IMG/VR virus record: IMGVR_UViG_3300023049_000005 | Coordinates: 73,053-137,052 of that record | Direction: 5' to 3' (one strand) | DNA length: 64,000 bases | Source: a virus | Part shown: in pieces, positions 1 through 64,000 of the stretch | Numbering within the stretch: position 1 is the first letter of the stretch | Layout of the letters: each line of letters begins with the position of its first letter | Program-made: the position numbers and the translations under genes | The notes under the pieces: model-generated | What the model was told of the DNA's origin: nothing | What the model saw: the letters and a program-made list of their open reading frames with translations, nothing else | The model's database searches: none

Positions 1-87
1 TATGAGTGTGCTGATCAGAGTAGAGAATATCCATTGGATAAAGCTGAAATAAGAGAAAGAAAAATTAATATGTTATTAGAAGTATGA
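1..87 (+). CDS. 3' end of an upstream gene (C-terminal 28 codons, ...YECADQSREYPLDKAEIRERKINMLLEV*)
   Basis: Open frame from window edge to TGA at 85-87; followed by terminator hairpin. Confidence 0.3.
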   Translation, partial: YECADQSREYPLDKAEIRERKINMLLEV

Positions 88-186
88 GAACAGTAAGTAA
101 AAATATCAAAGGTTTTAAAAAGTTTTTTAAGAAGAACTTTATTAGGGACAATACATCCTGATCGGAAATGATTAATAAATGTATAA

Positions 187-219
187 GCCCTAATAGAATA
201 TCTGTTAGGGCTTTTTTTA
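187..219 (+). terminator. Rho-independent terminator (aagccctaa...ttagggctt + T7)
   Basis: 9-bp GC-containing inverted repeat followed by T-run, just before tRNA array. Confidence 0.55.
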
Positions 220-223
220 TATC

Positions 224-297
224 CCCTCTTAACTCAGTTGGCTAGAGTACCGTGCTTTTAACACGGGAGTCGCAAGTTCGAGCCTTGTAGGGGGGAC
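224..297 (+). tRNA. tRNA-Lys (anticodon UUU)
   Basis: Manual fold: acceptor cccctct/agggggg (one G-U), D-arm actc-agttggctaga-gagt, anticodon stem ccgtg/cacgg loop cttttaa, T-arm gcaag-ttcgagc-cttgt, discriminator A. Confidence 0.7.
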
Positions 298-305
298 AAA
301 ATATG

Positions 306-393
306 CAGGTGTATCCGTAGTTGGTCGAACGGTCCCGCCTTTTAAGCGGATGAGTGAAAGCTCCAACGTGGGTTCGAATCCCACCACCTGCAC
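306..393 (+). tRNA. Type-II tRNA (long variable arm with GAAA tetraloop); best fold gives anticodon loop cttttaa = UUU (alternative registration would give Leu-UAA)
   Basis: Acceptor gcaggtg/cacctgc, 3-bp D-stem, anticodon stem ccgc/gcgg, 17-nt variable arm (gagt-gaaa-gctc), T-arm gtggg-ttcgaat-cccac, discriminator A. Confidence 0.6.
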
Positions 394-398
394 AAACG

Positions 399-471
399 GT
401 GATATAGCTCAGTTGGTAGAGCAGTGGATTGAAGATCCACGTGTCGGGGGTTCAAGTCCCTCTATCACCAC
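399..471 (+). tRNA. tRNA-Phe (anticodon GAA)
   Basis: Acceptor ggtgata/tatcacc, D-arm gctc-agttggtaga-gcag, anticodon stem gtgga/tccac loop ttgaaga, T-arm ggggg-ttcaagt-ccctc. Confidence 0.7.
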
Positions 472-479
472 AACATATT

Positions 480-553
480 CCCTCGTAGCTCAGTTGGTTA
501 GAGCTACCGACTTTTAATCGGTAAGTCACAGGTTCGAGTCCTGTCGGGGGAAC
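480..553 (+). tRNA. tRNA-Lys (anticodon UUU); body closely resembles E. coli tRNA-Lys
   Basis: Acceptor tccctcg/cggggga, anticodon stem accga/tcggt loop cttttaa, T-arm acagg-ttcgagt-cctgt. Confidence 0.7.
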
Positions 554-558
554 ATATG

Positions 559-630
559 GAAACTTAGCTGAGACGGTTTAGCGGAAGGTTGAAGACCTTC
601 AGAGGTGGGTTCGATCCCCACAGTTTCCAC
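559..630 (+). tRNA. tRNA-Phe (anticodon GAA), second copy
   Basis: Perfect acceptor ggaaact/agtttcc, D-stem gctg/tagc, anticodon stem gaagg/ccttc loop ttgaaga, T-arm gtggg-ttcgatc-cccac. Confidence 0.6.
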
Positions 631-636
631 AATATT

Positions 637-710
637 CCTTCGTAGCTCAGTTGGCTAGAGTAACTGACTCTTAATCAGTGGGTCACAGGTTCGAGTCCTG
701 TCGGGGGAAC
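637..710 (+). tRNA. tRNA-Lys (anticodon CUU); paralog of 480..553
   Basis: Acceptor tccttcg/cggggga, anticodon stem actga/tcagt loop ctcttaa, T-arm identical to 480..553. Confidence 0.7.
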
Positions 711-748
711 TAATCAGAGGTCGTGGGTTCGAATCCCACCGCCTGTAT
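711..748 (+). pseudogene. Truncated tRNA 3' fragment (part of anticodon/variable region + T-arm gtggg-ttcgaat-cccac + acceptor 3' strand cgcctgt); no 5' half
   Basis: T-arm identical to the type-II tRNA at 306..393; no complementary 5' acceptor strand upstream. Confidence 0.5.
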
Positions 749-801
749 TTATATTAAAGGTTGAAATAAAAGATTATAACGTAGATGAAAATTAAATAAG
801 A

Positions 802-1926
802 TCAAATAATTATTATACCGTCTCTATTAGGCGAAACGCTTAAGATTTTTATTCTCTGATGGAGATTATCTTGTATATAATTAATATATTGTCTAAAGTT
901 AGGATCTTCTAAATCTGCTTTAACCCATGATTTGAAATCATAATATTTACCACCACAATAAATTTTAAGTGGGGTTATATTTTCTAGTACATCAGATTTA
1001 GTCATAATTAAATCAGTTACTCCATTTAATTCTATACTCTCTTTTAATTCATCTAAGTTTAACCAACCACATCTTCTTGGTCTGCCTGTTGTAGCACCAA
1101 ACTCCCCACCTGCCTTCTGTATTCTTTCGCCAAGTTGATTTTTTAATTCAGTTTTCATATCACCATTACCAACTCGTGTTAAATATGATTTAAACACACC
1201 ATATACTTTACCAACACTCTGAGGTGGCATTGCCAACCCTACACATGCACCTGAACTTACTGTATTTGATGAAGTAACATATGGATAAGATCCATGATCA
1301 ATATCTAACATAGTACCTTGTGCGCCCTCTGCTAGTATTTCACCTTCTTGGTTTCTTAACCAATTAGACTTAACGATATTTAATGTTTTAAGAAATTCCA
1401 TACCTACTCTAAAATGTTCGAACTCAAGGAATTCATCTTGGTCTTTACCCATTAAATCAACAGGTTCTATATTTAGATCGTTTCCAATAAAATCCACAAC
1501 TCTATAACCTTCTCGGTATATTTTATCTCGATAACAAGGTCCGATCCCCTTTGGGGTACTACCTATGGTTGACACATTCTCTTTATCTTCCATAAAATGG
1601 AAAGGAGTCACTACGTGTGCGTTTTCTGAAATGAAAATTCTCTCTCTTGCGTTGGGTATATGTTCTTCAACTTCTTTTATTTCTTGCATCAATTGAAATG
1701 GGTCGATAACCATACCATTACCCAAAAAATTCTTTGTGTGTTCATGTACTATACCACTTGGTATTAAGTGTAAAACTATTTTTATTCCATTATGATATAT
1801 CGTATGTCCTGCGTTTGCACCGCCCTGATATCTAGCAACAATATCATATTTTTTAGACAACATATCTGTTATCTTTCCTTTTCCTTCGTCTCCAAATTGA
1901 AGCCCTACTAATACGTCCATAAACAA
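802..1926 (-). CDS. purA: Adenylosuccinate synthetase (PurA family; PurZ-like alternative not excluded)
   Basis: 374 aa; near-identical N-terminal motifs to E. coli PurA (GDEGKGKI, YQGGANAGHT, LHLIPSG), GAQG..LDIDHG.YPYVTSS, GATTGRPRRCGW, TKSD (GTP-specificity K/D retained). Confidence 0.9.
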   Translation of the reverse strand: MFMDVLVGLQFGDEGKGKITDMLSKKYDIVARYQGGANAGHTIYHNGIKIVLHLIPSGIVHEHTKNFLGNGMVIDPFQLMQEIKEVEEHIPNARERIFISENAHVVTPFHFMEDKENVSTIGSTPKGIGPCYRDKIYREGYRVVDFIGNDLNIEPVDLMGKDQDEFLEFEHFRVGMEFLKTLNIVKSNWLRNQEGEILAEGAQGTMLDIDHGSYPYVTSSNTVSSGACVGLAMPPQSVGKVYGVFKSYLTRVGNGDMKTELKNQLGERIQKAGGEFGATTGRPRRCGWLNLDELKESIELNGVTDLIMTKSDVLENITPLKIYCGGKYYDFKSWVKADLEDPNFRQYINYIQDNLHQRIKILSVSPNRDGIIII

Positions 1927-1985
1927 TGATTATTTTATTATTCTATTACTTTAGGGCATATATGTTTAAATAAAACTCTCTTATT

Positions 1986-1996
1986 TTAATATATAA
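1986..1996 (+). promoter_or_regulatory. TTAATATATAA motif 3 nt upstream of start codon
   Basis: Member of recurring start-proximal motif family. Confidence 0.3.
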
Positions 1997-1999
1997 TAT

Positions 2000-2674
2000 A
2001 TGATTAAGAACTTTAAACAATTTATGATAGAAGCAACTTCATATCATAAATTAAATGATGATGATGAATATAATATTACGAAGACTATAAGAGATGATGG
2101 ACATAATTATCAATATTGTGATGGTATATTATACGAACTTTCGGGGAATGATACGAAGGTTAGTGTAGATGAAGTAGAACAAACAGAAGAAAATATGGTT
2201 TATTCAGATCAAATCAAAAGGTATATACAATATTTTAACGAAGGTGGTATAACACAAACTTTCCCTGTTCAATCAAGTCCACTAGGCGACTGTACTAATT
2301 TAGAAGCTATGTTAGAGTATTTAGATGAACCTGATAATTTTGATATGGCTTGGGATCTTTTATCTAAATATCACAGGAAGTTATTTGATATGGATAAATT
2401 TGATATCGTAAGTGATCCTGATTCATTTGGGTTTAATGATGAAATGAAGCTATCACAAATAACTAATATAAAAGATTTAGACGATGCTTATAATGAAGAT
2501 ATAATGGAAGATGAAGACAGAGAAGGTGACTATGATGAAGAATTGTACTTAGGGTTTAGTACTATATTAGAATATTGGAAAGAAAACAAAGAGTATACAC
2601 TTACTGATTTTAATCATAGGTTCGCTGCTTTAGTAGAGATGGGTAGAAAATATATACTAGTAGAAGAGGTATAA
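2000..2674 (+). CDS. Hypothetical acidic protein
   Basis: 224-aa ORF; TTAATATATAA motif 3 nt upstream of ATG. Confidence 0.5.
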   Translation: MIKNFKQFMIEATSYHKLNDDDEYNITKTIRDDGHNYQYCDGILYELSGNDTKVSVDEVEQTEENMVYSDQIKRYIQYFNEGGITQTFPVQSSPLGDCTNLEAMLEYLDEPDNFDMAWDLLSKYHRKLFDMDKFDIVSDPDSFGFNDEMKLSQITNIKDLDDAYNEDIMEDEDREGDYDEELYLGFSTILEYWKENKEYTLTDFNHRFAALVEMGRKYILVEEV

Positions 2675-2706
2675 ATACCAAAAAAAGTAACAAAAAAAAA
2701 CATTTA

Positions 2707-3894
2707 ATGGAAAGATCGATTAATGATATACTAAGGGAACAAAGAGAAAAGAGAGAAGAAGAACAAAAGTTATACGAAGATAAATATACTGAACACCAAA
2801 AGTATATAGAGCATATCAAACCTTTAAGACGAATGTATGAATCTATAGCAGCAGCTTCAACTTCTAACGCAGGTGCAGGTGGTAGTAGAAAAGAATTAGT
2901 TTTAGTTGAAGTAGACCAAGCCGCTACTGATACATTTAGGTATCAACAACCAACAGAATATGATACGATAAACGATTTAATATACTTATCAACCTCTGAC
3001 ACAACTCACAATGATCCATTATATATTACAGAAAGCGATGGACAAGGTAAATTTATCAGCTTTTTAGATACTGGCTATATAGTTCCAATAGCATTCCAAA
3101 CTTCTTATTATAAAGCAAGTACACATAATTTTTATTCTATGACCACAGAAGGTATTGTTGAGGTTAATATATCAGTTGATGGTTTTGCTAATTCTTCAAC
3201 ATCAGCTACGATAAGCTCATATTTTGAGGATCAGTTATATCCCGAAACAGGCATATTTTCAATACTATATGTCGAGGGTGATTTATTATATTGTGTGAAA
3301 TCTTTAGAAAAAGCAGATATCCCAAACGAGTGGTTAGTTATTGACAAATCAACAGGAGATATTATAAGCAGAACAAATACTACATATGTTGGAAACCAAG
3401 AGTTTCAAGCACCACGTGGGTATTTTGATCCTAATACTAACAAGTATTATTTTATACACTTTGCTAACGAGACATCATATTGGGATATAGGTGATGTGGA
3501 AGCTTTTTTCCCACCACCAATTAACCCAACAGGAGTTTTCACATATAGAGTATTTGATTTTAATACTATGACAGAAACTACATATTCTACATTAGATGTT
3601 GGAGTAGCTAAGGAATATTACTTAGGTCGTATAAGAAGAATTGTATCCGAAACTACTTGGGAATTATATGCAAATATCGGAACTACATTCGCTTTACTTA
3701 CAATAGACATAACAACAGGTAAGGTAGTAAAAGAATTAGTTAGTGATAAAGAGTTTCCTACTAACACATCTAATTTTTCTGCTTATCTCACTACTAATCC
3801 AATTATATTCTTTAATGACGTTGGTAGAGGTTCTGAAATTAAAGTTATTATGAATCAAACCGATTTCCGTGAATTAGCATTAGTATTAAAATAA
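2707..3894 (+). CDS. Hypothetical protein
   Basis: 395-aa ORF, tight spacing with neighbours. Confidence 0.5.
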   Translation: MERSINDILREQREKREEEQKLYEDKYTEHQKYIEHIKPLRRMYESIAAASTSNAGAGGSRKELVLVEVDQAATDTFRYQQPTEYDTINDLIYLSTSDTTHNDPLYITESDGQGKFISFLDTGYIVPIAFQTSYYKASTHNFYSMTTEGIVEVNISVDGFANSSTSATISSYFEDQLYPETGIFSILYVEGDLLYCVKSLEKADIPNEWLVIDKSTGDIISRTNTTYVGNQEFQAPRGYFDPNTNKYYFIHFANETSYWDIGDVEAFFPPPINPTGVFTYRVFDFNTMTETTYSTLDVGVAKEYYLGRIRRIVSETTWELYANIGTTFALLTIDITTGKVVKELVSDKEFPTNTSNFSAYLTTNPIIFFNDVGRGSEIKVIMNQTDFRELALVLK

Positions 3895-3945
3895 TATTAA
3901 CTAAGTTATGTTTTTAATATATAAGAAAAATAACCCCTTAGGATT

Positions 3946-4569
3946 ATGACAATATATGATTTACTAAAAGAATACGGATATGATGCAAATGACTTAAAAG
4001 CGAGATTTAAGAATAAGCAAATTGAATTGAATGGCGAAGTAGTGGATAAAAATGAAAAGATTGGTTTTGTAAAAGAAGTTTTTAGTCAAGGATTTTTTAT
4101 GGAAAAGCTATATGAATTACCATTTTATCCTGATTTCTCAGATCAATTAATTTTTATCGGTATTGAAAATTTAATACATGGAGAAAGTAATATCAAAAAT
4201 GAGATGACTGAATTCTTAAAAGATTATAATATGTTAAAAGTATCTAAAACTAAAGCTATTTTCTTTAGTACTTTTGATGAAAAACCTGAAGGTGATACAA
4301 TAAAAATTCAATTCCATGTTGACACTAAAGGTAAGTATGAGCAAGAGTATGAAATACCTGAGGAAAAGGATGAATCAGAAGTTATCGATAAGCTAAAAGC
4401 TGATATCGATAAAGTAGAAAAACAATTATCAAACCCAGGTTTTGTTAACAACGCACCTAAGTTTAAAGTAGATGCTGCTAAGAACAGATTAGAAACTTTA
4501 AAGAAAAAGTTAGCTGATATGGGCGTAAATGAATCTAAAGGTATTAAGAGATTTAAAGACTTTAACTAA
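3946..4569 (+). CDS. Hypothetical protein
   Basis: 207-aa ORF; TTAATATATAAG motif ~20 nt upstream. Confidence 0.5.
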   Translation: MTIYDLLKEYGYDANDLKARFKNKQIELNGEVVDKNEKIGFVKEVFSQGFFMEKLYELPFYPDFSDQLIFIGIENLIHGESNIKNEMTEFLKDYNMLKVSKTKAIFFSTFDEKPEGDTIKIQFHVDTKGKYEQEYEIPEEKDESEVIDKLKADIDKVEKQLSNPGFVNNAPKFKVDAAKNRLETLKKKLADMGVNESKGIKRFKDFN

Positions 4570-4590
4570 TATACTCAGGAGCATGTTTAT

Positions 4591-4833
4591 TTAACATCTT
4601 TCAGCAAATTCTATATTTCCCCCTTCTTCGTTTTCTTTATTTAGATTCATACTGATCCACGTATTTTCATCGGGTTCAGATATATCCTTAGTTGTCTGTA
4701 ATCTATTGTCTGTAATTGTAGGAGCATTAGTCCACGCAAGTTGTCTTCTAGTCCCTGCTTTGAATGCCTCTCTACATTTAATTTCTAATTCTTCTGAGGT
4801 ATATACCTTTTTGTTTTTCGAATCCATAAACAC
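4591..4833 (-). CDS. Hypothetical small protein
   Basis: 80-aa ORF in the gap between convergent/divergent genes; compositionally like neighbours. Confidence 0.35.
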   Translation of the reverse strand: MFMDSKNKKVYTSEELEIKCREAFKAGTRRQLAWTNAPTITDNRLQTTKDISEPDENTWISMNLNKENEEGGNIEFAERC

Positions 4834-4850
4834 AAATGTAATAATATTTT

Positions 4851-5324
4851 ATGTACTTTTGTACTATGACAGAAAATCAATTAAAAAATATCTGTAATTT
4901 TTCATTCATTTTTTTATCCTTAAATATTTATAAAGAGAGTGATATTTATATTTTAGGAAAGTGGAAAGCTATAATTGATGATGGGGATAGAATTATTGTT
5001 GATGATAAAAATAATCCTATTATATACGAAGAAGATATCGTTCCCCATTATATGTTTGGATCAGTAGTTTTAGATTCGAAATTTATTTCTATTTTCTCTT
5101 TATTGTCTGATATAAAAGAGCTATATAGAGATGTCAAATTTACTAGAAGACCATTTACATTAGATAACTTATTAGAAATTTATAGAAAATATATTGATAT
5201 AGAGCTTGTCAATAACCATTATACTGATTTTGTTATTCATGCGAATCTATTACAGTCTAGAAATGAGTGGTTAGAATTTCCTATTAATAGTAGAACATAT
5301 ACCTTAGAATTGTTTACTGATTGA
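4851..5324 (+). CDS. Hypothetical protein (true start may be the internal Met at 4866)
   Basis: 157-aa ORF. Confidence 0.45.
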   Translation: MYFCTMTENQLKNICNFSFIFLSLNIYKESDIYILGKWKAIIDDGDRIIVDDKNNPIIYEEDIVPHYMFGSVVLDSKFISIFSLLSDIKELYRDVKFTRRPFTLDNLLEIYRKYIDIELVNNHYTDFVIHANLLQSRNEWLEFPINSRTYTLELFTD

Positions 5325-5673
5325 GAACTTTATTTAAGTGAGATAACCCGTAATATATCTCGGTTACTCTTACTTTTATAACAGCTTGCCTACCTTGGTT
5401 ATTGTAATTAGCGTTCTTTTTCTTGATAAGTGCAGTTAACCATATGTAATCACCACGACTAATATCTTTAGGTACAGACATATCAAAAGTAACTGCGGAC
5501 TCATCTATTTCACTTTCTTCTAGGTTTTCTTTCTCACTAGTAGATGGATCTTCATCTAATACATCAATGATGTGATCGATTTCCCATTCACTAGGATCAA
5601 ACTTTTCTCCATCTGACTCTTCTTCTGATAAAGAGAGGTCAAAGTCTTTGAATTTTTTAATATTATCTTTCAT
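5314..5673 (-). CDS. Hypothetical acidic protein
   Basis: 119-aa ORF; TATATATA motif upstream on minus strand. Confidence 0.5.
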   Translation of the reverse strand: MKDNIKKFKDFDLSLSEEESDGEKFDPSEWEIDHIIDVLDEDPSTSEKENLEESEIDESAVTFDMSVPKDISRGDYIWLTALIKKKNANYNNQGRQAVIKVRVTEIYYGLSHLNKVLNQ

Positions 5674-5701
5674 ATAGTATATATAAAAGATAGAAGGTCA
5701 A

Positions 5702-6091
5702 TTAATTATTTAATTCACCTACGTAATCTCTGATCTCTCTAATCAACTTAGATTCTTCTACGTTTGGATATTCTCCTTTAAGAGTTTCATATAGCTTGTT
5801 TTCTTCATCTCTTAGATTCTCTATTTTCTCATTAATGGGAATATAAATATGTTCAAGTTTCTTAGATTCTATCTCGAAGTCTTTTAGTTTATCCATGATA
5901 TCTTCTCTGTATTGTTCATCAGAAGTATAATCATCAGTATTATCTTTGATCTTAATAAGACCCTGTAATACTTCTTCGATGCCCGTTTTATTTTTTTCTA
6001 ATTCTTCGGTTAAGTGTCCCATTTGGCTACTCAACTCTAAAAAATCTTTTTTAATCCTTTTGGCTTGTTCTAAATATTTCTTATTTATCAT
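5702..6091 (-). CDS. Hypothetical coiled-coil protein
   Basis: 129-aa ORF, start overlaps stop of upstream gene (ATGA). Confidence 0.5.
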   Translation of the reverse strand: MINKKYLEQAKRIKKDFLELSSQMGHLTEELEKNKTGIEEVLQGLIKIKDNTDDYTSDEQYREDIMDKLKDFEIESKKLEHIYIPINEKIENLRDEENKLYETLKGEYPNVEESKLIREIRDYVGELNN

Positions 6092-7023
6092 GACTTACTA
6101 TTTGATTTTCTGCTTTTAACATATTTTTCAATACTCTGCTTGATTTGATCTTCTAATATTTTAGGATCTTCCATTAACTTATTAAAGATATATCTACTAT
6201 AATATTCAACAGGAGATTCATCGAAATCAAAGTTATCTTCCAAGAACTTAAATACTGTCTTATCGGGTATCTTTTCGTCAATTTTAAGATCTACTTTAAG
6301 GCTATGTGTTTTCTTAGCATTATCATATACTTTATTGCCTTTCTGAACTTCTTGTTGTTCCCTATCTAATCTTTGTTGTTCCCTATCTAATCTTTGTTGT
6401 TCAATTCTAGCATTTACATCTACTGCTTTAGGTTTTTCTTTTTTATCATATGCTAGATCTTCCAATGTAGCATCCGCACTCAGTTTTTCTTTTCCTTTAG
6501 ATGGGTTTGGTGTTTGTTTCCCATACTTATTAAGAAGCTCTTGTTCTTGCTCATCAGGTGTTAACTGTCTAGGTTGATGTTGTTCAACAACACTTGTGTT
6601 ACCAACATTAGGTTGGCGTTTTTCTACAACATTACCACTCATCTTTATATGTGATTGTTGACCATGTAGACCTAAATTAACAGGTGATAAATTAACATCT
6701 CCATCATCCCCAATAGAAATAGATCTATCATTAGTACTAGGGTTTGGGTTAGCGTTATTATTAACACTATTGTTGATACCTTCTAGCATTTGCTCGTATC
6801 TATTCTTAGGTGGATTTGGATCAGGGTTATGTCTTTCGACTACTGATTGGCTTTCGTTTATACTTTGGTTGTTATTGGCTTCACTAATTTGTTTATAAAA
6901 ACTAGAATCAGATAATCTCTCCACGGCTACTCGTTCACCGTTGTTTAATGTAGCGATATTGCTCTCTACGTTTTCAACTTTGACTACCCTTCCTTTACTA
7001 TCTTCAAATTTTAATCCCTTCAT
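6088..7023 (-). CDS. Hypothetical protein with internal tandem repeat (QQRLDRE x2) and N/P/S-rich low-complexity region
   Basis: 311-aa ORF; 21-nt perfect tandem repeat at 6355..6400. Confidence 0.5.
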   Translation of the reverse strand: MKGLKFEDSKGRVVKVENVESNIATLNNGERVAVERLSDSSFYKQISEANNNQSINESQSVVERHNPDPNPPKNRYEQMLEGINNSVNNNANPNPSTNDRSISIGDDGDVNLSPVNLGLHGQQSHIKMSGNVVEKRQPNVGNTSVVEQHQPRQLTPDEQEQELLNKYGKQTPNPSKGKEKLSADATLEDLAYDKKEKPKAVDVNARIEQQRLDREQQRLDREQQEVQKGNKVYDNAKKTHSLKVDLKIDEKIPDKTVFKFLEDNFDFDESPVEYYSRYIFNKLMEDPKILEDQIKQSIEKYVKSRKSNSKS

Positions 7024-7078
7024 AATTAAGGCTTTATTTTACTTATATAGAAAAAAACCACACTTTTGTTTAAAAAAA

Positions 7079-7112
7079 TAAGGGAGAAATATAAAAATAT
7101 TTCTCCCTTATC
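7079..7112 (-). terminator. Rho-independent terminator downstream of the gp32-like gene (aagggagaaatat...atatttctccctt)
   Basis: 13-bp inverted repeat flanked by A/T runs. Confidence 0.55.
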
Positions 7113-7133
7113 AATTTTTGATGACTATTCTTA

Positions 7134-8237
7134 TTAAAAGTCTAGTTCATCGAAGTCGTCGTCACCGACAGTTACTTCATCATCATCAAAACTTTCTAAT
7201 TCATCTGAATCACCACCATCATCCACATCATCAAAAGAGAACTCTTCGGGTTTTGTAGAGTCGTTAGAACTTGAACTACTAAAAGTTTTAGAAGATGCTT
7301 TTCCTGTTAAGAAATCGATAGCTTCTGATACTTTCTTTTGCATTTCTTCGTTCCATGCTTTACCTGCGAAAGATTCTAAATCAATATCTCTTGAAAGTAA
7401 CATGTTAACGATCTTTTCTTGGTGTTCTTTCTTGAACTTACCATCTTCCATAGGAACTCTGATGAATTTATATGATCCATCTTCTTCCTTAGCGATTGGA
7501 ATAGTTGTTGTTTCATCATAGAATCTACTCTTAGTGTAATCAGGAGCAGTAACTTCTTTGCCGTCTTGATTAGTGAAAGTATTCTCTTTGGCTAAAAGAA
7601 CAAAGTCTTTGCCTGTTTTTGGAGAAAATACATCACATGGTACACCTGTTGCTTCACCTTCTTTCTCACTTACGATAATGTCTTTGATTTGCTTTCCGTA
7701 AGAGAAAACCATGATTTTACCAACTAATTCAGGTTGTTGCTCATCTTCCAATATTAATACGTAAGAAAAATATTTCTTTTGGTATTTAATCTGATTAGCT
7801 TTCTCTTTCAAGATTGCGTTATCTGATTTACTTAATTGAAAGTAAGTTGTCGCCAAAGGACCGTACTTATCAGTAGAGTGTGGCTTCATTGTTTTAGGGT
7901 TGATGTTCGTTGGATCATCATAATACCCTCTTACATGAGACATTGCCTCGTTTTGGATATTTAGGTAGTGAGTCACTTTCTCAAAGTGAGCAGGACCTGA
8001 TGCTACTTCCATATCCTCATTGTACTTATCACCCGCATATGCTTTCATATACTCGTGGTTGTTTGTGAAGTTAGGTAGGAAACGCAATTTGGCTCTATAG
8101 CCCCTTGCTTTGTTTTCTGAACTAACTTTTTCTAGGTCTACTCTATATAGACCATCTTGTCCCCTTTCGGTACTTTTCTCCTCAAAGGACGTTTTTTTGC
8201 TTAATTTTTCGTCATCGAATAAATCTTCTGAATACAT
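7134..8237 (-). CDS. Single-stranded DNA-binding protein, T4 gp32-like
   Basis: 367 aa; AKLRFLPNF matches T4 gp32 AVIRFLPSK region; acidic Asp/Glu-rich C-terminal tail as in gp32. Confidence 0.7.
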   Translation of the reverse strand: MYSEDLFDDEKLSKKTSFEEKSTERGQDGLYRVDLEKVSSENKARGYRAKLRFLPNFTNNHEYMKAYAGDKYNEDMEVASGPAHFEKVTHYLNIQNEAMSHVRGYYDDPTNINPKTMKPHSTDKYGPLATTYFQLSKSDNAILKEKANQIKYQKKYFSYVLILEDEQQPELVGKIMVFSYGKQIKDIIVSEKEGEATGVPCDVFSPKTGKDFVLLAKENTFTNQDGKEVTAPDYTKSRFYDETTTIPIAKEEDGSYKFIRVPMEDGKFKKEHQEKIVNMLLSRDIDLESFAGKAWNEEMQKKVSEAIDFLTGKASSKTFSSSSSNDSTKPEEFSFDDVDDGGDSDELESFDDDEVTVGDDDFDELDF

Positions 8238-8404
8238 AATTTAATTACTTTTTTTTTCTGCTAACTCTTGCTAGTTATGCTATTTATGTGCTACTATGTT
8301 ATATAGATTCTTTGTTATAAAGTTTAAAACTAACTCGTTAATTTCCAAATCCTTTAATATAACTTTTTAATATATAAGTAAATAGAAAAAAGTTTTAAAA
8401 AGAG

Positions 8405-9175
8405 TTGAAAATAATTAAAGAATTTTGGGAGTTTTCTAAAAACCTACACAACCACAACGGTTACGTAAAGAGATCACATGAGATGTTAGTTGATGTAATT
8501 GACAAGTTTGTCCCCGAAGAAGGGAAGTGGTTCGAAGATAAAAACAAGAATGCTATCTTCATTAAAAAAGTAGAAGATGGTAAATATTATGGTCACAATA
8601 GAGATGGTCAGGATATTGAAGGAGACGTTCAAGATATCAGAAGTGAATTAACTAATGAATTATACATAGGGAATAATTTTGTAGTAAGTAAAAAATTAGA
8701 TAATAAAAAGCTACAATATGTGGGGGGTGGATCAGAAGCTATTGGAATTTTTACCGATGGAGAATATGCTTATAAAATAATAAGACCTGATTTAGTTCCT
8801 GAAATAGATATTATTAAATCTAAATACGTGAATCTAGGTTGTCCATCCGTGATTAAAATACATGATGCGTGGTTAGAGGAAACAAGAGATGGTTGGGAAA
8901 ATGTTATAATCAAAATGGAAGAACTAGAGCCTTTACCTTTAGAAAAAGTAAAAGATCAAGATGAATTAGAATGGGTAAGAAAAAGACTTTGGGAGTCACA
9001 AGACAACCAAGAACCCATTAAAGATTTAATACACGAAGTAAAAGATCCTGAAACCAAAAAGATGATACAAGCAATTATTGATGCCCAAAAATGTTTAGGA
9101 CATTTGGATATTGGTTTACATAATTTAATGTATGATCCGAAAAATGATCAATATAAGCAAATAGATATCTTTTAA
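8405..9175 (+). CDS. Hypothetical protein (weak kinase-like HLDIGLHNL motif)
   Basis: 256-aa ORF; TTAATATATAAG motif upstream. Confidence 0.5.
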   Translation: MKIIKEFWEFSKNLHNHNGYVKRSHEMLVDVIDKFVPEEGKWFEDKNKNAIFIKKVEDGKYYGHNRDGQDIEGDVQDIRSELTNELYIGNNFVVSKKLDNKKLQYVGGGSEAIGIFTDGEYAYKIIRPDLVPEIDIIKSKYVNLGCPSVIKIHDAWLEETRDGWENVIIKMEELEPLPLEKVKDQDELEWVRKRLWESQDNQEPIKDLIHEVKDPETKKMIQAIIDAQKCLGHLDIGLHNLMYDPKNDQYKQIDIF

Positions 9176-9176
9176 T

Positions 9177-9187
9177 TTAATATATAG
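9177..9187 (+). promoter_or_regulatory. TTAATATATAG motif 3 nt upstream of start codon
   Basis: Recurring motif. Confidence 0.3.
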
Positions 9188-9190
9188 GTT

Positions 9191-11884
9191 ATGAAATTTA
9201 TCAGAAGTAGAAACCAATTCAAAATATTAGAAAATGTACAACAAGCGAAGTCAGTCTTAAAGAAGTTTGATTTAGGTACATCACACCAAGACTATCAAAA
9301 GTTAAGAGAACTTATAGATGATGAGTTTGGTAATTTAAATTACTTGGGTCTTATGACTAAGTATAGATTCGAACAAGAGATTTCTATGGATGAATTAAAG
9401 GATATGTTACCTTGGTTAAAAGATAACGGTAATAGACTTCCAAAGAATCCACTTAAATACTCAGAATTCGAGGAATTAAAGGATGATATTATCACAGTAG
9501 ACAATAAACAAAGAGTAAAAGAAATTTATGATCTATACCCAAGAGCGCAAAAAGACGTAATGAATATAGAAGATGAAGAATTACAGAATAAGTTTTTAAA
9601 AATACATGAGATTAGTAAGATAGACCAATTCAAACAAAAACTATCTTCTTTAAAATCAGAGGAAGATATTAAAAGACATTTAAATGAGTTCATTTCTAAA
9701 TATTCTAAAGACTTAACTGAGTTCGGTACTATACAAAAAATAAAGAAAACGGATTCTAAAATCTTATATAAGAAAGGCGAAATTATAGTAGCTGAGGTAT
9801 TTGATTATCCTGCTTCACAAAAACTAGGATCTTCTAATTGGTGTATATCAACAGGAGAGGGTTCATTTAATTCTTATACTAGGGGAACTAAAAGACAATT
9901 CTTTATGTGGGATTTTTCTTTAGATCAAACTGATCCACTTTTCTTAGTGGGTTTCACTACTAACTCAAACGGAAGTATAACCAATATACATGATATGAGA
10001 GATAAGAGCTTAACAGGTAGTATTCCTGAAAAAGTAAGAACATCAATGTCTTCTATGGATATTTCTATAAAACCATTTGAATTCAAACAGCAGATATTTG
10101 ATAAAGTAGAACGAGAAGATGATTTAGAATTAATCGAATTAGAAAACACTGATTACGTATTACTACACCTAAAAAGTAGTTTATACCTAAATGATATAGT
10201 ATTTAATAGTCTTACTTCATATGATAAGAAAGCAAATAACTATTACTTATATGACTTCAGTAAAGATTTAAATTCTAATGATTTCTTTTGTCATATTAAA
10301 ACAAATGAACTAAAAAGTGTTAAGAATATGACTGCTCATTATGGTACTGATACTAAACATTATGTATTAAATAACGGGAAAGTAACAACAAATGAATTCA
10401 CAACAGAAGAGGACAAGTACATCTTATCTCTTTTCGAAAAAGAAATAACGCCTAAAGACTTAACAAAATATTATGAAGATAAGAAAAAGACCTATTTAGA
10501 CCAATTGGAAGATTTACCCGAAGAGATGGAAAGTCATTGGGGAACATCAAAACTTATTAAGGACACAGATAATCAGTTTTTATACCAAATAGGACATGGT
10601 AGAGATATAGAAAAGTTCAAATTTGATACCGATTATGGAATCAGGTATGACAATAAAAGACAAGACGGCAGCTCTATACATAGTTCTAATCTATATGTTT
10701 TAGTTAATAAGAATTTAGAGCCAATGGATAAAGATTTTATACAAGTAATATATGCTAAAGAAGGAGAATCAACAGTATATTTCCATTCTACTGATGAAGT
10801 AAAAAGAACTATTCCTAATGTAAGTTTACCTAAAGAAATAGGACAATTAATAGAGACGGGTGATATAGTACCTAAATCAGAAGCTGAGGTTAGAAAACAA
10901 ATCAAAGAGAAACAAGACGAATTTTGGGCTGAGGTAGAGGAAAAATATTCAGATCATAGAATAGATACATACGCACAAGCATTATATGACTATTTAGTAG
11001 AAATAGATGAAATAGATACAGAAGATTACCCTGATTATAAAAAAGTAATCATACCTAATGATGCCCATTATGATTTATATCAGTTTTCTATTTATGATTA
11101 TAGTTCAATGATATTAAATCAAAGATATAACGAAAGTAGTTATGCTATTGGTACAGACGATGAAATGGATAAAGCCGCATATGAATACCAAAGCCAATTA
11201 TTAGATGAGTTAGGATATGAAGGAATAAATGGTATTGAACAATTTATAAATGGTGAAGATGTTGCTGATAATTATTTATCAGGTGAACAAAGCTACTTAG
11301 AAGAAATGATTAGAGAAGACCCTGAGTATTATATAGAAAAGAAGAAAGTAGAAGGATATGATGAAAAATATGAAGCCTTAGAGAACCAAAAAGAGAAATT
11401 GGATGATCAAATATATGACCACGAACAAGATATTGAAGAATTCGGAAGAGATATTGAATCGGGTGAATATGATGAAGATTGGATAAGTAAAGCAAAAGAA
11501 GACATCAAAACATTAGAAACTGAAATAGAAGAATATAAAACCGAAATAGAAACCATTGATGAAACCATTGATGAAATGGATGATGAAGATAATGAAGAAT
11601 ATTGGGAATACAGAGAGGAAGATATCGAAGCTAAAGCTGAAGAGTTATATGATGAAAAATATGAAGAAGTAAAGAACGATCCCATAGAATATTTCAAAGA
11701 AATAGGATACGAAGAGTCTGCCTTAGCTAAAGAACTAGCACCTTATATTGATAAAAAAGAAGTCATCGAATATATAATTGATAGTGACGGTAGGTCACAC
11801 GGTTTAGCAGGATATGATGGACAAGAATATTATCATAATTTCGAAGACGAAGATTATTATATCATAATAATTAACAAACACTAA
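9191..11884 (+). CDS. Large hypothetical protein with Glu/Asp/Tyr-rich repetitive C-terminal region
   Basis: 897-aa ORF; TTAATATATAG motif 3 nt upstream of ATG. Confidence 0.55.
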   Translation: MKFIRSRNQFKILENVQQAKSVLKKFDLGTSHQDYQKLRELIDDEFGNLNYLGLMTKYRFEQEISMDELKDMLPWLKDNGNRLPKNPLKYSEFEELKDDIITVDNKQRVKEIYDLYPRAQKDVMNIEDEELQNKFLKIHEISKIDQFKQKLSSLKSEEDIKRHLNEFISKYSKDLTEFGTIQKIKKTDSKILYKKGEIIVAEVFDYPASQKLGSSNWCISTGEGSFNSYTRGTKRQFFMWDFSLDQTDPLFLVGFTTNSNGSITNIHDMRDKSLTGSIPEKVRTSMSSMDISIKPFEFKQQIFDKVEREDDLELIELENTDYVLLHLKSSLYLNDIVFNSLTSYDKKANNYYLYDFSKDLNSNDFFCHIKTNELKSVKNMTAHYGTDTKHYVLNNGKVTTNEFTTEEDKYILSLFEKEITPKDLTKYYEDKKKTYLDQLEDLPEEMESHWGTSKLIKDTDNQFLYQIGHGRDIEKFKFDTDYGIRYDNKRQDGSSIHSSNLYVLVNKNLEPMDKDFIQVIYAKEGESTVYFHSTDEVKRTIPNVSLPKEIGQLIETGDIVPKSEAEVRKQIKEKQDEFWAEVEEKYSDHRIDTYAQALYDYLVEIDEIDTEDYPDYKKVIIPNDAHYDLYQFSIYDYSSMILNQRYNESSYAIGTDDEMDKAAYEYQSQLLDELGYEGINGIEQFINGEDVADNYLSGEQSYLEEMIREDPEYYIEKKKVEGYDEKYEALENQKEKLDDQIYDHEQDIEEFGRDIESGEYDEDWISKAKEDIKTLETEIEEYKTEIETIDETIDEMDDEDNEEYWEYREEDIEAKAEELYDEKYEEVKNDPIEYFKEIGYEESALAKELAPYIDKKEVIEYIIDSDGRSHGLAGYDGQEYYHNFEDEDYYIIIINKH

Positions 11885-11916
11885 ACTTTATTTTATTTAT
11901 TAATATAAAAAGTAAA

Positions 11917-12330
11917 ATGAAAATAGATAAGAGCAATTATAGCCTAGTATTAATGTTTAGTACTGAAGGCAATTACAATGGATCTTTCAACGTTGTATAC
12001 AAAGACAGAATTTTTTCTAAAGAAACTGAAATATATGATGCTTCATATATAACAGAAGAAGAAAAGGGTTATCCTCTTTCTGATACATTGAAAAAGTCTT
12101 TGAAACAAATTGGAGGAATAATAGGAAAGGAATTTTCCAAAAAAGGATATGTTGTTTCTAATATTCATCTAGAATATTCACCCAATAAAGGAAACATTAA
12201 AATAATGTTTGCAACAGGAGATAATACAAACGAAGTTTCTTTTTCACTAATGGAGAATAAGCAAGTGTGTAAAAAGGCATTAAGTCTTTCTAGAAGTATA
12301 TCAAATTATATGATGAAGAAATTAAAGTAA
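11917..12330 (+). CDS. Hypothetical protein
   Basis: 137-aa ORF. Confidence 0.45.
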   Translation: MKIDKSNYSLVLMFSTEGNYNGSFNVVYKDRIFSKETEIYDASYITEEEKGYPLSDTLKKSLKQIGGIIGKEFSKKGYVVSNIHLEYSPNKGNIKIMFATGDNTNEVSFSLMENKQVCKKALSLSRSISNYMMKKLK

Positions 12331-12352
12331 GATTTGGCAAGGTGGTAGTAAC

Positions 12353-12386
12353 AAAAAAGGAGTAGATTTTTCTACTCCTTTTTTGT
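12353..12386. terminator. Bidirectional rho-independent terminator between convergent genes (aaaaaaggagtag-attttt-ctactcctttttt)
   Basis: 8-bp perfect stem flanked by A-run and T-run. Confidence 0.65.
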
Positions 12387-12428
12387 TTTAAACTGTTGTT
12401 AATAATATCTATGGGATTGTGCGTCATA

Positions 12429-13463
12429 TTACTTATTGAACCTAATGAATGCGTTTTGTGTCATATGAACATATTCTGCCTTTCCTATAAATTCAACGAG
12501 ATTGCGTTTACCACAATAACTCATTGCGCTTTTTAAATAGTCTCTGAAATTCTCAGTCCAACCACTAAGAGTATATTCTACTTTGCTATACTTAGTAATA
12601 CCCTCACTAGTGGTTAGTTTTTTCTTTCCCCATTTCTTTTGAACTTCTTTAGTGGACATTCCTCTATAATATGAGAATATAATTTCTCCTTCTTTAAGAA
12701 GTTTTTCGGCTTTGTTGTTAGTTATCTCTATGTAGTTATCTTTTTCTAATATGTATTTAGGTGTACATGATTCTAATGTTTTGTTTAGAATCCCACCTAA
12801 CATAATATAATTTGCGCCAACCGCTAATGCTTTAATAATATCACTGAAGTTTCTAAACCCACCATCAGCTACTATCTTAGTATCATATCCTTTAGATCTC
12901 TTGATCTTAGCACACTCTTCTACCAATGATCCCATAGGATAATGTACTGATGTGTTTGCACTAGTCGTACAAGCAGACCCACCGCCTATACCACAACGCA
13001 CATAGTCTACACCTATTTTACCATATTCTCTAAAGGTTTCAGGGTTAGCTATATTACCTATCATTAATTCTTTATCAGGGAACTTCTCTTTGTATTCCTT
13101 GGATAGATCCAATAATTTTTTCATATGACCATTAGCAACATCTACTAATAATTTTTGTGGTGGGTTTTGGTTAATGCTAATAATATCTTCGAATTCTGAT
13201 ATACTGACAGAGATAAAATACTTATCTACGTCTTCGTTTTTCCATACACTATTAGTATCTTCTGTTCTTGGTATACATACCTCAAATCCCCTTTCTAAGA
13301 ATTTATCATAGTTTTCCATATCTACTACTGTATCCATGGGTGATACGACTAAGGGTAATTTGCCCCCTTTATAGTAGATGTTTACTTCACTTCTAGATTC
13401 TATATCAGAGATTGCTGCAGGAACAATAGTAATATCATTCCAATCGAACTTTAAATTATCCAT
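12429..13463 (-). CDS. guaC: GMP reductase (GuaC; IMPDH/GMPR family without CBS domains)
   Basis: 344 aa; aligns along its length with E. coli GuaC (VDVANGH, GIGGGSACTT catalytic Cys loop, VADGG, YIMLGG, FYRGMS). Confidence 0.8.
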   Translation of the reverse strand: MDNLKFDWNDITIVPAAISDIESRSEVNIYYKGGKLPLVVSPMDTVVDMENYDKFLERGFEVCIPRTEDTNSVWKNEDVDKYFISVSISEFEDIISINQNPPQKLLVDVANGHMKKLLDLSKEYKEKFPDKELMIGNIANPETFREYGKIGVDYVRCGIGGGSACTTSANTSVHYPMGSLVEECAKIKRSKGYDTKIVADGGFRNFSDIIKALAVGANYIMLGGILNKTLESCTPKYILEKDNYIEITNNKAEKLLKEGEIIFSYYRGMSTKEVQKKWGKKKLTTSEGITKYSKVEYTLSGWTENFRDYLKSAMSYCGKRNLVEFIGKAEYVHMTQNAFIRFNK

Positions 13464-13642
13464 ATTTATATTTTAGATTTTTCGGTATAACACCAAATCT
13501 TATATAAATAGAAACAGAAAAAGTTTCGATATATCGAGTAAAATAATTTAATATATAGTTTAATAGACGAGACAATAGGAAATAAGAAAAAAGTGAGAAA
13601 AAAACAATAATATATATTATAGAAAAAATAAAAGAAATTAAT

Positions 13643-14932
13643 ATGATTAATTTAAAATTAGAGCTTTATAACTTCAAAAAAGGTCTAGACTTCGAAGAAC
13701 AAGAGGATATTTCAAGAATAGTTGAAACACATTTCAACCATGTAGGAAATTATTCTGAGAAACAAATAATAAGATCTCTTAATGAGAAATTATCAGTTCA
13801 TACTTATGATAAGAGCGTGATATCTCTATTAGAGAACCTTAACACAGACTTAAAAAGTAATGAGTTAATTTATGACTTAAAGGATTTATTTAAGATCATT
13901 GAATCAAAAAACCAAGGAATGATTTACAGACAAGCACTTAATGTGTTGTTAGAAATCATTAACACTGAGGATGAATCAGATGTAAAGAATAAGATATTGA
14001 ACGAATTGGCACTCCATGACTGGGTTCCTGAGATCAAAGTATTTTTACATAACTTACACAGCAATCCTGAAAAGAAAAACAACTTACTTAACGGTGGTGA
14101 AGCAAGCAACTTATTTACAATTGTAGAACAAGTTGAAAACGGACACGTTGCTTTAATTGATAGCAATTGGTTTTTCTTAGGGGAAGACAAAGTAGAAAAA
14201 ACATTATTAGAAAACCACATTAAGGAAGCTGATAAAGTTGCTACATTACGTCAATTACAAACAGCATTAGAATATGCTACTATCTCAGAACATAGAATTG
14301 ATTTCAAATTAGATGAAAACATTACAGTTGGTATTTCAGTAGATGAAAACTCAACTTTCATTAATGAAGATAAATTAGAGAAGGAAACTTCAATTGAGAA
14401 TTTATTTAACTCTCCAATTGTACCTATCGCTAAAAAGACTTTCTTCCCATTAATTAAATCAATTTCTGAGAACAAAGATAAGATCGTTGATCTAGATGTT
14501 GTTAAACATGTTTCTAACGTAGGAAATCCATTTGTTGAATGTTTTGCTTTTAATCATGGAAATGAAGTTTATCTATACAGAAAAGATTCTAGACAAGGAA
14601 CAAGTTTCTACAAATATGAATCAGCGACTGAATTAGTAAATGACGTGAAAAACGATTTACAATATGATCTAACTTATTTCTTTGAAAATAAATTAGACAA
14701 AGAGGTTATTAAACACAGAAAGTTAGAAGATAAGATCAGAGAGCTTGAAGTAAGCTTAGATGATATCGAAACTAATAAAGAAAGGGTTGACGCTAATATC
14801 AAAATGATAGGCGAAAGCGAAGTATTAGACAAAGCTTTACAACTCTTAGAAAAAAAGAAAGAAGAAGTTACTTCTGAGCTTAATGCTGCTAAAAGAGTAA
14901 TGTCTGATTCTAGAGAGAAAAGTTTTTCATAA
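13643..14932 (+). CDS. Hypothetical protein with C-terminal coiled coil
   Basis: 429-aa ORF. Confidence 0.5.
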   Translation: MINLKLELYNFKKGLDFEEQEDISRIVETHFNHVGNYSEKQIIRSLNEKLSVHTYDKSVISLLENLNTDLKSNELIYDLKDLFKIIESKNQGMIYRQALNVLLEIINTEDESDVKNKILNELALHDWVPEIKVFLHNLHSNPEKKNNLLNGGEASNLFTIVEQVENGHVALIDSNWFFLGEDKVEKTLLENHIKEADKVATLRQLQTALEYATISEHRIDFKLDENITVGISVDENSTFINEDKLEKETSIENLFNSPIVPIAKKTFFPLIKSISENKDKIVDLDVVKHVSNVGNPFVECFAFNHGNEVYLYRKDSRQGTSFYKYESATELVNDVKNDLQYDLTYFFENKLDKEVIKHRKLEDKIRELEVSLDDIETNKERVDANIKMIGESEVLDKALQLLEKKKEEVTSELNAAKRVMSDSREKSFS

Positions 14933-14954
14933 ATCTTAATATTAATCATCGAAG

Positions 14955-14983
14955 AAAGAGATAGTAACCTATCTCTTTTTTTG
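14955..14983 (+). terminator. Rho-independent terminator (aagagatag-taac-ctatctctt + T-run)
   Basis: 9-bp stem, T6 tail, directly after 13643..14932. Confidence 0.55.
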
Positions 14984-15130
14984 TGTCTAATAGTCTGATA
15001 ATCAGATAGTTATAAACTTTTTTTAAAGTATTACTATAAGTAACAGCATATAAATAGCACATAATAGCACATAATAGCCCAAACGATTAAAAACCCCTTG
15101 TAGAAAGGAAGAAAAAAATTAAAAAGGACT

Positions 15131-15499
15131 ATGTACTTATCATCAAAAAAATTATTCTGTGAGATCATCATTTCAAAAGCAAAAGGAGATCTTACTAGGA
15201 AAGCACAATCTATGCTAATATTATTAGCAGATAGAACAATAGAGAAATTCACATACTATGACCCTGAAGATAAATTTGATTGTTATCAACAAGGGCTATA
15301 CGATCTGTTTAAGAATTGGCATTTGTTTAATGAACAAAAATCAGAGAATGCGTTTGCATACCTAACAGAAATATTTAAGCGTGGTGCTACACAAGGGCTG
15401 AATAAGATTCATAAAAGAAAGGGGTCTGATGGTACTAATATAAAAGTTTATAGTATAGACAGTATTAATGATGGGCAAGGAATGCATAATATCATTTAA
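15131..15499 (+). CDS. Late-transcription sigma factor, T4 gp55-like
   Basis: 122 aa; QSMLILLADRT..., NAFAYLTEIFKRGATQGLNKIHKRK parallels T4 gp55 GLAIMLIAEG... [23 protein letters not shown]. Confidence 0.65.
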   Translation: MYLSSKKLFCEIIISKAKGDLTRKAQSMLILLADRTIEKFTYYDPEDKFDCYQQGLYDLFKNWHLFNEQKSENAFAYLTEIFKRGATQGLNKIHKRKGSDGTNIKVYSIDSINDGQGMHNII

Positions 15500-15510
15500 A
15501 TATATACTGT

Positions 15511-15987
15511 ATGAAAATAATTAAACCATTCAGTAAATTTTTAGAATCACATGAATTTACATTAGACAAAGGAAGTAAATTTTTCGATAAAGTATACTTT
15601 CCTAATATAGCTATTCTCCCTAAAGAGAATGAGGTTTCCTTCTCATACCAATCTCCACATAATTATGATCTAGAAATCGATATTAGATTTGATATCAGAA
15701 CAGGAAACTTTACAAGAGGAACAATCGGTCATTTAGTAAAAGGATGGTCATTTGATATAGGTAAAGGTCATAAAGAAATTAGTGGGTTCGAAGATGATAG
15801 TGAACATTTCGAAACACTAATAAAGATATCACAACAAGCAGTAAGAGAAGAGTTAAAACAATTACAAGAAGTAGCATCAAAAGAACCTACTTTAAAAGCA
15901 GAAGGTGATCTATATTATGATACTGACTTCTTGTTTAATACTACTGTTGATATAATCAAAACAAGTGCCTATAAAGGTATGTTTTAA
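15511..15987 (+). CDS. Hypothetical protein
   Basis: 158-aa ORF. Confidence 0.45.
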   Translation: MKIIKPFSKFLESHEFTLDKGSKFFDKVYFPNIAILPKENEVSFSYQSPHNYDLEIDIRFDIRTGNFTRGTIGHLVKGWSFDIGKGHKEISGFEDDSEHFETLIKISQQAVREELKQLQEVASKEPTLKAEGDLYYDTDFLFNTTVDIIKTSAYKGMF

Positions 15988-16616
15988 GTGGTTTCTAATT
16001 CTTCTTCCTCTTTCGTTAAATTAGGTATATAAAGGTTAGTTGGTTCGTCTTTTTTGACCTCAATACCACTATAATCACCCCTAAATCCACTAATATTAAA
16101 GGGTCTTACTATTAGGTGAATACCACTATTAGACTTCACCTCAGTTACATATTTAGTAACATCGATAGGTTTATAATTTTCTAGATCTGCTTTTAATGTA
16201 TCTAAGTTAAACATTGGGTCTTCTAAGTTCTCCTTATCGATATCTATGATCCATTTAGTATCGGATTCAGCAGCATATCTTCCTGCACAAGAAGAAAACA
16301 CCTTTGATAATCTATGGTAATTCTCGCTGTCTATTACATCCATGATGTCTTTAGTCATCTTAGTTGCTAACTTCTTATAACTCCTTTTATTTAATCGGAT
16401 AGTAACTCTTGCGTTATACTTCTCAGCATATTCAATCATTCTTTCTTTTTTATTATCAAAGTACTCAAAACTATTTATATAATAATCTCTGATCACAGCC
16501 GTATCCTTGTCCATATCAGGGTTATCTTTTCTTCTCTTTAGTATCTGTACGTAATAAAAATCTTCTTTAGAGTCAAATGACATTAGTTTTTTAATGTCGT
16601 CAAAATTGTCAATCAT
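15984..16616 (-). CDS. Hypothetical protein
   Basis: 210-aa ORF. Confidence 0.45.
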   Translation of the reverse strand: MIDNFDDIKKLMSFDSKEDFYYVQILKRRKDNPDMDKDTAVIRDYYINSFEYFDNKKERMIEYAEKYNARVTIRLNKRSYKKLATKMTKDIMDVIDSENYHRLSKVFSSCAGRYAAESDTKWIIDIDKENLEDPMFNLDTLKADLENYKPIDVTKYVTEVKSNSGIHLIVRPFNISGFRGDYSGIEVKKDEPTNLYIPNLTKEEEELETT

Positions 16617-16717
16617 ATGTAATAAATTATTTTATATTATATAACAAAGGTAGTTATTAGTTTTTGTTTTAGGGGAATAAAATTTATCAAATATATAGAA
16701 AAAATATAAACGAGTAT

Positions 16718-17239
16718 ATGAGCATATTTCCCGATAGAAAAGATCTAGGTAAAATACAAGAAGTAGGATACCAAAGCGACCTTGTAGAACAGCTACATGA
16801 TGCTGTTAAGAACATAGATTATGATAATCTAAACGATGAACCTAATTTAAAAATAAACGAAGTTGAGAAATCTAAAACGTTCGTGTGGACAAGAGTTTAT
16901 TTAAAGGAAGATAAAGAAAATATCAAAAAGGGGGATAAAGTATTCTTAAAATATATTCCAACAAATGAGGAAATCGAAATGATATTTGGCGCATATGAAA
17001 AATTAGGACTTAATAAAAACTTTGATGATGAAGTAACTAACTATATCTCTGATGACGATAAGAAAATACTTTGTTGTATGATCGACCAAAATAGACTTAA
17101 TAATGATTCAGATGATATACCTAATTTAAGAACGTTTTTTAGGAATTCAAGATACTATGAAGAAAATCTATTCTTTAAAAGAGATCTAGAAGTTTGGGTA
17201 AATGGTGAGCAATTAGAATACGCTTCAATTAGTTTTTAA
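16718..17239 (+). CDS. Hypothetical protein
   Basis: 173-aa ORF; AATATATAG motif upstream. Confidence 0.45.
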   Translation: MSIFPDRKDLGKIQEVGYQSDLVEQLHDAVKNIDYDNLNDEPNLKINEVEKSKTFVWTRVYLKEDKENIKKGDKVFLKYIPTNEEIEMIFGAYEKLGLNKNFDDEVTNYISDDDKKILCCMIDQNRLNNDSDDIPNLRTFFRNSRYYEENLFFKRDLEVWVNGEQLEYASISF

Positions 17240-17875
17240 TACACTATCGATAAAATCGTCTCTTTTTTTTGGATCTTTATTGTAAATACTTTTCAATATT
17301 TCCGATACTCCTTCTTCTATTTCTATTATAGAATTACCGATATCTTTATATCTAGTTAATTTCTCATGACTTTTAGGATCTGTTATCTCGCTGTTTAAGT
17401 CATTTATGATATTAATTACCTGCGTACTAAGACTATTATACACAATTCTATCTTCTTTGTCTAAATATTTTGCACATTCATAAGTATATTCTTTTATCAA
17501 ATCCATATATGCTTTAGTTATCCAAATGAAATAGCACAATTTAACAGTTTTCACGTACATCAGGATATCATAATGTATTTTACTAATAGGAGTTAATATG
17601 ATTCTCAATAGTATATCTACCTTTTTGTCACGATGATATAAGTTATTTCCATAAACATCGTCTTTTATATCATAATAGATAGTAATTCCGTGTGAAATTA
17701 AAACGAAAAAAGCACCACATATAAGTAAAGTAATTCCTATTTTTGAATGTACGGGGATTATAATAAACGAAAACAGAAATAAAAAAGTAACAAAGAACCT
17801 TATATAAAATAAACATCTGAGAGCAGAGGTAATAAATAATGAGATTCTATTTGATGTTGTTATAGTTCTATACAT
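17225..17875 (-). CDS. Polytopic membrane protein (>=4 predicted TM helices)
   Basis: 216 aa with long hydrophobic stretches in N-terminal half. Confidence 0.45.
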   Translation of the reverse strand: MYRTITTSNRISLFITSALRCLFYIRFFVTFLFLFSFIIIPVHSKIGITLLICGAFFVLISHGITIYYDIKDDVYGNNLYHRDKKVDILLRIILTPISKIHYDILMYVKTVKLCYFIWITKAYMDLIKEYTYECAKYLDKEDRIVYNSLSTQVINIINDLNSEITDPKSHEKLTRYKDIGNSIIEIEEGVSEILKSIYNKDPKKRDDFIDSVLKTN

Positions 17876-18317
17876 CCCTTTTTATCTTACGTAATACTTC
17901 TATTTGCGTATCATGTAATATTTCAAACGCTTCTTCTATTGATACCCATTTAAAATCATCACATTCAGGAAATGGTTCTTTTAATTTTTTACCACCTAAA
18001 TATACTACCATAGAGGTACATTTGAATGGATACTCATATAAAAAGCCATCATATTTATATAAGTATGATTTAAGTTGCTTCTTCCCACTTTTATATACAA
18101 CGATGTCATATTCTTTGATATAAGAACATTTTTCTAGCTTTCTGATGTCTAGATCGGTTTCCTCTCTAAACTCTCTTATAGCAGCATCTAAATACGCCTC
18201 GTTGGGATCTGCGTTACCTTTAGGTATACTCCAAAGATTAGGATCATGATTAGTAGGGTGTTCTACTAATAGTTCTTTGTTTTTGTTAAATAGGAATATA
18301 CCACATGTTGTTTTCAT
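17868..18317 (-). CDS. Nudix hydrolase
   Basis: Nudix box GNADPNEAYLDAAIREFREETDL (Gx5Ex7REUxEE). Confidence 0.7.
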   Translation of the reverse strand: MKTTCGIFLFNKNKELLVEHPTNHDPNLWSIPKGNADPNEAYLDAAIREFREETDLDIRKLEKCSYIKEYDIVVYKSGKKQLKSYLYKYDGFLYEYPFKCTSMVVYLGGKKLKEPFPECDDFKWVSIEEAFEILHDTQIEVLRKIKRDV

Positions 18318-18335
18318 GTCACAAAAATAACTATA

Positions 18336-18779
18336 TTATTTGAATAAATAACGTATTAATTTCTTAAAATGTGGCTCAACTAAATCTAGTGCTTTTTTTC
18401 TTTTACAAAGTTTTACTTTACGTATCTCTTTTTTATCTCTTTTTCCCTTTTCTAAATCTTCATATTCTTCCTTGGTTACTTTGATAATAAAGACATGTAA
18501 GTTCTTCTTGATACCATTCTTCTTATACGTATACTTAAAAGAACTATCAACTTGTCTTAATCCTATATCAATACCCGTTTCTTCCCTCATCTCTAAATAT
18601 GCATTATGAAATAAAGACTTATCTTCTTCGACATGACCTTTAGGTATCGAATACTTTTCGTCACCTTTGAACTTTTTGGGAAGGACTAAGCATATTTTTT
18701 TATTATCTACTATTAATGCTATCCCTGCTAGTTGATGTGATTCTTCTTTAAACGTGTTATATTCCTTAATTATGTACAT
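18336..18779 (-). CDS. Nudix-like hydrolase (divergent box GHVEEDKSLFHNAYLEMREETGI)
   Basis: Second Nudix-type motif immediately upstream of the first. Confidence 0.55.
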   Translation of the reverse strand: MYIIKEYNTFKEESHQLAGIALIVDNKKICLVLPKKFKGDEKYSIPKGHVEEDKSLFHNAYLEMREETGIDIGLRQVDSSFKYTYKKNGIKKNLHVFIIKVTKEEYEDLEKGKRDKKEIRKVKLCKRKKALDLVEPHFKKLIRYLFK

Positions 18780-18795
18780 ATACTATATATTTGTT

Positions 18796-19149
18796 TTAAA
18801 GTATGAATAATACTTCCCTATTTGATCTAAACTTAAGGGTGGGTATCTCTATACCTGTTACATAATTAGTCATTAGTTTTATCATCTCTGTTACTTCGTT
18901 ATGTGGTAAATCATATTGTTGTTGAATAATATATTTAGTTTCTATATTAAAATTATAGACTTTAAAATTATTATAGACCTCTAATATCCATTCACCCATA
19001 TCAGAATAATAACAAGTATATCCTTCTTTTTCTTTTTTGTTTTTATAAATGGATTTAAAATAATAGATCAATGTAACCGTACTATCCGAAAGGTCTTCTT
19101 TAATAACTTCTTGTAGCATAAGCTCCCTATTTAAATACCTTAGATTCAT
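18796..19149 (-). CDS. Hypothetical protein
   Basis: 117-aa ORF. Confidence 0.4.
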   Translation of the reverse strand: MNLRYLNRELMLQEVIKEDLSDSTVTLIYYFKSIYKNKKEKEGYTCYYSDMGEWILEVYNNFKVYNFNIETKYIIQQQYDLPHNEVTEMIKLMTNYVTGIEIPTLKFRSNREVLFIL

Positions 19150-19180
19150 GTTTTATATATTAAAATTAAATATATAGTAT

Positions 19181-19615
19181 ATGAAAAACTTAATCATAGT
19201 AAGCCTTTTACTATTAACATCATGTACTTTTAACAAAAAAGCTGACACTATATACGAATCAGAATATTGTATAGAAATCGAAAATACCGATAAAATAATT
19301 TGTTTCGATATGCCTGTTGACACTAATTCGACTTACATATATGTGGACGAATTTGGAGTAAAGAACATATACGATAATTTATTATTACACTACATGATGG
19401 TTGTGGAAATCAAAGGGGATGTTGTAACTCTTTCTAATGCGATAAACTCTATATCAATAAAATGGGTAGGTGAATTACCTAAGATACAAGATATGTTTTA
19501 TATCATAAGTAGTGAAAAAGTACTTGAAGAAACTACATTAATAACATACCCTGAATATATGATACCACAAGGTGAAGCAGTAGAAGGCGACGATGTTGAT
19601 ATAATTGAACCTTAA
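19181..19615 (+). CDS. Putative lipoprotein
   Basis: Signal peptide + lipobox LLTSC at residues 11-15. Confidence 0.5.
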   Translation: MKNLIIVSLLLLTSCTFNKKADTIYESEYCIEIENTDKIICFDMPVDTNSTYIYVDEFGVKNIYDNLLLHYMMVVEIKGDVVTLSNAINSISIKWVGELPKIQDMFYIISSEKVLEETTLITYPEYMIPQGEAVEGDDVDIIEP

Positions 19616-20148
19616 CCTCCGTTAATATAACTTCTGATCATTCTATCTACTTGTTCTTTTACGAGTATTTTAAATTCAATACCTTTTGGTTTACAGTATG
19701 CTATTGTGTGTTCCCATTTTGCCATATTCCTATTATATTCATCTATTGCCCACTTATAATTTTTAAGTTGCTTCTGAGTTAACCTACTAGCATCTTTCAT
19801 TTTCGGTGGTCTAGTCTGTTCTTTCGGTTTCACCTCTAATAATATTTCTCTAATGCTTCCGTCCTTCATCTTTAATTTATAATAAAAATCAGGATAATAT
19901 CTATGTCTACTGATACTCACTATACCATGCTTATCAGGTTTCTTTAATTGATATGGTATTTCAATACACTCCGCACCCCATAATATAACATTAGGTTCGT
20001 TGTCAAAGTATTTCATAGCAGTTAATTCCCAAGAGCTTCTGTAATATAATCCACCTCTTTCGTTTAACTTATAAACCTTACTCGTATTAGTAGGTGTAAA
20101 TAATCCCTGTCTGTAATTTCCTTTCCCGTTTGGAACGCTATTTAACAT
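19612..20148 (-). CDS. PD-(D/E)XK-superfamily nuclease-like protein
   Basis: SSWEL ... RYYPDFYY ... LLEVKPK motif arrangement (E..PD..EVK). Confidence 0.45.
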   Translation of the reverse strand: MLNSVPNGKGNYRQGLFTPTNTSKVYKLNERGGLYYRSSWELTAMKYFDNEPNVILWGAECIEIPYQLKKPDKHGIVSISRHRYYPDFYYKLKMKDGSIREILLEVKPKEQTRPPKMKDASRLTQKQLKNYKWAIDEYNRNMAKWEHTIAYCKPKGIEFKILVKEQVDRMIRSYINGG

Positions 20149-20225
20149 AAACTTTTGTTGATTTTTAAGTATATAATAAAAAAGGGACTTTCCTATTTTA
20201 ATAGATAAAAAAAATAAATTATAAT

Positions 20226-20921
20226 ATGTTAATTATTAAAGACTACAATGCAGTAACCATTAAGAATTTAAAAGAAAATGGTATAGAATACGAAGTAAAC
20301 AAAGAATCAAAAATATTCACTTATCTAAAAAAGACCATCAATAAAATTTCTTTTGGTTATTTCTACAAAGAAGATACTAATATCATTGATCCATATAAAA
20401 TAAGTAATCGGTTAGTAGAAGCTGATCCAAACAAAGAGATATATAAGAATTTACCATTAGATGCCTTTGAGAATATAAGCGAAAAAACACTAGAAAATTA
20501 TCCCGATAAGTTTAATTGGAATACTATCTCAAAATTAAACTTATCAGAGCAATTCATACTCAATAATTTTTCTTTATTAAGCACAGAAATATTATCTAAA
20601 AAACCATTAGCCCCCGTTATTATAATAAATAAATATTTAGATCTAAATATAAGAACATTATTTGAAACCAACGATATGTGTAAAGTATATATCTATTTAT
20701 ATGATGTGATAGGAAAAAGAAAACTGACAGAAAAGGAATTAGAATTCTTAACATACCTTAATGTATTTAATATGATCAAAAAATATGATCAGAGATTAAT
20801 CGAACAAAACCGAGAGGATATAGTAAATGAGTTTATAGTTTCTGCTGATATGAAAAGAATTAAAGATATGAAAAGAATTAAAGATACATTTAATGAAAAA
20901 GTAACGGAAGATAATGAGTAA
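20226..20921 (+). CDS. Hypothetical protein with 7-aa tandem repeat MKRIKDMKRIKD
   Basis: 231-aa ORF; 21-nt tandem repeat at 20851..20892. Confidence 0.45.
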   Translation: MLIIKDYNAVTIKNLKENGIEYEVNKESKIFTYLKKTINKISFGYFYKEDTNIIDPYKISNRLVEADPNKEIYKNLPLDAFENISEKTLENYPDKFNWNTISKLNLSEQFILNNFSLLSTEILSKKPLAPVIIINKYLDLNIRTLFETNDMCKVYIYLYDVIGKRKLTEKELEFLTYLNVFNMIKKYDQRLIEQNREDIVNEFIVSADMKRIKDMKRIKDTFNEKVTEDNE

Positions 20922-21201
20922 TATCATTTTTGAACTAGTAGGTCTTATTTGTTTATCTACATTATCAGTAAACGCAACTCCTGTGTTATGGATAAGACAC
21001 AAATTAGGAATATATCAAATGGATGACGATAATAGCTTTTTAAAGAATAAGTTAATTGAGTTATTGTCTTGTCCTATGTGCTTAGGGTTTTGGATAGGTT
21101 TTGGATTTCTGATCACGTCCTATTCCCTATTTGATACTATTTTATTAGCAAGTATAATTTCTATTTTTTCTGAATTATTAAATAAGTTACTAAGAATGTA
21201 A
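20914..21201 (+). CDS. Small membrane protein
   Basis: 95 aa, two hydrophobic helices. Confidence 0.4.
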   Translation: MSNIIFELVGLICLSTLSVNATPVLWIRHKLGIYQMDDDNSFLKNKLIELLSCPMCLGFWIGFGFLITSYSLFDTILLASIISIFSELLNKLLRM

Positions 21202-21227
21202 TATATAAAGAAAAAGAAAATGTAACC

Positions 21228-21449
21228 ATGGATGAAAAAGTAAAACACATTATCAAAGAAGTACACGCAAATAATGGTAAAGTGCCTGCTCATATTGTAG
21301 ACCAAATGTTTGAAGTACATAACCAACTATTTCCTAAAACAATGGAATTCAATAAAGGGTGTGGTACGTGTAGAAAAAGGACATTCGGAAGAATTCAAAC
21401 ATATTTTAATGATAACATAAATAACCTAGGTAATACTTCTTTTGGTTAA
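21228..21449 (+). CDS. Hypothetical small protein
   Basis: 73-aa ORF. Confidence 0.35.
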   Translation: MDEKVKHIIKEVHANNGKVPAHIVDQMFEVHNQLFPKTMEFNKGCGTCRKRTFGRIQTYFNDNINNLGNTSFG

Positions 21450-21459
21450 TATATAGTTT

Positions 21460-22167
21460 ATGTATGTACTAAAAGAGAAGATCAAAGAATTACTTAAAAC
21501 GACATCTATCCCTAGTTTCTTTAAAGACAACTCGATGCGTTTCATGAAGTTATACCAAAGTCCCGATAACGATAATGTTAAAGCTGTTAATATGGCTAAG
21601 ATACAAAAGGGTGGAATATACTTTATGTTGTATCAAGATGAATCTAATTGGATGCAATACTCTCCTATACTATGTTGTGATTTCAGAGATAATAGATTAG
21701 TATTCGGTATAAACCTTAACTTCATTCCATTAGAAATAAGGTTAGAACTTTTTGATAATATCATAAATGATCTCGAAGAAAATAATAATCAACCAAACGG
21801 AACTACACCATTTAATTACATCACTTTCGAAAAGGCATATAAAATGTTATTAAGATATGGGTATGAATATGCTATTGTTGAATATGAGATTAGTAGAATA
21901 GCACAGGTCTATGATATAAAATACGAAGAACTCCCATATTGGATTTACTCTCAATACCCCACACTTAAATATGATCCTATAAAACTATATCAAATATGGG
22001 AAAGTAAATTAGCTAAAAGACCCGAAAGACATAAAGAGATGATCGCTAAATTAGTTAAAGACTTCTATAACGTAACTGATGAATTGATCGAGAACAGCGA
22101 TGCACTCAAAGGTCATCTACAAAGACTTAAAAGAAACTATGATAAGTTTGGAGATAAGTTTAGTTAA
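21460..22167 (+). CDS. Hypothetical protein
   Basis: 235-aa ORF. Confidence 0.5.
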   Translation: MYVLKEKIKELLKTTSIPSFFKDNSMRFMKLYQSPDNDNVKAVNMAKIQKGGIYFMLYQDESNWMQYSPILCCDFRDNRLVFGINLNFIPLEIRLELFDNIINDLEENNNQPNGTTPFNYITFEKAYKMLLRYGYEYAIVEYEISRIAQVYDIKYEELPYWIYSQYPTLKYDPIKLYQIWESKLAKRPERHKEMIAKLVKDFYNVTDELIENSDALKGHLQRLKRNYDKFGDKFS

Positions 22168-22348
22168 TTTCCTTTAATAGTTCCTCTATCAATTTATCGA
22201 TTTCCTCAGTAAACCCTAAGTTTTCTTCAAGCATAGACTTAAAAAATCTACTATAAATCTTATCAGTGAAAATGTTATTTTCATCTACTTTAGCGTACCC
22301 AAACTCTTTGATGTTATTGACTGCGTTTCGTATTAATCTCTCTTTCAT
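22160..22348 (-). CDS. Hypothetical small protein
   Basis: 62-aa ORF. Confidence 0.3.
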   Translation of the reverse strand: MKERLIRNAVNNIKEFGYAKVDENNIFTDKIYSRFFKSMLEENLGFTEEIDKLIEELLKEIN

Positions 22349-22419
22349 ATAGTAAATATAATAAATATTTTTTAGGGGATGGTTTTATTTATATATAAAT
22401 AAAATATTTTAAAATATAA

Positions 22420-24117
22420 ATGGCGAGCTATAATCCGAATAACAGTCCAAGTTGGAGTAATAATAACACAGGAAATCAGGGATTTTTTTCGAGAGCGTTA
22501 AGAAACATCAGCAGTTGGGGCATGTACTACAATGACATGGTTTCTAAAAACAAAGTAACTATTGGTATAAATGAAGATCCTAATCAGATGTCAGGTAATG
22601 GTGGGATGTATGATTTCTTTTCACAGAGAGCCATTGCTTCTATATTAAGTCAAAAATCAGTTGCGTACTTAGATAAGAGCGTTAATGATAAAATAAGAAT
22701 ACTTAGAGAATATAGTATAAAAGACGAAATAAAAGATTTCGTAACTACTATATGTGATGAGGCTATTATTTATGATGATGAAAGAAGATTCTGTGAGCCT
22801 AAAAAACTAAAAGACGATTATCCACAAGAGGTAAAAGATAGATATTATGAGATATTCGAAGAGGTGTATAACAACTTTAATTTCTCAAATGGAAAAAGAG
22901 CTTGGGATATATTCAGAAGATTCTTAATTGATGGATATGCTGCATATGAAATTGTATGGGATGATAAAGCACAGAATATAATTGGATATGAAGAAGTAGA
23001 ACCTGTTACTCTAATGCCTGGCTATGAACCTGAATCGGGTACACATATTTGGATACAGTTTCCCGAAGACCCAACATTAAGAAGAGTGATATTAGATAGC
23101 CAAATCATATACCTTTCTTATAAATCTCATAACGAATATTCGGAGATGTCATACGTTGAGGGATTAATTAGACCATATAACCAACTTAAAATAATTGAAC
23201 AAAGTAAGATCATATTTAATATGGCTAATGCTACAATTTATCAAAAGTATGTAATACCTGTTAAAGACCTACCTAGACAAAGAGCAGAAGAAAGTGTTGG
23301 TAAGATGATTGCTAACTATTCAGAAGAAGTGAGTTGGGATGATACTATGGGTGTTCCTGAGATTAACGGAAGTAAGCATATACCTTATAATAAACAATTA
23401 TGGTTTCCTGAGGGAGAAAGTGGTACGCCACAATTTGAATTAATATCACCTGATGGTCATAACTTAAATGAAAACGATATGTTGACATGGTTTTATAATG
23501 CTTTAAAAAGAGCTAGTAATATCCCATTCTCAAGATTTGATAAAGATAATGGTGGTGGAGATATTTATGATAACAGTTCTGGAATGACTAACGATGAAGT
23601 AAAATTTGGAAACTTTGTAGGAAGATTAAGAACATCTTTTAAAGAAGTTGTTATTAAACCAATGAAACTTCAGATGCTTAGAGAATTTCCTGAGTATAAA
23701 GAAGACGCTAAACTATTAAATAGTATTGATGTAGAGTTTAATTCTAACGATCTATTCGAAGAATGGAAGCGAATTAACAACCTAAACAAACGTGTTGAAA
23801 CTGTACAGAAATTAGCAGATGCTATTGAAATAGATGGAAGACCTTATTTCCATCCTGAGTATATAGTTGATAAATACTTAAAACTTACTGAAGAAGAAAA
23901 ACAAGAAAACGAAGCATATTGGAAGAAGAAACCAATTAAAGGAGACGCAGGCGATGGATCAGGAGGTGGTGACAGCTTTGGTGGTGATGATGACTTTGGT
24001 GGTGGAGACTTCGGTGGCGATGACGATTTCGGTGGCGGTGAAGATCTAGGTGGAGAAGACCTAGGCGGTGGCGCAGATGAAGGCGGTGGAGAAGACGTTG
24101 GTGATTTCGAATTCTAA
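22420..24117 (+). CDS. Portal protein, T4 gp20-like, with Gly/Asp-rich C-terminal repeats
   Basis: 565 aa; NQLKIIEQSKIIFNM / KDLPRQRAEESVGKMIAN parallels T4 gp20 NQLKLLEDAVVIYRI / GNMPARKAAEHMQHVMN; position in portal-protease-scaffold-MCP module. Confidence 0.7.
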   Translation: MASYNPNNSPSWSNNNTGNQGFFSRALRNISSWGMYYNDMVSKNKVTIGINEDPNQMSGNGGMYDFFSQRAIASILSQKSVAYLDKSVNDKIRILREYSIKDEIKDFVTTICDEAIIYDDERRFCEPKKLKDDYPQEVKDRYYEIFEEVYNNFNFSNGKRAWDIFRRFLIDGYAAYEIVWDDKAQNIIGYEEVEPVTLMPGYEPESGTHIWIQFPEDPTLRRVILDSQIIYLSYKSHNEYSEMSYVEGLIRPYNQLKIIEQSKIIFNMANATIYQKYVIPVKDLPRQRAEESVGKMIANYSEEVSWDDTMGVPEINGSKHIPYNKQLWFPEGESGTPQFELISPDGHNLNENDMLTWFYNALKRASNIPFSRFDKDNGGGDIYDNSSGMTNDEVKFGNFVGRLRTSFKEVVIKPMKLQMLREFPEYKEDAKLLNSIDVEFNSNDLFEEWKRINNLNKRVETVQKLADAIEIDGRPYFHPEYIVDKYLKLTEEEKQENEAYWKKKPIKGDAGDGSGGGDSFGGDDDFGGGDFGGDDDFGGGEDLGGEDLGGGADEGGGEDVGDFEF

Positions 24118-24118
24118 T

Positions 24119-24493
24119 CTAAGGTAAATATTCTTTAGCATATCCTAAATCAATAAGTTCTTGGTTCAAATAAATTTGTTCTCCTGTTTCTTCATTGATA
24201 TAATAAATCTTAGCAAGGTATCTACCATACTTACCTGTTCTATCTTTAATAGATTGTATAATAACATTTTTTTCAAGGATTTTAGATCTGACATAATCTC
24301 TCGATATTCGACCCTGTTCTAATTCTTCACCACGCATTTCAGGTGTATCTATTCCATATAACCTCAACGCTACTCCTTTTCCTTCAAGTCCGTTTTGTTT
24401 TATTCCGAACCCTAGGTCGAAATGACATCTAATAGTATCACCATCGTAGACTGATACTACATATCCTCTATATACATATTCTGTTGTTATCAT
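24119..24493 (-). CDS. Staphylococcal-nuclease (SNase/thermonuclease)-like protein
   Basis: 124 aa; DGDTIR, RLYGIDTPE, GRYLAKIY motifs typical of SNc domain. Confidence 0.65.
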   Translation of the reverse strand: MITTEYVYRGYVVSVYDGDTIRCHFDLGFGIKQNGLEGKGVALRLYGIDTPEMRGEELEQGRISRDYVRSKILEKNVIIQSIKDRTGKYGRYLAKIYYINEETGEQIYLNQELIDLGYAKEYLP

Positions 24494-24638
24494 ATAGTAT
24501 ATATTTTTAATTAAATACTAATATGTGGTATATAGATATAATATATAAGATAATTAAAGATAATACAATTATTTGCTGATTTTAGAAAAAAGGCGTTTTC
24601 TAAGGTAAATATATAGTATAAGAAAAATAATATAACCT

Positions 24639-26885
24639 ATGAAAAACGTATTAATCATTGAACATAATCCTACTTCATTAAAACCCATTAATGAATCAGC
24701 AGGAAAAGGTCAAGAAGATAAGTATACATTAGGAGGCGTATTTACAGAATTTGACAAAAAGAATAGAAACGATAGGGTCTATACTTGGAGTAAGTTCGAA
24801 CCTGCATTAAACGAATTAAATGAAAGAATCAGCACAATGGGTGTATACGGTGAGTATGATCATCCCGATACTTTTGATACTTCATTAAAGAATGCATCAC
24901 ACATGGTTGAAACGGCTTCTTATGACGAAAAAAACAATTGTGTTACAGGAAAAATCAGATTACTTAATACTCAGTGGGGTAAAGAAGCAAAAGCATTGGT
25001 TGAAGATAATTCACCTTTATTCGTTTCTTCGAGAGCTGCAGGTATTACAGAAGGTAATGGTGAAGTAACACTTAAAAAATTATTCACATATGATATTGTG
25101 GCAGATCCAGGATTTTCCTCTGCTAGAATGCAATCATTGAATGAATCTATGGGCTATTCATCAAATTCCAACTTTCAAATATATGAAATGGATGATGAAA
25201 CAAAAATTAATCAATTATTTGAAATGAACAAAAATGATATGGTAACAAAACAGCAAATGGTAGATTACTCTGAGTATTTAGTAGAAAACATCAAAGAGGT
25301 GAAAGCTAAAATCAACGAATCTATCAAAACAGGTCAAATTCAACCTAAAAAATTAAATGAATTAACACAGTATTACGAAAGAATGCTTGAAGAACAAAAT
25401 AAGATGACTAAGTACTTAGATTACTTAGCTGAAAATTTACAAGTTGTAGTAAAAGAAAACATAGAATTAAAAGAAAGTAATTCTAAGTTAGAAAAAACTA
25501 CTAACAACCTTATTAAGCATAATGATTATTTAGCTGAAAACTTAGAGAAGTCTATTGAATTCTCTGATTATATTGCTGAGGAATTAGATAAGTCTGTAGA
25601 ATACAGTGAGTATATCGCTGAGGAATTAGATAAGTCTATCCAATATGGTGAGTATATCGCTGAGGAATTAGATAAGTCTATCCAATATGGTGAATACATT
25701 GCTGAAAACTTAAACAAATCTATTGAATTCTCTGATTATTTAGCTGAGAATTTAGATAACTCAATCGTATATTCTGAATATTTAGCTGAAAACATTGATA
25801 CTAATATCAAGTACTCTGAATACATTGCTGAGAATTTAGATAGCGGTTTAGCATACACTGATTATGTTGCTGAACAATTAGATAAGTCTATTGAATACAG
25901 CAAAATGATTACAGAAAAATTAAACGAATCATCTAGTAAATTATTTGAAAGCGTTGAGGGCGAAGAAATGGATGGATTTCCATCACCTGATATCGTAGGT
26001 CTTTCTGAACTAGAAATGGATATGGAAGAAGATGAAGATGAGGATGAAGATAATTTGGATATCAACGTTGATGTTGATGTTGAAATTGAAGGATCTGAGG
26101 ATGACGTAAACTGCAGAGTAGTTTGTGATGATGACGAAGATGTAAATATAGATGATACTCCCGAATTAGAAGAAGGTGAAACAGAAGAAATTATTTCTGA
26201 TGAGCTTGATGAAGAAGAAGAGGAAATGGAAGAAAAGGAAGAATTAGAAGAAGCAATTTCTGAAGAAGTTTCACAAGAAGAAGCACACGACGAAGATAAA
26301 GACGAGTGTAAAGACTGTGAAGAAGAAAAAGAAGAAGAAGAAGAAGAAGATTTAATGATGGAAAATAATCTATCAAAATCTATCGACCAATTAATATTAG
26401 AAGCTAAAAAACGAGAAGCTTCTAAGACAAACGAACCTAATTTCTTGTCGTTTTTAAATAAAGATCAGTTAGATTCATTCTACGCTTTAGAGAACGATGA
26501 TAGAGAATTAGTTATTGCCCATATAAACGAGAAGGGTAATTATTATTCTACAAGTGATGTACTAACTCTTATGAACGAAGCATTAGCTACGAAAGAGAAG
26601 AGTTTAGAGGAACGTTTAGTCGATGAAATGCCTGAGGAAGTTAAGGACAAATGGGAAAAGATTACAGAATCTGCAAAGAACTCAATATTGAGTCAAGCTA
26701 GATTACATCCTACTACTAATTGGAATGAAGCGACTATGGAGCATTTTTGGTTAACTCGTAAGTTCCCTGCGATCAGAGAGTCAAACCGTGAATTGATCAA
26801 CAAAGAAGATAGATTAATCCTAGAGGATAGTTTATCAGATGATGCGATGAATTCAATTATGGAGAAATTTAATTCAATTAAATAA
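24639..26885 (+). CDS. Prohead core protease (T4 gp21-like) fused to a repetitive coiled-coil/acidic scaffold-like region
   Basis: N-terminal LGGVFTEFDKKNRNDRVYT ... GEYDHPD parallels gp21 FGGVFTG...NGRIYT...GEFNHPD; ~10 tandem 14-aa units (YIAEELDKSIxYxE) then poly-acidic tract. Confidence 0.7.
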   Translation: MKNVLIIEHNPTSLKPINESAGKGQEDKYTLGGVFTEFDKKNRNDRVYTWSKFEPALNELNERISTMGVYGEYDHPDTFDTSLKNASHMVETASYDEKNNCVTGKIRLLNTQWGKEAKALVEDNSPLFVSSRAAGITEGNGEVTLKKLFTYDIVADPGFSSARMQSLNESMGYSSNSNFQIYEMDDETKINQLFEMNKNDMVTKQQMVDYSEYLVENIKEVKAKINESIKTGQIQPKKLNELTQYYERMLEEQNKMTKYLDYLAENLQVVVKENIELKESNSKLEKTTNNLIKHNDYLAENLEKSIEFSDYIAEELDKSVEYSEYIAEELDKSIQYGEYIAEELDKSIQYGEYIAENLNKSIEFSDYLAENLDNSIVYSEYLAENIDTNIKYSEYIAENLDSGLAYTDYVAEQLDKSIEYSKMITEKLNESSSKLFESVEGEEMDGFPSPDIVGLSELEMDMEEDEDEDEDNLDINVDVDVEIEGSEDDVNCRVVCDDDEDVNIDDTPELEEGETEEIISDELDEEEEEMEEKEELEEAISEEVSQEEAHDEDKDECKDCEEEKEEEEEEDLMMENNLSKSIDQLILEAKKREASKTNEPNFLSFLNKDQLDSFYALENDDRELVIAHINEKGNYYSTSDVLTLMNEALATKEKSLEERLVDEMPEEVKDKWEKITESAKNSILSQARLHPTTNWNEATMEHFWLTRKFPAIRESNRELINKEDRLILEDSLSDDAMNSIMEKFNSIK
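25540..25910 (+). repeat. Tandem array of ~42-nt (14-codon) repeats inside the protease-scaffold gene
   Basis: Repeated gattatattgctgaggaattagataagtct... units visible directly. Confidence 0.7.
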
Positions 26886-26980
26886 GATCCAAAAACTATC
26901 ACTTAAAGTTGAAAAACGGAAAAAACACGCTTTTTAATGTGAATATATACTATAAGTGAAATAAAAAAAATAAAGTTAAA

Positions 26981-28693
26981 ATGATAAACTTAGACAAAAC
27001 AGTAAAAAAATGGACTCCAATTCTAGAGAATATGGGAGTTGAGGGATCTGATCGTTTAGATTGGATGTCAGAGTACGCAGAGTATCATTCATTGAATGAA
27101 AATGCTTATGCAAACTTAGGTAATTTTAATGGCATGGGCGGTGTAGCTAACCCAACGGTAGCTGCTAACCCAGGTAATGCATTAGGAGTTACAGATTTCA
27201 GCAGAGGATACAATGCTGATGGAAATTCAGGCTCAGGTGACTACGGTCAGCAATTATTGCCTGTTGCGATGAAAATTGCTGCACAAACAATTGGTTTAGA
27301 CCTAGTAAGCGTAAAGCCTACACCTGGTCCAAAAATTGATTTAATGTACATCGATTTCGCATACGATGATAACACAAACGAAACAAATGAAAGACCTCAG
27401 GTTTTTGCTATTGATTTCGGAGCTAATGCAGGTGCATTGGAAACTTTCCTTAATGCAGCTTCAGCAGAAGCAGGTGCTATCCAAAGAGTAGGTGGTTTAA
27501 CTGAGAGAGTATATCTTTCATTAAATGACGCTGCGGCTAACGCACAAACAGGTTATGATCCAGGTGTTGCACCTGTTGGATCAAAACAATCATGGGTTGA
27601 ATTCTTAGGATACTCTCGTATCGATAGAAAGCCTATGTTCAGAATTTTCCGTCAGGCTAACGTAGCAACAGCTACTACAGGTTCTGCATGGGGATTTGTA
27701 CAAGCTGATAACACTTTTACAACTGATGAGGTATTAACTACTGTATTCGGTGGTGGATTTGGTGACACAGCAGGTGGCGCAACTTCTGCAACAGGTTCTA
27801 GCACAAGCTTAGAATTAGTGTCTGCATTAGAAGATCACTTACCTGCATTTGCAGCAAACTTTGCTTCTGACAAATATCCTCAAACAAGAGAACAAGAAGA
27901 AACTAATTACCCAGGAATTATTGCTCCTAGAGTACAATCTAAGACAATCCAAGCGGGGACATTAGAAATTTCTACTGCTCTTAAGAGAACTGAGATAGAA
28001 GATATCAAAGCAAACTTAGGTATCGATATCGTTCAAAAAATGGAGTCAATCCTTGTGAACGAATTATCACAAACTATCTCTAAGCAAATAGTTGAAAAAT
28101 TATTTGAAATGGGTGACTTAAACCGTCAGTCTGCACCTGGTTACACAACTGCAACTGCTGCTACAACAGTATTTGATTTAGACGTTGATGCATACCTTGG
28201 ATCATCTGCTTCGCCAGGTGGTGAAACTTCTCACGCTGTACAAAGAAGATTAGTGACTAAAATCCTTAATTCTTCTAACTACTTAGCAACAGAAGGTCGT
28301 GTAGGTCCTGCTCAGTTCGTAGTTACTAACGGACGTTTAGCTGCTGCTTTAGCTGACATCGCAGGTTATACAATTAACCCTGTGAAATCTAAAGTAAATG
28401 GTTCAGGTCAACTGTATCCAATGGGTACAATCGGAGACGTTCAAATTTACGTTGATCCTTACATGTTATATAATGATAACAGAATGTTAGTAGGACGTAA
28501 GAACAATCCTGACCAACCAGGTATCGTATTCGTACCATACTTAATGGCTCAGTCAATCAGCTTATTATCTGAAGCTACATTCGCACCAAGAATGTTGTTA
28601 AGATCTAGATATGCGATTGCAGAGTTAGGATTTTATCCACAAAAACAATATATGACAGTTAAAGTTGTAGATACTAATAATATCTTAGCGTAA
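26981..28693 (+). CDS. Major capsid protein, T4 gp23-like
   Basis: 570 aa; KKWTPILENMGVEG and IGLDLVSVKPTPGPKIDLMYIDF parallel gp23 NKWKPLLEGEGL and LIAFDICGVQPMNSPTGQVFAL; followed by strong terminator. Confidence 0.8.
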   Translation: MINLDKTVKKWTPILENMGVEGSDRLDWMSEYAEYHSLNENAYANLGNFNGMGGVANPTVAANPGNALGVTDFSRGYNADGNSGSGDYGQQLLPVAMKIAAQTIGLDLVSVKPTPGPKIDLMYIDFAYDDNTNETNERPQVFAIDFGANAGALETFLNAASAEAGAIQRVGGLTERVYLSLNDAAANAQTGYDPGVAPVGSKQSWVEFLGYSRIDRKPMFRIFRQANVATATTGSAWGFVQADNTFTTDEVLTTVFGGGFGDTAGGATSATGSSTSLELVSALEDHLPAFAANFASDKYPQTREQEETNYPGIIAPRVQSKTIQAGTLEISTALKRTEIEDIKANLGIDIVQKMESILVNELSQTISKQIVEKLFEMGDLNRQSAPGYTTATAATTVFDLDVDAYLGSSASPGGETSHAVQRRLVTKILNSSNYLATEGRVGPAQFVVTNGRLAAALADIAGYTINPVKSKVNGSGQLYPMGTIGDVQIYVDPYMLYNDNRMLVGRKNNPDQPGIVFVPYLMAQSISLLSEATFAPRMLLRSRYAIAELGFYPQKQYMTVKVVDTNNILA

Positions 28694-28714
28694 TAACTAC
28701 ATAAATATATTACA

Positions 28715-28751
28715 GAAAAAACTCTTTGGTTCGCCAAAGAGTTTTTTTTTG
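28715..28751 (+). terminator. Rho-independent terminator after capsid gene (actctttgg-ttcg-ccaaagagt + T9)
   Basis: 9-bp perfect stem, TTCG loop, 9 T. Confidence 0.75.
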
Positions 28752-28778
28752 TTTATATTTGTCTAATATATAAGGTAC

Positions 28779-30401
28779 ATGGAACAAAAGTTACTTGAAA
28801 TATTTGAAAGTCCTCATAGGATGAGGGAAACGTATGTTAAAAAACATCACCCAAGTCTATATGATAGTATTATATCATATGTGGATTTTGACATTTCTTT
28901 CAAAGAAAAGCTTTGGTATTACTATAATAAACTAGAAGAAAAAATTACATGTAAGTGTGGTAAGGAAACTACGTTCAATAAGAATTTTAAAGACGGTTAT
29001 AAAAAATATTGCTCTGCTAAATGCGCACAGACAGCCGAATCTACTAAAGAAAAAAGAAAGAAAACTACTTTACATAAATATGGTGTTGATAATGTAGCTA
29101 AAAGTCAGAAAATTAAAGACAAGACCGAAGAAACCAATATCGAAAGGTATGGTCATAGATCTACGTTTCAAAATAAAGAAGTTCAGAGCAAATGGAAGGA
29201 AAATATTAAAAACAAATATGGCGTTGATCATATCTTCCAATCAGAGGAAGTAAAAGGAAAGATACAAGATACTATGAAGGAAAGGTATGGTGGACATTAT
29301 ACCAAAACCGATCATTATACAGATAAGCTTGGTGAAATTGGATTCAAGGAACTAATAAGGAAAAAGAAGTTAGATAAACACAAAGATTTTTTTAAAACAC
29401 ATGGTTATGAGTTTATAGAAATTAAAGATTATAGGAAATTCACCATAAAAAAGGATGATGATATATTCGAAATATATTGGGAAACTTTTATAAATAGGCT
29501 AGAAAACGGATATGAAATATCTACTAATATAAACCCATTATATTATACAGGTCAAAGTGAAAAGGAAAAGGAACTCATATCATGGATTAGGACATTGGGT
29601 GTAGAAATCGATGAATCTAATAGAAAAATACTAAATGGTAAAGAAATAGATATATTTCTACCTGAATATAAATTAGGAATAGAATTCAATGGTTTATATT
29701 GGCATAGTGAAATGAATAAAGAAAAGAAACATCATATAAACAAAACAAAACAGTTAAATGAATTAGGAATTAGTTTGGTACACGTATGGGAGGATGATTG
29801 GGATCATAAAAAAAATATAATACAATCTATTATTCTTAATAAGTTAAATAAAATATCTAATAAGATATATGCTAGAAAGTGTATTATAAAAGAAGTAAAT
29901 AGTAAGGAAACTAATTCCTTTTTAGATAAAAACCATATACAAGGTAAGTCAAAGGCTAATATTAAATTAGGTCTATATTATAGAGATGAATTAGTTAGCC
30001 TAATGACGTTTGGTTATCGTAATATAAACGGAACTAAGCAATATGAACTGATTAGGTTTTGTAATAAAATAAATAATATTGTCGTTGGGTCAGCTTCTAA
30101 ATTATTTAAATATTTTATTAATAATTATAATTATGATAACATCTTATCATACTCTGATATAAGTATGTTTGATGGCAAATTATATGAAATGTTAGGATTC
30201 GAAAACATGGGGGAAACTTCTCTAAACTATTGGTGGGTTGTTGATAAAAAGAGGTATCATCGGTTTACATATAATAAGAAAAAGTTGATCAAAGAAGGAC
30301 ATGACCCAAACTTGACAGAAAAGGAAATTATGTATTCTCTAGGTAATTATAGAATTTGGGGATGTGGTCAAATTAGGTGGGTATATAAAAAACGATATTA
30401 A
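28779..30401 (+). CDS. Homing-endonuclease-like multidomain protein (zinc ribbon + KYG... repeats + Vsr/DUF559-type PD-(D/E)XK nuclease domain + conserved C-terminal domain)
   Basis: 540 aa; CKCG..CSAKC; IDIFLPEYKLGIEFNGLYWHSE...LVHVWEDDW nuclease core; paralog of 48871..50595. Confidence 0.6.
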   Translation: MEQKLLEIFESPHRMRETYVKKHHPSLYDSIISYVDFDISFKEKLWYYYNKLEEKITCKCGKETTFNKNFKDGYKKYCSAKCAQTAESTKEKRKKTTLHKYGVDNVAKSQKIKDKTEETNIERYGHRSTFQNKEVQSKWKENIKNKYGVDHIFQSEEVKGKIQDTMKERYGGHYTKTDHYTDKLGEIGFKELIRKKKLDKHKDFFKTHGYEFIEIKDYRKFTIKKDDDIFEIYWETFINRLENGYEISTNINPLYYTGQSEKEKELISWIRTLGVEIDESNRKILNGKEIDIFLPEYKLGIEFNGLYWHSEMNKEKKHHINKTKQLNELGISLVHVWEDDWDHKKNIIQSIILNKLNKISNKIYARKCIIKEVNSKETNSFLDKNHIQGKSKANIKLGLYYRDELVSLMTFGYRNINGTKQYELIRFCNKINNIVVGSASKLFKYFINNYNYDNILSYSDISMFDGKLYEMLGFENMGETSLNYWWVVDKKRYHRFTYNKKKLIKEGHDPNLTEKEIMYSLGNYRIWGCGQIRWVYKKRY

Positions 30402-30444
30402 TTTTTAATATATACTTTAACAAAAAAATAACTTACTGATACTG

Positions 30445-30690
30445 ATGGAAAAAATAATTAAATCCTTTGCTACCTTCGCAAAATCTATTAAAGAAAATGT
30501 AGAAGAAGAGATGTTATCAACATGGACACTTACTGTATATGATGAAGATGATAACATTAGACATCAAGAAGATATTGATTCTGATGACGAACTCAAAGCT
30601 GAAACAACTGCTAGAAAAATGGTAGATAATATGGATGACTACTGTGACGGATGGGATTGGACTTTAATGCCTAAAGAATTCTTTGCTTAG
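30445..30690 (+). CDS. Hypothetical small acidic protein
   Basis: 81-aa ORF. Confidence 0.4.
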   Translation: MEKIIKSFATFAKSIKENVEEEMLSTWTLTVYDEDDNIRHQEDIDSDDELKAETTARKMVDNMDDYCDGWDWTLMPKEFFA

Positions 30691-30992
30691 ATATAAGACT
30701 TAAATACATATATCCAAATAGATATAACACCCACTAATATCAGTAGTGATATAACATATTCTTTTTTAGTAGCTTCATATTTCCTCCCGAATCCCACTGT
30801 GTTATCCATAGATAAAAATATTGCTGTACTCATAACTAAAGATAAAAGTGATGAATTCAAATTACTCATTCCCGTGTACCCAAATGATATACCTATAATT
30901 AACCAAAGACATATTAAAAATACAACACTCGAACTTAATCTCATAGTAGATTCCGTGTCCGTTGGCTTAAATGTTCTTAAATAATTTCTCAT
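30687..30992 (-). CDS. Small membrane protein
   Basis: 101 aa, 3 hydrophobic helices. Confidence 0.4.
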   Translation of the reverse strand: MRNYLRTFKPTDTESTMRLSSSVVFLICLWLIIGISFGYTGMSNLNSSLLSLVMSTAIFLSMDNTVGFGRKYEATKKEYVISLLILVGVISIWIYVFKSYI

Positions 30993-31504
30993 AATTTTTC
31001 TCTTGTTTTCATTAATACTTTTCCTAATCTATTTTCACCTGTCCAATTTTCTTCAAATAATATCTGATCATCCGAGGCTGATATACCCACCCCCCATTTA
31101 TTATCATATGGAGAAGCTTCGACAAGTGTTCTATCACCACTATCAACTAATGTTTTGTGGGCTTCTTTATTAAAAGTATATTTATGTAGACATACGTTAT
31201 ACATTACACCAAAGCTAATTTTATCCCATTTCTCAGCATCAAAGTTGGGTATAGATCTACCTATATTTTTAACTTTCTTAGGATCGATTTCATTAATACA
31301 TTTCTCGGCTAGTTCTAATTGATTAAAGAACATACACTTCTCAAACATATAAGCTTGCTCTGAATTATTAAAAAGGTACTCTTGTGTAATTTCCCCTGTT
31401 AATATATCATTCACTTTCTTTCTATATAAGAAAGGAGCAGGGTAGAAGTTTGAAAAAACATCTGCTACCGAAAAGAAATATATGTGTGTATCTGTTATTC
31501 TCAT
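30989..31504 (-). CDS. NADAR / YbiA-family (DUF1768) N-glycosidase-like protein
   Basis: 171 aa; FFSVADVFSNFYPAPF..SEQAYMFEK..GRSIPNFDAEKWDK..LVEASPYDNKWGVG matches YbiA pattern FS.FSNF...SEHYFQA.KF...GR...W...LVE.S..D.YWG.G. Confidence 0.7.
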   Translation of the reverse strand: MRITDTHIYFFSVADVFSNFYPAPFLYRKKVNDILTGEITQEYLFNNSEQAYMFEKCMFFNQLELAEKCINEIDPKKVKNIGRSIPNFDAEKWDKISFGVMYNVCLHKYTFNKEAHKTLVDSGDRTLVEASPYDNKWGVGISASDDQILFEENWTGENRLGKVLMKTREKL

Positions 31505-31512
31505 TGCTTTTA

Positions 31513-31551
31513 TATAAAAAAAAAGGAGATTAGTTTATAATCTCCTTTTTG
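31513..31551 (-). terminator. Rho-independent terminator (aggagatta-gtt-taatctcct flanked by A/T runs)
   Basis: 9-bp stem, T-run on minus strand. Confidence 0.55.
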
Positions 31552-31573
31552 TATATCTATTTTTATGTGTGTT

Positions 31574-32404
31574 TTATTTTAATCCTTTCACAACAGTAGT
31601 GCCTGCCCCGTATACATTATCAGTACCGTAAGGAGAACCTTTACCTTCTCTGAATCCTTGCCACTTTACGTATTCGTTATACTGTGGTGATCTAGCAAGT
31701 TGTTTTTGGATAAGTTGAATGTATTGAGATTCACCTTCTGCTTCTAATATAGTAGCTTGTTTAGTACCTTCTGCTTTCTTAATAGTAGCATTAGCTATGT
31801 ATTCTTGTTCTAATTCTAGTTCTTTAGCTCTTTGGTTTTTCTGCTTTTGTTCCTCTTTGCCCGTAATTGCTTTTCTTACATTATCAGGTAAGGTAACATC
31901 TGCGATCTCACAGAAATGATAGTCAATATAATTAGATCTAAATTCTCTGTCCATAAGCTCATCAAGTTCTAATTCTAAGGCTTCTCTTTTAGTAGAATAA
32001 ATTTCTTCATATGTATATCTACCAATGACATTCTTAATAGCTCCCTTTACAATAGGATCAATATAACTAGTTTCATATCCTACACCATGTTTTAAATGGA
32101 GTTTAGGTGTCTTATATTTAGCAGGGCTATAGTTAACTGTGATATCTACTGTGATATCCATTCCATTCTTTTCCATCACCGAGGATGAATAGTTTCTACT
32201 TTGTTGTAGAACATTATACCTAATAAGGTCATTCCAAGGTGCGATAAGCTGTGCGCCTTCTTTATAAACTGTTGATGTGTCTACACCATCATTATCCCAT
32301 GGTCTAAACATAAATGCTTCCTGACCAGGATCTACAACGTTAACACATGATGTCATTGATATTACTGCGATAGACATCGCAAAGATTTGAATTACTTTTT
32401 TCAT
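31574..32404 (-). CDS. SPFH/band-7 (prohibitin-like) lipoprotein
   Basis: 276 aa; signal peptide + lipobox MTSC; PHB-like core and C-terminal coiled-coil (QKQKNQRAKELELEQEY). Confidence 0.5.
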   Translation of the reverse strand: MKKVIQIFAMSIAVISMTSCVNVVDPGQEAFMFRPWDNDGVDTSTVYKEGAQLIAPWNDLIRYNVLQQSRNYSSSVMEKNGMDITVDITVNYSPAKYKTPKLHLKHGVGYETSYIDPIVKGAIKNVIGRYTYEEIYSTKREALELELDELMDREFRSNYIDYHFCEIADVTLPDNVRKAITGKEEQKQKNQRAKELELEQEYIANATIKKAEGTKQATILEAEGESQYIQLIQKQLARSPQYNEYVKWQGFREGKGSPYGTDNVYGAGTTVVKGLK

Positions 32405-32478
32405 ATTATTTTTATTTAATTTATATTAGACTATAAATATATGAATAAAAAAAGACCCAAACAAGGTTTAGGTCTTTT

Positions 32479-32861
32479 TTTAATGGAGTGGAGATGGAGG
32501 GAGTCGAACCCTCGTCACAGACACTTTAGTATAATACTTTCTACAAGTTTAGTTTACATAGTTAGGGTAAACACCTTAGTTAAACTTATTTTTTTAAACT
32601 GTTCTAATCAAACCAAAATTCAGTCCTTCTTATAATAACTGCTAAGAAGTTTGCAGCTTGGAGTTTTGTCGGTTGCTTAGACAGCTAATACAAGTTCTCC
32701 GTCTTGTACAGATTCCGTAGAATCTAATGCGTCTAAAACGTCAATCTTTTCAGATACTACGTTTAATTGTTTATCTACTAATTTATTAATCGGACACTTT
32801 AATAGACAATCCGATACTTGCTTACACTATCTGAAAATGACGCTCTAATCCAGTCACCCCC
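32479..32861 (-). ncRNA. ssrA: tmRNA (SsrA), phage-encoded
   Basis: 5' GGGGGUGACUGGAUU... pairs with 3' ...CAUCUCC-A (7 bp incl. G3-U70), T-arm GAGGGUUCGACUCCCUC, candidate tag frame ending ...GELVLAV-UAA at 32677..32730. Confidence 0.7.
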
Positions 32862-32926
32862 ATTTAAGTTTCATTATTTTATATATAAAAATATTAGAAT
32901 AAGTTTTAGCAAAATTAAATAAAAGA

Positions 32927-33481
32927 ATGGATAATAACAAATTAATAGTATTAGATATAGACGAAACTCTATTTCATTGTGAATATGAATTAGAGGATTT
33001 TGACTATGTGTTCGAAGAAGATAATATTATGTACTATACTAAGAAAAGACCTTATCTAGAAGAGTTTCTGAATTATATTAAAGGAAATTTCAAGTATGGT
33101 ATCTATACTACAGCAGGTGAAGATTATACTAAAATACACATGAAAAAGCTGAATTTAGACCCATTATTCCTCCTATCTTATAAAAATTGTACCCAAAAAA
33201 GGAAATTTAGTATGGGTGAGCAGAATGGATATACTTCTGAATGGTACTCATTAAAGAAACTTGATAAAGTAAAAAGGTATAGTGATAAATCTAATATGAT
33301 TGCTATCGATGATAAATGGGAAAGTTTTGCTAATGATTACGGAAACTTAATTAAAGTGAATCCTTTTACGGGTGATATAAATGATACTACCTTAAAGAAA
33401 CTTATGAAATATTTAGAAGATCTTAAAGGTGTGAAAAATATTAGAAAGGTTGAGAAACGGGGTTGGATGAGTAAATATTAA
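32927..33481 (+). CDS. HAD-superfamily phosphatase, NIF/FCP1-like
   Basis: 184 aa; LIVLDIDETLFH (DxDxT), KRPYLEEFL, IAIDD. Confidence 0.6.
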   Translation: MDNNKLIVLDIDETLFHCEYELEDFDYVFEEDNIMYYTKKRPYLEEFLNYIKGNFKYGIYTTAGEDYTKIHMKKLNLDPLFLLSYKNCTQKRKFSMGEQNGYTSEWYSLKKLDKVKRYSDKSNMIAIDDKWESFANDYGNLIKVNPFTGDINDTTLKKLMKYLEDLKGVKNIRKVEKRGWMSKY

Positions 33482-34119
33482 TCATCCTCTTCATCGATGC
33501 GTTCTACACTATCAGAAAACCCATTTTGTTTTTTCCACACATCCCATTTTAATATCTCTTTACCTCCCTCTTCGTGTTCAACGTCTTTAGGACTTAAACT
33601 ATTAGTGTAATCTTTTACCGTAATCTTATCAAACTCTTTAATATGATCCCCAGCTAAAGCTGTTATTTTATCAAAGTTATCTAGATCGATTTTTTCTTTA
33701 TTTATAATAGTTGCCAATGATTCTAAGAAAGGGATAAACAAAGGATGTGAGAACATAGAAAAAATATCATAACTTATATTACTCTTTAAACTTTGGTTGA
33801 AATAGTTTATTAAGAACTCTGTGAATTCTGTTAATGGTTCTAATAAACCATATACATTTCTCATCCTTAATTCTGAAAAAAGCTTTCTGTAAATAGCTTT
33901 GTCTTTACCAAAAGAGATTGCCAATGAACACATAGTAAGATAAACAACAGTCTCCTTATCTTCTTCTGCTTCTATATCACTATTATTAATAAAAGCTTCT
34001 ACAACTTGATAAAAAGATAAAATAGGATCTAAGTATGTATTCATAAACTGAAAATCAAAATCTGATTTCAATTTACCTTCGTTTTCTTTTTTTAGAACTT
34101 TGATTGTAATATCTTTCAT
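33478..34119 (-). CDS. Hypothetical protein
   Basis: 213-aa ORF; TTAATATATAAG motif upstream on minus strand. Confidence 0.5.
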   Translation of the reverse strand: MKDITIKVLKKENEGKLKSDFDFQFMNTYLDPILSFYQVVEAFINNSDIEAEEDKETVVYLTMCSLAISFGKDKAIYRKLFSELRMRNVYGLLEPLTEFTEFLINYFNQSLKSNISYDIFSMFSHPLFIPFLESLATIINKEKIDLDNFDKITALAGDHIKEFDKITVKDYTNSLSPKDVEHEEGGKEILKWDVWKKQNGFSDSVERIDEEDD

Positions 34120-34156
34120 ATCTTATATATTAAAAGTCATTATACAAATATATGAT

Positions 34157-34167
34157 TTAATATATAA
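34157..34167 (+). promoter_or_regulatory. TTAATATATAA motif 3 nt upstream of start codon
   Basis: Recurring motif. Confidence 0.3.
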
Positions 34168-34170
34168 ACC

Positions 34171-34629
34171 ATGGTATTGAATTATAAACTTTTTGAGACT
34201 AAACAAGAAGCCGAATCTTTTTTAAATAATAAAGACATCGATTTAAAGGATGAAAAGTATATCGAACTAAAAAAGATATGCGAAAAAACACCCGCCCTTT
34301 TGGGAGTATGTACTAAGCTACTATTCTCAAAGAAAATGGCTATCGATGAAATCAAAGATATTTTACAGAAACTAACTAAAATGAGTAACCAACTGAAAAG
34401 AGATAATTTATCTATTCAGAATATACTTGTTGATGCCCTTAAAACAAAAGGAAATAGTTCTGAGTATATAGAGGATATTATTAATACGGTTAAAACCAAA
34501 ACCGATGTATATAAGTTTATCAATTCTTTACAACACAAAGAAGTTAGAAACGAATTAAAGAACACCGAAGAATATTATAACGATGTAGAAGCAGGTATAA
34601 TTTCACTAAACCATATCATGATATCATAG
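34171..34629 (+). CDS. Hypothetical protein
   Basis: 152-aa ORF; TTAATATATAA 3 nt upstream. Confidence 0.45.
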   Translation: MVLNYKLFETKQEAESFLNNKDIDLKDEKYIELKKICEKTPALLGVCTKLLFSKKMAIDEIKDILQKLTKMSNQLKRDNLSIQNILVDALKTKGNSSEYIEDIINTVKTKTDVYKFINSLQHKEVRNELKNTEEYYNDVEAGIISLNHIMIS

Positions 34630-34846
34630 AACTTGAATCAGGAATCAGAAGTAGATCTAAAATAAAAGAGATTTTAAACAATTATGTAGACACCCAAATA
34701 CTGAGTTTAGATAATATGATAAGAAAAGTGAAAATTTTTTCTAACCTTAAGTAACTCACTTTCAATTAGTTACAATAATGTCCTAAAAATAGATGTAAAC
34801 TTTATTAAAACTCTTAGATATACATCGAAAAGTAACACTAAAATAT

Positions 34847-35374
34847 ATGGAATTTATACCTGATTACCATTTAGAAGAATGGGATGAAATAGAAGAGAAT
34901 GTTTTCGAAAAAGAGAATTTGAGAATAGCCGTAATAGAGGATCGAAATGTGCTTTATATAAAAGACAAAGGAAACACCTTTAGGGAAATAAAAGATATCA
35001 CGAATTATTGGGAATATAGAAGTTTGGATATGTTTTTAAATACTGAAACAAATGGCGATCAAGATAATTACGAATATCAACATGATTTCTTTATGTATAT
35101 CAGAGATAATTTCCAACACTATGATTACTTAGTATTTGATAAATCTAATAACCAAGTATACGGGCATAATGGTTTATTTGATGTTGATAATAAATGGGCA
35201 GACCAAGAAATGAAACAGAAATATAAAGATGGTAAAGTATTTATAGTTGATGTTTCTTATGATATATTGCCTTTATGTTATGATGAAGGATGGAAAGACA
35301 TTGATATTATGTCATATAAAGAAGCTGTAGTGGAACATAGAGATAAGAAGATATCAGAAGTGCTTAATATATAA
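34847..35374 (+). CDS. Hypothetical protein
   Basis: 175-aa ORF. Confidence 0.45.
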   Translation: MEFIPDYHLEEWDEIEENVFEKENLRIAVIEDRNVLYIKDKGNTFREIKDITNYWEYRSLDMFLNTETNGDQDNYEYQHDFFMYIRDNFQHYDYLVFDKSNNQVYGHNGLFDVDNKWADQEMKQKYKDGKVFIVDVSYDILPLCYDEGWKDIDIMSYKEAVVEHRDKKISEVLNI

Positions 35375-35377
35375 CAC

Positions 35378-35719
35378 ATGTTAATAGACAAAGGAGCAAA
35401 ATTTAAATATTTCTACCGAATCTTGAAAGAGGTTTATAAGATCATTGAGATCAATTGGGAAATGAAAGAGGAAGATATAGATAAATTAATCAATATCATA
35501 AATTCACATTTAACAGTCTATAACGAAAAATATGCTCATGTTAGAATGAGTGGATTATATGACGAAGATAAAAAATCACTTACTATATTTTTAAGTGATT
35601 ATGTACCAACCCGTGGAATGAAAAAACTTTTCAAAGACACGATTTATATTAAATCAATTCATAGAGACAAATTCATCGACGACTTATTAGGAGAAGATGA
35701 AAGTAATTATTCAATTTAA
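35378..35719 (+). CDS. Hypothetical protein
   Basis: 113-aa ORF. Confidence 0.4.
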   Translation: MLIDKGAKFKYFYRILKEVYKIIEINWEMKEEDIDKLINIINSHLTVYNEKYAHVRMSGLYDEDKKSLTIFLSDYVPTRGMKKLFKDTIYIKSIHRDKFIDDLLGEDESNYSI

Positions 35720-35725
35720 AACATT

Positions 35726-36097
35726 ATGGAATTAATAACAACTCATGTATGTATGAGAAAAGACCTAGGAGTGCATGGTAATCTCTTTGGTGGAATTTTA
35801 ATGTCGTGGTTAGATGAAGCTGCAGCAGCATATGCTTGTATAAAAGCAGATAGTAATAGAATGGTAACTCTTAAATTAAGTGAGTTAATGTTCAAAAAGC
35901 CTATTAGAGAAGGCGACTTAATTAAAATTTACGGTGAGGTATTAAGACTAGGTAGTAGTTCAATCACTTTAAAATTACTTGTTAAAAATCACAATCCTAA
36001 AAATGGAGTAGAAGAAGTTACGACTTCAACTGAAATAGTATTCGTTAAAATTGACGAAAATGGTAAACCCACTAAAATTAAAAAAGATGAAAATTAA
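35726..36097 (+). CDS. Hotdog-fold acyl-CoA thioesterase (YciA/4HBT-like)
   Basis: 123 aa; GNLFGGILMSWLDEAAAAYA motif. Confidence 0.6.
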   Translation: MELITTHVCMRKDLGVHGNLFGGILMSWLDEAAAAYACIKADSNRMVTLKLSELMFKKPIREGDLIKIYGEVLRLGSSSITLKLLVKNHNPKNGVEEVTTSTEIVFVKIDENGKPTKIKKDEN

Positions 36098-36374
36098 ATT
36101 AGATTATGATAATACAGAAGTATTAGAACATATGATCGATAGAGTTTATATTTCTAATAACGGAAAGAAAGGTAATGATGATAAGATCATTATTGAAAAA
36201 GGTGATATTTATTATACCCTTCTATCTAAAATACCTCACGATCAAGTTAAGTTAAGTAATAATATAATAGATGGTTATTTGATATGTAATAAAAAGGAAT
36301 TAGAAGATAGGATCGAACTATATCCAAACGCTTCTTACTGTATTACAATAGAAGATAAATATTCGTTTTATTAA
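36051..36374 (+). CDS. Hypothetical protein (probable start at internal ATG 36087, MKIKLDYD...)
   Basis: ORF overlaps previous gene; internal start gives 11-nt overlap. Confidence 0.4.
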   Translation: MTKMVNPLKLKKMKIKLDYDNTEVLEHMIDRVYISNNGKKGNDDKIIIEKGDIYYTLLSKIPHDQVKLSNNIIDGYLICNKKELEDRIELYPNASYCITIEDKYSFY

Positions 36375-37672
36375 ACAATGTCTAACATTGAGATAGAAAG
36401 GGGTTTACCATTTTTTAAATCTCTTTCTATTTTAGACATATTAGCTTCCCATTTATTGAACATAATATCTAAGTTAGATAACTTACGTAGACGGTTTTCG
36501 ATATCTATGATCTCCTTTTCTTTCTCGCTGAGTTCCTTCTGATTCTCAGTAAGGTCGCTTTCGCTTTTAAGTGCGTCTAATACTTCTTGTTTCTGTTCTA
36601 AGGACTTTTCTAATATTAGCTTTTCTCTTAATTTAGTTAGTAATGTGATATATTGTTTTAGAAAGATATTTTCTTCAACAGTTCTATATACTGAAACACT
36701 ATCTATTTCTTCCTCAACGTCTTCAAATGTATCTTTTAAGATATTCTTCTTCTGATCATAATCTTTAATTTGATCACGATACATCTTTATTAATTGATCC
36801 TCTTTATCTAAGAAGTTTTTATCATTTAACATAATGTCTTTATAATCCATATATTCATTCATCTTTAAGATGTATTTAGTAGTATTAGGTAAAAGTATTT
36901 TCTGCATAGTTTTTATAATTCTTTGATCAAACACATTAGAATAATCAACATCAAACCCTTTATAGACTTCCATAGAAGTAGCGAATCCATTCTTATCATA
37001 CCAAAGTTTTATTCTAATAGTATTTAGTTCACCGTTCAAAGGAGTAAAACAATTAACCTTAATAACGAAAGATCCATATTCTGTATTGATCTCATAAAAG
37101 AATAATTTAGTATTTCTATCTTCAAAGATATTCTCAGGGTCAGTTACAATGTTTAAATTATAATTAATATTATTCTTATTTAATTCCGCTTCTATAAAGT
37201 TCTTCACATAAAGAATGAATTCAGTATTACTTTTCTTTTCTTCTTCTGTGAATTCTTCATTTAGTTTAATAAAAAGTTCGTTTTGTTTACTTTGGGTATA
37301 AGATATAATAAATTCATTAATATCATTTTTGATAGTTTCGTCTGTATCGGCTATGTTATAAGAATCTATATGGAATGACCCATAATGCTGTGGTTTATCT
37401 TCTATACCTTTTAGATCATCTGATTCAACACTTATCATATAATCAAAACTAGTAGAATCAAAACTAGATCTTTTATATAATTGCATTTTAAATTTGTACA
37501 TGTTACCAAATTCCATAGTTAATACGGGCTTTAAATGGCTAATATCTTCTAGATCTTCTTCTATGTCAATATCACCCAAAGTAAAATTCAAAGATGTTAT
37601 ACCACCAATGATAATCCCTTTAATTATTTCTATATTCTCAATAGTTTCAGATAGAATTTTTTTTGATCTCAT
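36371..37672 (-). CDS. Hypothetical protein with C-terminal coiled coil
   Basis: 433-aa ORF. Confidence 0.5.
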   Translation of the reverse strand: MRSKKILSETIENIEIIKGIIIGGITSLNFTLGDIDIEEDLEDISHLKPVLTMEFGNMYKFKMQLYKRSSFDSTSFDYMISVESDDLKGIEDKPQHYGSFHIDSYNIADTDETIKNDINEFIISYTQSKQNELFIKLNEEFTEEEKKSNTEFILYVKNFIEAELNKNNINYNLNIVTDPENIFEDRNTKLFFYEINTEYGSFVIKVNCFTPLNGELNTIRIKLWYDKNGFATSMEVYKGFDVDYSNVFDQRIIKTMQKILLPNTTKYILKMNEYMDYKDIMLNDKNFLDKEDQLIKMYRDQIKDYDQKKNILKDTFEDVEEEIDSVSVYRTVEENIFLKQYITLLTKLREKLILEKSLEQKQEVLDALKSESDLTENQKELSEKEKEIIDIENRLRKLSNLDIMFNKWEANMSKIERDLKNGKPLSISMLDIV

Positions 37673-38150
37673 TTAGTTCTCTTTTTTTCTCTCTTATGAA
37701 CTCTTCTAATTGCTCCTGTTCATCTTTATATTGTTCTTCTAAGTCTTTGATATCTTGCTCAAACTCTTTAGTCTTTTCTTCTTTCTCTGACATTTGTTCT
37801 TTAAGCCTCTGTGTTTGACTTTCTCTGTCCTCTTGGTCAGAAAGACTACTAACACTATTTAAATCACTTCTAAGCTTACTTATAGTATCTCTCATGTCTG
37901 TTATAGCTAATTCCTTTTTCTTCATCCTAGCCTCCAAATTTAAGATCTGACCCATTCTAGATAAGAAAGGATTCTCTTCTACTATATCTTGATACGCTTT
38001 TGTGATATCTTTATCAGTATCAATATTATCTATAATAAGATTTTTTAGATTGCCCTTTTTAGATTCGAATTCTCTTAGTTGAAATTCTAATTGTTCACCA
38101 GGACTTTGGGTGTTTTCTTCCTTAAATAATTTATAACTTTTAACTCTCAT
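37647..38150 (-). CDS. Hypothetical coiled-coil protein
   Basis: 167-aa ORF; TTAATATATAAG upstream. Confidence 0.45.
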   Translation of the reverse strand: MRVKSYKLFKEENTQSPGEQLEFQLREFESKKGNLKNLIIDNIDTDKDITKAYQDIVEENPFLSRMGQILNLEARMKKKELAITDMRDTISKLRSDLNSVSSLSDQEDRESQTQRLKEQMSEKEEKTKEFEQDIKDLEEQYKDEQEQLEEFIREKKRELNEIKKNSI

Positions 38151-38219
38151 ATCTTATATATTAAATCACAAAATGATCAAAAAGGTGCAACATTATAATA
38201 TAATAGAATTTATTAAGTA

Positions 38220-38522
38220 TTATTTATCTCTATTTAACTTATAATCGTTAAATAATACATCCCCTTCTTGATACTTATCGAATACATCTTGATCATATCT
38301 ATAACCTTCATAATCTTTTGTGCCATTATTAGTTACCCCTCCTGATACATCATTTGAAAAAGATCTACATTTTTTACATTGACCATAAGTATTAGGATTA
38401 TCGTTATATTTATCTTCAAATACCTCGAATCTAGCTTTACACCAAAAATTAGTACAAGTTAACGTAAGGGACTTAGGTTTTTCTTTATTTAATATTTTTT
38501 GTAGTTTTTTATGGAAGCTCAT
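38220..38522 (-). CDS. Small zinc-ribbon protein (CxxxxC...CxxC)
   Basis: 100 aa; CTNFWC ... CKKC. Confidence 0.4.
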   Translation of the reverse strand: MSFHKKLQKILNKEKPKSLTLTCTNFWCKARFEVFEDKYNDNPNTYGQCKKCRSFSNDVSGGVTNNGTKDYEGYRYDQDVFDKYQEGDVLFNDYKLNRDK

Positions 38523-38772
38523 CTTGTTCTTTCTTTAATTTATATATTAGATCTTTTATCTCAGGTTTATCATATACTACCTTGGAATGATTTTTATATG
38601 AATATATAACTTCTTCTTCATAATCAATATAAAAGGTTCTACCTAATATATTGAATGTTCTCTTATAAACATCGGAGATATGTTTTACTCTTTTAATAAT
38701 TTGACTAGTGATATAATCACAGGTTAGGGTTTGATCTCTTATAATAAAACAAAAGAAATCTTTTATACTCAT
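38509..38772 (-). CDS. Hypothetical small protein
   Basis: 87-aa ORF, overlaps neighbours by few codons. Confidence 0.4.
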   Translation of the reverse strand: MSIKDFFCFIIRDQTLTCDYITSQIIKRVKHISDVYKRTFNILGRTFYIDYEEEVIYSYKNHSKVVYDKPEIKDLIYKLKKEQDELP

Positions 38773-39242
38773 TGTAATAAGTTATTTTCTAAGCTAAATT
38801 CGTATATAACAGGTAAGGATAACTCTCTCATAAACTTATCTCTACATTCTTTAATGTTCTTAGAACCTTTATTTATATTTAAAACCACTTCTTTGAAATG
38901 ATTAACAAATATATCAGCGTATTCATCCCATGATTTTTTATAAATATTACTATTTTTCCAAGTATTATCACCACCCGATAACCAATATAAAATATTATAA
39001 ACATTAATGTTGTAACGCATATCGTCTGTTATTCTAATATCCCAAATTTTATCCATTGAGTAGGCTTGTCTTAGTTTCATGAGAGCTGCAGTTGCTTCCA
39101 TATAATCGAAGGTAGAGAAATTATATAATTTTGGATTACTTGATTGAAAAAAATACATATTAGATTCTTGGTAAATATAAACTTGGCTTTTAAATTCTAT
39201 TAAGTTTTTTTCTATCAACATCACTTTTTTCTCTTTTTTCAT
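38769..39242 (-). CDS. Hypothetical protein
   Basis: 157-aa ORF. Confidence 0.45.
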   Translation of the reverse strand: MKKEKKVMLIEKNLIEFKSQVYIYQESNMYFFQSSNPKLYNFSTFDYMEATAALMKLRQAYSMDKIWDIRITDDMRYNINVYNILYWLSGGDNTWKNSNIYKKSWDEYADIFVNHFKEVVLNINKGSKNIKECRDKFMRELSLPVIYEFSLENNLLQ

Positions 39243-39250
39243 AATAATTT

Positions 39251-39568
39251 TTATTTTTTATTTCGGTTATCTATACCTGAGATCCAATTTCCTTTGAAAT
39301 CCCCATCCTCAAAAATGCCGTTTAGCCACTTTCCATAGAACGTACCCATTAACCAAATACCATACTTCCAACTACCGTGTAAATAATTACCCGATTTCCA
39401 AATTATAGTATCCCTAATAAGTTCTATTTCTGCGTCTTCAAACTCAGAATCTACTAACCAAAAAAATTTATGATCCTTTAAAATAGAATTGATATCATTA
39501 TCATTCTCTATTTGTTCTCCATTAAATTCAAAACTTTTATATCTCATTGAATTAATTAATTTATACAA
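39251..39568 (-). CDS. MORN-like repeat protein (GxWxxGxFxxG units)
   Basis: 105 aa; WKSGNYLHGSWKYGIWLMGTFYGKWLNGIFEDGDFKGNWISG. Confidence 0.4.
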   Translation of the reverse strand: MYKLINSMRYKSFEFNGEQIENDNDINSILKDHKFFWLVDSEFEDAEIELIRDTIIWKSGNYLHGSWKYGIWLMGTFYGKWLNGIFEDGDFKGNWISGIDNRNKK

Positions 39569-39675
39569 TATATATAAATTTAGGAAAACTGATTTATTCG
39601 AAATTGGGAAAATAATTGAAAAAAAAAAGCAACGACTGTAATAGCCACTGCTTTAATTATTGAGGTAGTAATATT

Positions 39676-39810
39676 TTAATTAAGTTGTTCTACACACAAA
39701 TCATAAGCTTTCTGTATGTCTTGATTAAGTACAGCTTCTTTTAATTCGTCTGAAAGATCCATCTCTTTTAGTACAGGCATCAACCAATCCCACGATTTAT
39801 CGTATTTCAT
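39676..39810 (-). CDS. Small ORF (44 aa) starting one codon after the in-frame TGA
   Basis: MKYDKSWDWLMPVLKEMDLSDELKEAVLNQDIQKAYDLCVEQLN. Confidence 0.3.
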   Translation of the reverse strand: MKYDKSWDWLMPVLKEMDLSDELKEAVLNQDIQKAYDLCVEQLN

Positions 39811-39813
39811 AGT

Positions 39814-39975
39814 TCAAGTGGCGTGATATCTACTATGGTCGGGCCATCTTTTTTTATTAGACAGACCATAATCCATCAAATAATGATCTAACTCTTTGTT
39901 TTCATTTAAATATGTAGTCAATAGGCTTCCACCCATAAACATACATAGCTTCTTATTTTTATCTTCTCTATTCAT
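39814..39975 (-). CDS. Small ORF (53 aa) terminated by TGA that is in frame with the next ORF
   Basis: MNREDKNKKLCMFMGGSLL...; see finding. Confidence 0.3.
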   Translation of the reverse strand: MNREDKNKKLCMFMGGSLLTTYLNENKELDHYLMDYGLSNKKRWPDHSRYHAT

Positions 39976-39990
39976 TGTTTTTAGTTTTAT

Positions 39991-40197
39991 TTACCAATGT
40001 ATTTTACTATAAAAGTAGGGTAATACTTCTACCATATTATAATCCATAAATCCGAATAATACCACGTATATAATCGTGTAAATAAGTACTATTATCATAC
40101 CTACTATACCCCCGATTTCTTCTTTGCACTCAGCAGGGAGTGAACAAATTATTATTATTATTCCTACTATATACATTATCAGATCTAATACGTGCAT
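39991..40197 (-). CDS. Small membrane protein (2 TM)
   Basis: 68 aa hydrophobic. Confidence 0.35.
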   Translation of the reverse strand: MHVLDLIMYIVGIIIIICSLPAECKEEIGGIVGMIIVLIYTIIYVVLFGFMDYNMVEVLPYFYSKIHW

Positions 40198-40202
40198 GTT
40201 TT

Positions 40203-40667
40203 TTAGTTTTGGGGTTGTAGATATTTAAATACTTCTTTCATACCTTTTTCAATAGCTTTTTCTCTTTTTTTAATTGGGTTATCAGAAGTTTCTTTCTCAT
40301 ATACACACCAAACATATTCAACTCCTCCGTTATATCCATTTCTAAGAGGGGCAACATAAAAGTGTATATTATATTTCTCTATTAACCAATCTTGAACATC
40401 ATGTATTCTAGGCGCAGAACACATATACCAATGTTCACTAGAATTATCTAGTGTTTTATCATTATTAATGAAAGATTGTGATTCTCTTGATAGTTCATTC
40501 ATTTCCCAACCAAAAGATCCTTCTTTTTTACCCGTTTCAGGATCTACACTTTCAGTTAAAGAAATCACATAATGATGACTAGATAATCTATTATATCCCA
40601 CTTCTTTTAATTTCTTTGAAATATCAAAAGGGAGAATATCATTATTTATTTTATCGAATATATTCAT
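40203..40667 (-). CDS. Hypothetical protein
   Basis: 154-aa ORF. Confidence 0.45.
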   Translation of the reverse strand: MNIFDKINNDILPFDISKKLKEVGYNRLSSHHYVISLTESVDPETGKKEGSFGWEMNELSRESQSFINNDKTLDNSSEHWYMCSAPRIHDVQDWLIEKYNIHFYVAPLRNGYNGGVEYVWCVYEKETSDNPIKKREKAIEKGMKEVFKYLQPQN

Positions 40668-40880
40668 TATTTTTCGAATTTAATAGTCACAGATTTAATA
40701 TATTTATTATCTTCGAATGTTTTAACTACTTCTTTTGTAGCTTCTTTCATTTCGAAAATATTTTTTTCTATTAAATCCTCAAAATTATCATTAGTGAAAT
40801 TATTAGTACTCCATCGTTTCTGTTTTTAATATATTCCATCTTTAGTTGTCTTTAATATTACAACAAATATACGAATTATT

Positions 40881-40892
40881 TTAATATATAAG
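40881..40892 (+). promoter_or_regulatory. TTAATATATAAG motif 2 nt upstream of start codon
   Basis: Recurring motif. Confidence 0.3.
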
Positions 40893-40894
40893 AT

Positions 40895-41563
40895 ATGTTA
40901 TTTAAATATCAACAATTTTTAAAAGAGAATAATAGTCTTAATATTTGGTATCATGGTACACCCGATGGTAGAGGGATAGTCAAAGATGGATTCTCACAAA
41001 ATACTAAAAGTGTGGAATATTTAAAAGATATTGAAGGTTATAAAGATATTATGAACCAATTAGAACAAGCTAGAATAGATGGTAAAGATAAATACTTTGA
41101 GATATTAGATAAGATATCTGATTTCAAAGACAATTTCACTTTTAATAAACCTATATTTTTAAGTAATAATTATAGAGTTGCTTCTACGTATGCTACTGAG
41201 AAAAGAGCATTTGATTACCAAGAATCTATACCGAAAGTATTTAAAATGGGTATAAAAAACGAAGGTAAGGTATTAACTATATATGCTCACAATAAACGAT
41301 TTAGATTTATTGATTCTGATTTTATAAAAAAGGGGTTAATGGACGGTGGTATAAGTTCAGAAAAAGCTGAAGAAACTATAAGTAAATTCAATTTCTTTTC
41401 AAGAAAAGATGGGATATCGATAGATACTATTGGAGCTATTGCTACTTATTTAGGATTTGATACAGTAGATGTAGTTGGTGTATTAGATAGTTACCACGGT
41501 GGTACTGTAAAATCTACGGTAAGAATGGTATTTGATTCGAAGAATATAGAGATATTAAACTAA
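40895..41563 (+). CDS. Hypothetical protein
   Basis: 222-aa ORF; TTAATATATAAG 2 nt upstream of ATG. Confidence 0.5.
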   Translation: MLFKYQQFLKENNSLNIWYHGTPDGRGIVKDGFSQNTKSVEYLKDIEGYKDIMNQLEQARIDGKDKYFEILDKISDFKDNFTFNKPIFLSNNYRVASTYATEKRAFDYQESIPKVFKMGIKNEGKVLTIYAHNKRFRFIDSDFIKKGLMDGGISSEKAEETISKFNFFSRKDGISIDTIGAIATYLGFDTVDVVGVLDSYHGGTVKSTVRMVFDSKNIEILN

Positions 41564-41982
41564 TCTCCTAATATTTTATCTATCATATAATCTCTCATAA
41601 GATAACTAAAATTTTTATCATTAGATAATGTTTCTAAGGTATCATTATATGATTTCTCTGTAACAGTTAAATTATATTCTTTTACATAGTCTAATCTACG
41701 TAATAAAAATCGACGCATTAAATCCTTATCTCTGAAATAAAAAGTAGATTGATTTGATGCGTGATCAGAAGGATCTGTTTCTATTCTCGATAATTTATCA
41801 ACACTTAATTGACTTCCATAATAACAATTTTCTAATTTCAAATTATTATTTAACGGAAAATTCAATTCGTATATTTGACCTTGTGCGAATGGGTTGATGA
41901 TAACAGTAGTATAGCGATATTCTTCTAGTTTCTTAGCTATACTTTTAGATTGTTTACTAGTTAGACTAAGACCATTAACCAT
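41560..41982 (-). CDS. Hypothetical protein (antisense gene immediately upstream of terminase)
   Basis: 140-aa ORF. Confidence 0.45.
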   Translation of the reverse strand: MVNGLSLTSKQSKSIAKKLEEYRYTTVIINPFAQGQIYELNFPLNNNLKLENCYYGSQLSVDKLSRIETDPSDHASNQSTFYFRDKDLMRRFLLRRLDYVKEYNLTVTEKSYNDTLETLSNDKNFSYLMRDYMIDKILGD

Positions 41983-42228
41983 TTCATTAACTGTCTTAAA
42001 GGGTAATAATTCTAACTTATTGTTTTTTTTTATTATAATAAGTCTTTATATCATTAGCTAAAAATCCGTTATTCTCTTTAATGTAGATGAAATTATTTCT
42101 ATTATTTCCCATAATTTGTCTATTTATTACAGCAAATATAACCAATTTTAATTAAATATAGGCTAAAAGACCTATAAGTACTTAATATAGTCTTATATGG
42201 CTATAATTAAGTTTTTTATATATAATTC

Positions 42229-44466
42229 ATGAAAAAATTCTTAATTAAATTAATCTATAAATGTATAGAGCTTATAGAAAGGATAGAATATAGAAACCAT
42301 ATATTAGACGAAGATGATAATGATTATAAAATATTATCTGAACATGATGTTTATGGGTATAAAGTTAAATCTGATTCGGGTTATATTGATATTAGTAAAA
42401 TGATGATCACACAACCATATACTCATTATTATTTAGAGTTAGAAAATGGGATGAATTTGACTTGTGCTGATAATCATAGAATATTTGATCAATATTTAAG
42501 TGAAATGTTTGTGAAACACTTAAAGGTAGGTGATAAAATATCTACTGAATCAGGTATATCTAAAGTTAAGATAATAAAGAAATTGAAAAGAAAGACTTCT
42601 ATGGTTGATATTACAGTTGATCATGAAGACCATAGGTATTATACAAATGGTATATTAAGTCATAACACAGTATGTGCGGCTATTTATATATTACATTATA
42701 TGATGTTTAATAATAATAAAAACGTACTTATTGCTGCGAATAAATTAGAAACATCACAAGAAGTACTTGATAAAATTAAGACACTTTATAGTTACATTCC
42801 ATTGTTTTTAAAACAAGGTATTGATACATGGAATGTAAATAGGATAAAATTTGAGAACGGATGTAGAGCTAAAGCATTCGCAATGACGAAAAATGCTTCT
42901 ATTGGTAATGCGGGTGACTTAGTATATGTTGATGAGTTTGCCCATATTAATAATAATATAGCAGATAAATTCTATAAATCTATTTTCCCTACTTTAGCAT
43001 CTATCGAAAATTCTAAAATGATTATTACATCGACACCTGATGGATATAACCTATTTCATAAACTATTAACAGATGCTGAGAGAGAAATATCAGATCCATT
43101 GAAGAATGAGTTTACACCATTGAGGGTTTATTGGCATCAAGTACCTGGTCGTAATGTAACTTATTTCAAGATAAACCAACATTTATTATTACAACAGAAT
43201 TTAGATTTAGATTCGGTCTTTGAACAATTGAAAGAAATATATAACCCTAACGATGATGTCAATTCTAATAATATTCCTCTTGTAACAAAGAAAACACAAA
43301 GTATTAATAGGAAAACATGGATACATGTACAGAACACAGAAAGATTAAAATATGATGATCTTAAAAATACTTCTGTGGTCAATAGAGATGGTGAAAAAAT
43401 ATTTTGTTCTACATTCTGTGATGGTATTTCTACTTGGAAATTAGATGCAATTAAGAATATTGGTGGTGAGGATAACTTTAATCAAGAATATGATCTTCGT
43501 TTCGCATCAGGGTCTAGAAGTGTATTAAAAGAAGAAACCATTGAAAGAATTACTAATAGTAAACAAAAGTATAGACATATTAATGGATTAGAAGAATTCG
43601 ATAAATTAAAATGGGATTATAGCTCATTAAAATTCGCTAAAGATTGGGATGAAGATATGAGAAAGAATATGTATGGTATGATCTCCGTCGATGTATCTGA
43701 GGGATTAGGTCAAGATTATAGTGTAATTAATATGTTCAGATTAGGATATAAATCACAAGAAATAATAGAAGAACAAAAGGAACACTATTCAGTAAGAGAA
43801 GACTTTTTTCAATTAACTCAATTTGGATTATTTAGATCTAATATAATTAGTGTAGAGCAACTTGCTGAGATACTTTATGTATTGATATTCGAATTTTTTG
43901 ATCCTGATAAAATGAAAGTAGTTGTTGAATATAACAATGACGGAAAGACATTATTGAATGCTATTAAGAACGTATTCAACAGAGAGAATGATTATAGTAC
44001 TTATGTTATGTTAAAATTTAAACATCGATTAGATGCTGTTGATCGAAAGGTAGGTCTGAAAGTAGGACTTAATAAAAATAAGTTTGTTAAAGATTATCAG
44101 TTAATGTTAGAAGATCAGACTATTTTAGTTAGTGAAGAGAATACTATCAAAGAGATATCTACCTTTATTTCACATGAAACAGCAGCAGGGAATGTGATTT
44201 ATAGAGGGGATGGTTCTAATGATGACTTAGCTATGACTATTGTGAATCTAACACAAGGTTGGAGAAACAGATCATTTAAAGATACTGTATTAGATTTCAT
44301 GGATAATGAACCGAATAATATTATAAATAAATTAATAGCTGAGGTATTAGAAAAGGAGAAGTCTATTGGAACAGATTATGGATCTTTTTTTAAGGGTAAG
44401 AAAAATTACACAAATTATAATACTAGAAATTTTAGAGGGGGTATAGACCCTAAATCACTTATTTAA
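42229..44466 (+). CDS. terL: Large terminase subunit (T4 gp17-like) C-terminal portion preceded by a mini-intein; N-terminal ATPase segment not encoded upstream
   Basis: From residue 146 aligns with gp17 right after Walker A (TVCAAIYILHY..., Walker B LVYVDEFAHI, ITSTPDGYN); residues ~12-145 carry intein blocks B (GMNLTCADNHRIF) and F/G (VDITVDHEDHRYYTNGILSHN|T). Confidence 0.8.
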   Translation: MKKFLIKLIYKCIELIERIEYRNHILDEDDNDYKILSEHDVYGYKVKSDSGYIDISKMMITQPYTHYYLELENGMNLTCADNHRIFDQYLSEMFVKHLKVGDKISTESGISKVKIIKKLKRKTSMVDITVDHEDHRYYTNGILSHNTVCAAIYILHYMMFNNNKNVLIAANKLETSQEVLDKIKTLYSYIPLFLKQGIDTWNVNRIKFENGCRAKAFAMTKNASIGNAGDLVYVDEFAHINNNIADKFYKSIFPTLASIENSKMIITSTPDGYNLFHKLLTDAEREISDPLKNEFTPLRVYWHQVPGRNVTYFKINQHLLLQQNLDLDSVFEQLKEIYNPNDDVNSNNIPLVTKKTQSINRKTWIHVQNTERLKYDDLKNTSVVNRDGEKIFCSTFCDGISTWKLDAIKNIGGEDNFNQEYDLRFASGSRSVLKEETIERITNSKQKYRHINGLEEFDKLKWDYSSLKFAKDWDEDMRKNMYGMISVDVSEGLGQDYSVINMFRLGYKSQEIIEEQKEHYSVREDFFQLTQFGLFRSNIISVEQLAEILYVLIFEFFDPDKMKVVVEYNNDGKTLLNAIKNVFNRENDYSTYVMLKFKHRLDAVDRKVGLKVGLNKNKFVKDYQLMLEDQTILVSEENTIKEISTFISHETAAGNVIYRGDGSNDDLAMTIVNLTQGWRNRSFKDTVLDFMDNEPNNIINKLIAEVLEKEKSIGTDYGSFFKGKKNYTNYNTRNFRGGIDPKSLI
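42262..42663 (+). mobile_element. Mini-intein (Hint domain, no endonuclease domain) in terminase P-loop
   Basis: Cys12 ... block B TxxH-type ... terminal HN followed by Thr; ~134 aa. Confidence 0.65.
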
Positions 44467-44811
44467 GCTTTCATCTATCATTTTTTTCCATTCGGCAGCA
44501 CCTTCGTAATCTTCAACTTTAACACAATTTTCCATTTCGGTTTCCATTTCCTTGATTGCGTCTTTTTTAATTATATTAAGGTTCTTCTCAACATTAGCTT
44601 CTAGTCCTACTAATATTTGATTGTTTTTTTGATGTAATCTAACAGTTCTTTCGGTTCTTAATTCATTTAGACCATTATTAAAATCATTTAATTCACCTAT
44701 TGTGTTAGATTCGAATATTTCCTCAGTGAGTTTTACTATCTCAATAAATACATCGTTTTTATTGGTATGTAATTCCAAGTACCCTACTATTCTATCTTTC
44801 ATTTTATCCAT
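44455..44811 (-). CDS. Hypothetical protein
   Basis: 118-aa ORF overlapping terminase stop by 12 nt. Confidence 0.4.
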   Translation of the reverse strand: MDKMKDRIVGYLELHTNKNDVFIEIVKLTEEIFESNTIGELNDFNNGLNELRTERTVRLHQKNNQILVGLEANVEKNLNIIKKDAIKEMETEMENCVKVEDYEGAAEWKKMIDESLNK

Positions 44812-44954
44812 AATCTTATTATTTTATAATCTACCCATACCACAAAGTTAAGGATTTTATTTAAATATATACATTATATAGGTATATAGTATAAACTGTA
44901 AAATACCACTTTTAGAAGTTAATATATATATTAGAAAAAAAATATTTAAACAAT

Positions 44955-47900
44955 ATGCCAACAGTAGATATAGGTAAATACCAAAGACCAGGAATTTTCA
45001 TAGAAGAATTTAATAACTCAGCAATAGAAACACCTATTGTTACAGGTATTCAGTCATTAGTTATTGGTTCTAGTAAGAAAGGACCTCTCAATACACCTGT
45101 TGTAATTAACTCACAAATCCAATTAGAAAGAATTTTTGGAACAATTGATAGATCTTTAGAATCAAAGGGTTCTTTTTTTCACAGAACTATATCAAGAGTT
45201 TTACAAAACACACCCGTAGTTGCTATGAACATAGTAGACTTAGACGACGATTTAGATCAAATCGAGTATAAATCATTATCAACAGCAACAGGTTATGTAA
45301 ATGATGCAATAAGAGAAGCACCATATAGTAGATTTTTCAATACTTCTGCTTTTTGGGAAAAAGATAGAGAAGCATTTTTATCTGTAACAGACGATAACGC
45401 AGGTGACGAAAATAGAGTATTACACTTCACTAACTTAAATAATAGACAAGTTACTATCTTTATAGTAAAGTCACAAAACTCATATGGATTTGATAAAACA
45501 TTATTAGAATGGTATGGATCAGTTGATAAAGTACCTTTATATTTGGATAAAAATGATTTCGCATCAGACTACTTAGTAGATGTTGTAATGTTATCAGGAG
45601 ATTGGACTAATTACACTGAATTATCAGTAGATCCAATTTGGAGTCAATACTTCAATAACCAAGGATTAGTTAAAGATCAATTATTCAATTTAGTGAATAA
45701 TCAAAGTATTAATACGTTAGGGGTATTCAGAAACTTATCATTAATCCCTTACTTCACAGATGCTAGTAACACTAACATCTTTATTGAAGATAGAATTAAT
45801 TTAAGAACTGATGAAACAGGTATTTATATGGCATATAATATCGACGCAGTAGAAACTACATATAGAAATGGTTTATTAGATTTAGTAGGTAATAATATTA
45901 TTGCTGATAACACTATTGAAAGAATTGAAATGTTATCATATAATGATGATGTTACAGAAAAAAACGAATATGTTGAAAAACAATTAGATTCATTAGGTAA
46001 TACACACCAATTAACATTTGGTTCTTATTATCAAGAAGCGGGTCAAGAAAGAAAGGCAGCATACGCAGAGGATTTTGTGATCGGTCTTATCGGACCTTCT
46101 GCATCTGAGATTGATGGTACATACCCATCGGATGTAGGATATGGTACATATAGCGTAGATTTTGGTACAACTTCTGTAACAATTGGAGCAGAACAACCAT
46201 ATGCTATCATTGGTGGACAAGCTTTATTAATAGCTGCTACTGATTTTGATTTTGTTCCTGATGATTTTACGACAAATAGTACAAGTCCTGGAACAACACA
46301 AAGTTTCCAAAAAGTATTCTTTATTGATACTGACGGTGGTATTAAAACTAACCCTAATAACAATGACCTCACAAATGGTATAGTATTAGGTTACGTTGAT
46401 ATTATAGTAGCATTAGATGCAGATAGAGTTAAATATTTCCAATCTGTTGACTATACACCTGTATCAGTAGGTGAAAGTGGATTTATCTACTTTGATAATT
46501 CAACTGATGTAACAGTAACAGTTAACGCTAATCAAAATCAAATTACATATGAATTCTTAAACACAACAGGAGTTCCTGATGTAACTGATTATGTTGGATA
46601 TAGAAGATGGAAGACATTTAATAATATGTCAGGTATCTTAAGTAGTTCAACAGGAAATAGAGCAACAATATTAGTAGATGAAGGAAGTGGTTCTAATGGA
46701 AATCCATGGAAAAGAGCTATTGCTGATCTAGACGTTACATTAGTAACTAGCACTACATTAAATAAAACAATAACAATTAGTGGATTTGATACAGGATTTT
46801 TAAATTCTTCTATCTTAGAAACTAACGGACTTGTATTACATATAATTGATAATGAATTTGTATTATCATCAGAAGGTGCTATTACAACAAATAATTGGAT
46901 TGGAGCAACATATGGTATAGTAGCTGAATACAGTGATTTATATCAAGATTATATAGATGGTAATATAAACACAGGAGATTATTTCTACGAAAACTTAATT
47001 GATGGATTAGATAATACAGCCGAAGCATCTGAGTTAAACTATGTTAGATTATTAGATATCAATGGTGATGATTACTTAATAAGTGATAAAGAATTAAATT
47101 TCCAAACGAATGATACTATTATCTTACCTGAATCTACAAGTAACACAGGAGAATTGATCGTTTCAGATCCAACTCCAATTGCTACGGGATTAACGGGAGC
47201 GACAGGTGCGTATTTTGGATATTTATTATCATCTAATATTACTGATGAAGTAATAGTTAATCCAACTAAGATTTGGTTAACAAGCGGAACAGGACAAAAA
47301 TTCCTAAGATTTTACTTAGTGAATGATATATTGACAATTGATTTTACTGATGCTAGTCTAAACCCTGGTGCGAGTACATTCAATAAAACGATTGATATTA
47401 TTTCACAATCATCTAATTTTAGACAAACAGTAGAAATAGAAGAACCTGTAGGATACACTCCTATAACTAATAAAATATTAGTAGATGCTACTAGATATGC
47501 TGAAATTAGAATAGGTGATTTCTTACAAGCAGTAGCACCTGAGGCAACTGAATTAGGAGAAGTTCCAAGACAAGTAACAAGAGTTATCAGAAAAAGAACA
47601 TATTCTGAGGATGTATCATTAGTAGAAATTACATGTGATTCAGCTATTAGATTATATGACTTCAATGGTGATAAACAAACATACAGATTTACACAGATCG
47701 ATGATTATGTATCAACATATAAAGGTATTAATTTATTTGGTTTCAGATTAAGAACAGCTTCTTTACCTGATAATACTGATAGTAGATTAACAGATATATT
47801 AAATGTAGTAGGTAAAGGAACATCTTTATATAACGCATTAACAGATAAAAATATCATTGATTTTAGATACTTGATCGATTCTTATGGATTAGGTCTTATA

Positions 47901-48764
47901 AGTAATTCTAAGCAACAATTAGCTGATATTTGTGGTAAGCGTTTAGATTGCTTCGGTATATTAAACATGCCAAGTATGAAACAATTTAGAAATGCTGCAG
48001 CACCGAGTTTCACTGATAGTAGAGGTGCTATTAGATTTGATTATATCAGATTAGGAGGTAACCCTGAAGCAGTTGCGGGATTTAACTTCTCATTAGCAGA
48101 AGGCGATGGTCAAACATGTGTGGCTTACTTTACTCCTTATGTAACAATAGGAGATAACGGTAGACCAATTTCATTACCACCATCATCATTTGTGGCTAAC
48201 ACTTTCCTTAGAAAGCATAATAACGCTCTAACAAGTGTGACACCATGGACTATTGCTGCGGGTATTACTGATGGACAAATTACAGGTATATCAGGATTAG
48301 AATATAATTTAACAAATGAAGATATCATCGAGTTAAACCAAATGTCAGTTAACCCAATTGTTTCTAAGAGAAACAGAGGTAATGTAATTGAAACTGAGAA
48401 TACAGCAGAATCACTAGTAAATAGTGCATTAAGCTTTATCCATTCAAGAGAAGTATTAATTGAATTAGAAAGAGATCTTTCTGATATGTTACTACAATTC
48501 CAATGGAAATATAACACACCTGAGATTAGATCAGAGATCAAATTAAGAGCAGATACTATCTGTCAAGACTATGTAAATAGAAACGGACTATTTAACTTCT
48601 TTAATAAGATTGATAGTGAAAACAACACACAGGAGATTATCGATAATCAAATAGGTGTATTAGACACATATGTTGAGATTATTAAAGGTATGGGTGTAAT
48701 TGTTAATAACATCACGATACTTAATACGGGTGCAATTGATTCATCAGGTTTTCAAACTAGTTAA
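44955..48764 (+). CDS. Tail sheath protein, T4 gp18-like, with large internal insertions (1269 aa)
   Basis: N-terminus MPTVDIGKYQRPGIFIEE parallels gp18 N-terminus; C-terminal domain (VNPIVSKRNRGNVIETENT...) parallels conserved gp18 C-terminus; followed by terminator. Confidence 0.7.
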   Translation: MPTVDIGKYQRPGIFIEEFNNSAIETPIVTGIQSLVIGSSKKGPLNTPVVINSQIQLERIFGTIDRSLESKGSFFHRTISRVLQNTPVVAMNIVDLDDDLDQIEYKSLSTATGYVNDAIREAPYSRFFNTSAFWEKDREAFLSVTDDNAGDENRVLHFTNLNNRQVTIFIVKSQNSYGFDKTLLEWYGSVDKVPLYLDKNDFASDYLVDVVMLSGDWTNYTELSVDPIWSQYFNNQGLVKDQLFNLVNNQSINTLGVFRNLSLIPYFTDASNTNIFIEDRINLRTDETGIYMAYNIDAVETTYRNGLLDLVGNNIIADNTIERIEMLSYNDDVTEKNEYVEKQLDSLGNTHQLTFGSYYQEAGQERKAAYAEDFVIGLIGPSASEIDGTYPSDVGYGTYSVDFGTTSVTIGAEQPYAIIGGQALLIAATDFDFVPDDFTTNSTSPGTTQSFQKVFFIDTDGGIKTNPNNNDLTNGIVLGYVDIIVALDADRVKYFQSVDYTPVSVGESGFIYFDNSTDVTVTVNANQNQITYEFLNTTGVPDVTDYVGYRRWKTFNNMSGILSSSTGNRATILVDEGSGSNGNPWKRAIADLDVTLVTSTTLNKTITISGFDTGFLNSSILETNGLVLHIIDNEFVLSSEGAITTNNWIGATYGIVAEYSDLYQDYIDGNINTGDYFYENLIDGLDNTAEASELNYVRLLDINGDDYLISDKELNFQTNDTIILPESTSNTGELIVSDPTPIATGLTGATGAYFGYLLSSNITDEVIVNPTKIWLTSGTGQKFLRFYLVNDILTIDFTDASLNPGASTFNKTIDIISQSSNFRQTVEIEEPVGYTPITNKILVDATRYAEIRIGDFLQAVAPEATELGEVPRQVTRVIRKRTYSEDVSLVEITCDSAIRLYDFNGDKQTYRFTQIDDYVSTYKGINLFGFRLRTASLPDNTDSRLTDILNVVGKGTSLYNALTDKNIIDFRYLIDSYGLGLISNSKQQLADICGKRLDCFGILNMPSMKQFRNAAAPSFTDSRGAIRFDYIRLGGNPEAVAGFNFSLAEGDGQTCVAYFTPYVTIGDNGRPISLPPSSFVANTFLRKHNNALTSVTPWTIAAGITDGQITGISGLEYNLTNEDIIELNQMSVNPIVSKRNRGNVIETENTAESLVNSALSFIHSREVLIELERDLSDMLLQFQWKYNTPEIRSEIKLRADTICQDYVNRNGLFNFFNKIDSENNTQEIIDNQIGVLDTYVEIIKGMGVIVNNITILNTGAIDSSGFQTS

Positions 48765-48780
48765 TTTTAATAGATAAGAA

Positions 48781-48812
48781 TAAAAAAAGGAGAAATATAT
48801 TCTCCTTTTTTT
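48781..48812 (+). terminator. Rho-independent terminator after sheath gene (ggagaa-atatat-ttctcc + T7)
   Basis: A-run, GC-containing stem, T-run. Confidence 0.6.
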
Positions 48813-48870
48813 ATTGTTTAAACTTTTTTCCTATATTTGATACATATATAAAACACCAATATATAGTAAT

Positions 48871-50595
48871 ATGCTATCAAAGGAATTCATAAAAGAGTTC
48901 AATTTCAATAATAAGTCAGGTAAGATGTCTAGTTCTAAATATGTATCAAAGAACTATGCTGCGGATTATGATATTATTATAGGTAATATTAAAGAAGATA
49001 TCTCATTTAAAGAGAAAGTATATCTAACTGTTAATGATATTAACCATTCTCCTAATTGTAAGAATCCTAATTGTAATGACAAGGTAAAATTCAGAAATAC
49101 TACTTTAGGGTATAGAGAGTATTGTTCTAATAAATGTATTGGTTCAGATCCTAATATGATCAAAAGAAAAGAACAAAAGTCTTTAGAAAAGTTTGGCACA
49201 AAAACACCTGCCGAATCAGAAGTAATCAAACAAAAAATGATCAATACTAATAATAAATTATATGGTGGTAATTCTCCTATGTCAAATAAAGAAATTCAAG
49301 AGAAATCTAAGAAAACTTTAATGGGTAATTGGGGTGTAGAAAACCCTAACAGACATAAAGATTTAACAGAAAAAAGAATTAAGAGTTTTAAAAAAAATAT
49401 AGATCAGTTTAAGGCTTCTTTCAAAGAAACTAGCTTAAAGAAATATGGTGTGGAACACCATTGGATGGTTAAAGAAATACACGATAAAGGAATTAAAACT
49501 ACTAATAAGAAAAAACTTCAAAAGGAAGAAACTAAAATTAAAAAGAGGATACCAAGTGATTATAAATTACTTGGAATATTCAAAGAAAGTGAATTACATA
49601 ACAGAACAAGTAGTAGGATGTTATGTAATAAGGGTCATGAATTTGTCATAAATAATGATCTTTTATATCATAGGACAGTTAAAAACGATACAGTGATATG
49701 TACTGAATGTCATCCTCAAAATAATAGAAGTGTAAGTGGATTAGAATTACAACTACTTAATTTCATCGAAGAAAGTTATGAAGGTGAAATCATAACTAAT
49801 AATAGAACTATTATACCGCCACACGAAGTAGATATTTATCTACCTGAAATCAAATTAGCTATTGAATTTAATGGTCTTTTTTGGCATAGTGAGATCAATA
49901 AGGACAAGTATTATCACTTCAATAAAACTAATGAAGCTGAGAAAGAAGGCATACAGATGTTACATATTTGGGAAGACGATTGGCTATTGAAGGATGATAT
50001 AGTTAAATCTATGTTAAAGAATAAATTCAATAATACTCCTAATAAAGTATTTGGTAGAAAATGTAAAATTAAAAAAGTTGGCTCTAAGGAATACAGAGAA
50101 TTCTTAGATAATAATCATATACAAGGTTATTCTAATTCTACTTACTCGTATGGTTTGTATTATAACGAAAAATTAGTTAGTCTAATGACCTTTTCTAAAC
50201 CAAGGAATATGATGGGACATAAAAGTAGAGATAATGTTTATGAGTTAGCTAGGTTTTGTAATAAGACTAATTACAATATAGTAGGTGGTGCTTCTAAATT
50301 ATTTAAACACTTTATAAAAGAACATTCTCCTAAAGAAATATATTCTTTTAGTGATAGGTCATATTCTAATGGTAATCTTTATAAGATATTAGGGTTTGAA
50401 TATAGTCACAGAAGTAAAATAAATTACCATTGGGTATTAAACAAAGAGAGAAAGCATAGATATAATTTTGCTAAACATAAACTAGTAGAAAAGGGATACG
50501 ATCCCAATTTATCAGAAAGGGAAATTATGTATGAACAAGTGGGTGCTTATAGAATATGGAATAGTGGTCAAGATAAGTGGGTTTATCACATATAG
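48871..50595 (+). CDS. Homing-endonuclease-like multidomain protein, paralog of 28779..30401
   Basis: 574 aa; CKNPNC..CSNKC, EVDIYLPEIKLAIEFNGLFWHSE...LHIWEDDW, shared C-terminal domain (YRIWNSGQDKW). Confidence 0.6.
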   Translation: MLSKEFIKEFNFNNKSGKMSSSKYVSKNYAADYDIIIGNIKEDISFKEKVYLTVNDINHSPNCKNPNCNDKVKFRNTTLGYREYCSNKCIGSDPNMIKRKEQKSLEKFGTKTPAESEVIKQKMINTNNKLYGGNSPMSNKEIQEKSKKTLMGNWGVENPNRHKDLTEKRIKSFKKNIDQFKASFKETSLKKYGVEHHWMVKEIHDKGIKTTNKKKLQKEETKIKKRIPSDYKLLGIFKESELHNRTSSRMLCNKGHEFVINNDLLYHRTVKNDTVICTECHPQNNRSVSGLELQLLNFIEESYEGEIITNNRTIIPPHEVDIYLPEIKLAIEFNGLFWHSEINKDKYYHFNKTNEAEKEGIQMLHIWEDDWLLKDDIVKSMLKNKFNNTPNKVFGRKCKIKKVGSKEYREFLDNNHIQGYSNSTYSYGLYYNEKLVSLMTFSKPRNMMGHKSRDNVYELARFCNKTNYNIVGGASKLFKHFIKEHSPKEIYSFSDRSYSNGNLYKILGFEYSHRSKINYHWVLNKERKHRYNFAKHKLVEKGYDPNLSEREIMYEQVGAYRIWNSGQDKWVYHI

Positions 50596-50614
50596 TAACC
50601 CCTATTCCTAATAT

Positions 50615-50872
50615 CTATGTTAAGTTTAGAAAGAAGTTCTTAGTTCCTCTTACTAATACTCTTAATATGAACACAAATAGTTCTACTGCGATTACACCAT
50701 AACAAAATAACCAAATATATTTCCCATAATCAGGATTCATCCCATGATCACTGATCAATAGACCGATTACGATTTTAGTTACATAAAGCTCTAATGCGAC
50801 AAATATTGAAAATGTAGCAATAGCAACAGTTCCGTTGATTATTAATTTACATAATGTGAATAAAGTTTTCAT
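50615..50872 (-). CDS. Small membrane protein (2-3 TM; holin-like topology, speculative)
   Basis: 85 aa hydrophobic. Confidence 0.35.
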   Translation of the reverse strand: MKTLFTLCKLIINGTVAIATFSIFVALELYVTKIVIGLLISDHGMNPDYGKYIWLFCYGVIAVELFVFILRVLVRGTKNFFLNLT

Positions 50873-50938
50873 AGTTTTTTAGTTTGTTAATACAAATATA
50901 CTAAAAAATATGATAATACCAAAGAATTTATGACTTTT

Positions 50939-51319
50939 CTATATCAAGTTATTTATTATTTGATCTCTTTTTATAATCTTCTCTATATCTATTGTAGTAT
51001 AGAATCCATATCGAGCATTCGATTTATATTTTTGGTAAAAGTCAATACTCCACAGTTCACCTAATTCTGAATAAGAATTAAATATACTATATCTATTTAT
51101 ACCACTTAAGGCTGTTTTATCTGACCCTGTGGTTATCTTATAAACACCACCTTTAGTTTCTCTTTCTCCAAAATCACCATAATAATACACACCATTATCA
51201 ACTTCAATAGTAAATTCTAATTTATAATCTCGTGCTAAAGCACTTTTCGTTATATACTTATCTATATTATTGAAAATGGTAATAATATCCTCTGTTAGTG
51301 GTTTTCGTTTAATCTTCAT
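50939..51319 (-). CDS. Paralog family member B' (C-terminal motif IEKIIKRDQIINNLI)
   Basis: 126 aa; paralog of 51697..52122. Confidence 0.45.
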   Translation of the reverse strand: MKIKRKPLTEDIITIFNNIDKYITKSALARDYKLEFTIEVDNGVYYYGDFGERETKGGVYKITTGSDKTALSGINRYSIFNSYSELGELWSIDFYQKYKSNARYGFYTTIDIEKIIKRDQIINNLI

Positions 51320-51707
51320 CTAAAATATTATTAATACTTAATTCTCTATTCCTTTGTTTGATCCAACTACCATCACGTGTTACAAAGTAGTGATTGTCTT
51401 TATCCTTACCTTTTTCGAAAAAACTTATTATATGTATATCTTCCCATTCTAATTGATGGAAAATATTATAATGTTTTATATCAGATATATGAGATTGAGA
51501 AAATCCAATTCTATCTATATAATGTAAAGTGATATCGTCTACCTGATTAGTTTGGAAATTCAGAGAAAAACAATCATTAAATCCTTTCATATATCTGAAA
51601 TTAGAAACATTCCAAAGATTACCTTCTGTGTATATACACATATAATTAATCCTATCTGATATAGTGTTCAATATATCTTCGTTTATATTTTCTGTTCTAA
51701 TGTTCAT
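51309..51707 (-). CDS. Paralog family member A' (C-terminal ...SINNILDED)
   Basis: 132 aa. Confidence 0.45.
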   Translation of the reverse strand: MNIRTENINEDILNTISDRINYMCIYTEGNLWNVSNFRYMKGFNDCFSLNFQTNQVDDITLHYIDRIGFSQSHISDIKHYNIFHQLEWEDIHIISFFEKGKDKDNHYFVTRDGSWIKQRNRELSINNILDED

Positions 51708-52122
51708 CTAAGATATTATTTATGATATTATCTCTATTTAAAATAGTAAATATGTTAGTCTGCGTATAAAATTTTATTTTAGGTCTTGTTTTATATTTTT
51801 GATACAGCATTATAACTGTATAAGTCTCATCATTAAGTGCGTGACGTACTGACAACGTATATCTATTTAAACCCTTAATTGTTTTGGGGTTTATGTTAAT
51901 GCTTTCGGGTATAGTAGTTACCATAAAAAGGTCACCTTTATTTTCTGATAACTTACCATAATCACCATATACATAATCTTTGGTATCCTTTGTATAACCA
52001 ATATTAATTTTATCTTTAAGTTTAAAGTCACATATACTATAATTGAGGTAATGATCTCTTACTTTATTATAAAGGTCAATATTTGTAATAATATCTAAGA
52101 AGTCTGTTGTTATCTTTTTCAT
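51697..52122 (-). CDS. Paralog family member B (C-terminal FTILNRDNIINNILDEH)
   Basis: 141 aa. Confidence 0.45.
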   Translation of the reverse strand: MKKITTDFLDIITNIDLYNKVRDHYLNYSICDFKLKDKINIGYTKDTKDYVYGDYGKLSENKGDLFMVTTIPESININPKTIKGLNRYTLSVRHALNDETYTVIMLYQKYKTRPKIKFYTQTNIFTILNRDNIINNILDEH

Positions 52123-52439
52123 GATAGTAAAGAATTTAAAATGAGATCTCTTTTGATTATTTTTTCTATATCGATATTAAAATCCATATCCCCCATGAGT
52201 TTATCGTTAATATCATAAAATTCAATGTGTTTTTGGTCTAATATAATACTAATAATGTTATGTATCTTTGTCTCATGGTAAGGGTGTTCATTCATTTTGA
52301 TTGTTATTTGACAGAACATCCCTTTTTTTGACCAACTAAGCCTAGCAGAATTTTTTGTGTTTACATTATACCAAAAATATTGAAAATTAGAATCAATCAT
52401 TTTTATTATAGGTATAGTCAGCTTAATCTTTTCTTTCAT
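52119..52439 (-). CDS. Paralog family member A (C-terminal IEKIIKRDLILNSLLS)
   Basis: 106 aa. Confidence 0.45.
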   Translation of the reverse strand: MKEKIKLTIPIIKMIDSNFQYFWYNVNTKNSARLSWSKKGMFCQITIKMNEHPYHETKIHNIISIILDQKHIEFYDINDKLMGDMDFNIDIEKIIKRDLILNSLLS

Positions 52440-52593
52440 CTAAATGTTGTTTCATCCATTTATTATATTCGTCAAAGTTAAAGATTTTTTTCTCATTATC
52501 AAACCCGCACTTATGACATAAATAAGGATGATCATCATCGGACTTTATTTCCCATGACCAACTACATTTACTACATATTACTTTACTTTCCAT
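52423..52593 (-). CDS. Small zinc-ribbon protein (56 aa; CSKC...CHKC), below ORF-track cutoff
   Basis: MESKVICSKCSWSWEIKSDDDHPYLCHKCGFDNEKKIF...; TATATA-type motif just upstream. Confidence 0.35.
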   Translation of the reverse strand: MESKVICSKCSWSWEIKSDDDHPYLCHKCGFDNEKKIFNFDEYNKWMKQHLDERKD

Positions 52594-52638
52594 GTAGTAT
52601 ATAGTAAAAAAACACTTTTATAAAATAATATATATTTT

Positions 52639-52920
52639 ATGAGAAAATTAACCAATGAAAAATCTATATCTAAGGTGGATAGTGTACACAAAGGTTTATA
52701 TAAATATGATAAAACTAATTATGATATGTGTATAGAATATGATGGTATCCAACATTATAAACCTGTAGATTTTTTTGGAGGAATAAAAACACTTAAGGAT
52801 ATTAAAAAAAGAGACAATATAAAAACAAAATATTGTCAAGAAAACAATATAAAATTAATAAGAATCCCTTATAATAAAGAGGTTATAGAGTTAATGGAAA
52901 GTATTAATTTTAATATATAG
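52639..52920 (+). CDS. Stand-alone mini Vsr/DUF559-like nuclease domain protein
   Basis: 93 aa; CIEYDGIQHY ... NIKLIRIPY mirrors IEFNGLYWH...LVHVW core of the two HE-like proteins. Confidence 0.45.
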   Translation: MRKLTNEKSISKVDSVHKGLYKYDKTNYDMCIEYDGIQHYKPVDFFGGIKTLKDIKKRDNIKTKYCQENNIKLIRIPYNKEVIELMESINFNI

Positions 52921-52950
52921 AGTATAGAAAATAAAAAAAAATTAAGATAT

Positions 52951-53583
52951 ATGTCACCTTTACCACACTTCTCACAAGTAAACTCACACGGGTCAACACA
53001 CCCAAATACCGAGCAGATATTCGAACCTGTTTATCCATCGTTATTTGAAGTAACATTTGTACTACCTACAATCGTGCAAGATCAGGGTAGAGACCCACTT
53101 CTTCTTTTAGAAAACGCAACAAGCGTTGAAGGAATCGAAGTACACAAAGCATTAGGAACACAGGAACAACGTTTCAAGTACAGTACTAGAATGTTCTTAA
53201 CAATGCCTGAAAATACATCAATCGATGGACTTAATATTAAGTTCAACGTAAATGTCGGAAACGCAGGTGATGTATTTAACTATAACGCATTAAGAGCATG
53301 GTATGATTTAGCTTGGAACTCACAAAACGGTACACTCGCTTATAAGAGAGACATCGTTGGTACAATTGTAATCAACCATCACGACAGAAAAGGTTTCGTA
53401 ATTAGAAGAATTACTTTACATAACTGTCAAATCAAAAACATCGGAGGATATTTAGATTCTGTTGATTGGAGTGATACTACTTCAATACTTACTGACGTAA
53501 ATGCAGAATTTGTAGTAGACTATTGGACAGATGAAAGAGTAGATCTTGATACATCTGATATTGGTAATGTATATGGCACATAA
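52951..53583 (+). CDS. Tail tube protein, T4 gp19-like
   Basis: 210 aa; C-terminus AEFVVDYWTDE parallels gp19 EVTLALDYWE; downstream of sheath. Confidence 0.65.
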   Translation: MSPLPHFSQVNSHGSTHPNTEQIFEPVYPSLFEVTFVLPTIVQDQGRDPLLLLENATSVEGIEVHKALGTQEQRFKYSTRMFLTMPENTSIDGLNIKFNVNVGNAGDVFNYNALRAWYDLAWNSQNGTLAYKRDIVGTIVINHHDRKGFVIRRITLHNCQIKNIGGYLDSVDWSDTTSILTDVNAEFVVDYWTDERVDLDTSDIGNVYGT

Positions 53584-53617
53584 ATAGCTTATTCATATTC
53601 CTATTTTTTTTTTTTTT

Positions 53618-53649
53618 GAAAAGGAGCGAAATATTTTCGCTCCTTTTTT
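53618..53649 (+). terminator. Rho-independent terminator (aggagcgaaa-tatt-ttcgctcct + T-run), preceded by a 16-nt poly-T tract
   Basis: 10-bp stem. Confidence 0.6.
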
Positions 53650-53733
53650 ATTTTTATAAAACATTTCACCCCCTTTTAATATAATAGGAAGTATAGCTAA
53701 AAAACTATATAGATTAAAATATAAAATACAAGT

Positions 53734-54645
53734 ATGGCAACACAGAGTTCATCAGAAGATTATTTAAAGGAATTTCTTGATCAGAAAGATCATGCAGATA
53801 ATAAACCTAAAGTAGAAGAAAGTAATAAAGAAGAAATAAAAGACCTAGGATCAGTAAAAGATTTAGATTTTATTGGGATAGATATTAGTGAGTTACCATG
53901 TAGAGATTTTTATCCTGCAGGGACTACGGTTAAGGTAAGACCCGCTAAAGTATCTGAGATACAAGCTTATAGTATGGTTGATGATACTAATATGTATGAT
54001 GTATACGAAAAAGTAAATCACTTAGTATCATCTTGTGTATTTTTAATATCACCAACAGGAGATAAAATGCCATATACTCATTTGAAGGACGGAGATAGAT
54101 GGTATTTACTATTTGTTATAAGAGAACTTACTTTCCAAAAGGGGAAAGATCTATATATTGAGGTAGATAATGTTCAGATTCCTATTCAGAGAAAAAACTT
54201 TGAATTTTATAAAATGGACGACAAGTTAAAAAAATATTACAGAAAAGAAGAAGGTAAATTTATATTTACTACACAAATGGGTGAGGTCGAAATGTCTCCC
54301 CCAACCTTAGGTGTCCAAAAATCATTTACTGATTATATGGTAGACCAAACTAAAAAAAGAAAAGTATTAAACCAAAGTTTCTTAAAAATAATACCTTTCA
54401 CATTACCGAATAGATTAAGTATTACTCAAGAAGGTATCGAAAAGAAATTGAAGGAATTTGGTGAAATGGATATAGAAATGTTCCAATTCTTAAACGGTGC
54501 TGCAGAAAAGATGACGTTTGGTATCAAAGGGGTAAAAATGATAGATAATCAGAGTGGTCAGGAGGTCCGCTCTGATGAGATATTTCCCAAAGGGTTTAGT
54601 GGGCTATTCGTTCAACATGATGCCTTTGATACTTTCCTTACATAA
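53734..54645 (+). CDS. Hypothetical tail-module protein (possible tail assembly chaperone/terminator)
   Basis: 303-aa ORF directly after tube gene. Confidence 0.5.
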   Translation: MATQSSSEDYLKEFLDQKDHADNKPKVEESNKEEIKDLGSVKDLDFIGIDISELPCRDFYPAGTTVKVRPAKVSEIQAYSMVDDTNMYDVYEKVNHLVSSCVFLISPTGDKMPYTHLKDGDRWYLLFVIRELTFQKGKDLYIEVDNVQIPIQRKNFEFYKMDDKLKKYYRKEEGKFIFTTQMGEVEMSPPTLGVQKSFTDYMVDQTKKRKVLNQSFLKIIPFTLPNRLSITQEGIEKKLKEFGEMDIEMFQFLNGAAEKMTFGIKGVKMIDNQSGQEVRSDEIFPKGFSGLFVQHDAFDTFLT

Positions 54646-54979
54646 AAAAGAAGTCGCTGAGGGTACTAAATTAAAAGCAGAATGCAATTTCTTAAAAGAA
54701 TACTTCTCCTTATTTATGATAGATGATGAAGCACTTAATCGAAATATGTGGTTATTGTCTATTAGATCTAAAGGTGGCTTGTCTATTGGTGAAATAGAAA
54801 GAATGGCTTTTTGGAGATATGAAAGGTATGTCGATATTGCTAACAAACTAGCTGAGGAAGAGAAAGACGAAAGGAAAAAACAAGAAGAAAAACAGAAAAA
54901 CCAAAGTCAAAATAAGTCTGCTAACCCTAGTAGTTATCTTAATAAGATAAGTGGTATGGCTAACAAATTCAAATCCTAA
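54554..54979 (+). CDS. Hypothetical protein overlapping previous gene in +1 frame (likely start at internal ATG 54617; frameshift fusion not excluded)
   Basis: Open +1 frame through last 92 nt of 53734..54645. Confidence 0.4.
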   Translation: MVRRSALMRYFPKGLVGYSFNMMPLILSLHKKEVAEGTKLKAECNFLKEYFSLFMIDDEALNRNMWLLSIRSKGGLSIGEIERMAFWRYERYVDIANKLAEEEKDERKKQEEKQKNQSQNKSANPSSYLNKISGMANKFKS

Positions 54980-54980
54980 T

Positions 54981-54991
54981 TTAATATATAG
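54981..54991 (+). promoter_or_regulatory. TTAATATATAG motif 6 nt upstream of start codon
   Basis: Recurring motif. Confidence 0.3.
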
Positions 54992-54997
54992 TGTACG

Positions 54998-55441
54998 ATG
55001 GAAATAACTACACTAATAAACGATTTTTATGACTTTATAGTATATGGTATAAGTGAATACTTATTCGTGTTCAATTTACACTATATTTTAGCATATATAA
55101 CCATTTTAGTGGGTATTAAGTACACAAATAACTTTAAATGGTATGAAAAACTACTTAATAAAGTAAAGTTATCTGCTGCACCATTTACGGGATTTTTACT
55201 TATATTAGCATATACTTTCATAGGTACGGGTGGGATAAGTGTTGAAACAGTTGTTTCACTGTTACAATCTTTTATTATAACACTATCTTTACAAGATGTA
55301 TTCATCGTTCTATTTGGAGTCCTACTTAATAAACTAACATTTGGTATGATTAAACTTGATCATAATAAAAGGTCTATTATCTATGTTAAGACTAATAAAA
55401 ATAATGATGATGTTGAATTAGATAAGAAACAAGAAGATTAA
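54998..55441 (+). CDS. Membrane protein (3-4 TM)
   Basis: 147 aa hydrophobic; TTAATATATAG 6 nt upstream. Confidence 0.45.
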   Translation: MEITTLINDFYDFIVYGISEYLFVFNLHYILAYITILVGIKYTNNFKWYEKLLNKVKLSAAPFTGFLLILAYTFIGTGGISVETVVSLLQSFIITLSLQDVFIVLFGVLLNKLTFGMIKLDHNKRSIIYVKTNKNNDDVELDKKQED

Positions 55442-56169
55442 TACTTTAAATAATTTCTAATAAACTTTATAACACTAGAATTAATCCCTCTGAATGTCAT
55501 TGGTTTTTCAGACTTTTGTTTAGCTTTAATATCATATTGTCTAAGTAGATCAGCTACTTCATCTTCGTGTAAATATATATCTTCAACAGGATCATATATA
55601 GCATGAGGCATATCAATACCAAGACCCTTTTGTTTAAATGGTAAATTAGGATCAGTTTTATCTCCCTTTTCACCGAAATGTCCTCTTACTCCTTTAGATG
55701 GGTTTCCATAATTTACTCCCCAATTACCAACGTGCGCACCTTGTCCATAACCAGGGGCATTTACGTCACCACTATCAGGTGTTTGGTGATTAGATTCTTT
55801 AATTGATTCATAAAAATCTAAATCTACTTTAGTAGCTAATTCATAATCATAATAAAACATATCACTTAGGCTTTTAGATAAACCTTCTTTTAAAATATTC
55901 TTATCTCCTTGTAGTAAGAACACCTCAACTTCTACATTATCTTCATCAATTTCATTGACTTTTATTTTAAATAAATGCTTATTTAGATCTTCGTCTATGA
56001 AAGAAAAATCACCTCTGAATCCTACATACTCTTTTTCGAATAATGATTCAACAGCAGTTTCTCTGTTCATTGTTGTTAATTCACCTTCACTGTCACTCAC
56101 TTTGAATATCAGTTTGAAGTCAGCTTTGTTACCACTGTTAAAGTTTTCGTATAGTTTTAAATATTTCAT
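55438..56169 (-). CDS. Hypothetical protein
   Basis: 243-aa ORF. Confidence 0.5.
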   Translation of the reverse strand: MKYLKLYENFNSGNKADFKLIFKVSDSEGELTTMNRETAVESLFEKEYVGFRGDFSFIDEDLNKHLFKIKVNEIDEDNVEVEVFLLQGDKNILKEGLSKSLSDMFYYDYELATKVDLDFYESIKESNHQTPDSGDVNAPGYGQGAHVGNWGVNYGNPSKGVRGHFGEKGDKTDPNLPFKQKGLGIDMPHAIYDPVEDIYLHEDEVADLLRQYDIKAKQKSEKPMTFRGINSSVIKFIRNYLKY

Positions 56170-56202
56170 ATAGTATATATTAAAGTTCGTATCTGATTAT
56201 TT

Positions 56203-56213
56203 TTAATATATAG
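56203..56213 (+). promoter_or_regulatory. TTAATATATAG motif 3 nt upstream of start codon
   Basis: Recurring motif. Confidence 0.3.
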
Positions 56214-56216
56214 TTT

Positions 56217-58319
56217 ATGGAAAAAAAGACGATCAAAGCCTTATCTAACTTCGGTGATGCCATTGATACACTTGTAGAGGAACTAAAGAAACAGAACCAA
56301 CAGAAAGCTACTACAGGTAGTTTTATGTCTAATCTTTTTGGTAAAGATTCTCTTTCTAAAAGAGTTAAAAGTATACAAGACGGTATTAATAAGATCAAAG
56401 AAGATACACAGAAAATCATCAAGAACCAAGAGGATTTTATGAATATCCGAAAACAAGAAAATAAAGGAAAAGAGGGTGGTGTATTTGAAAAGTCAGGAGA
56501 GAGTAGTAATATTGATAAAATAAAACAAGGGGTGGGTTCTATTATACTCATCGCAGGGGCTGTATTAGCACTTGGGGCAGCTTTTAATATAATTGACCCT
56601 AGTAAGTTCGATATACCGTTGATCGTCGCTATAAGTTTCTCTATGACCTTAATGGGGATGGCGTTAGCTAAGATAATGGAAGCAGGTGTTCCAAATCCCG
56701 CAGAAGCTTTAAGTATTGGGTTAGCATTGATTGCTATGAGTGGTGCAGTTGTAGTAACAGGAGCATTAATGGCACTTATTCCTAAAATAGAACCATATCA
56801 ATTTATGACATTCTTAGGTATAGCAGCTACGTTTACTTTGATGTTCGCATTAGGATTTAGTAAGGCTATTGAGGCTTCGGGTAAGATGAAAGCGAAATCT
56901 ATCATTATGTTACCATTAGCATTAATAGGTATATCAGCAGCGATTATGGCATCAAGTCATATTTTACAATATGCCCAAGAAATTGATGGATCTAAATTAT
57001 GGAATTTAGTACAACAGGGATTAGCTTTAGCTGCCATAGCATTATTTATATCCATACCACTATTCATATTAGGTAAGGTAGGATTAGGAAATGTATTAAT
57101 GGGATCATTAGCTCTTGTTTTAGTAGCAGGGGCGTTAACATTATCATCGATGATGTTAGCACATGGTAATTGGGAAAATCCAATTCCACTTAATTGGGCA
57201 TTATCATTTAGTGTTACTATGTTATTATTAGCAATACCTGTTGCTATATTGGGGGCGATTGGTTTACAGTTTGTAGTCCCAGGGGCTATAGGACTAGTAA
57301 TTGTAGCAGCAGCACTTGTAGCAGCATCTTGGTTATTATCCTTTATTAAACCTGATTTCTTTTATACTATATCAGATGCTATAGCTTATTTTGTGAATGT
57401 AGTAGGTGGAGCAGTAATTAAATTCGCTAAAAATTTCTTACCTATATTAGTTAGTATAGCAGGAGCATTTATGACTAAAATATTACCACCATTGGCTAAG
57501 TTCATAAATGCCATTATACCAACGTTAGGTAACTTCTTAGAAACAATCATAAATTCATTCTTCCCTTACTTTGAACAAATAATGGATTATATGAAGTTTG
57601 CTGTGGGACAAATTGATAATATAATATTAGCTATTGGTACAGTATTAGAGAAAATTGGTGGTGTTTTAGGTAAAGTAGGTGATGTGTTTAGAGCAGTAGG
57701 CGATTCAATAGCAACTGTATTAGATTCAGTTGGTGGTATAATTGATAAGATAGCTAAGGGTATAATGGGAGTATTTAAAACTGTTACAGAATCAATTTTA
57801 AGTCTTAGTCAAGTAGATGGTGGTAATTTATTACAAGTAGGCGCAGGTTTACTAGCAATTGGTGGGGGTCTTGCAGCTATGACAGCAGGATCAATAATAA
57901 AAGGAATAGGTGATTTCTTTACGGGTGATGGATTAACGGATCAATTGAAAAACTTATCAGAATTCCATAAAGAAATTTTTATGACAGGTAAAGGTATCGA
58001 AATGTTAGCAACAGGATTAGAATCTATTAATGATGTTGATATAGATAGTGATAGAATAGAAGGTATTGTACAAGTATTAGATAAAGTAACAGGTATGAGA
58101 GCATCAGCAGACGCAGAAATAGTTACTAGACAGATCATAGAAACAGGAAACTTAATACAAGAACTAAAAGGATTAACTGAACCTGATGATAATAGTGAGA
58201 TGTTAAACGAATTAAAGAAAATGAACCAAAGACTAGAAGCATTGATTAGTACTAACTCAGGTATAGGTGCTATGTTAGGTAATATGGGTACTGATGAAGA
58301 ACCTAAATTAGAATATTAA
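56217..58319 (+). CDS. Large polytopic membrane protein with C-terminal coiled coil; candidate tape-measure-like protein
   Basis: 700 aa; ~10 hydrophobic Gly/Ala/Ile-rich helices, position downstream of tube/chaperone-like genes. Confidence 0.5.
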   Translation: MEKKTIKALSNFGDAIDTLVEELKKQNQQKATTGSFMSNLFGKDSLSKRVKSIQDGINKIKEDTQKIIKNQEDFMNIRKQENKGKEGGVFEKSGESSNIDKIKQGVGSIILIAGAVLALGAAFNIIDPSKFDIPLIVAISFSMTLMGMALAKIMEAGVPNPAEALSIGLALIAMSGAVVVTGALMALIPKIEPYQFMTFLGIAATFTLMFALGFSKAIEASGKMKAKSIIMLPLALIGISAAIMASSHILQYAQEIDGSKLWNLVQQGLALAAIALFISIPLFILGKVGLGNVLMGSLALVLVAGALTLSSMMLAHGNWENPIPLNWALSFSVTMLLLAIPVAILGAIGLQFVVPGAIGLVIVAAALVAASWLLSFIKPDFFYTISDAIAYFVNVVGGAVIKFAKNFLPILVSIAGAFMTKILPPLAKFINAIIPTLGNFLETIINSFFPYFEQIMDYMKFAVGQIDNIILAIGTVLEKIGGVLGKVGDVFRAVGDSIATVLDSVGGIIDKIAKGIMGVFKTVTESILSLSQVDGGNLLQVGAGLLAIGGGLAAMTAGSIIKGIGDFFTGDGLTDQLKNLSEFHKEIFMTGKGIEMLATGLESINDVDIDSDRIEGIVQVLDKVTGMRASADAEIVTRQIIETGNLIQELKGLTEPDDNSEMLNELKKMNQRLEALISTNSGIGAMLGNMGTDEEPKLEY

Positions 58320-58355
58320 CGAGGGAAGAAGTTTTCAATTATATATATTCTTGTT

Positions 58356-58766
58356 ATGAAAGACTTATCATTTTTTAAAAAACTAAAATTATTATTTGAC
58401 TATTTAAGGATAGTGAAACAAAAGAAGATTGCGATTCTTGATAAAAAGAATACTGTTCAATTAAGATTAGACAAAGCAAAAAGATTCTATACTGTATGTA
58501 ATTGCGACAAAGATGTGGAGAAATACGGTAAAAATTTAGCAGAGAAATATATTAAAGAGCATATAAACATGTGCGAAAAGATATTTATCAACAGTAACTT
58601 AATTGAATTCGTGGGTGTGTGGGATATTACTCAGATAGATGAAACTAATTATTTAATAGTATTTGGGTTTAAGGGTTTTAGAACAGAAAGGCTTTTCAGG
58701 AATACAATCATCTTTTCTTCGTTATTATTAGGATCGGGTATTTACTTTTTTTTAAATTTTTTGTAA
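58356..58766 (+). CDS. Hypothetical protein with C-terminal TM segment
   Basis: 136-aa ORF. Confidence 0.4.
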   Translation: MKDLSFFKKLKLLFDYLRIVKQKKIAILDKKNTVQLRLDKAKRFYTVCNCDKDVEKYGKNLAEKYIKEHINMCEKIFINSNLIEFVGVWDITQIDETNYLIVFGFKGFRTERLFRNTIIFSSLLLGSGIYFFLNFL

Positions 58767-58810
58767 ACTTTTTTCATTATTTGTAATAAGACTTAAAAAA
58801 ACAAATTATT

Positions 58811-59230
58811 ATGAATAGCGAAAGATATACAGAATTGTCAGAAGACATCATTGAAAATTTTCAAGAAATCTATAACACAAAAAGTTTCCCAATCAAAATT
58901 GGATTCACTTACTTAAATGATGATAAGTTAAAAAAGGTAGTAGATATTAAAAAACTATCTGAGATGTATCAGGTTCTTTTAAATAAAGAAATGGTAGTAA
59001 TTTTCAACGAAACATTATTTGATAAATTAGATAAAGAATCTATTACAATATTAATTGAACAAGAGCTTGATAAAGTAGAAATCAATATGAATAACGGTAA
59101 AATCAAAATGAATAAGCCTAATATTCAAACATTTTCTTCTTTATTAAACAAGTATGGTAGAGAGAAAATCGTAAGAGCTAACGATTTAGATAACTTATCT
59201 GCTGCACAAGAAGCAGATATGGTAGCTTAA
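58811..59230 (+). CDS. Hypothetical protein
   Basis: 139-aa ORF. Confidence 0.45.
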   Translation: MNSERYTELSEDIIENFQEIYNTKSFPIKIGFTYLNDDKLKKVVDIKKLSEMYQVLLNKEMVVIFNETLFDKLDKESITILIEQELDKVEINMNNGKIKMNKPNIQTFSSLLNKYGREKIVRANDLDNLSAAQEADMVA

Positions 59231-59281
59231 TAGTAAACAAATATTATATTTTTAATATAAATAAAAAAGTAAAATTACATT

Positions 59282-60016
59282 ATGGAAAATACCCAACAAG
59301 AACAATTAAAAAACATAGTTATAGCGGAAAAGCCCGATATGAACTTCAAAGCATACAATGAAACTTTGATTCGTGTTTTATCACAAGAAGACGAAACTTA
59401 TTTAGATTCTAAGTATGATGAAATCATGGACTTTATGAGAAATAAACATTCTAAAACTTACAGCGATGGTGAAAAAGAAGCTGTATATAAACAACTTCAA
59501 ATTCTATGGAATGAGGTTAGTGGCAAAAATGGCGGTAGATTAAATTCAATTAGTTTTGATCTTATCCTACACCAAGAAGAATATAAGTTTGTCAATGAGA
59601 TGCTTAATAGCAAATTGGAATATGATGTTGACACAATCTTTTATGCTATTGAATTAAAAGACATGTTAGATAACATGAAAGAAAATGGTAATTATGATAG
59701 TGCTGATCAAGCTATTGGATTCAAGATGAATGCAGTTGATCTTCAGTATTTATACCACCTTCTTTCTAAGCAAACTTTCAAAGGTTTAACTAAAAGAACA
59801 TATACTTTCGCAGAAGTAATCAAAAGAATTGCATTATCAAGTAATATCTTTGGTTATTATAAAAATAAGTACGAAGACTTAGCTAAAGCTATTCAGTTTT
59901 GGGTAAACACCTTAGAAAAGGATGTTAATATCAACAAAAATGATAAGATGTATCATCTTATTTGGGGGGAAGCAGATGTTGAACCTAGTGTTGCAGAAAC
60001 AACCGAGTCTAAGTAA
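59282..60016 (+). CDS. Hypothetical protein
   Basis: 244-aa ORF. Confidence 0.5.
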   Translation: MENTQQEQLKNIVIAEKPDMNFKAYNETLIRVLSQEDETYLDSKYDEIMDFMRNKHSKTYSDGEKEAVYKQLQILWNEVSGKNGGRLNSISFDLILHQEEYKFVNEMLNSKLEYDVDTIFYAIELKDMLDNMKENGNYDSADQAIGFKMNAVDLQYLYHLLSKQTFKGLTKRTYTFAEVIKRIALSSNIFGYYKNKYEDLAKAIQFWVNTLEKDVNINKNDKMYHLIWGEADVEPSVAETTESK

Positions 60017-60023
60017 TTTTATT

Positions 60024-60066
60024 TATTTGGTTAAGAAGGGGAATGAGATTTATATCTTGTTCCCCT
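60024..60066. terminator. Bidirectional rho-independent terminator between convergent genes (aaggggaa...ttcccctttttttt)
   Basis: 8-bp GC-rich inverted repeat + T8. Confidence 0.6.
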
Positions 60067-60074
60067 TTTTTTTG

Positions 60075-63000
60075 TTATACAGTAGGCACTGTTTCTAATA
60101 TAGCACTATCGTCTGCATCAAATCTTATCTCATAAGACCTTTTCACAGTTCTGTTCTGACCATATCCATTTTCGGCTCTTATCTCTACTACTACATAAGG
60201 ATCTATACTACTATCTAAAGTAAAGTTATATGGTAAGAACATATTTTCACCACTTCTATATTCTTTAAAACTCTGTACCATTTCTAGATCTATTTCTGCC
60301 CATTTTGTAACATCATCCCACAATATAAAATCAGTGTTTTCTAATAATATATTTTCCTGAGGCGAAATTTCTCTCTCTTTAACTTTATAAAGATCTTTAG
60401 TCTTATTATAATCTTTTCTTAGGTTTAATATCATTGTCCTAGCTTCGATACTATTTGCGGGTTTAGTTCCTTCATATTGTGTTTCGGGTAAATTGAGTAG
60501 GTCAATAGATATATCAGTCAATAATGATTCATCTCTATCTAATAAATCACACCATCTATTTGGGTAATTGGATCTAATTATATCTAATACGTCAAAATTA
60601 TTTGCTATCATATCTTCTTCTATTCGTAAGTAGTTAGGAGTGTCGGGTTCGTTACCTAATAAATCAAGTAGATCGTTATATAAATTATCATCTACACCAT
60701 TTCTACTATCAGGTGTTCCGACTAAACATGATCCACTAGCACCCACCCAAGGTAAGTAATTAACCGTTGTAGTTCTTAATGAATATTTATAAAACCTTCT
60801 TTTATATTTTACTACATTACTGTCTTCGTATAAAGTATTAACATCCCATGTATCCACTTCTTGGAATTCTAAAGGAGTATTATTGAAGTTTAATACTACA
60901 TTACCTTCATCTTCTAATACGTTCTCATATATTTTACCAAAATAATCCACCTTATCTCCTGTGTTGTATGAATTAAATGCTTCCCATTTATCATATGTCT
61001 TATAGGTTTTCACACCTAATGTAAAATAATCAGGAGAATCATTTGAAGCTGTTAGAAAATCAATTATTGTAGTATATACTGTACTACCATTTTGTATAGG
61101 CATCACATAAGATTCTTCTATATTAAAGTCTATCTCTGACATAGTATCATTGGTTTCGAAAACTTTAATAGATGATGATGTATCAAAATTTTGATCTATA
61201 GATAAGAAACTCAATTCCCCTGTTATATCTTTAATTTCATGTGTTAGTGGAATAATATTCTTCTCTAACCAATATTTAAGACCTTCTAATTTGATGATAG
61301 CTTCTTCTATACTATATGTGATCAACTTATTTCCTTCGAAATCAGTGATTCTATATGTAAGGTTAAATAGTTTAGTTTCTTCATAGTTCGGGTTAGGGAA
61401 TTGATAAAATTTATAATTATCTGTCCAACCGTCTATGTCATTATTGAATATATCCTCAACCTCAACTTTAAATAGTTTCAAGAACTCTGCGCTATCTACA
61501 TTTATGTTTTGGAAATATTCATATAATATAAGGTCATTATAACCAAAGTAATTTATAGCATTTATGATACTTCTATATGCACCTAAGTAGTTATAGATAT
61601 CATTTTTTACTGTAAGTAATTCCTTACGTTTCTCATTCATAAATGTCCAATCAATACCACCCTCATTTATATCATAGTCTTTGAAAATATAAATATCCTC
61701 AGGGTTTATAATCTTACCTATATTAGTTAATTCATTTTTAAATCTTTCATCTTCTATTTCTGTTTGTGCGTAAATATCAAACTCAGCTACTTTCTTTTTG
61801 ATTACTTCTAAAGTTAAATCTAAATATGTAGTAGTTCCTTCTGATGGGTATTCTACTGCAGTTGTTTCATTAGTAAATGTATTATCATCTAAATATTCAA
61901 CAATAAGTTCTCTTTCAAATAATTGGATTATTTTCACATTAATATTATCATTTGATGACACATACCCAACATCGTTTGTAGTATCAAGAACTCTTATGTT
62001 TAAGAATTGGTTTTCATTAAAATTAGTACTTGTTCCTGTTAAATTATCTAAGTCAACTATTTGATTAAAAGTATCTGTTGAGTTGGATGATAATGTTATT
62101 ATACCTCTATTATTTTCGCTATCATGTGTAAATGTAAATTCTTGATCAGGTAGTGTTACTGAGAATTCTGAGTTAGTAAATGAATCATACGAAGGAAAAG
62201 TAAATTTAATATCTTCATCTTCATATATGTTTAGAATATTATTAATAACCCCCTCTGTTTTGGAATTGAACCCGATAAAAGTTTGTATAGACACAGGAGT
62301 AAATGATATATTTTCCTCACTATCATTATAATCTAATGTATATGTAAGATTATTAAATATTGTTTGTTGTGCATATCCCTCATCTACTAAATTTAAATCT
62401 CTATTTGGTTTCCTTTTTATAATAGGATTAGGTAATGGTTTAGTTCCTGTGTATGAATAACTACCTGTTGATTCAAGGAAATCACCTGTTACGTCATACA
62501 TAAATAATTCTTTAAGTATTTCATCTTCTGTGTTCTCCCATCTATATTCCCAAGTAGCCTGTGGTGCGCCATCAGTCATGTAATTCTTCCTTGGTCTTCT
62601 AATAAACTCTCTTGTCTTTAACTTAATGTAATCATCTAAGGAAGTATCATTGTCTTCTGATAATGATCCATATGTTTCTGATCCGTTAGTATCAAACGGT
62701 GTTGAAGCAGAAGCTTGTGATGATAAGTTAAATATATTAGAAAATGCCTTTAGTTCATAAATAAAATCAACATCAATTGATAATATTTGATTATTATTTA
62801 AGTTAATACCATATATATCATTAGTACTCTTATTTATATTTATTTTATCAACATTGAAATCAACATTTAAAGTAAAGAATACTTGATTAACATAGGTTGA
62901 AAATACTTTTATTTCTTGATTCTGTGTTGCAATATAAATATGAGAATCATTAGGACTAGTAAATATAAATCCATGATCTGTGATATCAAGATTATCAGCA

Positions 63001-64000
63001 ATGATATCTATTTCACTTATAGAAACTAATTTCCCTTCTTCGTTATTAATCCAAAAATACTTATTGAAATTATCTAATGTTATAGAATAATAATTATTAG
63101 TCGATATACCAAAGCTAGTGAATGTAGAATCACTGTTTATCTTATTTAATTCCCCATCGTTGGCTACGTACATTGATCCATTATATGGGTTGTAGTGTAA
63201 CTCACCCGATTCTCTTTCTAGTCCCAAATAACTAGGCGTAGATCCTGTAGAACCAACTCCTATGTTACTAGCAGTTATTCCATCTATTAAGAAATCACCA
63301 AATACTACTTTAGTATCAGTATTAACTTTATAAAGGATTTTATCGCTTGTTATACCAATATCTAAGTTTTGTCTACCGAAGATATACATTGCTTCTTCAT
63401 CTCTGTTATAAGTCATCTTATTCCAATTATAATTTGCTTGGAAATCAAATGATATGAAACTAAAATCAACAGGGTCAATGATCATTATTCTATCACTATC
63501 TGTAAATGATATATATGTTTCACCTGTTATATAATCAACTTCCATATCCCAACCAATTCCTAAGTTAGAAACAGTTGATTTTATCTGATTTAAATAAGGA
63601 TCTATAACATATACAAAGTTATCACTGAGTACATATAAAAGGTTATTAAATGGGTTCATAGACTGCATAATAGGGGCTTCTATACTACTAATAGTATCCT
63701 CTACCCTAAAAGTAGAACTAATTAAATTAACTTGATCGGTCAATGCTATATTCTTAAACGTAGAGTTTAAGTAGTCGATATCAACTAAATTAGAATTTAA
63801 AGTAAGGTACTTAATATCATCAGGATTAAAAGAAGCTGTTAAACTAATTGCGCTTTCATCATAATAAAAAGCATTCTCTCTTTCTATAGTAATGACTTGG
63901 TTTCCATCAGCAGCTTGGTAGAAATTCTTAGCAACCTTTGTTACAGACGCAGTAGAGAAACTACCACTATCAATGTATAGAATAGTATCACCTATTTCAA
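60075..64000 (-). CDS. Very large structural-type protein (tail fibre/baseplate candidate), 5' end beyond window
   Basis: Frame stays open past the TTG the ORF track used as start (63741..63743) to the window edge; >1300 aa, Asn/Thr/Ser/Asp-rich. Confidence 0.55.
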   Translation of the reverse strand, partial: EIGDTILYIDSGSFSTASVTKVAKNFYQAADGNQVITIERENAFYYDESAISLTASFNPDDIKYLTLNSNLVDIDYLNSTFKNIALTDQVNLISSTFRVEDTISSIEAPIMQSMNPFNNLLYVLSDNFVYVIDPYLNQIKSTVSNLGIGWDMEVDYITGETYISFTDSDRIMIIDPVDFSFISFDFQANYNWNKMTYNRDEEAMYIFGRQNLDIGITSDKILYKVNTDTKVVFGDFLIDGITASNIGVGSTGSTPSYLGLERESGELHYNPYNGSMYVANDGELNKINSDSTFTSFGISTNNYYSITLDNFNKYFWINNEEGKLVSISEIDIIADNLDITDHGFIFTSPNDSHIYIATQNQEIKVFSTYVNQVFFTLNVDFNVDKININKSTNDIYGINLNNNQILSIDVDFIYELKAFSNIFNLSSQASASTPFDTNGSETYGSLSEDNDTSLDDYIKLKTREFIRRPRKNYMTDGAPQATWEYRWENTEDEILKELFMYDVTGDFLESTGSYSYTGTKPLPNPIIKRKPNRDLNLVDEGYAQQTIFNNLTYTLDYNDSEENISFTPVSIQTFIGFNSKTEGVINNILNIYEDEDIKFTFPSYDSFTNSEFSVTLPDQEFTFTHDSENNRGIITLSSNSTDTFNQIVDLDNLTGTSTNFNENQFLNIRVLDTTNDVGYVSSNDNINVKIIQLFERELIVEYLDDNTFTNETTAVEYPSEGTTTYLDLTLEVIKKKVAEFDIYAQTEIEDERFKNELTNIGKIINPEDIYIFKDYDINEGGIDWTFMNEKRKELLTVKNDIYNYLGAYRSIINAINYFGYNDLILYEYFQNINVDSAEFLKLFKVEVEDIFNNDIDGWTDNYKFYQFPNPNYEETKLFNLTYRITDFEGNKLITYSIEEAIIKLEGLKYWLEKNIIPLTHEIKDITGELSFLSIDQNFDTSSSIKVFETNDTMSEIDFNIEESYVMPIQNGSTVYTTIIDFLTASNDSPDYFTLGVKTYKTYDKWEAFNSYNTGDKVDYFGKIYENVLEDEGNVVLNFNNTPLEFQEVDTWDVNTLYEDSNVVKYKRRFYKYSLRTTTVNYLPWVGASGSCLVGTPDSRNGVDDNLYNDLLDLLGNEPDTPNYLRIEEDMIANNFDVLDIIRSNYPNRWCDLLDRDESLLTDISIDLLNLPETQYEGTKPANSIEARTMILNLRKDYNKTKDLYKVKEREISPQENILLENTDFILWDDVTKWAEIDLEMVQSFKEYRSGENMFLPYNFTLDSSIDPYVVVEIRAENGYGQNRTVKRSYEIRFDADDSAILETVPTV

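Follow-up and report, generated by a model that had tools for sequence, protein, structure and literature searches.

A canonical adenylosuccinate synthetase and a probable GMP reductase encoded by an AT-rich T4-like jumbo phage

According to Al-Shayeb et al. (2020; PMC7162821), whose main text mentions neither GMP reductase nor adenylosuccinate synthetase (PurA), many huge phages carry genes for purine and pyrimidine biosynthesis and for nucleotide interconversion. In the literature searched, we found no paper in which PurA and a phage-encoded GMP reductase are discussed jointly. Phage homologs of PurA are often PurZ, and PurZ and PurZ0 act on dGMP and aspartate to yield succino-2-aminodeoxyadenylate in phages with 2-aminoadenine (Z) DNA. 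Position 13 is a serine in 147 of 147 phage PurZ/PurZ0 sequences (PMC12884076), as it is in the references used here (PurZ0 from Huntingdon, GSEAKG; PurZ from Bm1, GSTGKG).

The phage and its two purine genes

The window, a stretch of 64,000 nucleotides (positions 73,053 to 137,052 of IMG/VR record IMGVR_UViG_3300023049_000005), comes from a T4-like jumbo phage whose genome measures at least 206-270 kb and has approximately 30% GC. The contig itself comprises 206,690 bp, the same PurA is found on a contig of 270,756 bp, and the encoded phage hallmarks include a T4-type portal, a gp23-type capsid protein, a prohead protease, a terminase, and a gp32-like SSB. The GC content of the window (29.7%) agrees with the approximately 70% AT genome assumed in the preliminary description. 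The host probably belongs to Bacteroidota, an assignment drawn only from the best cellular homologs.

Table 1. Purine-interconversion genes identified in the window
Gene and product	Position	Strand	Reaction
purA, compact canonical adenylosuccinate synthetase, 372 aa	802..1920	minus	IMP + Asp + GTP -> adenylosuccinate
guaC-like, CBS-less IMPDH/GMPR-superfamily enzyme, probable GMP reductase	12429..13463	minus	GMP + NADPH -> IMP + NH3 (predicted)

The two genes (Table 1), separated by 10.5 kb, belong to different transcription units and cannot be co-transcribed; plus-strand genes and a strong terminator stand between them. A gene encoding PRPP synthetase (Prs), which passes its NCBIfam cutoff (339.7 against 297), is located approximately 5 kb beyond purA, and the neighborhood also contains two NUDIX genes and a NADAR gene. 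A tRNA-Lys/Phe array adjoins purA and is in keeping with an AT-rich codon demand. PurB, adenylate kinase, and ribonucleotide reductase were not seen in the approximately 84 kb examined. Both purine genes are long-resident in the phage, since their GC3 values match those of the phage's own genes (0.21 for purA, typical of this phage) and a sister contig has both in syntenic positions, with proteins 76% and 59% identical.

Proposed purine rerouting and the pairing of the genes

The reading towards which we lean slightly is that two intact purine-interconversion genes, although placed in separate units, pull IMP towards AMP and dATP in an AT-rich phage. The catalytic cysteine of the GMPR-like enzyme would attack C2 of GMP, ammonia would leave, and NADPH would reduce the thioimidate to give IMP, which PurA would turn, with aspartate and GTP, into adenylosuccinate. 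PRPP synthetase together with host PurB, adenylate kinase, and ribonucleotide reductase would help to draw IMP towards AMP and dATP, and the IMP itself could be derived from GMP, supplied by salvage, or made de novo. If this is true, the shift from G to A would suit a genome of 70% A+T. We regard such G-to-A (or IMP-to-A) rerouting, completed by host PurB, as plausible and in part supported; what we infer are the flux from G to A, the expression of the genes in infected cells, and the substrates on which the GMPR-like enzyme acts. The GMP-to-AMP route put forward in the preliminary description thus stands in part: conservation in the sister contig, the pairing at other PurA loci described below, the nearby Prs, and the AT-rich carriers speak for it, whereas the separate units and the lack of PurA near the closest GMPR-like loci and in the complete genomes that carry them speak against a dedicated module.

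An IMPDH/GMPR-family gene lies within 10 kb at 6 of 80 other viral (IMG/VR) PurA loci, and these six represent about four lineages with differing GMPR-like types. Two huge contigs (436 and 508 kb) contain both genes far apart. From the opposite side, PurA is missing within 10 kb of every one of the 80 closest GMPR-like loci, and no canonical PurA match was found in the complete huge-phage, Lak, and cr108_1 genomes that carry the closest GMPR-like genes; hence the two genes form an optional pair, not a conserved module. On another jumbo contig, a PurA of the same clade lies beside a dCMP deaminase, the pyrimidine counterpart (C-to-T conversion).

The GMPR-like clade occurs on thousands of AT-rich phage contigs (crAss-like cr108_1, Lak, and huge phages) and on Bacteroidales chromosomes. 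The 80 IMG/VR carriers have a GC content of 26-33%, compared with 42-50% at Bacteroidales chromosomal loci with homologs, although the 80 loci behind this GC correlation are kin to one another and phages in general are AT-richer than their hosts.

Two unrelated auxiliary genes with separate purposes and no G-to-A channel between them would be another, though unlikely, explanation. The GMPR-like enzyme could, for example, lower guanylate, GTP, or (p)ppGpp pools, and PurA with Prs and the NUDIX hydrolases could restore adenylate and ATP after host shut-off or after a defense that depletes ATP or NAD. The distance of 10.5 kb and the separate units are in line with this, as is the distribution of the GMPR-like clade, which is far commoner than phage PurA and usually occurs without it, and the NUDIX, NADAR, and Prs set would fit ADP-ribose/NAD metabolism equally. 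However, IMP is both the product of the GMPR-like enzyme and the substrate of PurA, and coupling through a metabolite pool needs no genetic linkage; moreover, the 6/80 co-localization of PurA with IMPDH/GMPR-family genes is far above the frequency of that family in phage genomes (67 of 50,697 whole records in a phage genome collection).

The GMP reductase-like enzyme

The rerouting described above depends on the direction in which the second enzyme works. Its membership in the CBS-less IMPDH/GMPR family, as first described, was confirmed: it matches Pfam IMPDH/GMPR (PF00478) with 140 bits, and an alignment to GuaB shows no CBS insert. The accompanying claim that it matches GuaC along its length was right as to the end-to-end alignment (residues 3-338 on positions 6-340 of 347 in the best GMP reductase model) and the Cys loop (GIGGGSACTTS), but the match is weak. 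The protein is 27% identical to Salmonella GuaC and scores below the cutoffs of all GMP reductase models (118.7/397, 113.3/344, 107.2/492, and 98.4/466 bits/cutoff), as do the Bacteroidales chromosomal homologs and the cr108_1 protein. The corresponding phage family, PHROG 9582, is labelled 'dehydrogenase'.

The catalytic residues of GMPR (Cys186, Thr188, and Glu289 in human GMPR2 numbering, mapped on Salmonella GuaC) correspond to C165, T167, and E287. The cysteine, whose possible loss the preliminary description had raised, is thus kept; it and the glutamate are invariant in the clade, and the threonine is present in 117 of 119 members. Across these 119 sequences, the equivalents of Asp219 and Met269-Ser270 are, like the triad, invariant or nearly so, and G268-M269-S270-T271 of the GMPR-like protein is invariant. 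Based on these features, the enzyme most likely works as a GMP reductase: the Cys/Thr/Glu triad, the GMS motif, a short flap free of the IMPDH dyad, and GuaC-like termini favor this function over that of an IMPDH.

A minimal IMP dehydrogenase (IMP to XMP), with which the phage would boost both exits from IMP and no G-to-A conversion would take place, we consider improbable. The top Foldseek and PDB sequence matches are CBS-deleted IMPDH catalytic domains, the NCBIfam IMPDH model TIGR01302 scores nearly as high as the GMPR models (113 bits, cutoff 481.5), and the IMPDH/GMPR-family genes that lie beside PurA at four loci (L087, L088, L092, and L102) score higher with the IMPDH core model than with the GMPR models. 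The predicted fold is neutral: the AlphaFold2 model (pLDDT 89) is a TIM barrel on which the IMPDH core and GMPR1 superpose equally (TMq 0.79), and a fold search on such a model cannot separate GMPR from IMPDH. The IMPDH model, however, covers the core only (residues 89-244), whereas the GMPR models align end to end, and BLASTP gave 107 and 101 bits to the two GuaC types (the latter to type 2) against 72 to GuaB. In IMPDH, a long mobile flap carries a catalytic Arg-Tyr dyad. This water-activating dyad was not found in the flap of the phage protein (…STKEVQKKW…) when compared with E. coli GuaB and C. jejuni IMPDH (…SSDRYFQ…), and the flap, from GMS to SEG, has approximately 15 residues, compared with approximately 17 in GuaC and 23 in IMPDH. 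In addition, the motif reads GMS (Ser270 equivalent) and not GMG, and at both ends the protein looks like the two GuaC types (SRSE motif at the N-terminus, tail at the C-terminus), with no IMPDH C-terminal segment of the …ESHVHDV type.

Still less probable, in our estimation, is an enzyme that uses the same Cys-C2 thioimidate chemistry on another 2-substituted purine nucleotide (deoxy or modified) or yields a new product. The clade is uncurated, neither a characterized member nor biochemical data on it were found in the literature searched, and flap residues K272, Q275, and W278 are invariant in the clade and absent from the GuaC references. Against this, the ribose-binding aspartate (D200), the phosphate-binding glycines, and the Cys/Thr/Glu triad match ordinary GMP/IMP binding, chromosomal homologs in free-living Bacteroidales suggest a housekeeping role, and no modification genes lie nearby. 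As a probable GMP reductase, the protein shares with GuaC of type 1 (E. coli, human GMPR) and type 2 (Bacillus, Listeria) the CBS-less (beta/alpha)8 barrel, a similar length, and the residues, short flap, and termini named above. It differs by an insertion of approximately 14 residues at 236-262 and by the replacement of Arg286 with lysine in most clade members and with threonine in the window protein. The two GuaC types are closer to each other (142 bits) than the phage protein is to either (101-107 bits).

PurA and comparison with described systems

For the first enzyme, the preliminary description had proposed a clear PurA at 802..1926, and this was confirmed, on the minus strand, except for the start: ATG at 1920 is the most likely one (MDVLVGLQFGDEGKGK..., 372 aa), matching the public gene call and all homologs, and not TTG at 1926. 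The protein matches Pfam Adenylsucc_synt (PF00709) with 400 bits (gathering score 27) and H. pylori AdSS over its full length with 302 bits. It falls just under the cutoffs of the NCBIfam PurA equivalog models (392.1 against 402 and 363.5 against 395.55), because a C-terminal deletion common to the phage clade leaves model positions ~347-430 unaligned. The motifs GDEGKGK (10-16) and TKSD (307-310) are present, the latter being the TKxD GTP-specificity motif reported before. Asp13 (base) and His41 (acid), the loss of which had been considered, are both kept as D11 and H39 and, together with the P-loop Lys16 (K14), show no variation among the 28 clade sequences. The IMP/aspartate pocket (Asn38, Thr129, Arg143, Gln224, Thr239, Thr300/301, Arg303, and Arg305) is PurA-type, the same as in E. 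coli and Salmonella PurA and invariant across the phage clade, as are the guanine-specificity elements Lys331 (K308), Asp333 (D310, in TKSD), and Ser414 (S361). Hence D13, K16, N38, H41, T129, R143, Q224, T239, T300/T301, R303, R305, K331, D333, and S414 are all kept in the window protein and in 27 of 27 clade relatives. Judged by these residues, the purA product looks catalytically intact and, by its predicted specificity, GTP-dependent. In a neighbor-joining tree, it adjoins Bacteroidota PurA, and its AlphaFold2 model (pLDDT 82) matches solved AdSS structures in Foldseek (TMq 0.84-0.88, E 1e-35 to 1e-30).

That the protein is instead a PurZ or PurZ0 of a Z-genome phage can be dismissed as effectively refuted by Asp13, the PurA and PurZ scores, the tree, and the fold, despite its match to PHROG 1211 (311 bits), which is labelled '2-aminooxy adenylosuccinate synthetase'. 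Compared with PurZ/PurZ0 (phiVC8 6FM1, S-2L 7ODX, and Archimedes 7VF6), the superfamily, the compact, PurZ-like size, and the coding by a phage are shared. In contrast, the window protein has Asp13 (GDEGKGK) in place of serine, Thr300 in place of valine, and Lys331 in place of histidine or phenylalanine, all PurA-type. The protein scores 146 bits with the NCBIfam PurZ model (cutoff 300), compared with 392 with the PurA model; PurZ0 7VF6 and PurZ structures match at 55-65 bits with the N-terminus alone; Foldseek gives E ~1e-17 to PurZ/PurZ0, with 18-22% identity in the structural alignments, versus ~1e-35 to AdSS; and the tree sets the protein apart from both PurZ and PurZ0, grouping it with Bacteroidota PurA. 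The absence of other Z-pathway genes, noted previously for the window, also extends to 10 kb of its left flank: in the approximately 84 kb examined, the called genes contain no DatZ, MazZ, DpoZ, DutZ, or DmtZ-like domains and no HD/DatZ, MazG/MazZ, or family-A polymerase domains. We regard the assignment to canonical PurA, and not PurZ/PurZ0, as settled by the sequence and the predicted structure.

Compared with bacterial PurA (EC 6.3.4.4; E. coli 1ADE, H. pylori 6ZXQ), the window protein has the same fold, 36-40% identity, and all of the catalytic, IMP, aspartate, and GTP-specificity residues; it is phage-encoded and 40-60 residues shorter. Relative to E. coli PurA, the whole phage clade is without residues ~343-367, with lesser deletions around 120-125, 165-185, and 385-392. 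The nearest cellular relatives are Bacteroidota PurA (44-48% identity), to which this trimmed-down phage clade is related.

Among annotated phage 'GMP reductase/dehydrogenase' genes, cr108_1 gp050 (43% identity) and the Lak gene (34%) belong to the same clade as the GMPR-like protein, unlike Bacillus phage G gp120, a typical type-2 GuaC, and XacN1 ORF403 and Cr30 gp025, which are type-1-like. Several such genes have thymidylate synthase or another nucleotide gene no more than a few kb away; the thymidylate synthase link does not hold in general, because none of the 80 closest GMPR-like loci carries one. No canonical PurA match was found in cr108_1, Lak, G, XacN1, Cr30, or phiYS40. Like the phage studied here, these phages (phiYS40 with gene 017) and the PHROG 9582 set are AT-rich or relatively AT-rich. 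The closest database relatives of both proteins come from the huge phages of Al-Shayeb et al. (2020) (LR7565xx, LR745206), and the gene pair, which has no connection with 2-aminoadenine (Z) genomes, is a sensible and fairly ordinary case of phage metabolic genes.

Identity of the adenylosuccinate synthetase and the Z-genome alternative

Translation of the purA reading frame, first read as 802..1926(-), most likely starts at the ATG at 1920, which yields a 372-aa protein identical to the public gene call P0121 on the 206,690-bp ENA contig ERZ27315366 k141_4805 and recorded also on a 270,756-bp contig. The protein matches Pfam PF00709 at 400 bits and scores 392 bits with the NCBIfam PurA model (cutoff 402) compared to 146 bits with the PurZ model (cutoff 300). 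It aligns over its full length with Helicobacter pylori AdSS (6ZXQ/7PVO; 302 bits), whereas matches to PurZ0 (7VF6) and PurZ (6FM0, 7ODX) are confined to the N-terminus (55-65 bits). Compared with bacterial PurA, the phage enzyme is smaller by 40-60 residues, and it may thereby evade feedback regulation by the host. Residues corresponding to E. coli ~343-367, together with smaller peripheral segments, are missing throughout the phage PurA clade, and it is because of these clade-wide deletions that the protein falls just below the NCBIfam equivalog cutoff.

The preliminary description had preferred canonical PurA to a PurZ-type enzyme of the 2-aminoadenine (Z-genome) pathway, and had proposed a phylogeny and an inspection of the pocket residues to decide between them. 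Both analyses upheld that preference. Asp13 is kept in 99% of the true PurA clade, and Ser replaces it in 147 of 147 phage PurZ/PurZ0 sequences (PMC12884076). We aligned the window PurA with Salmonella PurA, 27 close relatives, Bacteroidota PurA, annotated PurZ0 from Arthrobacter phage Huntingdon, and annotated PurZ from Burkholderia phage Bm1. D13, K16, N38, H41, T129, R143, Q224, T239, T300/T301, R303, R305, K331, D333, and S414 (E. coli/Salmonella numbering) are retained in the window PurA and in its whole clade, including the catalytic Asp13 and His41 singled out earlier; in contrast, the PurZ/PurZ0 references carry D13S, T300V, and K331H/F. In a neighbor-joining tree, the window PurA falls within a compact phage clade (356-414 aa), which adjoins Bacteroidota PurA and the PurA of a 735-kb megaphage and lies far from PurZ/PurZ0. 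The AlphaFold model (pLDDT 82) agrees, with TMq of 0.84-0.88 to solved AdSS structures (E about 1e-35) compared to E values of 1e-17 to 1e-12 for PurZ0/PurZ.

The absence of Z-pathway genes, noted earlier for the window, was confirmed and extended: no HD/DatZ, MazG/MazZ, family-A polymerase, dUTPase-like, or NDT-like domains were found in the called genes of the window and its 10-kb left flank. Together with the PurA-type residues, profile scores, and tree, this led us to reject the Z-genome alternative on sequence grounds. The phage encodes an intact enzyme, which is very probably a true PurA. PHROG 1211, matched by this protein at 311 bits, is labeled '2-aminooxy adenylosuccinate synthetase', and automated phage annotation would therefore mislabel it and wrongly hint at a Z-genome. 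The main practical result is negative: the window PurA is no marker of a Z-genome, and PurZ should be called only after annotators have looked at position 13 for Asp or Ser.

The GMPR-like enzyme and its clade

The second enzyme, a CBS-less member of the IMPDH/GMPR superfamily, matches the Pfam IMPDH/GMPR family at 140 bits, the NCBIfam GMPR models at 98-119 bits (cutoffs 344-492), and the NCBIfam IMPDH model at 113 bits (cutoff 481.5). The earlier claim that it matches GuaC along its length is upheld, but the match is weak: only GMPR models align with it end to end, and the protein scores far below every curated NCBIfam cutoff. In the PDB sequence search, IMPDH catalytic domains and human GMPR2 tied at ~95 bits; Foldseek was discarded as a discriminator, the AlphaFold model (pLDDT 89) giving TMq of 0.79 to both CBS-deleted IMPDH and GMPR1. 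IMPDH requires an Arg-Tyr dyad for thioimidate hydrolysis, and the flap of the phage protein is short and devoid of this dyad. The flap starts with G-M-S-T, compared with G-M-S-S in GuaC and G-M-G-S in GuaB, and with its N-terminal SRSE motif and its QNAFIRFNK tail at the C-terminus, the protein is similar to the two GuaC types and not to GuaB. BLASTP scores were 107 bits for Salmonella GuaC, 101 for Listeria type-2 GuaC, and 72 for E. coli GuaB. Equivalents of Cys186, Asp219, Met269, Ser270, and Glu289 (human GMPR2 numbering, mapped onto Salmonella GuaC) are invariant in 119 clade members, so that retention of the catalytic Cys, as first described, holds for all of them; the Thr188 equivalent is present in 117 of the 119. 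These sequence features favor GMPR over IMPDH, and we regard the intact GMPR-like enzyme encoded by the phage as probably, although with appreciable doubt, a GMP reductase.

The clade is large, with 4,930 matches at E <= 0.001; the best 120 show 54-63% identity, are ~338 aa long, and come from contigs as large as 634,780 bp. Among annotated phage genomes, the closest members occur in the huge phages LR745206, LR756504, LR756502, and LR756500 (45-56% identity), in crAss-like cr108_1 (43%), and in 15 Lak phage genomes (~34%). The gene of phage G (gp120), a typical type-2 GuaC, and the type-1-like genes of XacN1 and Cr30 differ from this clade. A prokaryote scan with one genome per species identified cellular homologs (40-43% identity) in Bacteroidales MAGs of the Draconibacterium and Prolixibacteraceae type; two of these genomes are complete chromosomes in which the gene has ordinary chromosomal neighbors, and the chromosomal homologs also lie below all NCBIfam cutoffs. 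GC content is 26-33% at all 80 closest IMG/VR loci and 42-50% at the Bacteroidales chromosomal loci. Phage-type GMPR-like genes were also seen on contigs of 22-32% GC (fetched loci L184-L187, L208, L217, L219, and L221-L223) binned into MAGs named Methanobacterium, Peregrinibacteria (CPR), Paceibacterota (CPR), Gammaproteobacteria, and Muiribacterium; these contigs probably belong to phages and were wrongly assigned to cellular genomes during binning. A general link with thymidylate synthase was dropped, as none of the 80 closest IMG/VR loci carries that gene within 10 kb; the association was seen in cr108_1, locus L001, phage G, XacN1, and phiYS40.

Genomic setting and linkage of the two genes

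Judged from its predicted genes, the element carrying both enzymes is a phage, since the window encodes a portal, prohead protease, capsid protein, terminase, and SSB (see the table). The GC content of the window is 29.7%, and the phage genome is composed of 36% A and 34% T. Megablast of the first 20 kb of the window against 50,697 phage records returned no close relative. GC3 values of 0.21 (purA) and 0.27 (GMPR-like gene) fall within the range of the other phage genes (mean 0.22), so that neither gene was acquired recently or stems from contamination. The two proteins have their best cellular relatives in Bacteroidota, which suggests a Bacteroidota host.

Coordinates of the predicted features (window positions unless a contig or locus is named)
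Feature	Position	Strand	Remark
PurA	802..1920	-	
GMPR-like enzyme	12429..13463	-	
Six-tRNA tight array	223-710	+	Lys(UUU) x3 (one 89 nt), Phe(GAA) x2, Lys(CUU)
Plus-strand genes	2000..5324, 8405..12330	+	between purA and GMPR-like gene
Val-tRNA-synthetase C-terminal arm domain	3946-4569	+	
Strong bidirectional terminator	7077-7112		between purA and GMPR-like gene
gp32-like SSB	7134..8237		between purA and GMPR-like gene
Tandem NUDIX hydrolases	17868-18317, 18336-18779	-, -	
T4-type portal	22420..24117		
Prohead protease	24639..26885		748 aa
Prohead protease, ENA contig (L007)	12220-14424		734 aa
gp23-type major capsid protein	26981..28693		
tmRNA	32488-32861	-	ARAGORN prediction; tag peptide VVSEKIDVLDALDSTESVQDGELVLAV
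Large terminase	42229..44466		
NADAR-family, Band_7, staphylococcal-type nuclease, TnsA-like endonuclease N domain, NIF/FCP1-like phosphatase, hotdog thioesterase (accessory set)	30989-31504, 31574-32404, 24119-24493, 19612-20148, 32927-33481, 35726-36097	-, -, -, -, +, +	
Ribose-phosphate diphosphokinase (Prs, PRPP synthetase) and adjoining gene for a sigma-70 region 2 protein	locus L004 16324-17247 and 15390-16250		5-6 kb past left end of window
HisRS-like and AspRS/AsnRS-like (tRNA-synt_2)	sister contig (L006) 7530-8159 + 11134-12321		flank purA
Type-2 GuaC-like gene	locus L039 12653-14400		1.4 kb downstream of PurA

In reverse complement, the window corresponds to ~29.9-93.9 kb of the 206,690-bp ENA contig except for a 42-nt indel in the prohead-protease-like gene, the sole length difference noticed between the two assemblies. 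The tRNA-Lys/Phe array abuts purA directly past its stop codon, and all six tRNAs read AT-rich codon families. The tRNA synthetase genes flanking purA in the sister contig have no counterpart in the window. The tandem NUDIX pair, 4.4 kb from the GMPR-like gene and kept in the sister contig, has weak best matches to RNA pyrophosphohydrolase, MutT, and ADP-ribose-type families, and the NADAR-family protein matches a riboflavin-intermediate N-glycosidase domain at 135 bits. For large neighboring ORFs (9191..11884, 13643..14932, and others), Pfam, PHROG, and PDB searches yielded no usable match, and an ATP-grasp identity for one neighboring ORF was discarded as unsupported (faint match, E = 0.0075).

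The two genes lie 10.5 kb apart and, because plus-strand genes and a terminator intervene, they are not co-transcribable; a sigma-70 promoter scan was uninformative, returning fewer sites than in shuffled sequence, which leaves the bidirectional terminator as the sole notable signal. An IMG/VR scan with the PurA protein by itself gave no match, and the IMG/VR loci compared here come from alignment-based scans. Both genes occur in the same synteny on the 27,801-bp sister contig (76% amino-acid identity for PurA, 59% for the GMPR-like protein) and far apart on two very large contigs of IMG/VR, of 436 and 508 kb. Starting from the GMPR-like gene, no PurA was found within 10 kb of the two closest relatives on long contigs or at any of the 80 closest IMG/VR loci, and complete genomes with the closest GMPR-like genes are absent among the records with a canonical PurA match. 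Starting from PurA, an IMPDH/GMPR-family gene lies within 10 kb at 6 of the 80 best viral PurA loci (L039, L054, L087, L088, L092, and L102; about four lineages), all of which keep Asp13 in PurA; any detectable family member is present in 67 of 50,697 whole phage records. The partner is type-2 GuaC-like in L039 and CBS-less, without the Arg-Tyr dyad, in the other five. We read this as repeated, independent pairing of PurA and IMPDH/GMPR activities in viruses, which supports a functional link through IMP without showing a conserved module; the six loci do not tell reductase from dehydrogenase partners.

In L039 (IMG/VR 3300023174_000033, 464,605 bp), the break in the GuaC-like gene coincides with the catalytic loop: its N-terminal part closes with GIGPG and passes into an intein-like start (CFIPTSEV), followed by in-frame stops and a second ORF in which IIVHN is succeeded by SACTT, ADGG, and EG motifs. 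The arrangement resembles a phage GMP reductase invaded by an intein that has been split or has degenerated.

A putative guanylate-to-adenylate route

From purine biochemistry, the GMPR-like enzyme would convert GMP and NADPH to IMP and NH3, and PurA would then form adenylosuccinate, GDP, and Pi from IMP, Asp, and GTP; host PurB would release AMP and fumarate, and host kinases and ribonucleotide reductase would lead to dATP. Both phage steps would consume guanine nucleotides, with GMP serving as the substrate of the first and GTP as the phosphoryl donor of the second, which leads toward adenylate. Prs, scoring above its NCBIfam cutoff (339.7 > 297), would additionally support the formation of IMP via salvage or de novo synthesis; its gene adjoins one for a sigma-70 region 2 protein, with a DEAD_2 helicase gene next. 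The likely benefit would be the supply of A nucleotides for the AT-rich genome. We lean slightly toward this combined picture of purine rerouting by PurA, the GMPR-like enzyme, and Prs. More tentatively, and with the balance of judgment still against it, the GMPR-like clade may represent a third, uncurated GMP reductase type of Bacteroidales and thousands of very AT-rich phages (crAss-like, Lak, and huge phages), joined here with a trimmed PurA and Prs as a guanylate-to-adenylate rebalancing route.

Such a route, if true, would help genomes of 26-33% GC to replicate on hosts of 42-50% GC. Members of the GMPR-like family occur widely among AT-rich phages of the gut and the environment, crAss-like and Lak phages included, and the family lacks a curated model; if the clade is a GMP reductase, its carriers actively turn G nucleotides into A nucleotides, and the window lineage would add a PurA and a PRPP synthetase of its own to strengthen the step that follows. 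In that case, simple biochemistry would tie the base composition of a phage to its auxiliary metabolism.

Genes of phages XacN1, Cr30, phiYS40, and G have been annotated as 'GMP reductase' before, and purA is routinely listed among viral auxiliary genes. Our full-text literature search found no paper discussing a phage GMP reductase, alone or paired with PurA, and no characterized member or biochemistry of the GMPR-like clade. According to Al-Shayeb et al. (PMC7162821), purine and pyrimidine synthesis and nucleotide interconversion are functions encoded by many huge phages, and our finding therefore extends this picture rather than changing it; what it adds, modestly, is to bring to notice a widespread GMPR-like clade without a curated model that is occasionally paired with PurA. 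On another jumbo contig, a member of the phage PurA clade lies beside a dCMP deaminase gene. The proposed G-to-A route would be the purine counterpart of the dCMP deaminase and thymidylate synthase pair.

What the first reader, a model, noticed from the sequence alone, without database searches (positions are those of the whole stretch)
1986..56213. Recurring TTAATATATA(R) motif 2-26 nt upstream of start codons on both strands
The motif occurs before at least 18 genes. Plus-strand examples start at 1986, 3914, 8367, 9177, 16695, 19165, 28768, 34157, 40881, 44922, 54981, 56203. Minus-strand equivalents lie upstream of 5673, 24493, 34119, 38150, 56169. A related palindromic version (TTTTATATATAAAA) sits in the divergent region between the tmRNA and 32927. 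It resembles the T4 late-promoter core TATAAATA and could be recognised by the gp55-like sigma encoded at 15131..15499. In most cases it ends only 2-8 nt before the ATG. That would imply very short or leaderless transcripts (compatible with SD-less translation), or a role in translation initiation rather than transcription.
Basis: seen in the sequence. Interest (0 to 1): 0.55.

Follow-up and report, generated by a model that had tools for sequence, protein, structure and literature searches.

The report
Megaphage late promoter giving leaderless genes
A short all-A/T box (TTAATATATA) in front of half the genes of this giant T4-like phage is most likely its late-gene promoter, and it sits so close to many start codons that those messages would begin directly at the AUG, which is rare in the phage's probable Bacteroidota hosts.

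Summary
TTAATATATA occurs 18 times against 3.1 expected. Its core ATATATA is followed by exactly 4 nt and ATG 18 times against 1.3 expected. The core is 4.6-fold enriched between genes and 3-fold depleted inside them.

The window comes from a T4-like megaphage whose nearest relatives are the 630-735 kb "Mahaphage" genomes predicted to infect Bacteroidetes.

The box precedes 37 of 74 genes. These include portal, prohead protease, major capsid, sheath, tail tube and terminase, but not the gp32-like or gp55-like genes.

Box-to-ATG spacing is bimodal, at 4-8 nt or 18-31 nt, with nothing between. The fifth base after the box is A in 32 of 33 sites, the base before it is usually a pyrimidine, and no -35 element is present.

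All of this recurs in 41 non-redundant related loci, including one with 55% GC.

ORF 15131-15499 is a minimal gp55 homologue. Its top structural match is T4 gp55 (TM 0.76), and four of seven base-pocket or DNA-contact residues are identical.

Best reading: a gp55-type late promoter with a new consensus, starting transcription on the A of ATG for about a quarter of the genes. No transcript data exist, so start sites, timing and the sigma-box pairing are inferred.

The parts
15131..15499 (+). gp55-like minimal late sigma (122 aa). Candidate reader of the box. The gene itself has no box upstream.
   Evidence: PHROG_234 'late sigma transcription factor', E 2.9e-6. A 21-sequence profile has T4 gp55 (7d7c_F) as top PDB hit, E 0.059. 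The AF2 model (pLDDT 82) has 7d7c_F as top Foldseek hit: prob 1.00, TMq 0.76, rmsd 1.5 A.
1989..1995 (+). Box, 4 nt before ATG 2000 (224 aa). Leaderless class.
5678..5684 (-). Box (TTTATATATA variant), 4 nt before ATG 5673 (119 aa).
9180..9186 (+). Box, 4 nt before ATG 9191 (897 aa).
15500..15506 (+). Box directly after the stop codon of the gp55-like gene (which ends at 15499), 4 nt before ATG 15511 (158 aa).
18784..18790 (-). Box, 4 nt before ATG 18779 (147 aa).
19154..19160 (-). Box, 4 nt before ATG 19149 (117 aa). Back-to-back with the next box in a 31-bp intergenic region.
19170..19176 (+). Box, 4 nt before ATG 19181 (144 aa).
21449..21455 (+). Box, 4 nt before ATG 21460 (235 aa, gp2-like DNA end protector).
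   Evidence: Orthologues have the box at either 4-6 or 16-21 nt, never in between.
24498..24504 (-). Box (AAAATATATA variant), 4 nt before ATG 24493 (124 aa, SNase-like).
34124..34130 (-). Box, 4 nt before ATG 34119 (213 aa). Divergent pair in a 51-bp intergenic region.
34160..34166 (+). Box, 4 nt before ATG 34171 (152 aa).
35367..35373 (+). Box inside the 3' end of the upstream gene, 4 nt before ATG 35378 (113 aa).
38155..38161 (-). Box, 4 nt before ATG 38150 (167 aa).
40884..40890 (+). Box, 4 nt before ATG 40895 (222 aa).
42218..42224 (+). Box (TTTATATATA variant), 4 nt before ATG 42229 (745 aa, large terminase).
52628..52634 (+). Box, 4 nt before ATG 52639 (93 aa).
56174..56180 (-). Box, 4 nt before ATG 56169 (243 aa). 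Divergent pair in a 47-bp intergenic region.
56206..56212 (+). Box, 4 nt before ATG 56217 (700 aa, weak tape-measure-like hit).
48859..48865 (+). Box, 5 nt before ATG 48871 (574 aa, DUF7487 protein). Near-leaderless.
28766..28772 (+). Box, 6 nt before ATG 28779 (540 aa, DUF7487 + REase). Follows the terminator after the capsid gene.
54984..54990 (+). Box, 7 nt before ATG 54998 (147 aa). An A lies 5 nt after the box, giving a predicted 3-nt leader.
38541..38547 (-). Box, 18 nt before ATG 38522 (100 aa). Leadered class.
16691..16697 (+). Box, 20 nt before ATG 16718 (173 aa). Leadered.
21201..21207 (+). Box, 20 nt before ATG 21228 (73 aa). Leadered.
3917..3923 (+). Box, 22 nt before ATG 3946 (207 aa). 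Leadered.
22391..22397 (+). Box, 22 nt before ATG 22420 (gp20-type portal). Leadered.
   Evidence: The box is conserved in 30 of 34 orthologous loci.
24609..24615 (+). Box, 23 nt before ATG 24639 (gp21-type prohead protease/scaffold). Leadered.
   Evidence: The box is conserved in about 37 of 40 orthologous loci.
44922..44930 (+). Box in two overlapping registers, 24-26 nt before ATG 44955 (1269 aa, sheath). Leadered.
13610..13616 (+). Box, 26 nt before ATG 13643 (429 aa, conserved, function unknown). Leadered.
   Evidence: Conserved in 12 of 14 orthologous loci.
8370..8376 (+). Box, 28 nt before the TTG at 8405 (256 aa). Leadered. The start codon is uncertain.
30408..30414 (+). Box, 30 nt before ATG 30445 (81 aa). 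Leadered.
26943..26949 (+). Box, 31 nt before ATG 26981 (gp23-type major capsid protein). Leadered.
   Evidence: The box is conserved about 25-40 nt upstream in about 33 of 38 related loci.
52913..52919 (+). Box, 31 nt before ATG 52951 (210 aa, tail tube). Leadered.
13551..13557 (+). Second box (TTAATATATA) upstream of 13643, 85 nt before the ATG. Possible tandem promoter.
24541..24547 (+). Second box upstream of the protease gene, 91 nt before the ATG. Possible tandem promoter.
44865..44871 (+). Second box upstream of the sheath gene, 83 nt before the ATG. Possible tandem promoter.
32877..32890 (.). Palindromic TTTTATATATAAAA. On the minus strand it lies 18 nt upstream of the tmRNA 5' end (32861). 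On the plus strand it lies 39 nt upstream of ATG 32927.
58341..58347 (+). Box, 8 nt before ATG 58356. The fifth base after it is T. Uncertain member.
2650..2656 (+). Box inside the 3' end of gene 2000-2674, 50 nt before ATG 2707. Uncertain member.
39569..39575 (-). Box abutting the TTG start called for ORF 39251-39568. Start codon doubtful. Uncertain member.

Best explanation
The (T)TAATATATA box, with core ATATATA, is the late-gene promoter of this T4-like megaphage. It is a lone -10-like element without a -35 partner.

The host RNA polymerase core reads it once it has been reprogrammed by the phage's minimal gp55-type sigma, encoded at 15131-15499. Transcription starts on an A about 5 nt downstream of the box, so that AATATATA occupies -12 to -5.

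In 18 genes of the window that A is the A of the ATG start codon, so these late mRNAs are leaderless. Four more genes have box-to-ATG spacings of 5-8 nt, which would leave at most a few nucleotides of leader. In 12 genes, including portal, protease, capsid, sheath and tail tube, the same promoter lies 18-31 nt upstream. That gives a 14-27 nt A-rich leader without a Shine-Dalgarno sequence, of the type Bacteroidota ribosomes use.

Shown here:
- the motif, its statistics and its geometry;
- its conservation across the clade;
- the gp55 homology of the ORF.

Inferred:
- that it is a promoter;
- late timing;
- that this sigma reads this box;
- the exact start site, and therefore leaderless translation.
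For: 1. **Non-random placement.**
   - TTAATATATA occurs 18 times against 3.1 expected.
   - ATATATA-N4-ATG occurs 18 times against 1.3 expected. The Poisson P against the other spacings is 1.7e-15.
   - The core is found 47 times against 10 expected in intergenic DNA, but 22 times against 64 expected in coding DNA.
2. **Promoter-like anatomy.** There is no information from -51 to -16. T is favoured at -15 to -13 and A at -12. The base at -1 is T in 23 of 33 sites. The base at +1 is A in 32 of 33 sites, including 12 of 13 sites where that A is not part of an ATG.
3. **Gene class.**
   - The box precedes portal, prohead protease, major capsid protein, sheath, tail tube, large terminase and a gp2-like end protector. 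A one-base variant precedes the gp4-like head-closure gene.
   - It is absent upstream of the gp32-like SSB, the gp55-like gene itself and adenylosuccinate synthetase.
4. **Bimodal spacing.**
   - In the window: 4-8 nt (22 genes) or 18-31 nt (12 genes), none at 9-17 nt.
   - In 41 non-redundant related loci: 44, 30 and 12 sites at 4, 5 and 6 nt. Only 12 sites lie at 7-15 nt. A broad peak covers 16-33 nt.
   - Orthologues of one gene (g21460) switch between 4-6 and 16-21 nt, never in between.
5. **Phylogenetic footprint.** The box is kept upstream of orthologous portal, protease, capsid and other genes at 35-60% protein identity while the flanks diverge. A 55% GC relative, L062, still has 11 ATATATA copies in 12 kb, nearly all just before ATGs.
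6. **Host geometry.**
   - In Flavobacterium the 8-nt sigma-A box lies at -12 to -5, with 4 or 5 nt to the start site (PMC6847099; PMC9723704).
   - That equals the 4 nt (window) and 4-5 nt (relatives) between this box and the A of ATG.
7. **Class-specific bases.**
   - The base at -1 is a pyrimidine in 100% of close-spaced genes in the window and 86% in relatives, against 50-62% in the other classes.
   - Close-spaced genes lack the A-rich -13 to -19 tract that leadered genes carry.
8. **The sigma.**
   - The gp55-like ORF is supported by PHROG_234, the PDB profile hit and the fold match to T4 gp55.
   - It keeps T4 residues N13, F86, Y97 and T99, which contact the flipped -10-like bases (PMC7892883).
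Against: - No transcript 5' ends, expression timing or binding data exist for this or any related phage.
- The box differs from T4's TATAAATA, and TATAAATA shows no spacing peak here. With the inferred start site, only T-13, A-12 and A-9 coincide with T4, and T4's flipped A-8 is a T.
- The gp55-like protein has only four helices and 122 aa. It lacks the fifth helix of the helix-loop-helix motif that is important for T4 gp55 activity.
- No gp33 or gp45 homologue was identified in the window.
- Several box-bearing genes, and the tmRNA, have no known 'late' role.
- The A 5 nt after the box in leadered sites is less diagnostic in the relatives (72% A, in leaders that are 56-70% A overall).
- The host is inferred only from relatives.
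Confidence: 0.65

Rival explanations
1. The box is a real promoter with the inferred geometry, but something other than the gp55-like protein reads it. Candidates are a host alternative sigma, host sigma-A on a degenerate -7 box, or another phage factor or polymerase encoded outside the window.
For: - The sigma-box pairing is only an inference.
- The box occupies the same -12 to -5 position as the host TAnnTTTG box and shares A-11, T-8 and T-6 with it.
- The gp55-like protein lacks the T4 helix-loop-helix fifth helix.
- Only 64 kb of a contig of at least 207 kb was examined.
Against: - Three nearly invariant sigma-A positions (T-12, T-7, G-5) are A, A and A in the box.
- Neither TAnnTTTG nor sigma-70-type promoters are enriched in the window.
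- The gp55 homologue occurs in the related genomes that carry the box and keeps the base-pocket residues.
- The box sits in front of virion genes, as gp55-dependent promoters do in T4.
Confidence: 0.15
2. The box is a promoter, but the copies 4 nt from an ATG do not start transcription on the ATG. The true start lies elsewhere, or these genes are mainly translated from read-through polycistronic RNAs. In that case the mRNAs are not leaderless.
For: - Start sites are inferred.
- In T4 P23 the start is the sixth base after the box, which here would be the T of the ATG.
- Several close-spaced genes follow another gene on the same strand (9191, 15511, 21460, 35378) and could be read from upstream transcripts.
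- Relatives show spacings of 4, 5 and 6 nt rather than one value.
Against: - A at +1 and a pyrimidine at -1 are conserved relative to the box, also where no ATG is involved.
- The empty 7-15 nt zone in 336 + 37 sites is what selection against short, non-functional leaders predicts.
- The 4 or 5 nt box-to-start distance is the documented one for Bacteroidetes polymerase.
- Three divergent gene pairs have only 31-51 bp between their start codons, filled by the two boxes. That leaves no room for other promoters outside coding DNA.
Confidence: 0.1
3. The motif acts at the RNA level as a translation-initiation element, for example an unstructured AU-rich ribosome or S1 landing site that replaces a Shine-Dalgarno sequence. 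It would lie within longer 5' UTRs.
For: - It lies just upstream of start codons in a genome without Shine-Dalgarno sequences.
- Bacteroidetes use upstream A/U-rich context rather than Shine-Dalgarno pairing (PMC6847099).
Against: - A ribosome-positioning element should keep one distance to the AUG. Here the same motif sits at 4-6 or at 16-33 nt, with nothing between.
- Leadered genes carry a separate A-rich tract at -13 to -19, between box and ATG. That tract matches the known Bacteroidetes element, and close-spaced genes lack it.
- A at -3, a positive translation determinant in Bacteroidetes, falls to 15% in the close-spaced class against about 50% elsewhere.
- The motif is depleted 3-fold in coding DNA on both strands.
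- It precedes a tmRNA gene, which is not translated from a start codon.
Confidence: 0.05
4. The motif is an RNA processing site, with an endonuclease cutting just downstream to create mature 5' ends. Alternatively it is merely low-complexity AT-rich intergenic sequence.
For: - The genome is 70% A+T, and the motif is a simple alternating repeat.
- Processing could also generate AUG-proximal 5' ends.
Against: - Composition-matched controls fail to reproduce it.
- The motif persists in a 55% GC relative, where about 0.7 copies would be expected from composition (my estimate) and 11 are found.
- Orientation and conservation in front of orthologous genes argue for function.
- The association with virion genes and the absence of upstream promoters in the 31-51 bp divergent regions do not fit processing of longer precursors.
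Confidence: 0.03

Closest known systems
Bacteriophage T4 late promoters (TATAAATA at -13 to -6) read by gp55, with gp33 and the gp45 sliding clamp
   Same: - A single A/T-only box of about 8 bp at the -10 position, with no -35 element (PMC2988020).
- It lies in front of head, tail and packaging genes of a phage with T4-type gp20, gp21, gp23, gp17 and gp18 homologues.
- The phage encodes a gp55 homologue with the sigma region 2 fold and conserved base-pocket residues.
- The sigma gene itself is not under the box.
   Different: - The consensus is (TT)AATATATA, not TATAAATA. The published T4-family variants (KVP40, 44RR, S-PM2, Aeh1) stay close to TATAAATA.
- The box is inferred to lie one base closer to the start site.
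- The sigma is 122 aa with four helices, without the fifth helix of the T4 helix-loop-helix motif.
- Dependence on gp33 and a sliding clamp is unknown.
- About a quarter of all genes place the box so that the start site coincides with the ATG, which is not a feature of T4.
Bacteroidota primary promoters (-7 box TAnnTTTG at -12 to -5, with 4-5 nt to the start site)
   Same: - Same box length and the same inferred position (-12 to -5), with the same 4-5 nt distance to the start site.
- Leaders downstream are A-rich and lack Shine-Dalgarno sequences, with an A-rich tract near -13 to -19.
   Different: - The sequence differs at three nearly invariant positions: A in place of T-12, T-7 and G-5.
- Only 5.5% of Flavobacterium psychrophilum mRNAs are leaderless, and 87% of F. 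johnsoniae transcripts have leaders longer than 10 nt.
- Here 18-22 of 34 confidently box-driven genes are leaderless or nearly so.
Leaderless gene organisation in Actinobacteria, Deinococcus and Archaea (a -10 or TATA-like box at fixed distance from the start codon, as modelled by GeneMarkS-2)
   Same: A promoter box at a fixed short distance from ATG, with no ribosome-binding site. This is the accepted sequence signature of leaderless transcription (PMC6028130 and PMC3160421, listed; not read in detail).
   Different: - Here it is a phage-encoded programme using a phage sigma, in a host phylum where leaderless mRNAs are uncommon.
- It coexists with a leadered class driven by the same box.
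Poxvirus late promoters (TAAATG), where initiation overlaps the start codon (recalled from general knowledge, not tested)
   Same: A viral late-promoter core abuts or overlaps the ATG, so late mRNAs have essentially no templated leader.
   Different: It is an unrelated polymerase and mechanism (slippage adds a poly(A) leader) in a eukaryotic host. This is an analogy only.

Membership tests
T4-type (gp55-dependent) late promoter | A single A/T-rich box of about 8 bp at the -10 position, with no conserved -35 element | tested here: met
   33 aligned sites carry at most 0.26 bits per position from -51 to -16. Information is confined to -15 to -5, -1 and +1. Positions are relative to an inferred start site.
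T4-type (gp55-dependent) late promoter | Consensus TATAAATA or a close variant | tested here: not met
   The core is ATATATA or AATATATA. TATAAATA (31 copies) shows no preferred spacing to ATG. Published T4-family variants stay close to TATAAATA.
T4-type (gp55-dependent) late promoter | Located in front of virion-structure and packaging genes, not replication or regulatory genes | tested here: met
   Present at portal, protease, capsid, sheath, tail tube, terminase and the gp2-like gene. Absent at the gp32-like and gp55-like genes and at adenylosuccinate synthetase. The same pattern holds in relatives.
T4-type (gp55-dependent) late promoter | Phage encodes a gp55 homologue | tested here: met
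   ORF 15131-15499: PHROG_234, E 2.9e-6. Its fold best matches T4 gp55 7d7c_F, TMq 0.76.
T4-type (gp55-dependent) late promoter | Activation through gp33 and the gp45 sliding clamp, coupled to DNA replication | not testable with these tools
   No gp33 or gp45 homologue was recognised among the roughly 30 window proteins scanned. Most of the genome lies outside the window. This needs biochemistry.
T4-type (gp55-dependent) late promoter | Transcription starts about 6 nt downstream of the box and occurs late in infection | not testable with these tools
   No transcript data exist. Indirect support: a conserved A 5 nt after the box and a pyrimidine before it.
gp55 protein family | Sigma region 2-like helical fold that docks on the beta' clamp helices | tested here: met
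   AF2 model pLDDT 82 with four helices. Foldseek top hit is 7d7c_F, prob 1.00, rmsd 1.5 A over 104 columns. The next hits are sigma-32, SigA and RpoS region 2.
gp55 protein family | Residues shown in T4 to bind the flipped -12, -9 and -8 bases (N13, L54, R57, F86, H95, Y97, T99) | tested here: inconclusive
   N13, F86, Y97 and T99 are identical. R57 becomes K, H95 becomes F and L54 becomes T in the HMMER alignments (residue list from PMC7892883). The changes could underlie the different box, but this was not tested.
gp55 protein family | Helix-loop-helix motif (long H4 plus H5) that holds the template strand | tested here: not met
   The model has only H1-H4, and residues 101-122 are disordered. 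All 43 homologues are 120-128 aa. T4 gp55 is 185 aa with five helices.
gp55 protein family | Conserved C-terminal sliding-clamp-binding tail after a variable linker | tested here: inconclusive
   The family has a variable stretch followed by a conserved, predicted-disordered C-terminus, SIDSxNDGQGMHNI. This has the right architecture, but similarity to T4 clamp-binding motifs was not demonstrated.
Leaderless protein-coding genes | Promoter box at a fixed short distance upstream of the start codon, with no room for a ribosome-binding site | tested here: met
   18 genes have exactly 4 nt between box and ATG. In relatives the spacing is 4-6 nt. In 12 of the 18 the end of the box plus the next base forms an in-frame TAA or TAG, so the ORF cannot start further upstream (sequences).
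Leaderless protein-coding genes | mRNA 5' end coincides with the A of AUG | not testable with these tools
   This requires 5'-end mapping. It is supported only by geometry.
Bacteroidota sigma-A promoter | -7 box TAHHTTTG with T-12, A-11, T-8, T-7, T-6 and G-5 nearly invariant | tested here: not met
   The box has A-12, A-7 and A-5. TANNTTTG is not enriched in the window: 83 found, 94 expected.

The most novel reading that the evidence does not exclude
The Mahaphage-type megaphages run a dedicated leaderless-translation programme. A phage sigma starts a large share of late mRNAs directly on AUG, in hosts whose own mRNAs are almost all leadered. The phage's own translation genes then bias ribosomes toward these 5'-AUG messages. 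Those genes include the tmRNA and tRNAs seen here, and the S21, S1 and initiation factors reported in related huge phages. This would give late phage mRNAs privileged translation and would explain why such phages carry translation-initiation genes. Orthologous genes flipping between spacings of 4-6 nt and 16 nt or more would then reflect tuning of expression between two initiation pathways.
Probability: 0.15. Interest if true: 0.8.

Novelty: new variant of a known kind. Interest (0 to 1): 0.6.

Why it matters
**Regulatory map for uncultivated phages.** The largest known phages are known only from metagenomes, and nothing is known about how they time gene expression. The paper that described the nearest relatives contains no promoter analysis. 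Five literature searches found no description of this motif. A conserved, easily scanned box would give a first regulatory map of these genomes. It would separate late genes from early ones, define transcription units and fix start codons.

**Evolution of gp55 specificity.** The finding would also show that the T4 gp55 system has diverged to a new specificity with a pared-down 122-aa sigma.

**Leaderless translation in Bacteroidota.** It predicts that a quarter of the genes are translated from leaderless mRNAs in a host phylum where that is rare. This makes the open question of how SD-independent and leaderless initiation work in Bacteroidota directly testable. It also bears on why huge phages carry translation-initiation genes.

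**Practical use.** The box-N4-ATG signature is a strong start-codon and gene-calling cue for this clade.

Tried and rejected
- **Near-identical DNA in the phage collection.** None was found. Relatives were reached only through protein searches.
- **Host-type promoters as an alternative signal.** TANNTTTG is not enriched (83 found, 94 expected). Sigma-70-type -35/-10 pairs are not enriched either (110 found, 123 expected). A few intergenic TATATTTG boxes exist, but some are just the reverse complement of CAAATATATA late boxes.
- **T4 consensus.** TATAAATA shows no spacing peak.
- **A split gp55 or a gp33.** I tested whether the neighbouring 158-aa ORF (15511-15987) supplies the missing part of gp55 or is a gp33. 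It has no PHROG hit, and its only PDB sequence hits are weak and spurious (annexin). The idea was dropped. Its near-C-terminal 'DTDFLF' was noted but not pursued.
- **Breadth of the box.**
  - Lak-B1 (26% GC) shows no spacing peak.
  - Tenacibaculum phage PTm1 shows ATACATA rather than ATATATA upstream of late genes. That 7-mer is not enriched overall (13 found, 15.7 expected), so it remains a hint.
- **Transcript evidence.** An exact look-up of the capsid protein returned two assemblies (ENA ERZ27315366 and Logan SRR7141805). Neither has an informative contig end.
- **A first Markov-simulation script timed out** and was replaced by analytic expectations.
- **Start of the protease gene.** A public gene call places it 14 codons downstream of my ORF start. 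Orthologue alignments support the upstream ATG, so I kept it.

Full report

Yes. Exact TTAATATATA occurs 18 times on both strands, against 3.13 +/- 1.56 in dinucleotide-preserving shuffles (largest 7).

Three of them ('16695', '19165', '28768') and two minus-strand cases (upstream of 5673 and 24493) are one-base variants sharing the core ATATATA. The palindromic TTTTATATATAAAA is at 32877-32890.

The informative unit is the core ATATATA, usually as TTAATATATA.
- In the 9.5% of the window that is intergenic, the core occurs 47 times against 10.3 expected from a first-order Markov model.
- In coding DNA it occurs 22 times against 64.3 expected.
- Intergenic TTAATATATA occurs 15 times against 0.6 expected.

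So the motif is concentrated between genes and avoided within them.

**2. What is the window?**

It is a 30% GC phage segment with these T4-type genes:

| Gene | Coordinates |
|---|---|
| gp20-type portal | 22420-24117 |
| gp21-type prohead protease | 24639-26885 |
| gp23-type major capsid protein | 26981-28693 |
| large terminase | 42229-44466 |
| sheath | 44955-48764 |
| tail tube | 52951-53583 |
| gp4-like head closure | 19612-20148 (-) |
| gp2-like end protector | 21460-22167 |
| gp32-like SSB | 7134-8237 (-) |

It also carries six tRNAs and a tmRNA confirmed by Rfam.

The capsid protein is 48-58% identical to the uncultured 634-735 kb genomes LR745206 and LR756501-LR756504. It is about 28% identical to the Prevotella Lak phages and Tenacibaculum phage PTm1. 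Al-Shayeb et al. 2020 (PMC7162821) placed the genomes above 634 kb in their 'Mahaphage' clade and predicted Bacteroidetes hosts. Their paper contains no promoter analysis.

The window itself lies on a 206,690-bp ENA contig. Upstream regions lack Shine-Dalgarno sequences, which fits a Bacteroidota host.

**3. Anatomy**

37 of 74 genes have ATATATA within 63 nt upstream on the coding strand. The distance from the end of the core to the start codon is strikingly bimodal:

| Spacing | Genes |
|---|---|
| exactly 4 nt | 18 |
| 5-8 nt | 4 |
| 9-17 nt | 0 |
| 18-31 nt | 12 |

The remaining three sites, at 0, 39 and 50 nt, are listed as uncertain in the parts table.

- ATATATA-N4-ATG occurs 18 times against 1.34 expected. 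Compared with the other spacings of the same motif, the Poisson P is 1.7e-15.
- Among all 35 7-mers of the same composition, only ATATATA and its two overlapping shifts show such a peak.
- I aligned 33 sites on the box and counted the fifth downstream base as +1. No position from -51 to -16 carries more than 0.26 bits, so there is no -35 element.
- T is favoured at -15 to -13 and A at -12. The box spans -11 to -5. Position -1 is T in 23 of 33 sites. Position +1 is A in 32 of 33.
- The A at +1 is present in 12 of the 13 sites where it is not part of an ATG. These include every gene with 18-31 nt spacing and the two genes with 6 and 7 nt spacing.
- The conserved A is therefore tied to the box, not to the start codon.
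- In 12 of the 18 close-spaced genes, the last two bases of the box plus the next base form an in-frame TAA or TAG. These ORFs therefore cannot begin further upstream (sequences).

**4. Which genes carry the box?**

- With the box: portal, protease, capsid, sheath, tail tube (all leadered), terminase, the gp2-like protein and a tape-measure-like protein (all at 4 nt), plus many small ORFs.
- The gp4-like head-closure gene has a one-base variant (ATTATATA).
- Without the box: the gp32-like SSB, the gp55-like gene, adenylosuccinate synthetase, a dehydrogenase and a lipoprotein-like gene.

This is the partition expected of a late promoter in a T4-like phage. A strong terminator (28714-28749) separates the capsid gene from the next box.

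**5. Comparative evidence**

I fetched about 42 kb around the capsid gene from four Mahaphage genomes and 64 IMG/VR loci. These reduce to 41 non-redundant loci.

- The box is retained 25-40 nt upstream of the capsid ATG in about 33 of 38 loci.
- It is retained upstream of the portal in 30 of 34 loci, the protease in about 37 of 40, and the 13643 orthologue in 12 of 14. Flanks and distances vary.
- The gp55-like gene lacks the box in 8 of 9 loci.
- Across 336 box-to-ORF pairs in these loci the spacing is again bimodal:

| Spacing | Sites |
|---|---|
| 4 nt | 44 |
| 5 nt | 30 |
| 6 nt | 12 |
| 7-15 nt | 12 in all |
| 16-33 nt | broad peak |

- Orthologues of the gp2-like gene have the box at 4-6 nt in nine loci and at 16-21 nt in seventeen, never in between.
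- One relative, L062, is 55% GC yet carries 11 ATATATA copies in 12 kb. I estimate about 0.7 expected from composition. Nearly all of them lie 4-5 nt or a leader's length before an ATG. This rules out a compositional artefact.

**6. The sigma**

ORF 15131-15499 (122 aa) matches PHROG_234, 'late sigma transcription factor', at E 2.9e-6.

- Homologues of 120-128 aa occur in the Mahaphage genomes, Lak phages, Chryseobacterium and Tenacibaculum jumbo phages, and Xanthomonas phage Xoo-sp13. In Xoo-sp13 the gene is annotated as the late sigma.
- A 21-sequence profile has T4 gp55 (7d7c_F) as its best PDB hit: E 0.059, residues 3-103 aligned to 10-122.
- An AlphaFold model (pLDDT 82) has 7d7c_F as top Foldseek hit: probability 1.00, TMq 0.76, rmsd 1.5 A over 104 columns. 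The next hits are sigma region 2 structures.
- Seven T4 gp55 residues impair open-complex formation when mutated (PMC7892883). Of these, N13, F86, Y97 and T99 are identical here. R57 is K, H95 is F and L54 is T.
- Unlike T4 gp55, which has five helices and 185 aa, this protein has only helices H1-H4. They are followed by a variable linker and a conserved disordered tail, SIDSxNDGQGMHNI.

It is therefore a gp55 homologue in minimal form. That it reads this particular box is an inference from co-occurrence and from the T4 precedent.

**7. Why leaderless?**

- In Flavobacterium the primary-sigma box TAHHTTTG occupies -12 to -5, and bona fide promoters have 4 or 5 nt between box and start site (PMC6847099; PMC9723704).
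- AATATATA followed by 4 nt (window) or 4-5 nt (relatives) and then ATG reproduces that geometry, with the A of ATG as +1.
- The pyrimidine at -1 and purine at +1 match the general start-site preference of bacterial RNA polymerase (my own knowledge). They are specific to the close-spaced class: 100% pyrimidine at -1 in the window and 86% in relatives, against 50-62% in the other classes.
- Leadered genes carry an A-rich tract peaking at -13 to -19 (A 75-92% in the window). This corresponds to the A-rich -12 to -15 element proposed to bind bS1 in F. johnsoniae. Close-spaced genes have T-rich promoter-upstream sequence there instead, and only 15% A at -3.
- The empty 7-15 nt zone is what one expects if a message must either begin at the AUG or have a leader long enough for the leadered pathway.
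- Three divergent gene pairs (19149/19181, 34119/34171, 56169/56217) have only 31, 51 and 47 bp between their start codons. These stretches are essentially filled by two back-to-back boxes.

**8. Rivals**

- **A translation element** should hold one distance to the AUG. It does not explain depletion in coding DNA, the separate A-rich tract, or the copy 18 nt upstream of the tmRNA.
- **Host sigma-A** is unlikely, because three nearly invariant positions differ and TAnnTTTG is not enriched.
- **Another phage factor** outside the window cannot be excluded.
- **A start site offset by a base or two**, or translation mainly from read-through RNAs for the internal genes, also remains possible.
- **Chance or low complexity** is excluded.

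**9. Comparison with what is known**

Functionally this looks like the T4 late system. As to membership:
- The box fails the TATAAATA consensus test, whereas described T4-family variants stay close to it.
- The sigma fails the helix-loop-helix test.
- Dependence on gp33 and gp45 is untested.

I therefore file it as a new variant of a known kind. It is a gp55-type late promoter with a new consensus and a minimal sigma, combined with widespread leaderless gene starts.

For comparison, leaderless mRNAs are 5.5% of F. psychrophilum mRNAs. Here 18 of 74 genes, and 18-22 of 34 confidently box-driven genes, are of that type. More distant relatives differ: PTm1 shows ATACATA in front of its late genes and no close-spaced class, and Lak-B1 shows no peak. 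Five literature searches found no prior description.

**10. Limits**

Everything rests on sequence. There are no transcript ends, no expression timing and no binding data, and the host is inferred from relatives. My confidence by step is about:
- 0.85 that the box is a promoter;
- 0.7 that the close-spaced genes yield leaderless or near-leaderless mRNAs;
- 0.65 that the gp55-like protein is its reader.

Noticed in passing
window 32486-32861 (-), 32877-32890: A phage-encoded tmRNA is confirmed by Rfam (RF00023, 59.3 bits against a gathering score of 47) and by ARAGORN. It has an unusual 27-residue tag ending in LAV. The palindromic box lies 18 nt upstream of its 5' end, so the tmRNA may be transcribed from the same promoter type with a leader of about 14 nt that would need processing.
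   Followed up: partly
window 223-710: A tight array of six tRNA genes (four Lys, three of them TTT and one CTT, and two Phe GAA). One is an 89-nt Lys. No box lies within 220 nt upstream.
   Followed up: no
window, upstream of leadered genes (e.g. 26950-26980, 24616-24638, 44931-44954); relatives L001-L068: Leadered genes carry an A-rich tract (often AAAAAATAA) peaking at -13 to -19 from the ATG. A is 75-92% there in the window and 65-84% in relatives. It resembles the A-rich -12 to -15 element of Flavobacterium johnsoniae mRNAs and is absent from the close-spaced class.
   Followed up: partly
window 13551-13557 / 13610-13616; 24541-24547 / 24609-24615; 44865-44871 / 44922-44930: Three genes (13643, the prohead protease and the sheath) each have two boxes 57-68 bp apart upstream. 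These are possibly tandem promoters for highly expressed genes.
   Followed up: no
window 19150-19180, 34120-34170, 56170-56216: Three divergent gene pairs have only 31, 51 and 47 bp between their start codons. Each region holds two back-to-back boxes, each 4 nt from its own ATG. The two polymerase footprints would overlap.
   Followed up: partly
window 28779-30401 and 48871-50595: Two paralogous DUF7487 proteins sit directly downstream of the capsid and sheath genes; only the first (28779-30401) also shows a weak REase_MTES_1575 hit, below Pfam's cut-off. Each has a TATATTTG (like the Bacteroidetes -7 box, at 28754 and 48832) plus a late box 6 or 5 nt from the ATG. PTm1 has a 'Hef-like homing endonuclease' two genes downstream of its capsid gene (one small ORF between). 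They look like mobile endonuclease genes with dual promoters.
   Followed up: no
L062 (IMGVR_UViG_3300020176_000134), 1-12212: This relative has 55% GC, whereas the rest of the clade has 25-33%. It keeps the AT-only box in front of its genes, with 11 copies in 12 kb.
   Followed up: partly
L069 (Tenacibaculum phage PTm1, AP019524) 1552-24413: Upstream of portal, capsid and several other genes, PTm1 has ATACATA instead of ATATATA, 25-45 nt before the ATG. 11 of 13 copies are on the gene strand, but the 7-mer is not enriched overall (13 found, 15.7 expected). It may be a sister specificity of the same sigma family.
   Followed up: partly
window 15511-15987: The 158-aa ORF immediately after the gp55-like gene, in the close-spaced class, has 'YYDTDFLF' near its C-terminus. 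This is reminiscent of the hydrophobic and acidic clamp-binding tails of T4 gp33, gp43 and gp55. It has no family or structure hit, so a gp33-like role is pure speculation.
   Followed up: partly
window 802-1926 (-), 12429-13463 (-), 30989-31504 (-), 31574-32404 (-), 24119-24493 (-): Auxiliary genes: adenylosuccinate synthetase (Pfam E 1.4e-119), a dehydrogenase, and NADAR, Band_7/lipoprotein-like and SNase-like proteins. Only the SNase-like gene carries the box.
   Followed up: no
window 24639 vs 24681: A public gene call on the source contig starts the prohead protease 14 codons downstream of the first ATG (734 aa instead of 748 aa). Orthologue alignments support the upstream ATG.
   Followed up: partly

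Follow-up and report, generated by a model that had tools for sequence, protein, structure and literature searches.

Two Hef-like nuclease genes with a Mom-like domain behind the capsid and tail sheath genes of a megaphage relative

We analyzed a 64,000-nucleotide stretch of viral DNA (positions 73,053 to 137,052 of IMG/VR record IMGVR_UViG_3300023049_000005), referred to below as the window. All three open reading frames (ORFs) singled out in a previous sequence-only reading were found at the same positions, and the two large ones were named HefA and HefB. They lie among the following genes and hairpins.

26981..28693, + strand: major capsid protein gene (gp23-like; PHROG 138 major head protein)
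28714..28749, + strand: terminator-like hairpin (16-bp stem, then a T run) between the capsid stop and the HefA start
28779..30401, + strand: HefA, 540 aa, free-standing Hef-like gene for a nuclease, post-capsid lineage
42229..44466, + strand: large terminase subunit ORF, starting with a C-terminal intein fragment
44955..48764, + strand: tail sheath gene, 1269 aa (PHROG 34521 and PHROG 23 tail sheath)
48779..48815, no strand assigned: hairpin with A/T runs on both sides, resembling a bidirectional terminator, between the sheath stop and the HefB start
48871..50595, + strand: HefB, 574 aa, free-standing Hef-like gene for a nuclease, post-sheath lineage
52639..52920, + strand: mini-gene, 93 aa, 31 nt upstream of the tail tube gene
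52951..53583, + strand: tail tube-like gene (PHROG 45 tail tube, E 1e-8)

HefA starts 85 nt after the capsid gene and HefB 106 nt after the tail sheath gene, and the PHROG matches of the upstream genes confirmed the proposed placement behind capsid and sheath. Portal and protease genes precede the capsid gene, in an order conserved with relatives L010 and L011. In relatives lacking a Hef gene, the sheath gene is directly followed by the tail tube-like gene or by the counterpart of 53734-54645 (synteny in L005, L006, and L008). The sheath was 45% identical to the sheath genes of LR745206 and LR756502, and the capsid matched its counterparts in LR745206, LR756502, LR756504, and LR756501 at 48–58% identity. 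The source phage is a relative of the 0.46–0.74 Mb uncultured phages of Al-Shayeb et al., and its earlier description as T4-like holds for the structural module only.

HefA and HefB are full-length paralogues with 39% identity over ~560 residues (E 7e-114), amounting to 53% in the C-terminal domain, 47% in the nuclease, and 28% in the N-terminal part. Both matched PHROG 3339 'homing endonuclease' over their full length (E 1e-126 and 1e-119, respectively), bearing out the suggested free-standing homing-endonuclease type. At E ≤ 1e-10, the family has over 6,793 homologues; annotated Hef-like proteins were 30–35% identical to HefA and HefB over >90% of the length, and homologues in PA5oct, RaK2, and T4-like phages carry the annotation Hef-like or homing endonuclease. 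Every residue invariant in a 59-sequence family alignment is kept in both proteins, and the AlphaFold model of HefA was confident throughout (mean pLDDT 90.9). HefA and HefB are two intact genes of a large, already annotated Hef-like family, one branch among the Vsr-like 'EDxHD' homing endonucleases.

Both proteins are built from four modules: a Cys4 zinc ribbon, DUF7487 repeats, a Vsr-like nuclease, and a C-terminal Mom-like GNAT domain.

28950..29024, + strand: HefA Cys4 zinc ribbon (C58, C60, C78, C82)
29037..29291, + strand: HefA four-repeat array (DUF7487; Pfam PF24308, E 6e-15)
29544..29846, + strand: HefA Vsr-like/EDxHD nuclease domain (residues 256–356)
29847..30398, + strand: HefA Mom-like GNAT domain (residues 357–540)
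49057-49137, + strand: HefB zinc ribbon (C63/C68/C85/C89)
about 49153-49455, + strand: HefB repeats ((Y/F/W)G at residues 108/131/154/192; DUF7487, E 2e-11)
49624-49710, + strand: HefB second CxxH...CxxC site
49723-50028, + strand: HefB nuclease
50029-50592, + strand: HefB Mom-like domain

The N-terminal Cys4 ribbon noted before in both large genes was confirmed, with its four cysteines invariant across the family alignment. The period of the tandem (Y/F/W)G repeats was 23 residues in both proteins, not ~35 residues as previously proposed. In HefA, the YG pairs lie at residues 101, 124, 147, and 170, and each repeat unit is modeled as one 15-residue helix (87–101, 110–124, 133–147, and 156–170) plus a loop. 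This helical array, the most divergent of the four modules, is presumed to be a DNA-binding module that reads the DNA target. The middle CxxH...CxxC site is kept in HefB and in the family consensus but lost from HefA.

The nuclease-domain profile matched the catalytic domain of I-Bth0305I (3r3p, E 7.3e-6), and the top Foldseek matches were 3r3p (TM 0.70–0.73) and Vsr (1vsr/1cw0), which bears out the Vsr-like reading. The shared motifs IEFNG..WH and H(V/I)WEDDW were invariant in the family alignment. Conserved HefA residues include E263, D291, E302, N304, H309, H319, K322, E338, and D339. The Glu, Asp, Asn, and His catalytic positions of the homologous I-Bth0305I/EDxHD family (Dassa et al. 2009; Taylor et al. 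2011; TM about 0.7) are conserved, with HefA D291, N304, and H309 aligned to I-Bth0305I D196, N208, and H213, but the fifth and last position is an invariant His (His319 in HefA), not Asp. I-Bth0305I is intron-encoded and 266 aa long, carries NUMOD/HTH motifs at its N terminus, and lacks a C-terminal domain, whereas HefA and HefB are free-standing, about twice as long, and equipped with the zinc ribbon, DUF7487 repeats, and Mom-like domain.

Taylor et al. (2011; PMC3239194) assigned 'Hef type' phage endonucleases and the genes adjacent to fractured inteins to the same EDxHD family, in agreement with the kinship suggested from the sequence. A further link had been suggested, to the terminase intein of the window. 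A split-intein fragment is present: residues about 1–146 of the terminase ORF form the C-terminal piece of an intein of the atypically split type, which in phmmer searches matched CatC (6dsl_B, E 5e-6), the gp41-1 intein, and VidaL, and the C-extein starts at the Walker A threonine. The N-terminal terminase part (N-extein) was not found within the window. Unlike I-Bth0305I, HefA and HefB adjoin no intein or intron, and no Vsr-like gene lies beside the terminase intein, so the link was not borne out.

The conserved C-terminal domain, left unidentified in the sequence-only reading, proved to be the best conserved module between HefA and HefB and is a Mom-like GNAT domain. Its best PDB match in Foldseek was Mom of phage Mu (8bv8, E 3.6e-7), a Gly-tRNA-dependent adenine N6-carbamoylmethyl transferase with a GNAT fold (PMC13219725), and two helices of the HefA model occupy the place of the essential HTH-like insertion of Mom. 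The sequence match was weak: Pfam Mom (PF25680) matched HefA with E 1.2e-4 and 22.3 bits, under the 27.1-bit curated cutoff, and the same search with HefB gave no match, while hhalign against Mu Mom gave E 0.013 and agreement at the motif level (ELxR, S, D, and G..Y). In that alignment, Mom R111, S124, D149, and Y159 fell on invariant or nearly invariant positions, and R151, which is essential in Mu, had no counterpart. R111 is specific to Mom, not general to GNAT enzymes (PMC7261163). The conserved residues of the HefA domain include H386, R426, S440, D460, G466, and Y469, and most of the Mom active-site residues are kept. Mu Mom stands alone under Com/Dam control, whereas the HefA/B domain is fused to a nuclease. 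Nuclease–Mom fusions, apparently of the same family and architecture as HefA and HefB, have been described in jumbo phages (Iyer, Anantharaman, Krishnan, Burroughs, and Aravind 2021; PMC7824862), with five in PA5oct by both counts. The Mom-like identity of the C-terminal domain alters the functional picture of these proteins and is the basis of the published reading of such fusions as restriction-modification systems.

The mini-gene had been thought to encode the same nuclease core. Kinship was found at the profile level (hhalign probability 94.9%, E 4e-8; PHROG 559 matched by the mini-gene and by HefA and HefB), but BLAST detected no similarity between the mini-gene and HefA or HefB, and the core is incomplete. 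Residues 1–28 correspond to a module, 'FIEKA..IHG.KYDYSKV.Y', found at the N terminus of longer relatives, after which the mini-gene continues directly at IEYDG.QH; the 'SKGE' helix with the conserved Glu and the 'FDF' strand with the catalytic Asp are either absent or shifted out of register. PHROG 559, 9084, and 7140 matched its C-terminal half only, and full-length relatives were found in L007, L035, L051, and L085. The mini-gene is what an internal deletion has left of a small nuclease gene with a zinc finger and a Vsr-like (EDxHD-type) domain. It belongs to a different Vsr-like subfamily than HefA and HefB, is not a minimal version of them, and is almost certainly inactive. We consider it rather doubtful that it encodes a functional small protein, e.g. 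a nuclease-core inhibitor, partner, or regulator of related nucleases. Its ORF is open just upstream of the tail tube gene, many homologues of 63–100 aa exist, and P0146 has the same arrangement, with the N-terminal module fused directly to IEYDG; however, it lacks the Glu helix and the in-register Asp strand present in full-length relatives, and truncation points vary among the short homologues, which fits independent decay. Four other contigs carry a 93-aa copy with 99% identity, but a single phage population is the probable source of these copies, and they reveal little about selection.

Hef genes were sporadic in relatives, in line with the proposed mobility rather than with conserved synteny. 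Of 53 evaluable related loci, 6 have a Hef gene directly behind the capsid gene; the two closest relatives (capsids 82% and 76% identical) have none at that position. Directly after the sheath gene, 17 of 28 loci had a Hef gene, two had remnants, and nine had none at that position; in 15 relatives, the copy at this site shared 44–51% identity with HefB. Hef copies clustered by site and not by genome, with bootstrap values of 200/200 for the post-capsid clade (HefA) and 198/200 for the post-sheath clade (HefB). HefA and HefB are not recent duplicates, and each lineage is tied to its own insertion site. HefA-like genes occupied 13 places in LR756500 and five in PA5oct, and PA5oct, Lak phages, and two T4-like phages also have Hef-like genes adjoining the capsid gene, which in L104 is followed by a stack of three nuclease genes. 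L085/L086 and L087 have flanks 96–98% identical, L085 with and L087 without Hef, and the difference is exactly one Hef cassette of 1.7 kb with GGATTTTTT(T)ATTA at its bounds; deletion between short repeats could also account for it. A pseudogenised copy in L077/L078 has lost its nuclease part, whereas its Mom-like part is still open. No relative close enough to define nucleotide-level empty sites for HefA or HefB was found, and the presence/absence patterns fit gain by homing and vertical inheritance with frequent loss alike.

HefA and HefB are ordinary further members of the known Hef-like kind. The niche of T4 segD and other Seg/Mob genes is the same, intergenic by late structural genes and behind hairpins, and those genes are likewise variable between relatives, although their GIY-YIG or HNH catalytic folds are unrelated to the Vsr-like one. 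T4 carries segD at the gp23–gp24 junction. Hef-like genes also lie between gp23 and gp24 in the T4-like phages RPN226 and fHe-Yen9-01. The Hef protein of phage U5 (Sandegren et al. 2005) was reported to cleave nrdB (PMC2988022); it is linked to HefA and HefB by database annotation and a literature statement. Further Hef-like annotations exist in LIMEstone1, Campylobacter CP220-type phages, PA5oct, and RaK2. Like HefA and HefB, Hef and Hef-like genes are free-standing, have several copies per genome, and lie beside conserved structural or replication genes (PMC3296691). HefA and HefB differ from the others in their host, a megaphage relative, and in post-capsid and post-sheath lineages tied to their own sites.

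Iyer et al. (2021) read the fusions as a single-chain restriction-modification-like conflict system, or inter-phage weapon, kept for the benefit of the phage and not for homing. The Mom-like domain would modify adenines genome-wide in the phage's own DNA, and the fused nuclease would degrade unmodified host or superinfecting-phage DNA. Its appeal lies in the module that is conserved best: the closest structural match is Mu Mom, the Mom-specific R111 is among the positions kept, the five Mom-REase proteins of PA5oct equal our five HefA-like places, and the decay in L077/L078 is expected if a protective half outlives a toxic one. The missing R151 counterpart and the sub-cutoff or absent Pfam Mom matches speak against it, and a long DNA-reading array on a Vsr-type nuclease points to targets that are long and rare. 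The distribution also points elsewhere, to site-specific selfish mobility. Many diverged copies occur per genome (two in the window), and each lineage sits at one intergenic site by a conserved structural gene and is absent from most close relatives; together with the precise indels and pseudogenes, this is the signature of a selfish site-specific element, not of a maintained defence gene. We therefore regard the restriction-modification reading as unlikely, though a restriction-modification role and mobility can coexist. It is far less probable that HefA and HefB are inert passengers, i.e. former homing endonucleases fixed at their sites and heading for decay. Copies in relatives have decayed, the mini-gene being one in the same window, and HefA lacks the middle CxxH...CxxC site; against this, both ORFs are full length, all invariant residues of the zinc ribbon, nuclease, and Mom-like domain are kept, and the HefA model is confident throughout.

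We consider it probable that HefA and HefB are intact, free-standing, mobile Hef-like (Vsr-like EDxHD) nuclease genes of site-tied, four-module lineages. Their domain identities, conserved catalytic residues, and site-specific lineages, like the presence, absence, and decay of copies in relatives, were observed. We infer cleavage, the target location, and homing: during co-infection, the nuclease would cut the corresponding region of a related phage genome without the gene, and recombinational repair would then copy the gene and flanking sequence from the carrier genome. The position behind terminators of highly expressed late genes may keep expression low. A smaller second Vsr-like homing-endonuclease family, the putative source of the mini-gene, may also move in and out of these loci.

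The point of wider interest is the well-conserved Mom-like domain of each intact protein. A conserved, apparently competent domain of this kind is unexpected in a simple homing endonuclease and fits the restriction-modification reading. In mobile Hef-like nucleases, it would most likely either flip bases and in this way help the protein engage its target DNA, or modify adenines so that the carrier genome is spared from cutting.

The three nuclease-like ORFs proposed from the sequence-only reading were all present in the window. Two of them, HefA and HefB, are paralogous proteins that follow the capsid and tail sheath genes, respectively, and the third is a mini-gene located just upstream of the tail tube gene. 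Their positions and those of the adjoining features were as follows.

28714-28749, strong hairpin with a T run, after the capsid stop and ahead of the HefA start
28779-30401, plus strand, HefA, ORF of 540 aa
42229-44466, plus strand, large terminase ORF of 745 aa
48779-48815, strong hairpin with a T run, after the sheath stop and ahead of the HefB start
48871-50595, plus strand, HefB, ORF of 574 aa
52639-52920, plus strand, mini-gene, ORF of 93 aa

The gene order was portal, protease, capsid, and HefA, with terminase, sheath, HefB, and then tail tube further on, so that the major head protein gene flanks HefA and the tail sheath gene flanks HefB. Matches to sigma-70-type promoters around HefA and HefB did not exceed shuffle expectation, and BLAST found no further Hef copies in the window. 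Such a placement had been called typical of free-standing homing endonucleases in T4-like phages. The structural module is indeed of the T4 type, but the nearest deposited genomes were the uncultured phages LR745206 and LR756500-LR756504 (0.46-0.74 Mb; capsid 34-58% and sheath 33-48% identical to the window genes), followed by Lak megaphages and Tenacibaculum jumbo phages. Because its capsid and sheath are nearest to these groups, the phage is a megaphage relative and is not T4-like in the narrow sense.

The tail sheath gene itself (44955-48764, plus strand) was unusually long, encoding 1269 aa, and its relatives aligned as two blocks around a variable central region. The sheath genes of two related metagenome contigs, L087 and L085, were 83% identical overall, and their central part had diverged far more than the 3' end (98%). 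Four successive minus-strand ORFs of 126, 132, 141, and 106 aa lay between HefB and the mini-gene (50939-52439). They shared the end motif I(I/L)(K/N)RD.I(I/L)N.(I/L)L and resemble a set of tandem paralogues; two of the four were searched against Pfam and had no match. Relatives such as locus L076 had no such block between their sheath and tail tube genes. On the strand opposite to the mini-gene and just upstream of it, a 56-aa ORF (52423-52593, minus strand) carried a CxxC...CxxC zinc-ribbon pattern (CSKCSW...CHKCGF) and had no PHROG match.

HefA and HefB shared 39% identity over ~560 residues (E 7e-114, pairwise protein alignment). In a family alignment of both proteins with 57 homologues, the N-terminal cysteines C58, C60, C78, and C82 (HefA numbering) were invariant, as were E263, E302, N304, G305, H309, H319, K322, E338, D339, and W341 of the nuclease, and many residues of the C-terminal part. 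D291 was nearly invariant and present in both HefA and HefB. The repeats between the N-terminal part and the nuclease had been assigned a period of ~35 residues, but the measured period was 23 residues, with (Y/F/W)G dipeptides at 101/124/147/170 in HefA and 108/131/154/192 in HefB. The repeats matched Pfam DUF7487, and each unit was modelled by AlphaFold as one 15-residue helix plus a loop. A middle CxxH...CxxC site (HefB residues 252-280) was kept in HefB and the family consensus and missing from HefA, whose model has a three-stranded sheet at this place.

Both proteins matched PHROG 3339, annotated as homing endonuclease, from end to end (E 1e-126 for HefA and 1e-119 for HefB), and more than 6,793 homologues were found in the metagenome protein collection at E<=1e-10. 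Query coverage was 90-99% against proteins of PA5oct, RaK2, and T4-like phages, and in annotated phages, such as PA5oct, RaK2, and Yersinia phage fHe-Yen9-01, the homologues bear the name "Hef-like homing endonuclease" or simply "homing endonuclease".

The assignment of a Vsr-type nuclease, already suggested by the sequence alone, was supported by profile and fold searches and by the literature. HefA and HefB fell below the cutoffs of the Pfam nuclease families MTES_1575 and Vsr, and single-sequence phmmer searches of PDB sequences with HefA and the mini-gene returned only noise. The homing endonuclease I-Bth0305I (3r3p) was reached by a profile of the nuclease domain, not by a single-sequence search. 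The AlphaFold model of the HefA nuclease (residues 256-356, pLDDT 90.7) had as its best PDB matches I-Bth0305I (TM 0.70-0.73, rmsd 2.7 A), E. coli Vsr (1vsr/1cw0), and the DUF559 protein 3hrl. An HMM alignment to I-Bth0305I paired D291 with D196, N304 with N208, and H309 with H213. At the last motif position, however, where the EDxHD family has Asp (D222 in I-Bth0305I, D97 in Vsr), the alignment placed an invariant His: H319 stood opposite D222 and K322 opposite K225. The invariant E338 and D339, on the next strand, are other candidates for this position. "Bacteriophage Hef type homing endonucleases" were counted in the Vsr-like EDxHD family by Taylor et al. 2011 (PMC3239194).

The C-terminal domain of HefA and HefB is a predicted Mom-like GNAT domain, a link that combines a fold search, a sub-threshold Pfam match, and hhalign. 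The full-length HefA model (mean pLDDT 90.9) had phage Mu Mom (8bv8) as its best PDB match, with 8bv8_A (E 3.6e-7) and 8bv8_B (E 6e-6) as the two top-ranked Foldseek matches, ahead of dozens of GNAT acetyltransferases. Against Pfam Mom (PF25680; gathering score 27.1 bits), the HefA domain reached 22.3 bits (E 1.2e-4) and the homologues P0044 and P0064 reached 25.5 bits; HefB had no match, and Mom was not among the PDB sequences reached with a profile of the C-terminal domain. Alignment of the C-terminal domain to Mu Mom by hhalign (E 0.013, 160 columns) gave the following correspondences.

Residues of Mu Mom and HefA paired in the hhalign alignment
Mu Mom R111 (ELNR), HefA R426 (ELIR)
Mu Mom S124 (NSES), HefA S440 (GSAS)
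Mu Mom D149 (SFAD), HefA D460 (SYSD)
Mu Mom G156 and Y159 (G..Y), HefA G466 and Y469 (G..Y)

These five HefA residues were invariant or nearly so in the family. In Mu Mom, R111, S124, D149, and R151 are essential, and Y159, H58, and Y59 are also listed (PMC13219725); R111 is specific to Mom and not general to GNAT enzymes (PMC7261163). Mom R151 fell in a gap of the alignment, and H58 and Y59 were ambiguous against an invariant NHIQG motif. The HefA helices 500-505 and 514-520 occupied the position of the essential HTH-like insertion of Mom. Identity between HefA and HefB was highest in the Mom-like domain (53%), compared with 47% in the nuclease and 28% in the N-terminal part; constraint on the Mom-like domain is at least equal to that on the nuclease. 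A nuclease-Mom fusion has already been described in jumbo phages as the Mom-REase proteins of Iyer et al. (PMC7824862), and the number of HefA-like places in PA5oct equalled their Mom-REase count. We infer that the Hef-like family described here is the same set of proteins. HefA and HefB are intact new members of a known Hef-like family that combines a Vsr/EDxHD nuclease with a Mom-like GNAT domain.

Comparison of the insertion sites with relatives lacking Hef genes revealed sporadic presence and empty sites at both loci, in line with the mobility anticipated for free-standing homing endonucleases. In LR745206 and LR756502, the sheath gene was followed directly by a homologue of the window ORF 53734-54645, and LR756501 was likewise without a Hef gene after its sheath gene. 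LR756504 had a Hef gene at the same post-sheath position as the window, and LR756500 had four around its sheath gene. Among 28 evaluable loci, a Hef gene lay ~110 nt after the sheath stop in 17, remnants were found in 2, and the remaining 9 had none there. A clean case was provided by contigs L085/L086 and L087, whose flanks were 96-98% identical and which differed by a 1.7-kb segment corresponding exactly to the post-sheath Hef cassette, bounded on both sides by GGATTTTTT(T)ATTA. This difference could reflect a deletion instead of homing. In contigs L077/L078, the post-sheath Hef gene (~10960-11960) was a pseudogene: the first 81 codons were kept and followed by stop codons, the repeats and nuclease were deleted, and the Mom-like part was open and 52% identical to HefB. 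The open reading frame of this part may hint that the Mom-like half is perhaps kept on its own.

The post-capsid site was occupied less often. Of 53 evaluable loci, the capsid gene was followed immediately by a Hef gene in only 6; another 5 had a gene of the mini-gene type in between, and 42 had no Hef gene there. The two closest relatives (capsids 82% and 76% identical) were within the last group, and they kept the gene order as far as the capsid stop, after which it was unrelated. In L104, whose HefA homologue (65% identity) was the nearest full-length one carried by a long contig, three different nuclease-type genes were stacked after the capsid gene (2464-7641), namely a GIY-YIG gene, a zinc-ribbon/DUF4379 nuclease with a mini-type core, and the Hef gene. 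The same contig encoded a further DUF7487 protein upstream of its protease gene. In distant phages, too, Hef-like genes adjoin the capsid gene: PA5oct and Lak phages have them at this place, as do two T4-like phages, in which the site is the gp23-gp24 junction.

In a neighbour-joining tree, Hef copies grouped by site and not by genome. HefA clustered with all post-capsid copies (bootstrap 200/200) and HefB with post-sheath copies (198/200, or 104/200 with the LR756504 copy included). This grouping indicated that the window genes are orthologues of site-bound lineages; a recent intragenomic duplication was rejected because each gene grouped with same-site copies of other phages. Taken together, and short of proof of homing, these patterns match the cycle in which free-standing homing endonuclease genes invade, become fixed, decay, and are lost. 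HefA and HefB sit in two niches classical for homing endonucleases, here in a megaphage.

The mini-gene showed no BLAST similarity to HefA or HefB, and its family matched the Hef nuclease domain by hhalign (94.9%, E 4e-8). The mini-type family is nearer to the canonical EDxHD pattern than Hef, with the final Asp kept. Against PHROG 559, 9084, and 7140, the match of the mini-gene was confined to the C-terminal half of their nuclease region. Longer relatives from related loci (146-373 aa) had one or more zinc-finger modules, an "SKGE" helix, an "FDFY" strand, IE(Y/F)(D/N)G.QH, RD..K, and LIRIPY; the mini-gene kept only IEYDGIQH, RD..K, and LIRIPY of these core elements. The complete core (SKGE helix, FDF strand, IE.DG.QH, RD..K) was therefore not found in the mini-gene, which the sequence-only reading had credited with the whole nuclease core, as it had neither the Glu helix nor an Asp strand in register. 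One relative of the family, a 373-aa protein encoded by a 1.1-kb gene (L085, 15274-16395) with a complete SYGS...FDFY...IEYDGEQH core, was precisely missing from L086 and L087 (contigs 94-97% identical), so this second nuclease family also shows a clean presence/absence polymorphism.

Residues 1-28 of the mini-gene product matched the N-terminus of its relatives Met-to-Met (ungapped score 56, reached by 0 of 20,000 shuffles), and the sequence continued directly after residue 28 with IEYDGIQH. This arrangement implies an in-frame internal deletion of ~58 residues, which would have taken out the zinc knuckle together with the helix bearing Glu and the strand bearing Asp. The corresponding alignment scored 214 with cheap long gaps. 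A contiguous alignment scored 195 with standard gap costs and placed an Asp near FDF, two residues out of register; the Glu helix was missing under either alignment. The deletion alignment was preferred because the 28 N-terminal residues match Met-to-Met and the metagenome homologue P0122 has the same N-terminal module. A 99% identical copy of the mini-gene occurred on four other contigs, and homologues of 63-100 aa (P0122-P0151) were numerous in metagenomes and truncated at different points; in P0146, the N-terminal module was fused directly to IEYDG independently of the mini-gene. Such short homologues could be products of recurrent decay, or could represent an unrecognised small-protein form. 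We read the mini-gene itself as a probable decayed remnant of a second Vsr-like family.

A link between these nuclease genes and the terminase intein had also been proposed. The first ~146 residues of the terminase ORF contained the intein blocks LTCADNHRIF and MVDITVDHEDHRYYTNGILSHN, followed by Thr, with the intein end reading ...YYTNGILSHN/T (slash at the boundary). Pfam detected no intein domain in this ORF, and the intein was recognised from these motifs and from PDB sequence matches to C-fragments of atypically split inteins (CatC 6dsl_B, E 5e-6; VidaL; gp41-1). The intein-less terminase of LR745206 reads SRQVGK/T at the insertion point, within the Walker A motif. Searches by regex and tblastn found the terminase N-extein (~116 residues) nowhere in the window. 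The terminase gene is therefore split, its short N-intein part being located elsewhere; since neither this part nor the N-extein is encoded in the 64-kb window, the protein must arise by trans-splicing, with the partner supplied by a gene elsewhere in the genome. No Vsr-like gene adjoined the terminase: translation of its upstream neighbour (41560-41982, minus strand) revealed no nuclease motifs on inspection, and HefB lay 4.4 kb from the split terminase fragment, beyond the sheath gene. Unlike fractured split-intein loci, which have an endonuclease gene between or next to the intein halves (Dassa et al. 2009), the window does not present the "fractured gene plus endonuclease" arrangement.

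For the window, the consequences are mainly those of annotation. Two intact nuclease genes and one putative remnant account for ~4 kb of non-conserved sequence in a megaphage structural module, and they mark the breaks in synteny with relatives. For the family, which is very large, the results bear on two incompatible labels used in databases and in published work, "Hef-like homing endonuclease" and "Mom-REase modification-restriction enzyme". The former has firm comparative support from the site-bound lineages, the 1.7-kb indel, and the decayed copies, yet these elements, homing endonucleases by their behaviour, carry a conserved Mom-like domain. One possible account of this domain, which we regard as rather unlikely, is that Hef-like elements are self-immunising homing endonucleases whose Mom-like domain putatively marks adenines at or near their own target. 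The putative modification would use aminoacyl-tRNA or another acyl donor and would protect the carrier genome, while the Vsr-like nuclease would cut the unmarked allele of co-infecting relatives. With the Gly-tRNA-dependent chemistry of Mom solved in 2026, a part for DNA modification in the homing endonuclease life cycle is now directly testable. If the elements were self-immunising, each would be a site-directed restriction-modification unit contained in one polypeptide and spreading through homing, and the more than 6,000 family members would amount to a large and unexplored source of enzymes for sequence-targeted modification of adenines in DNA.
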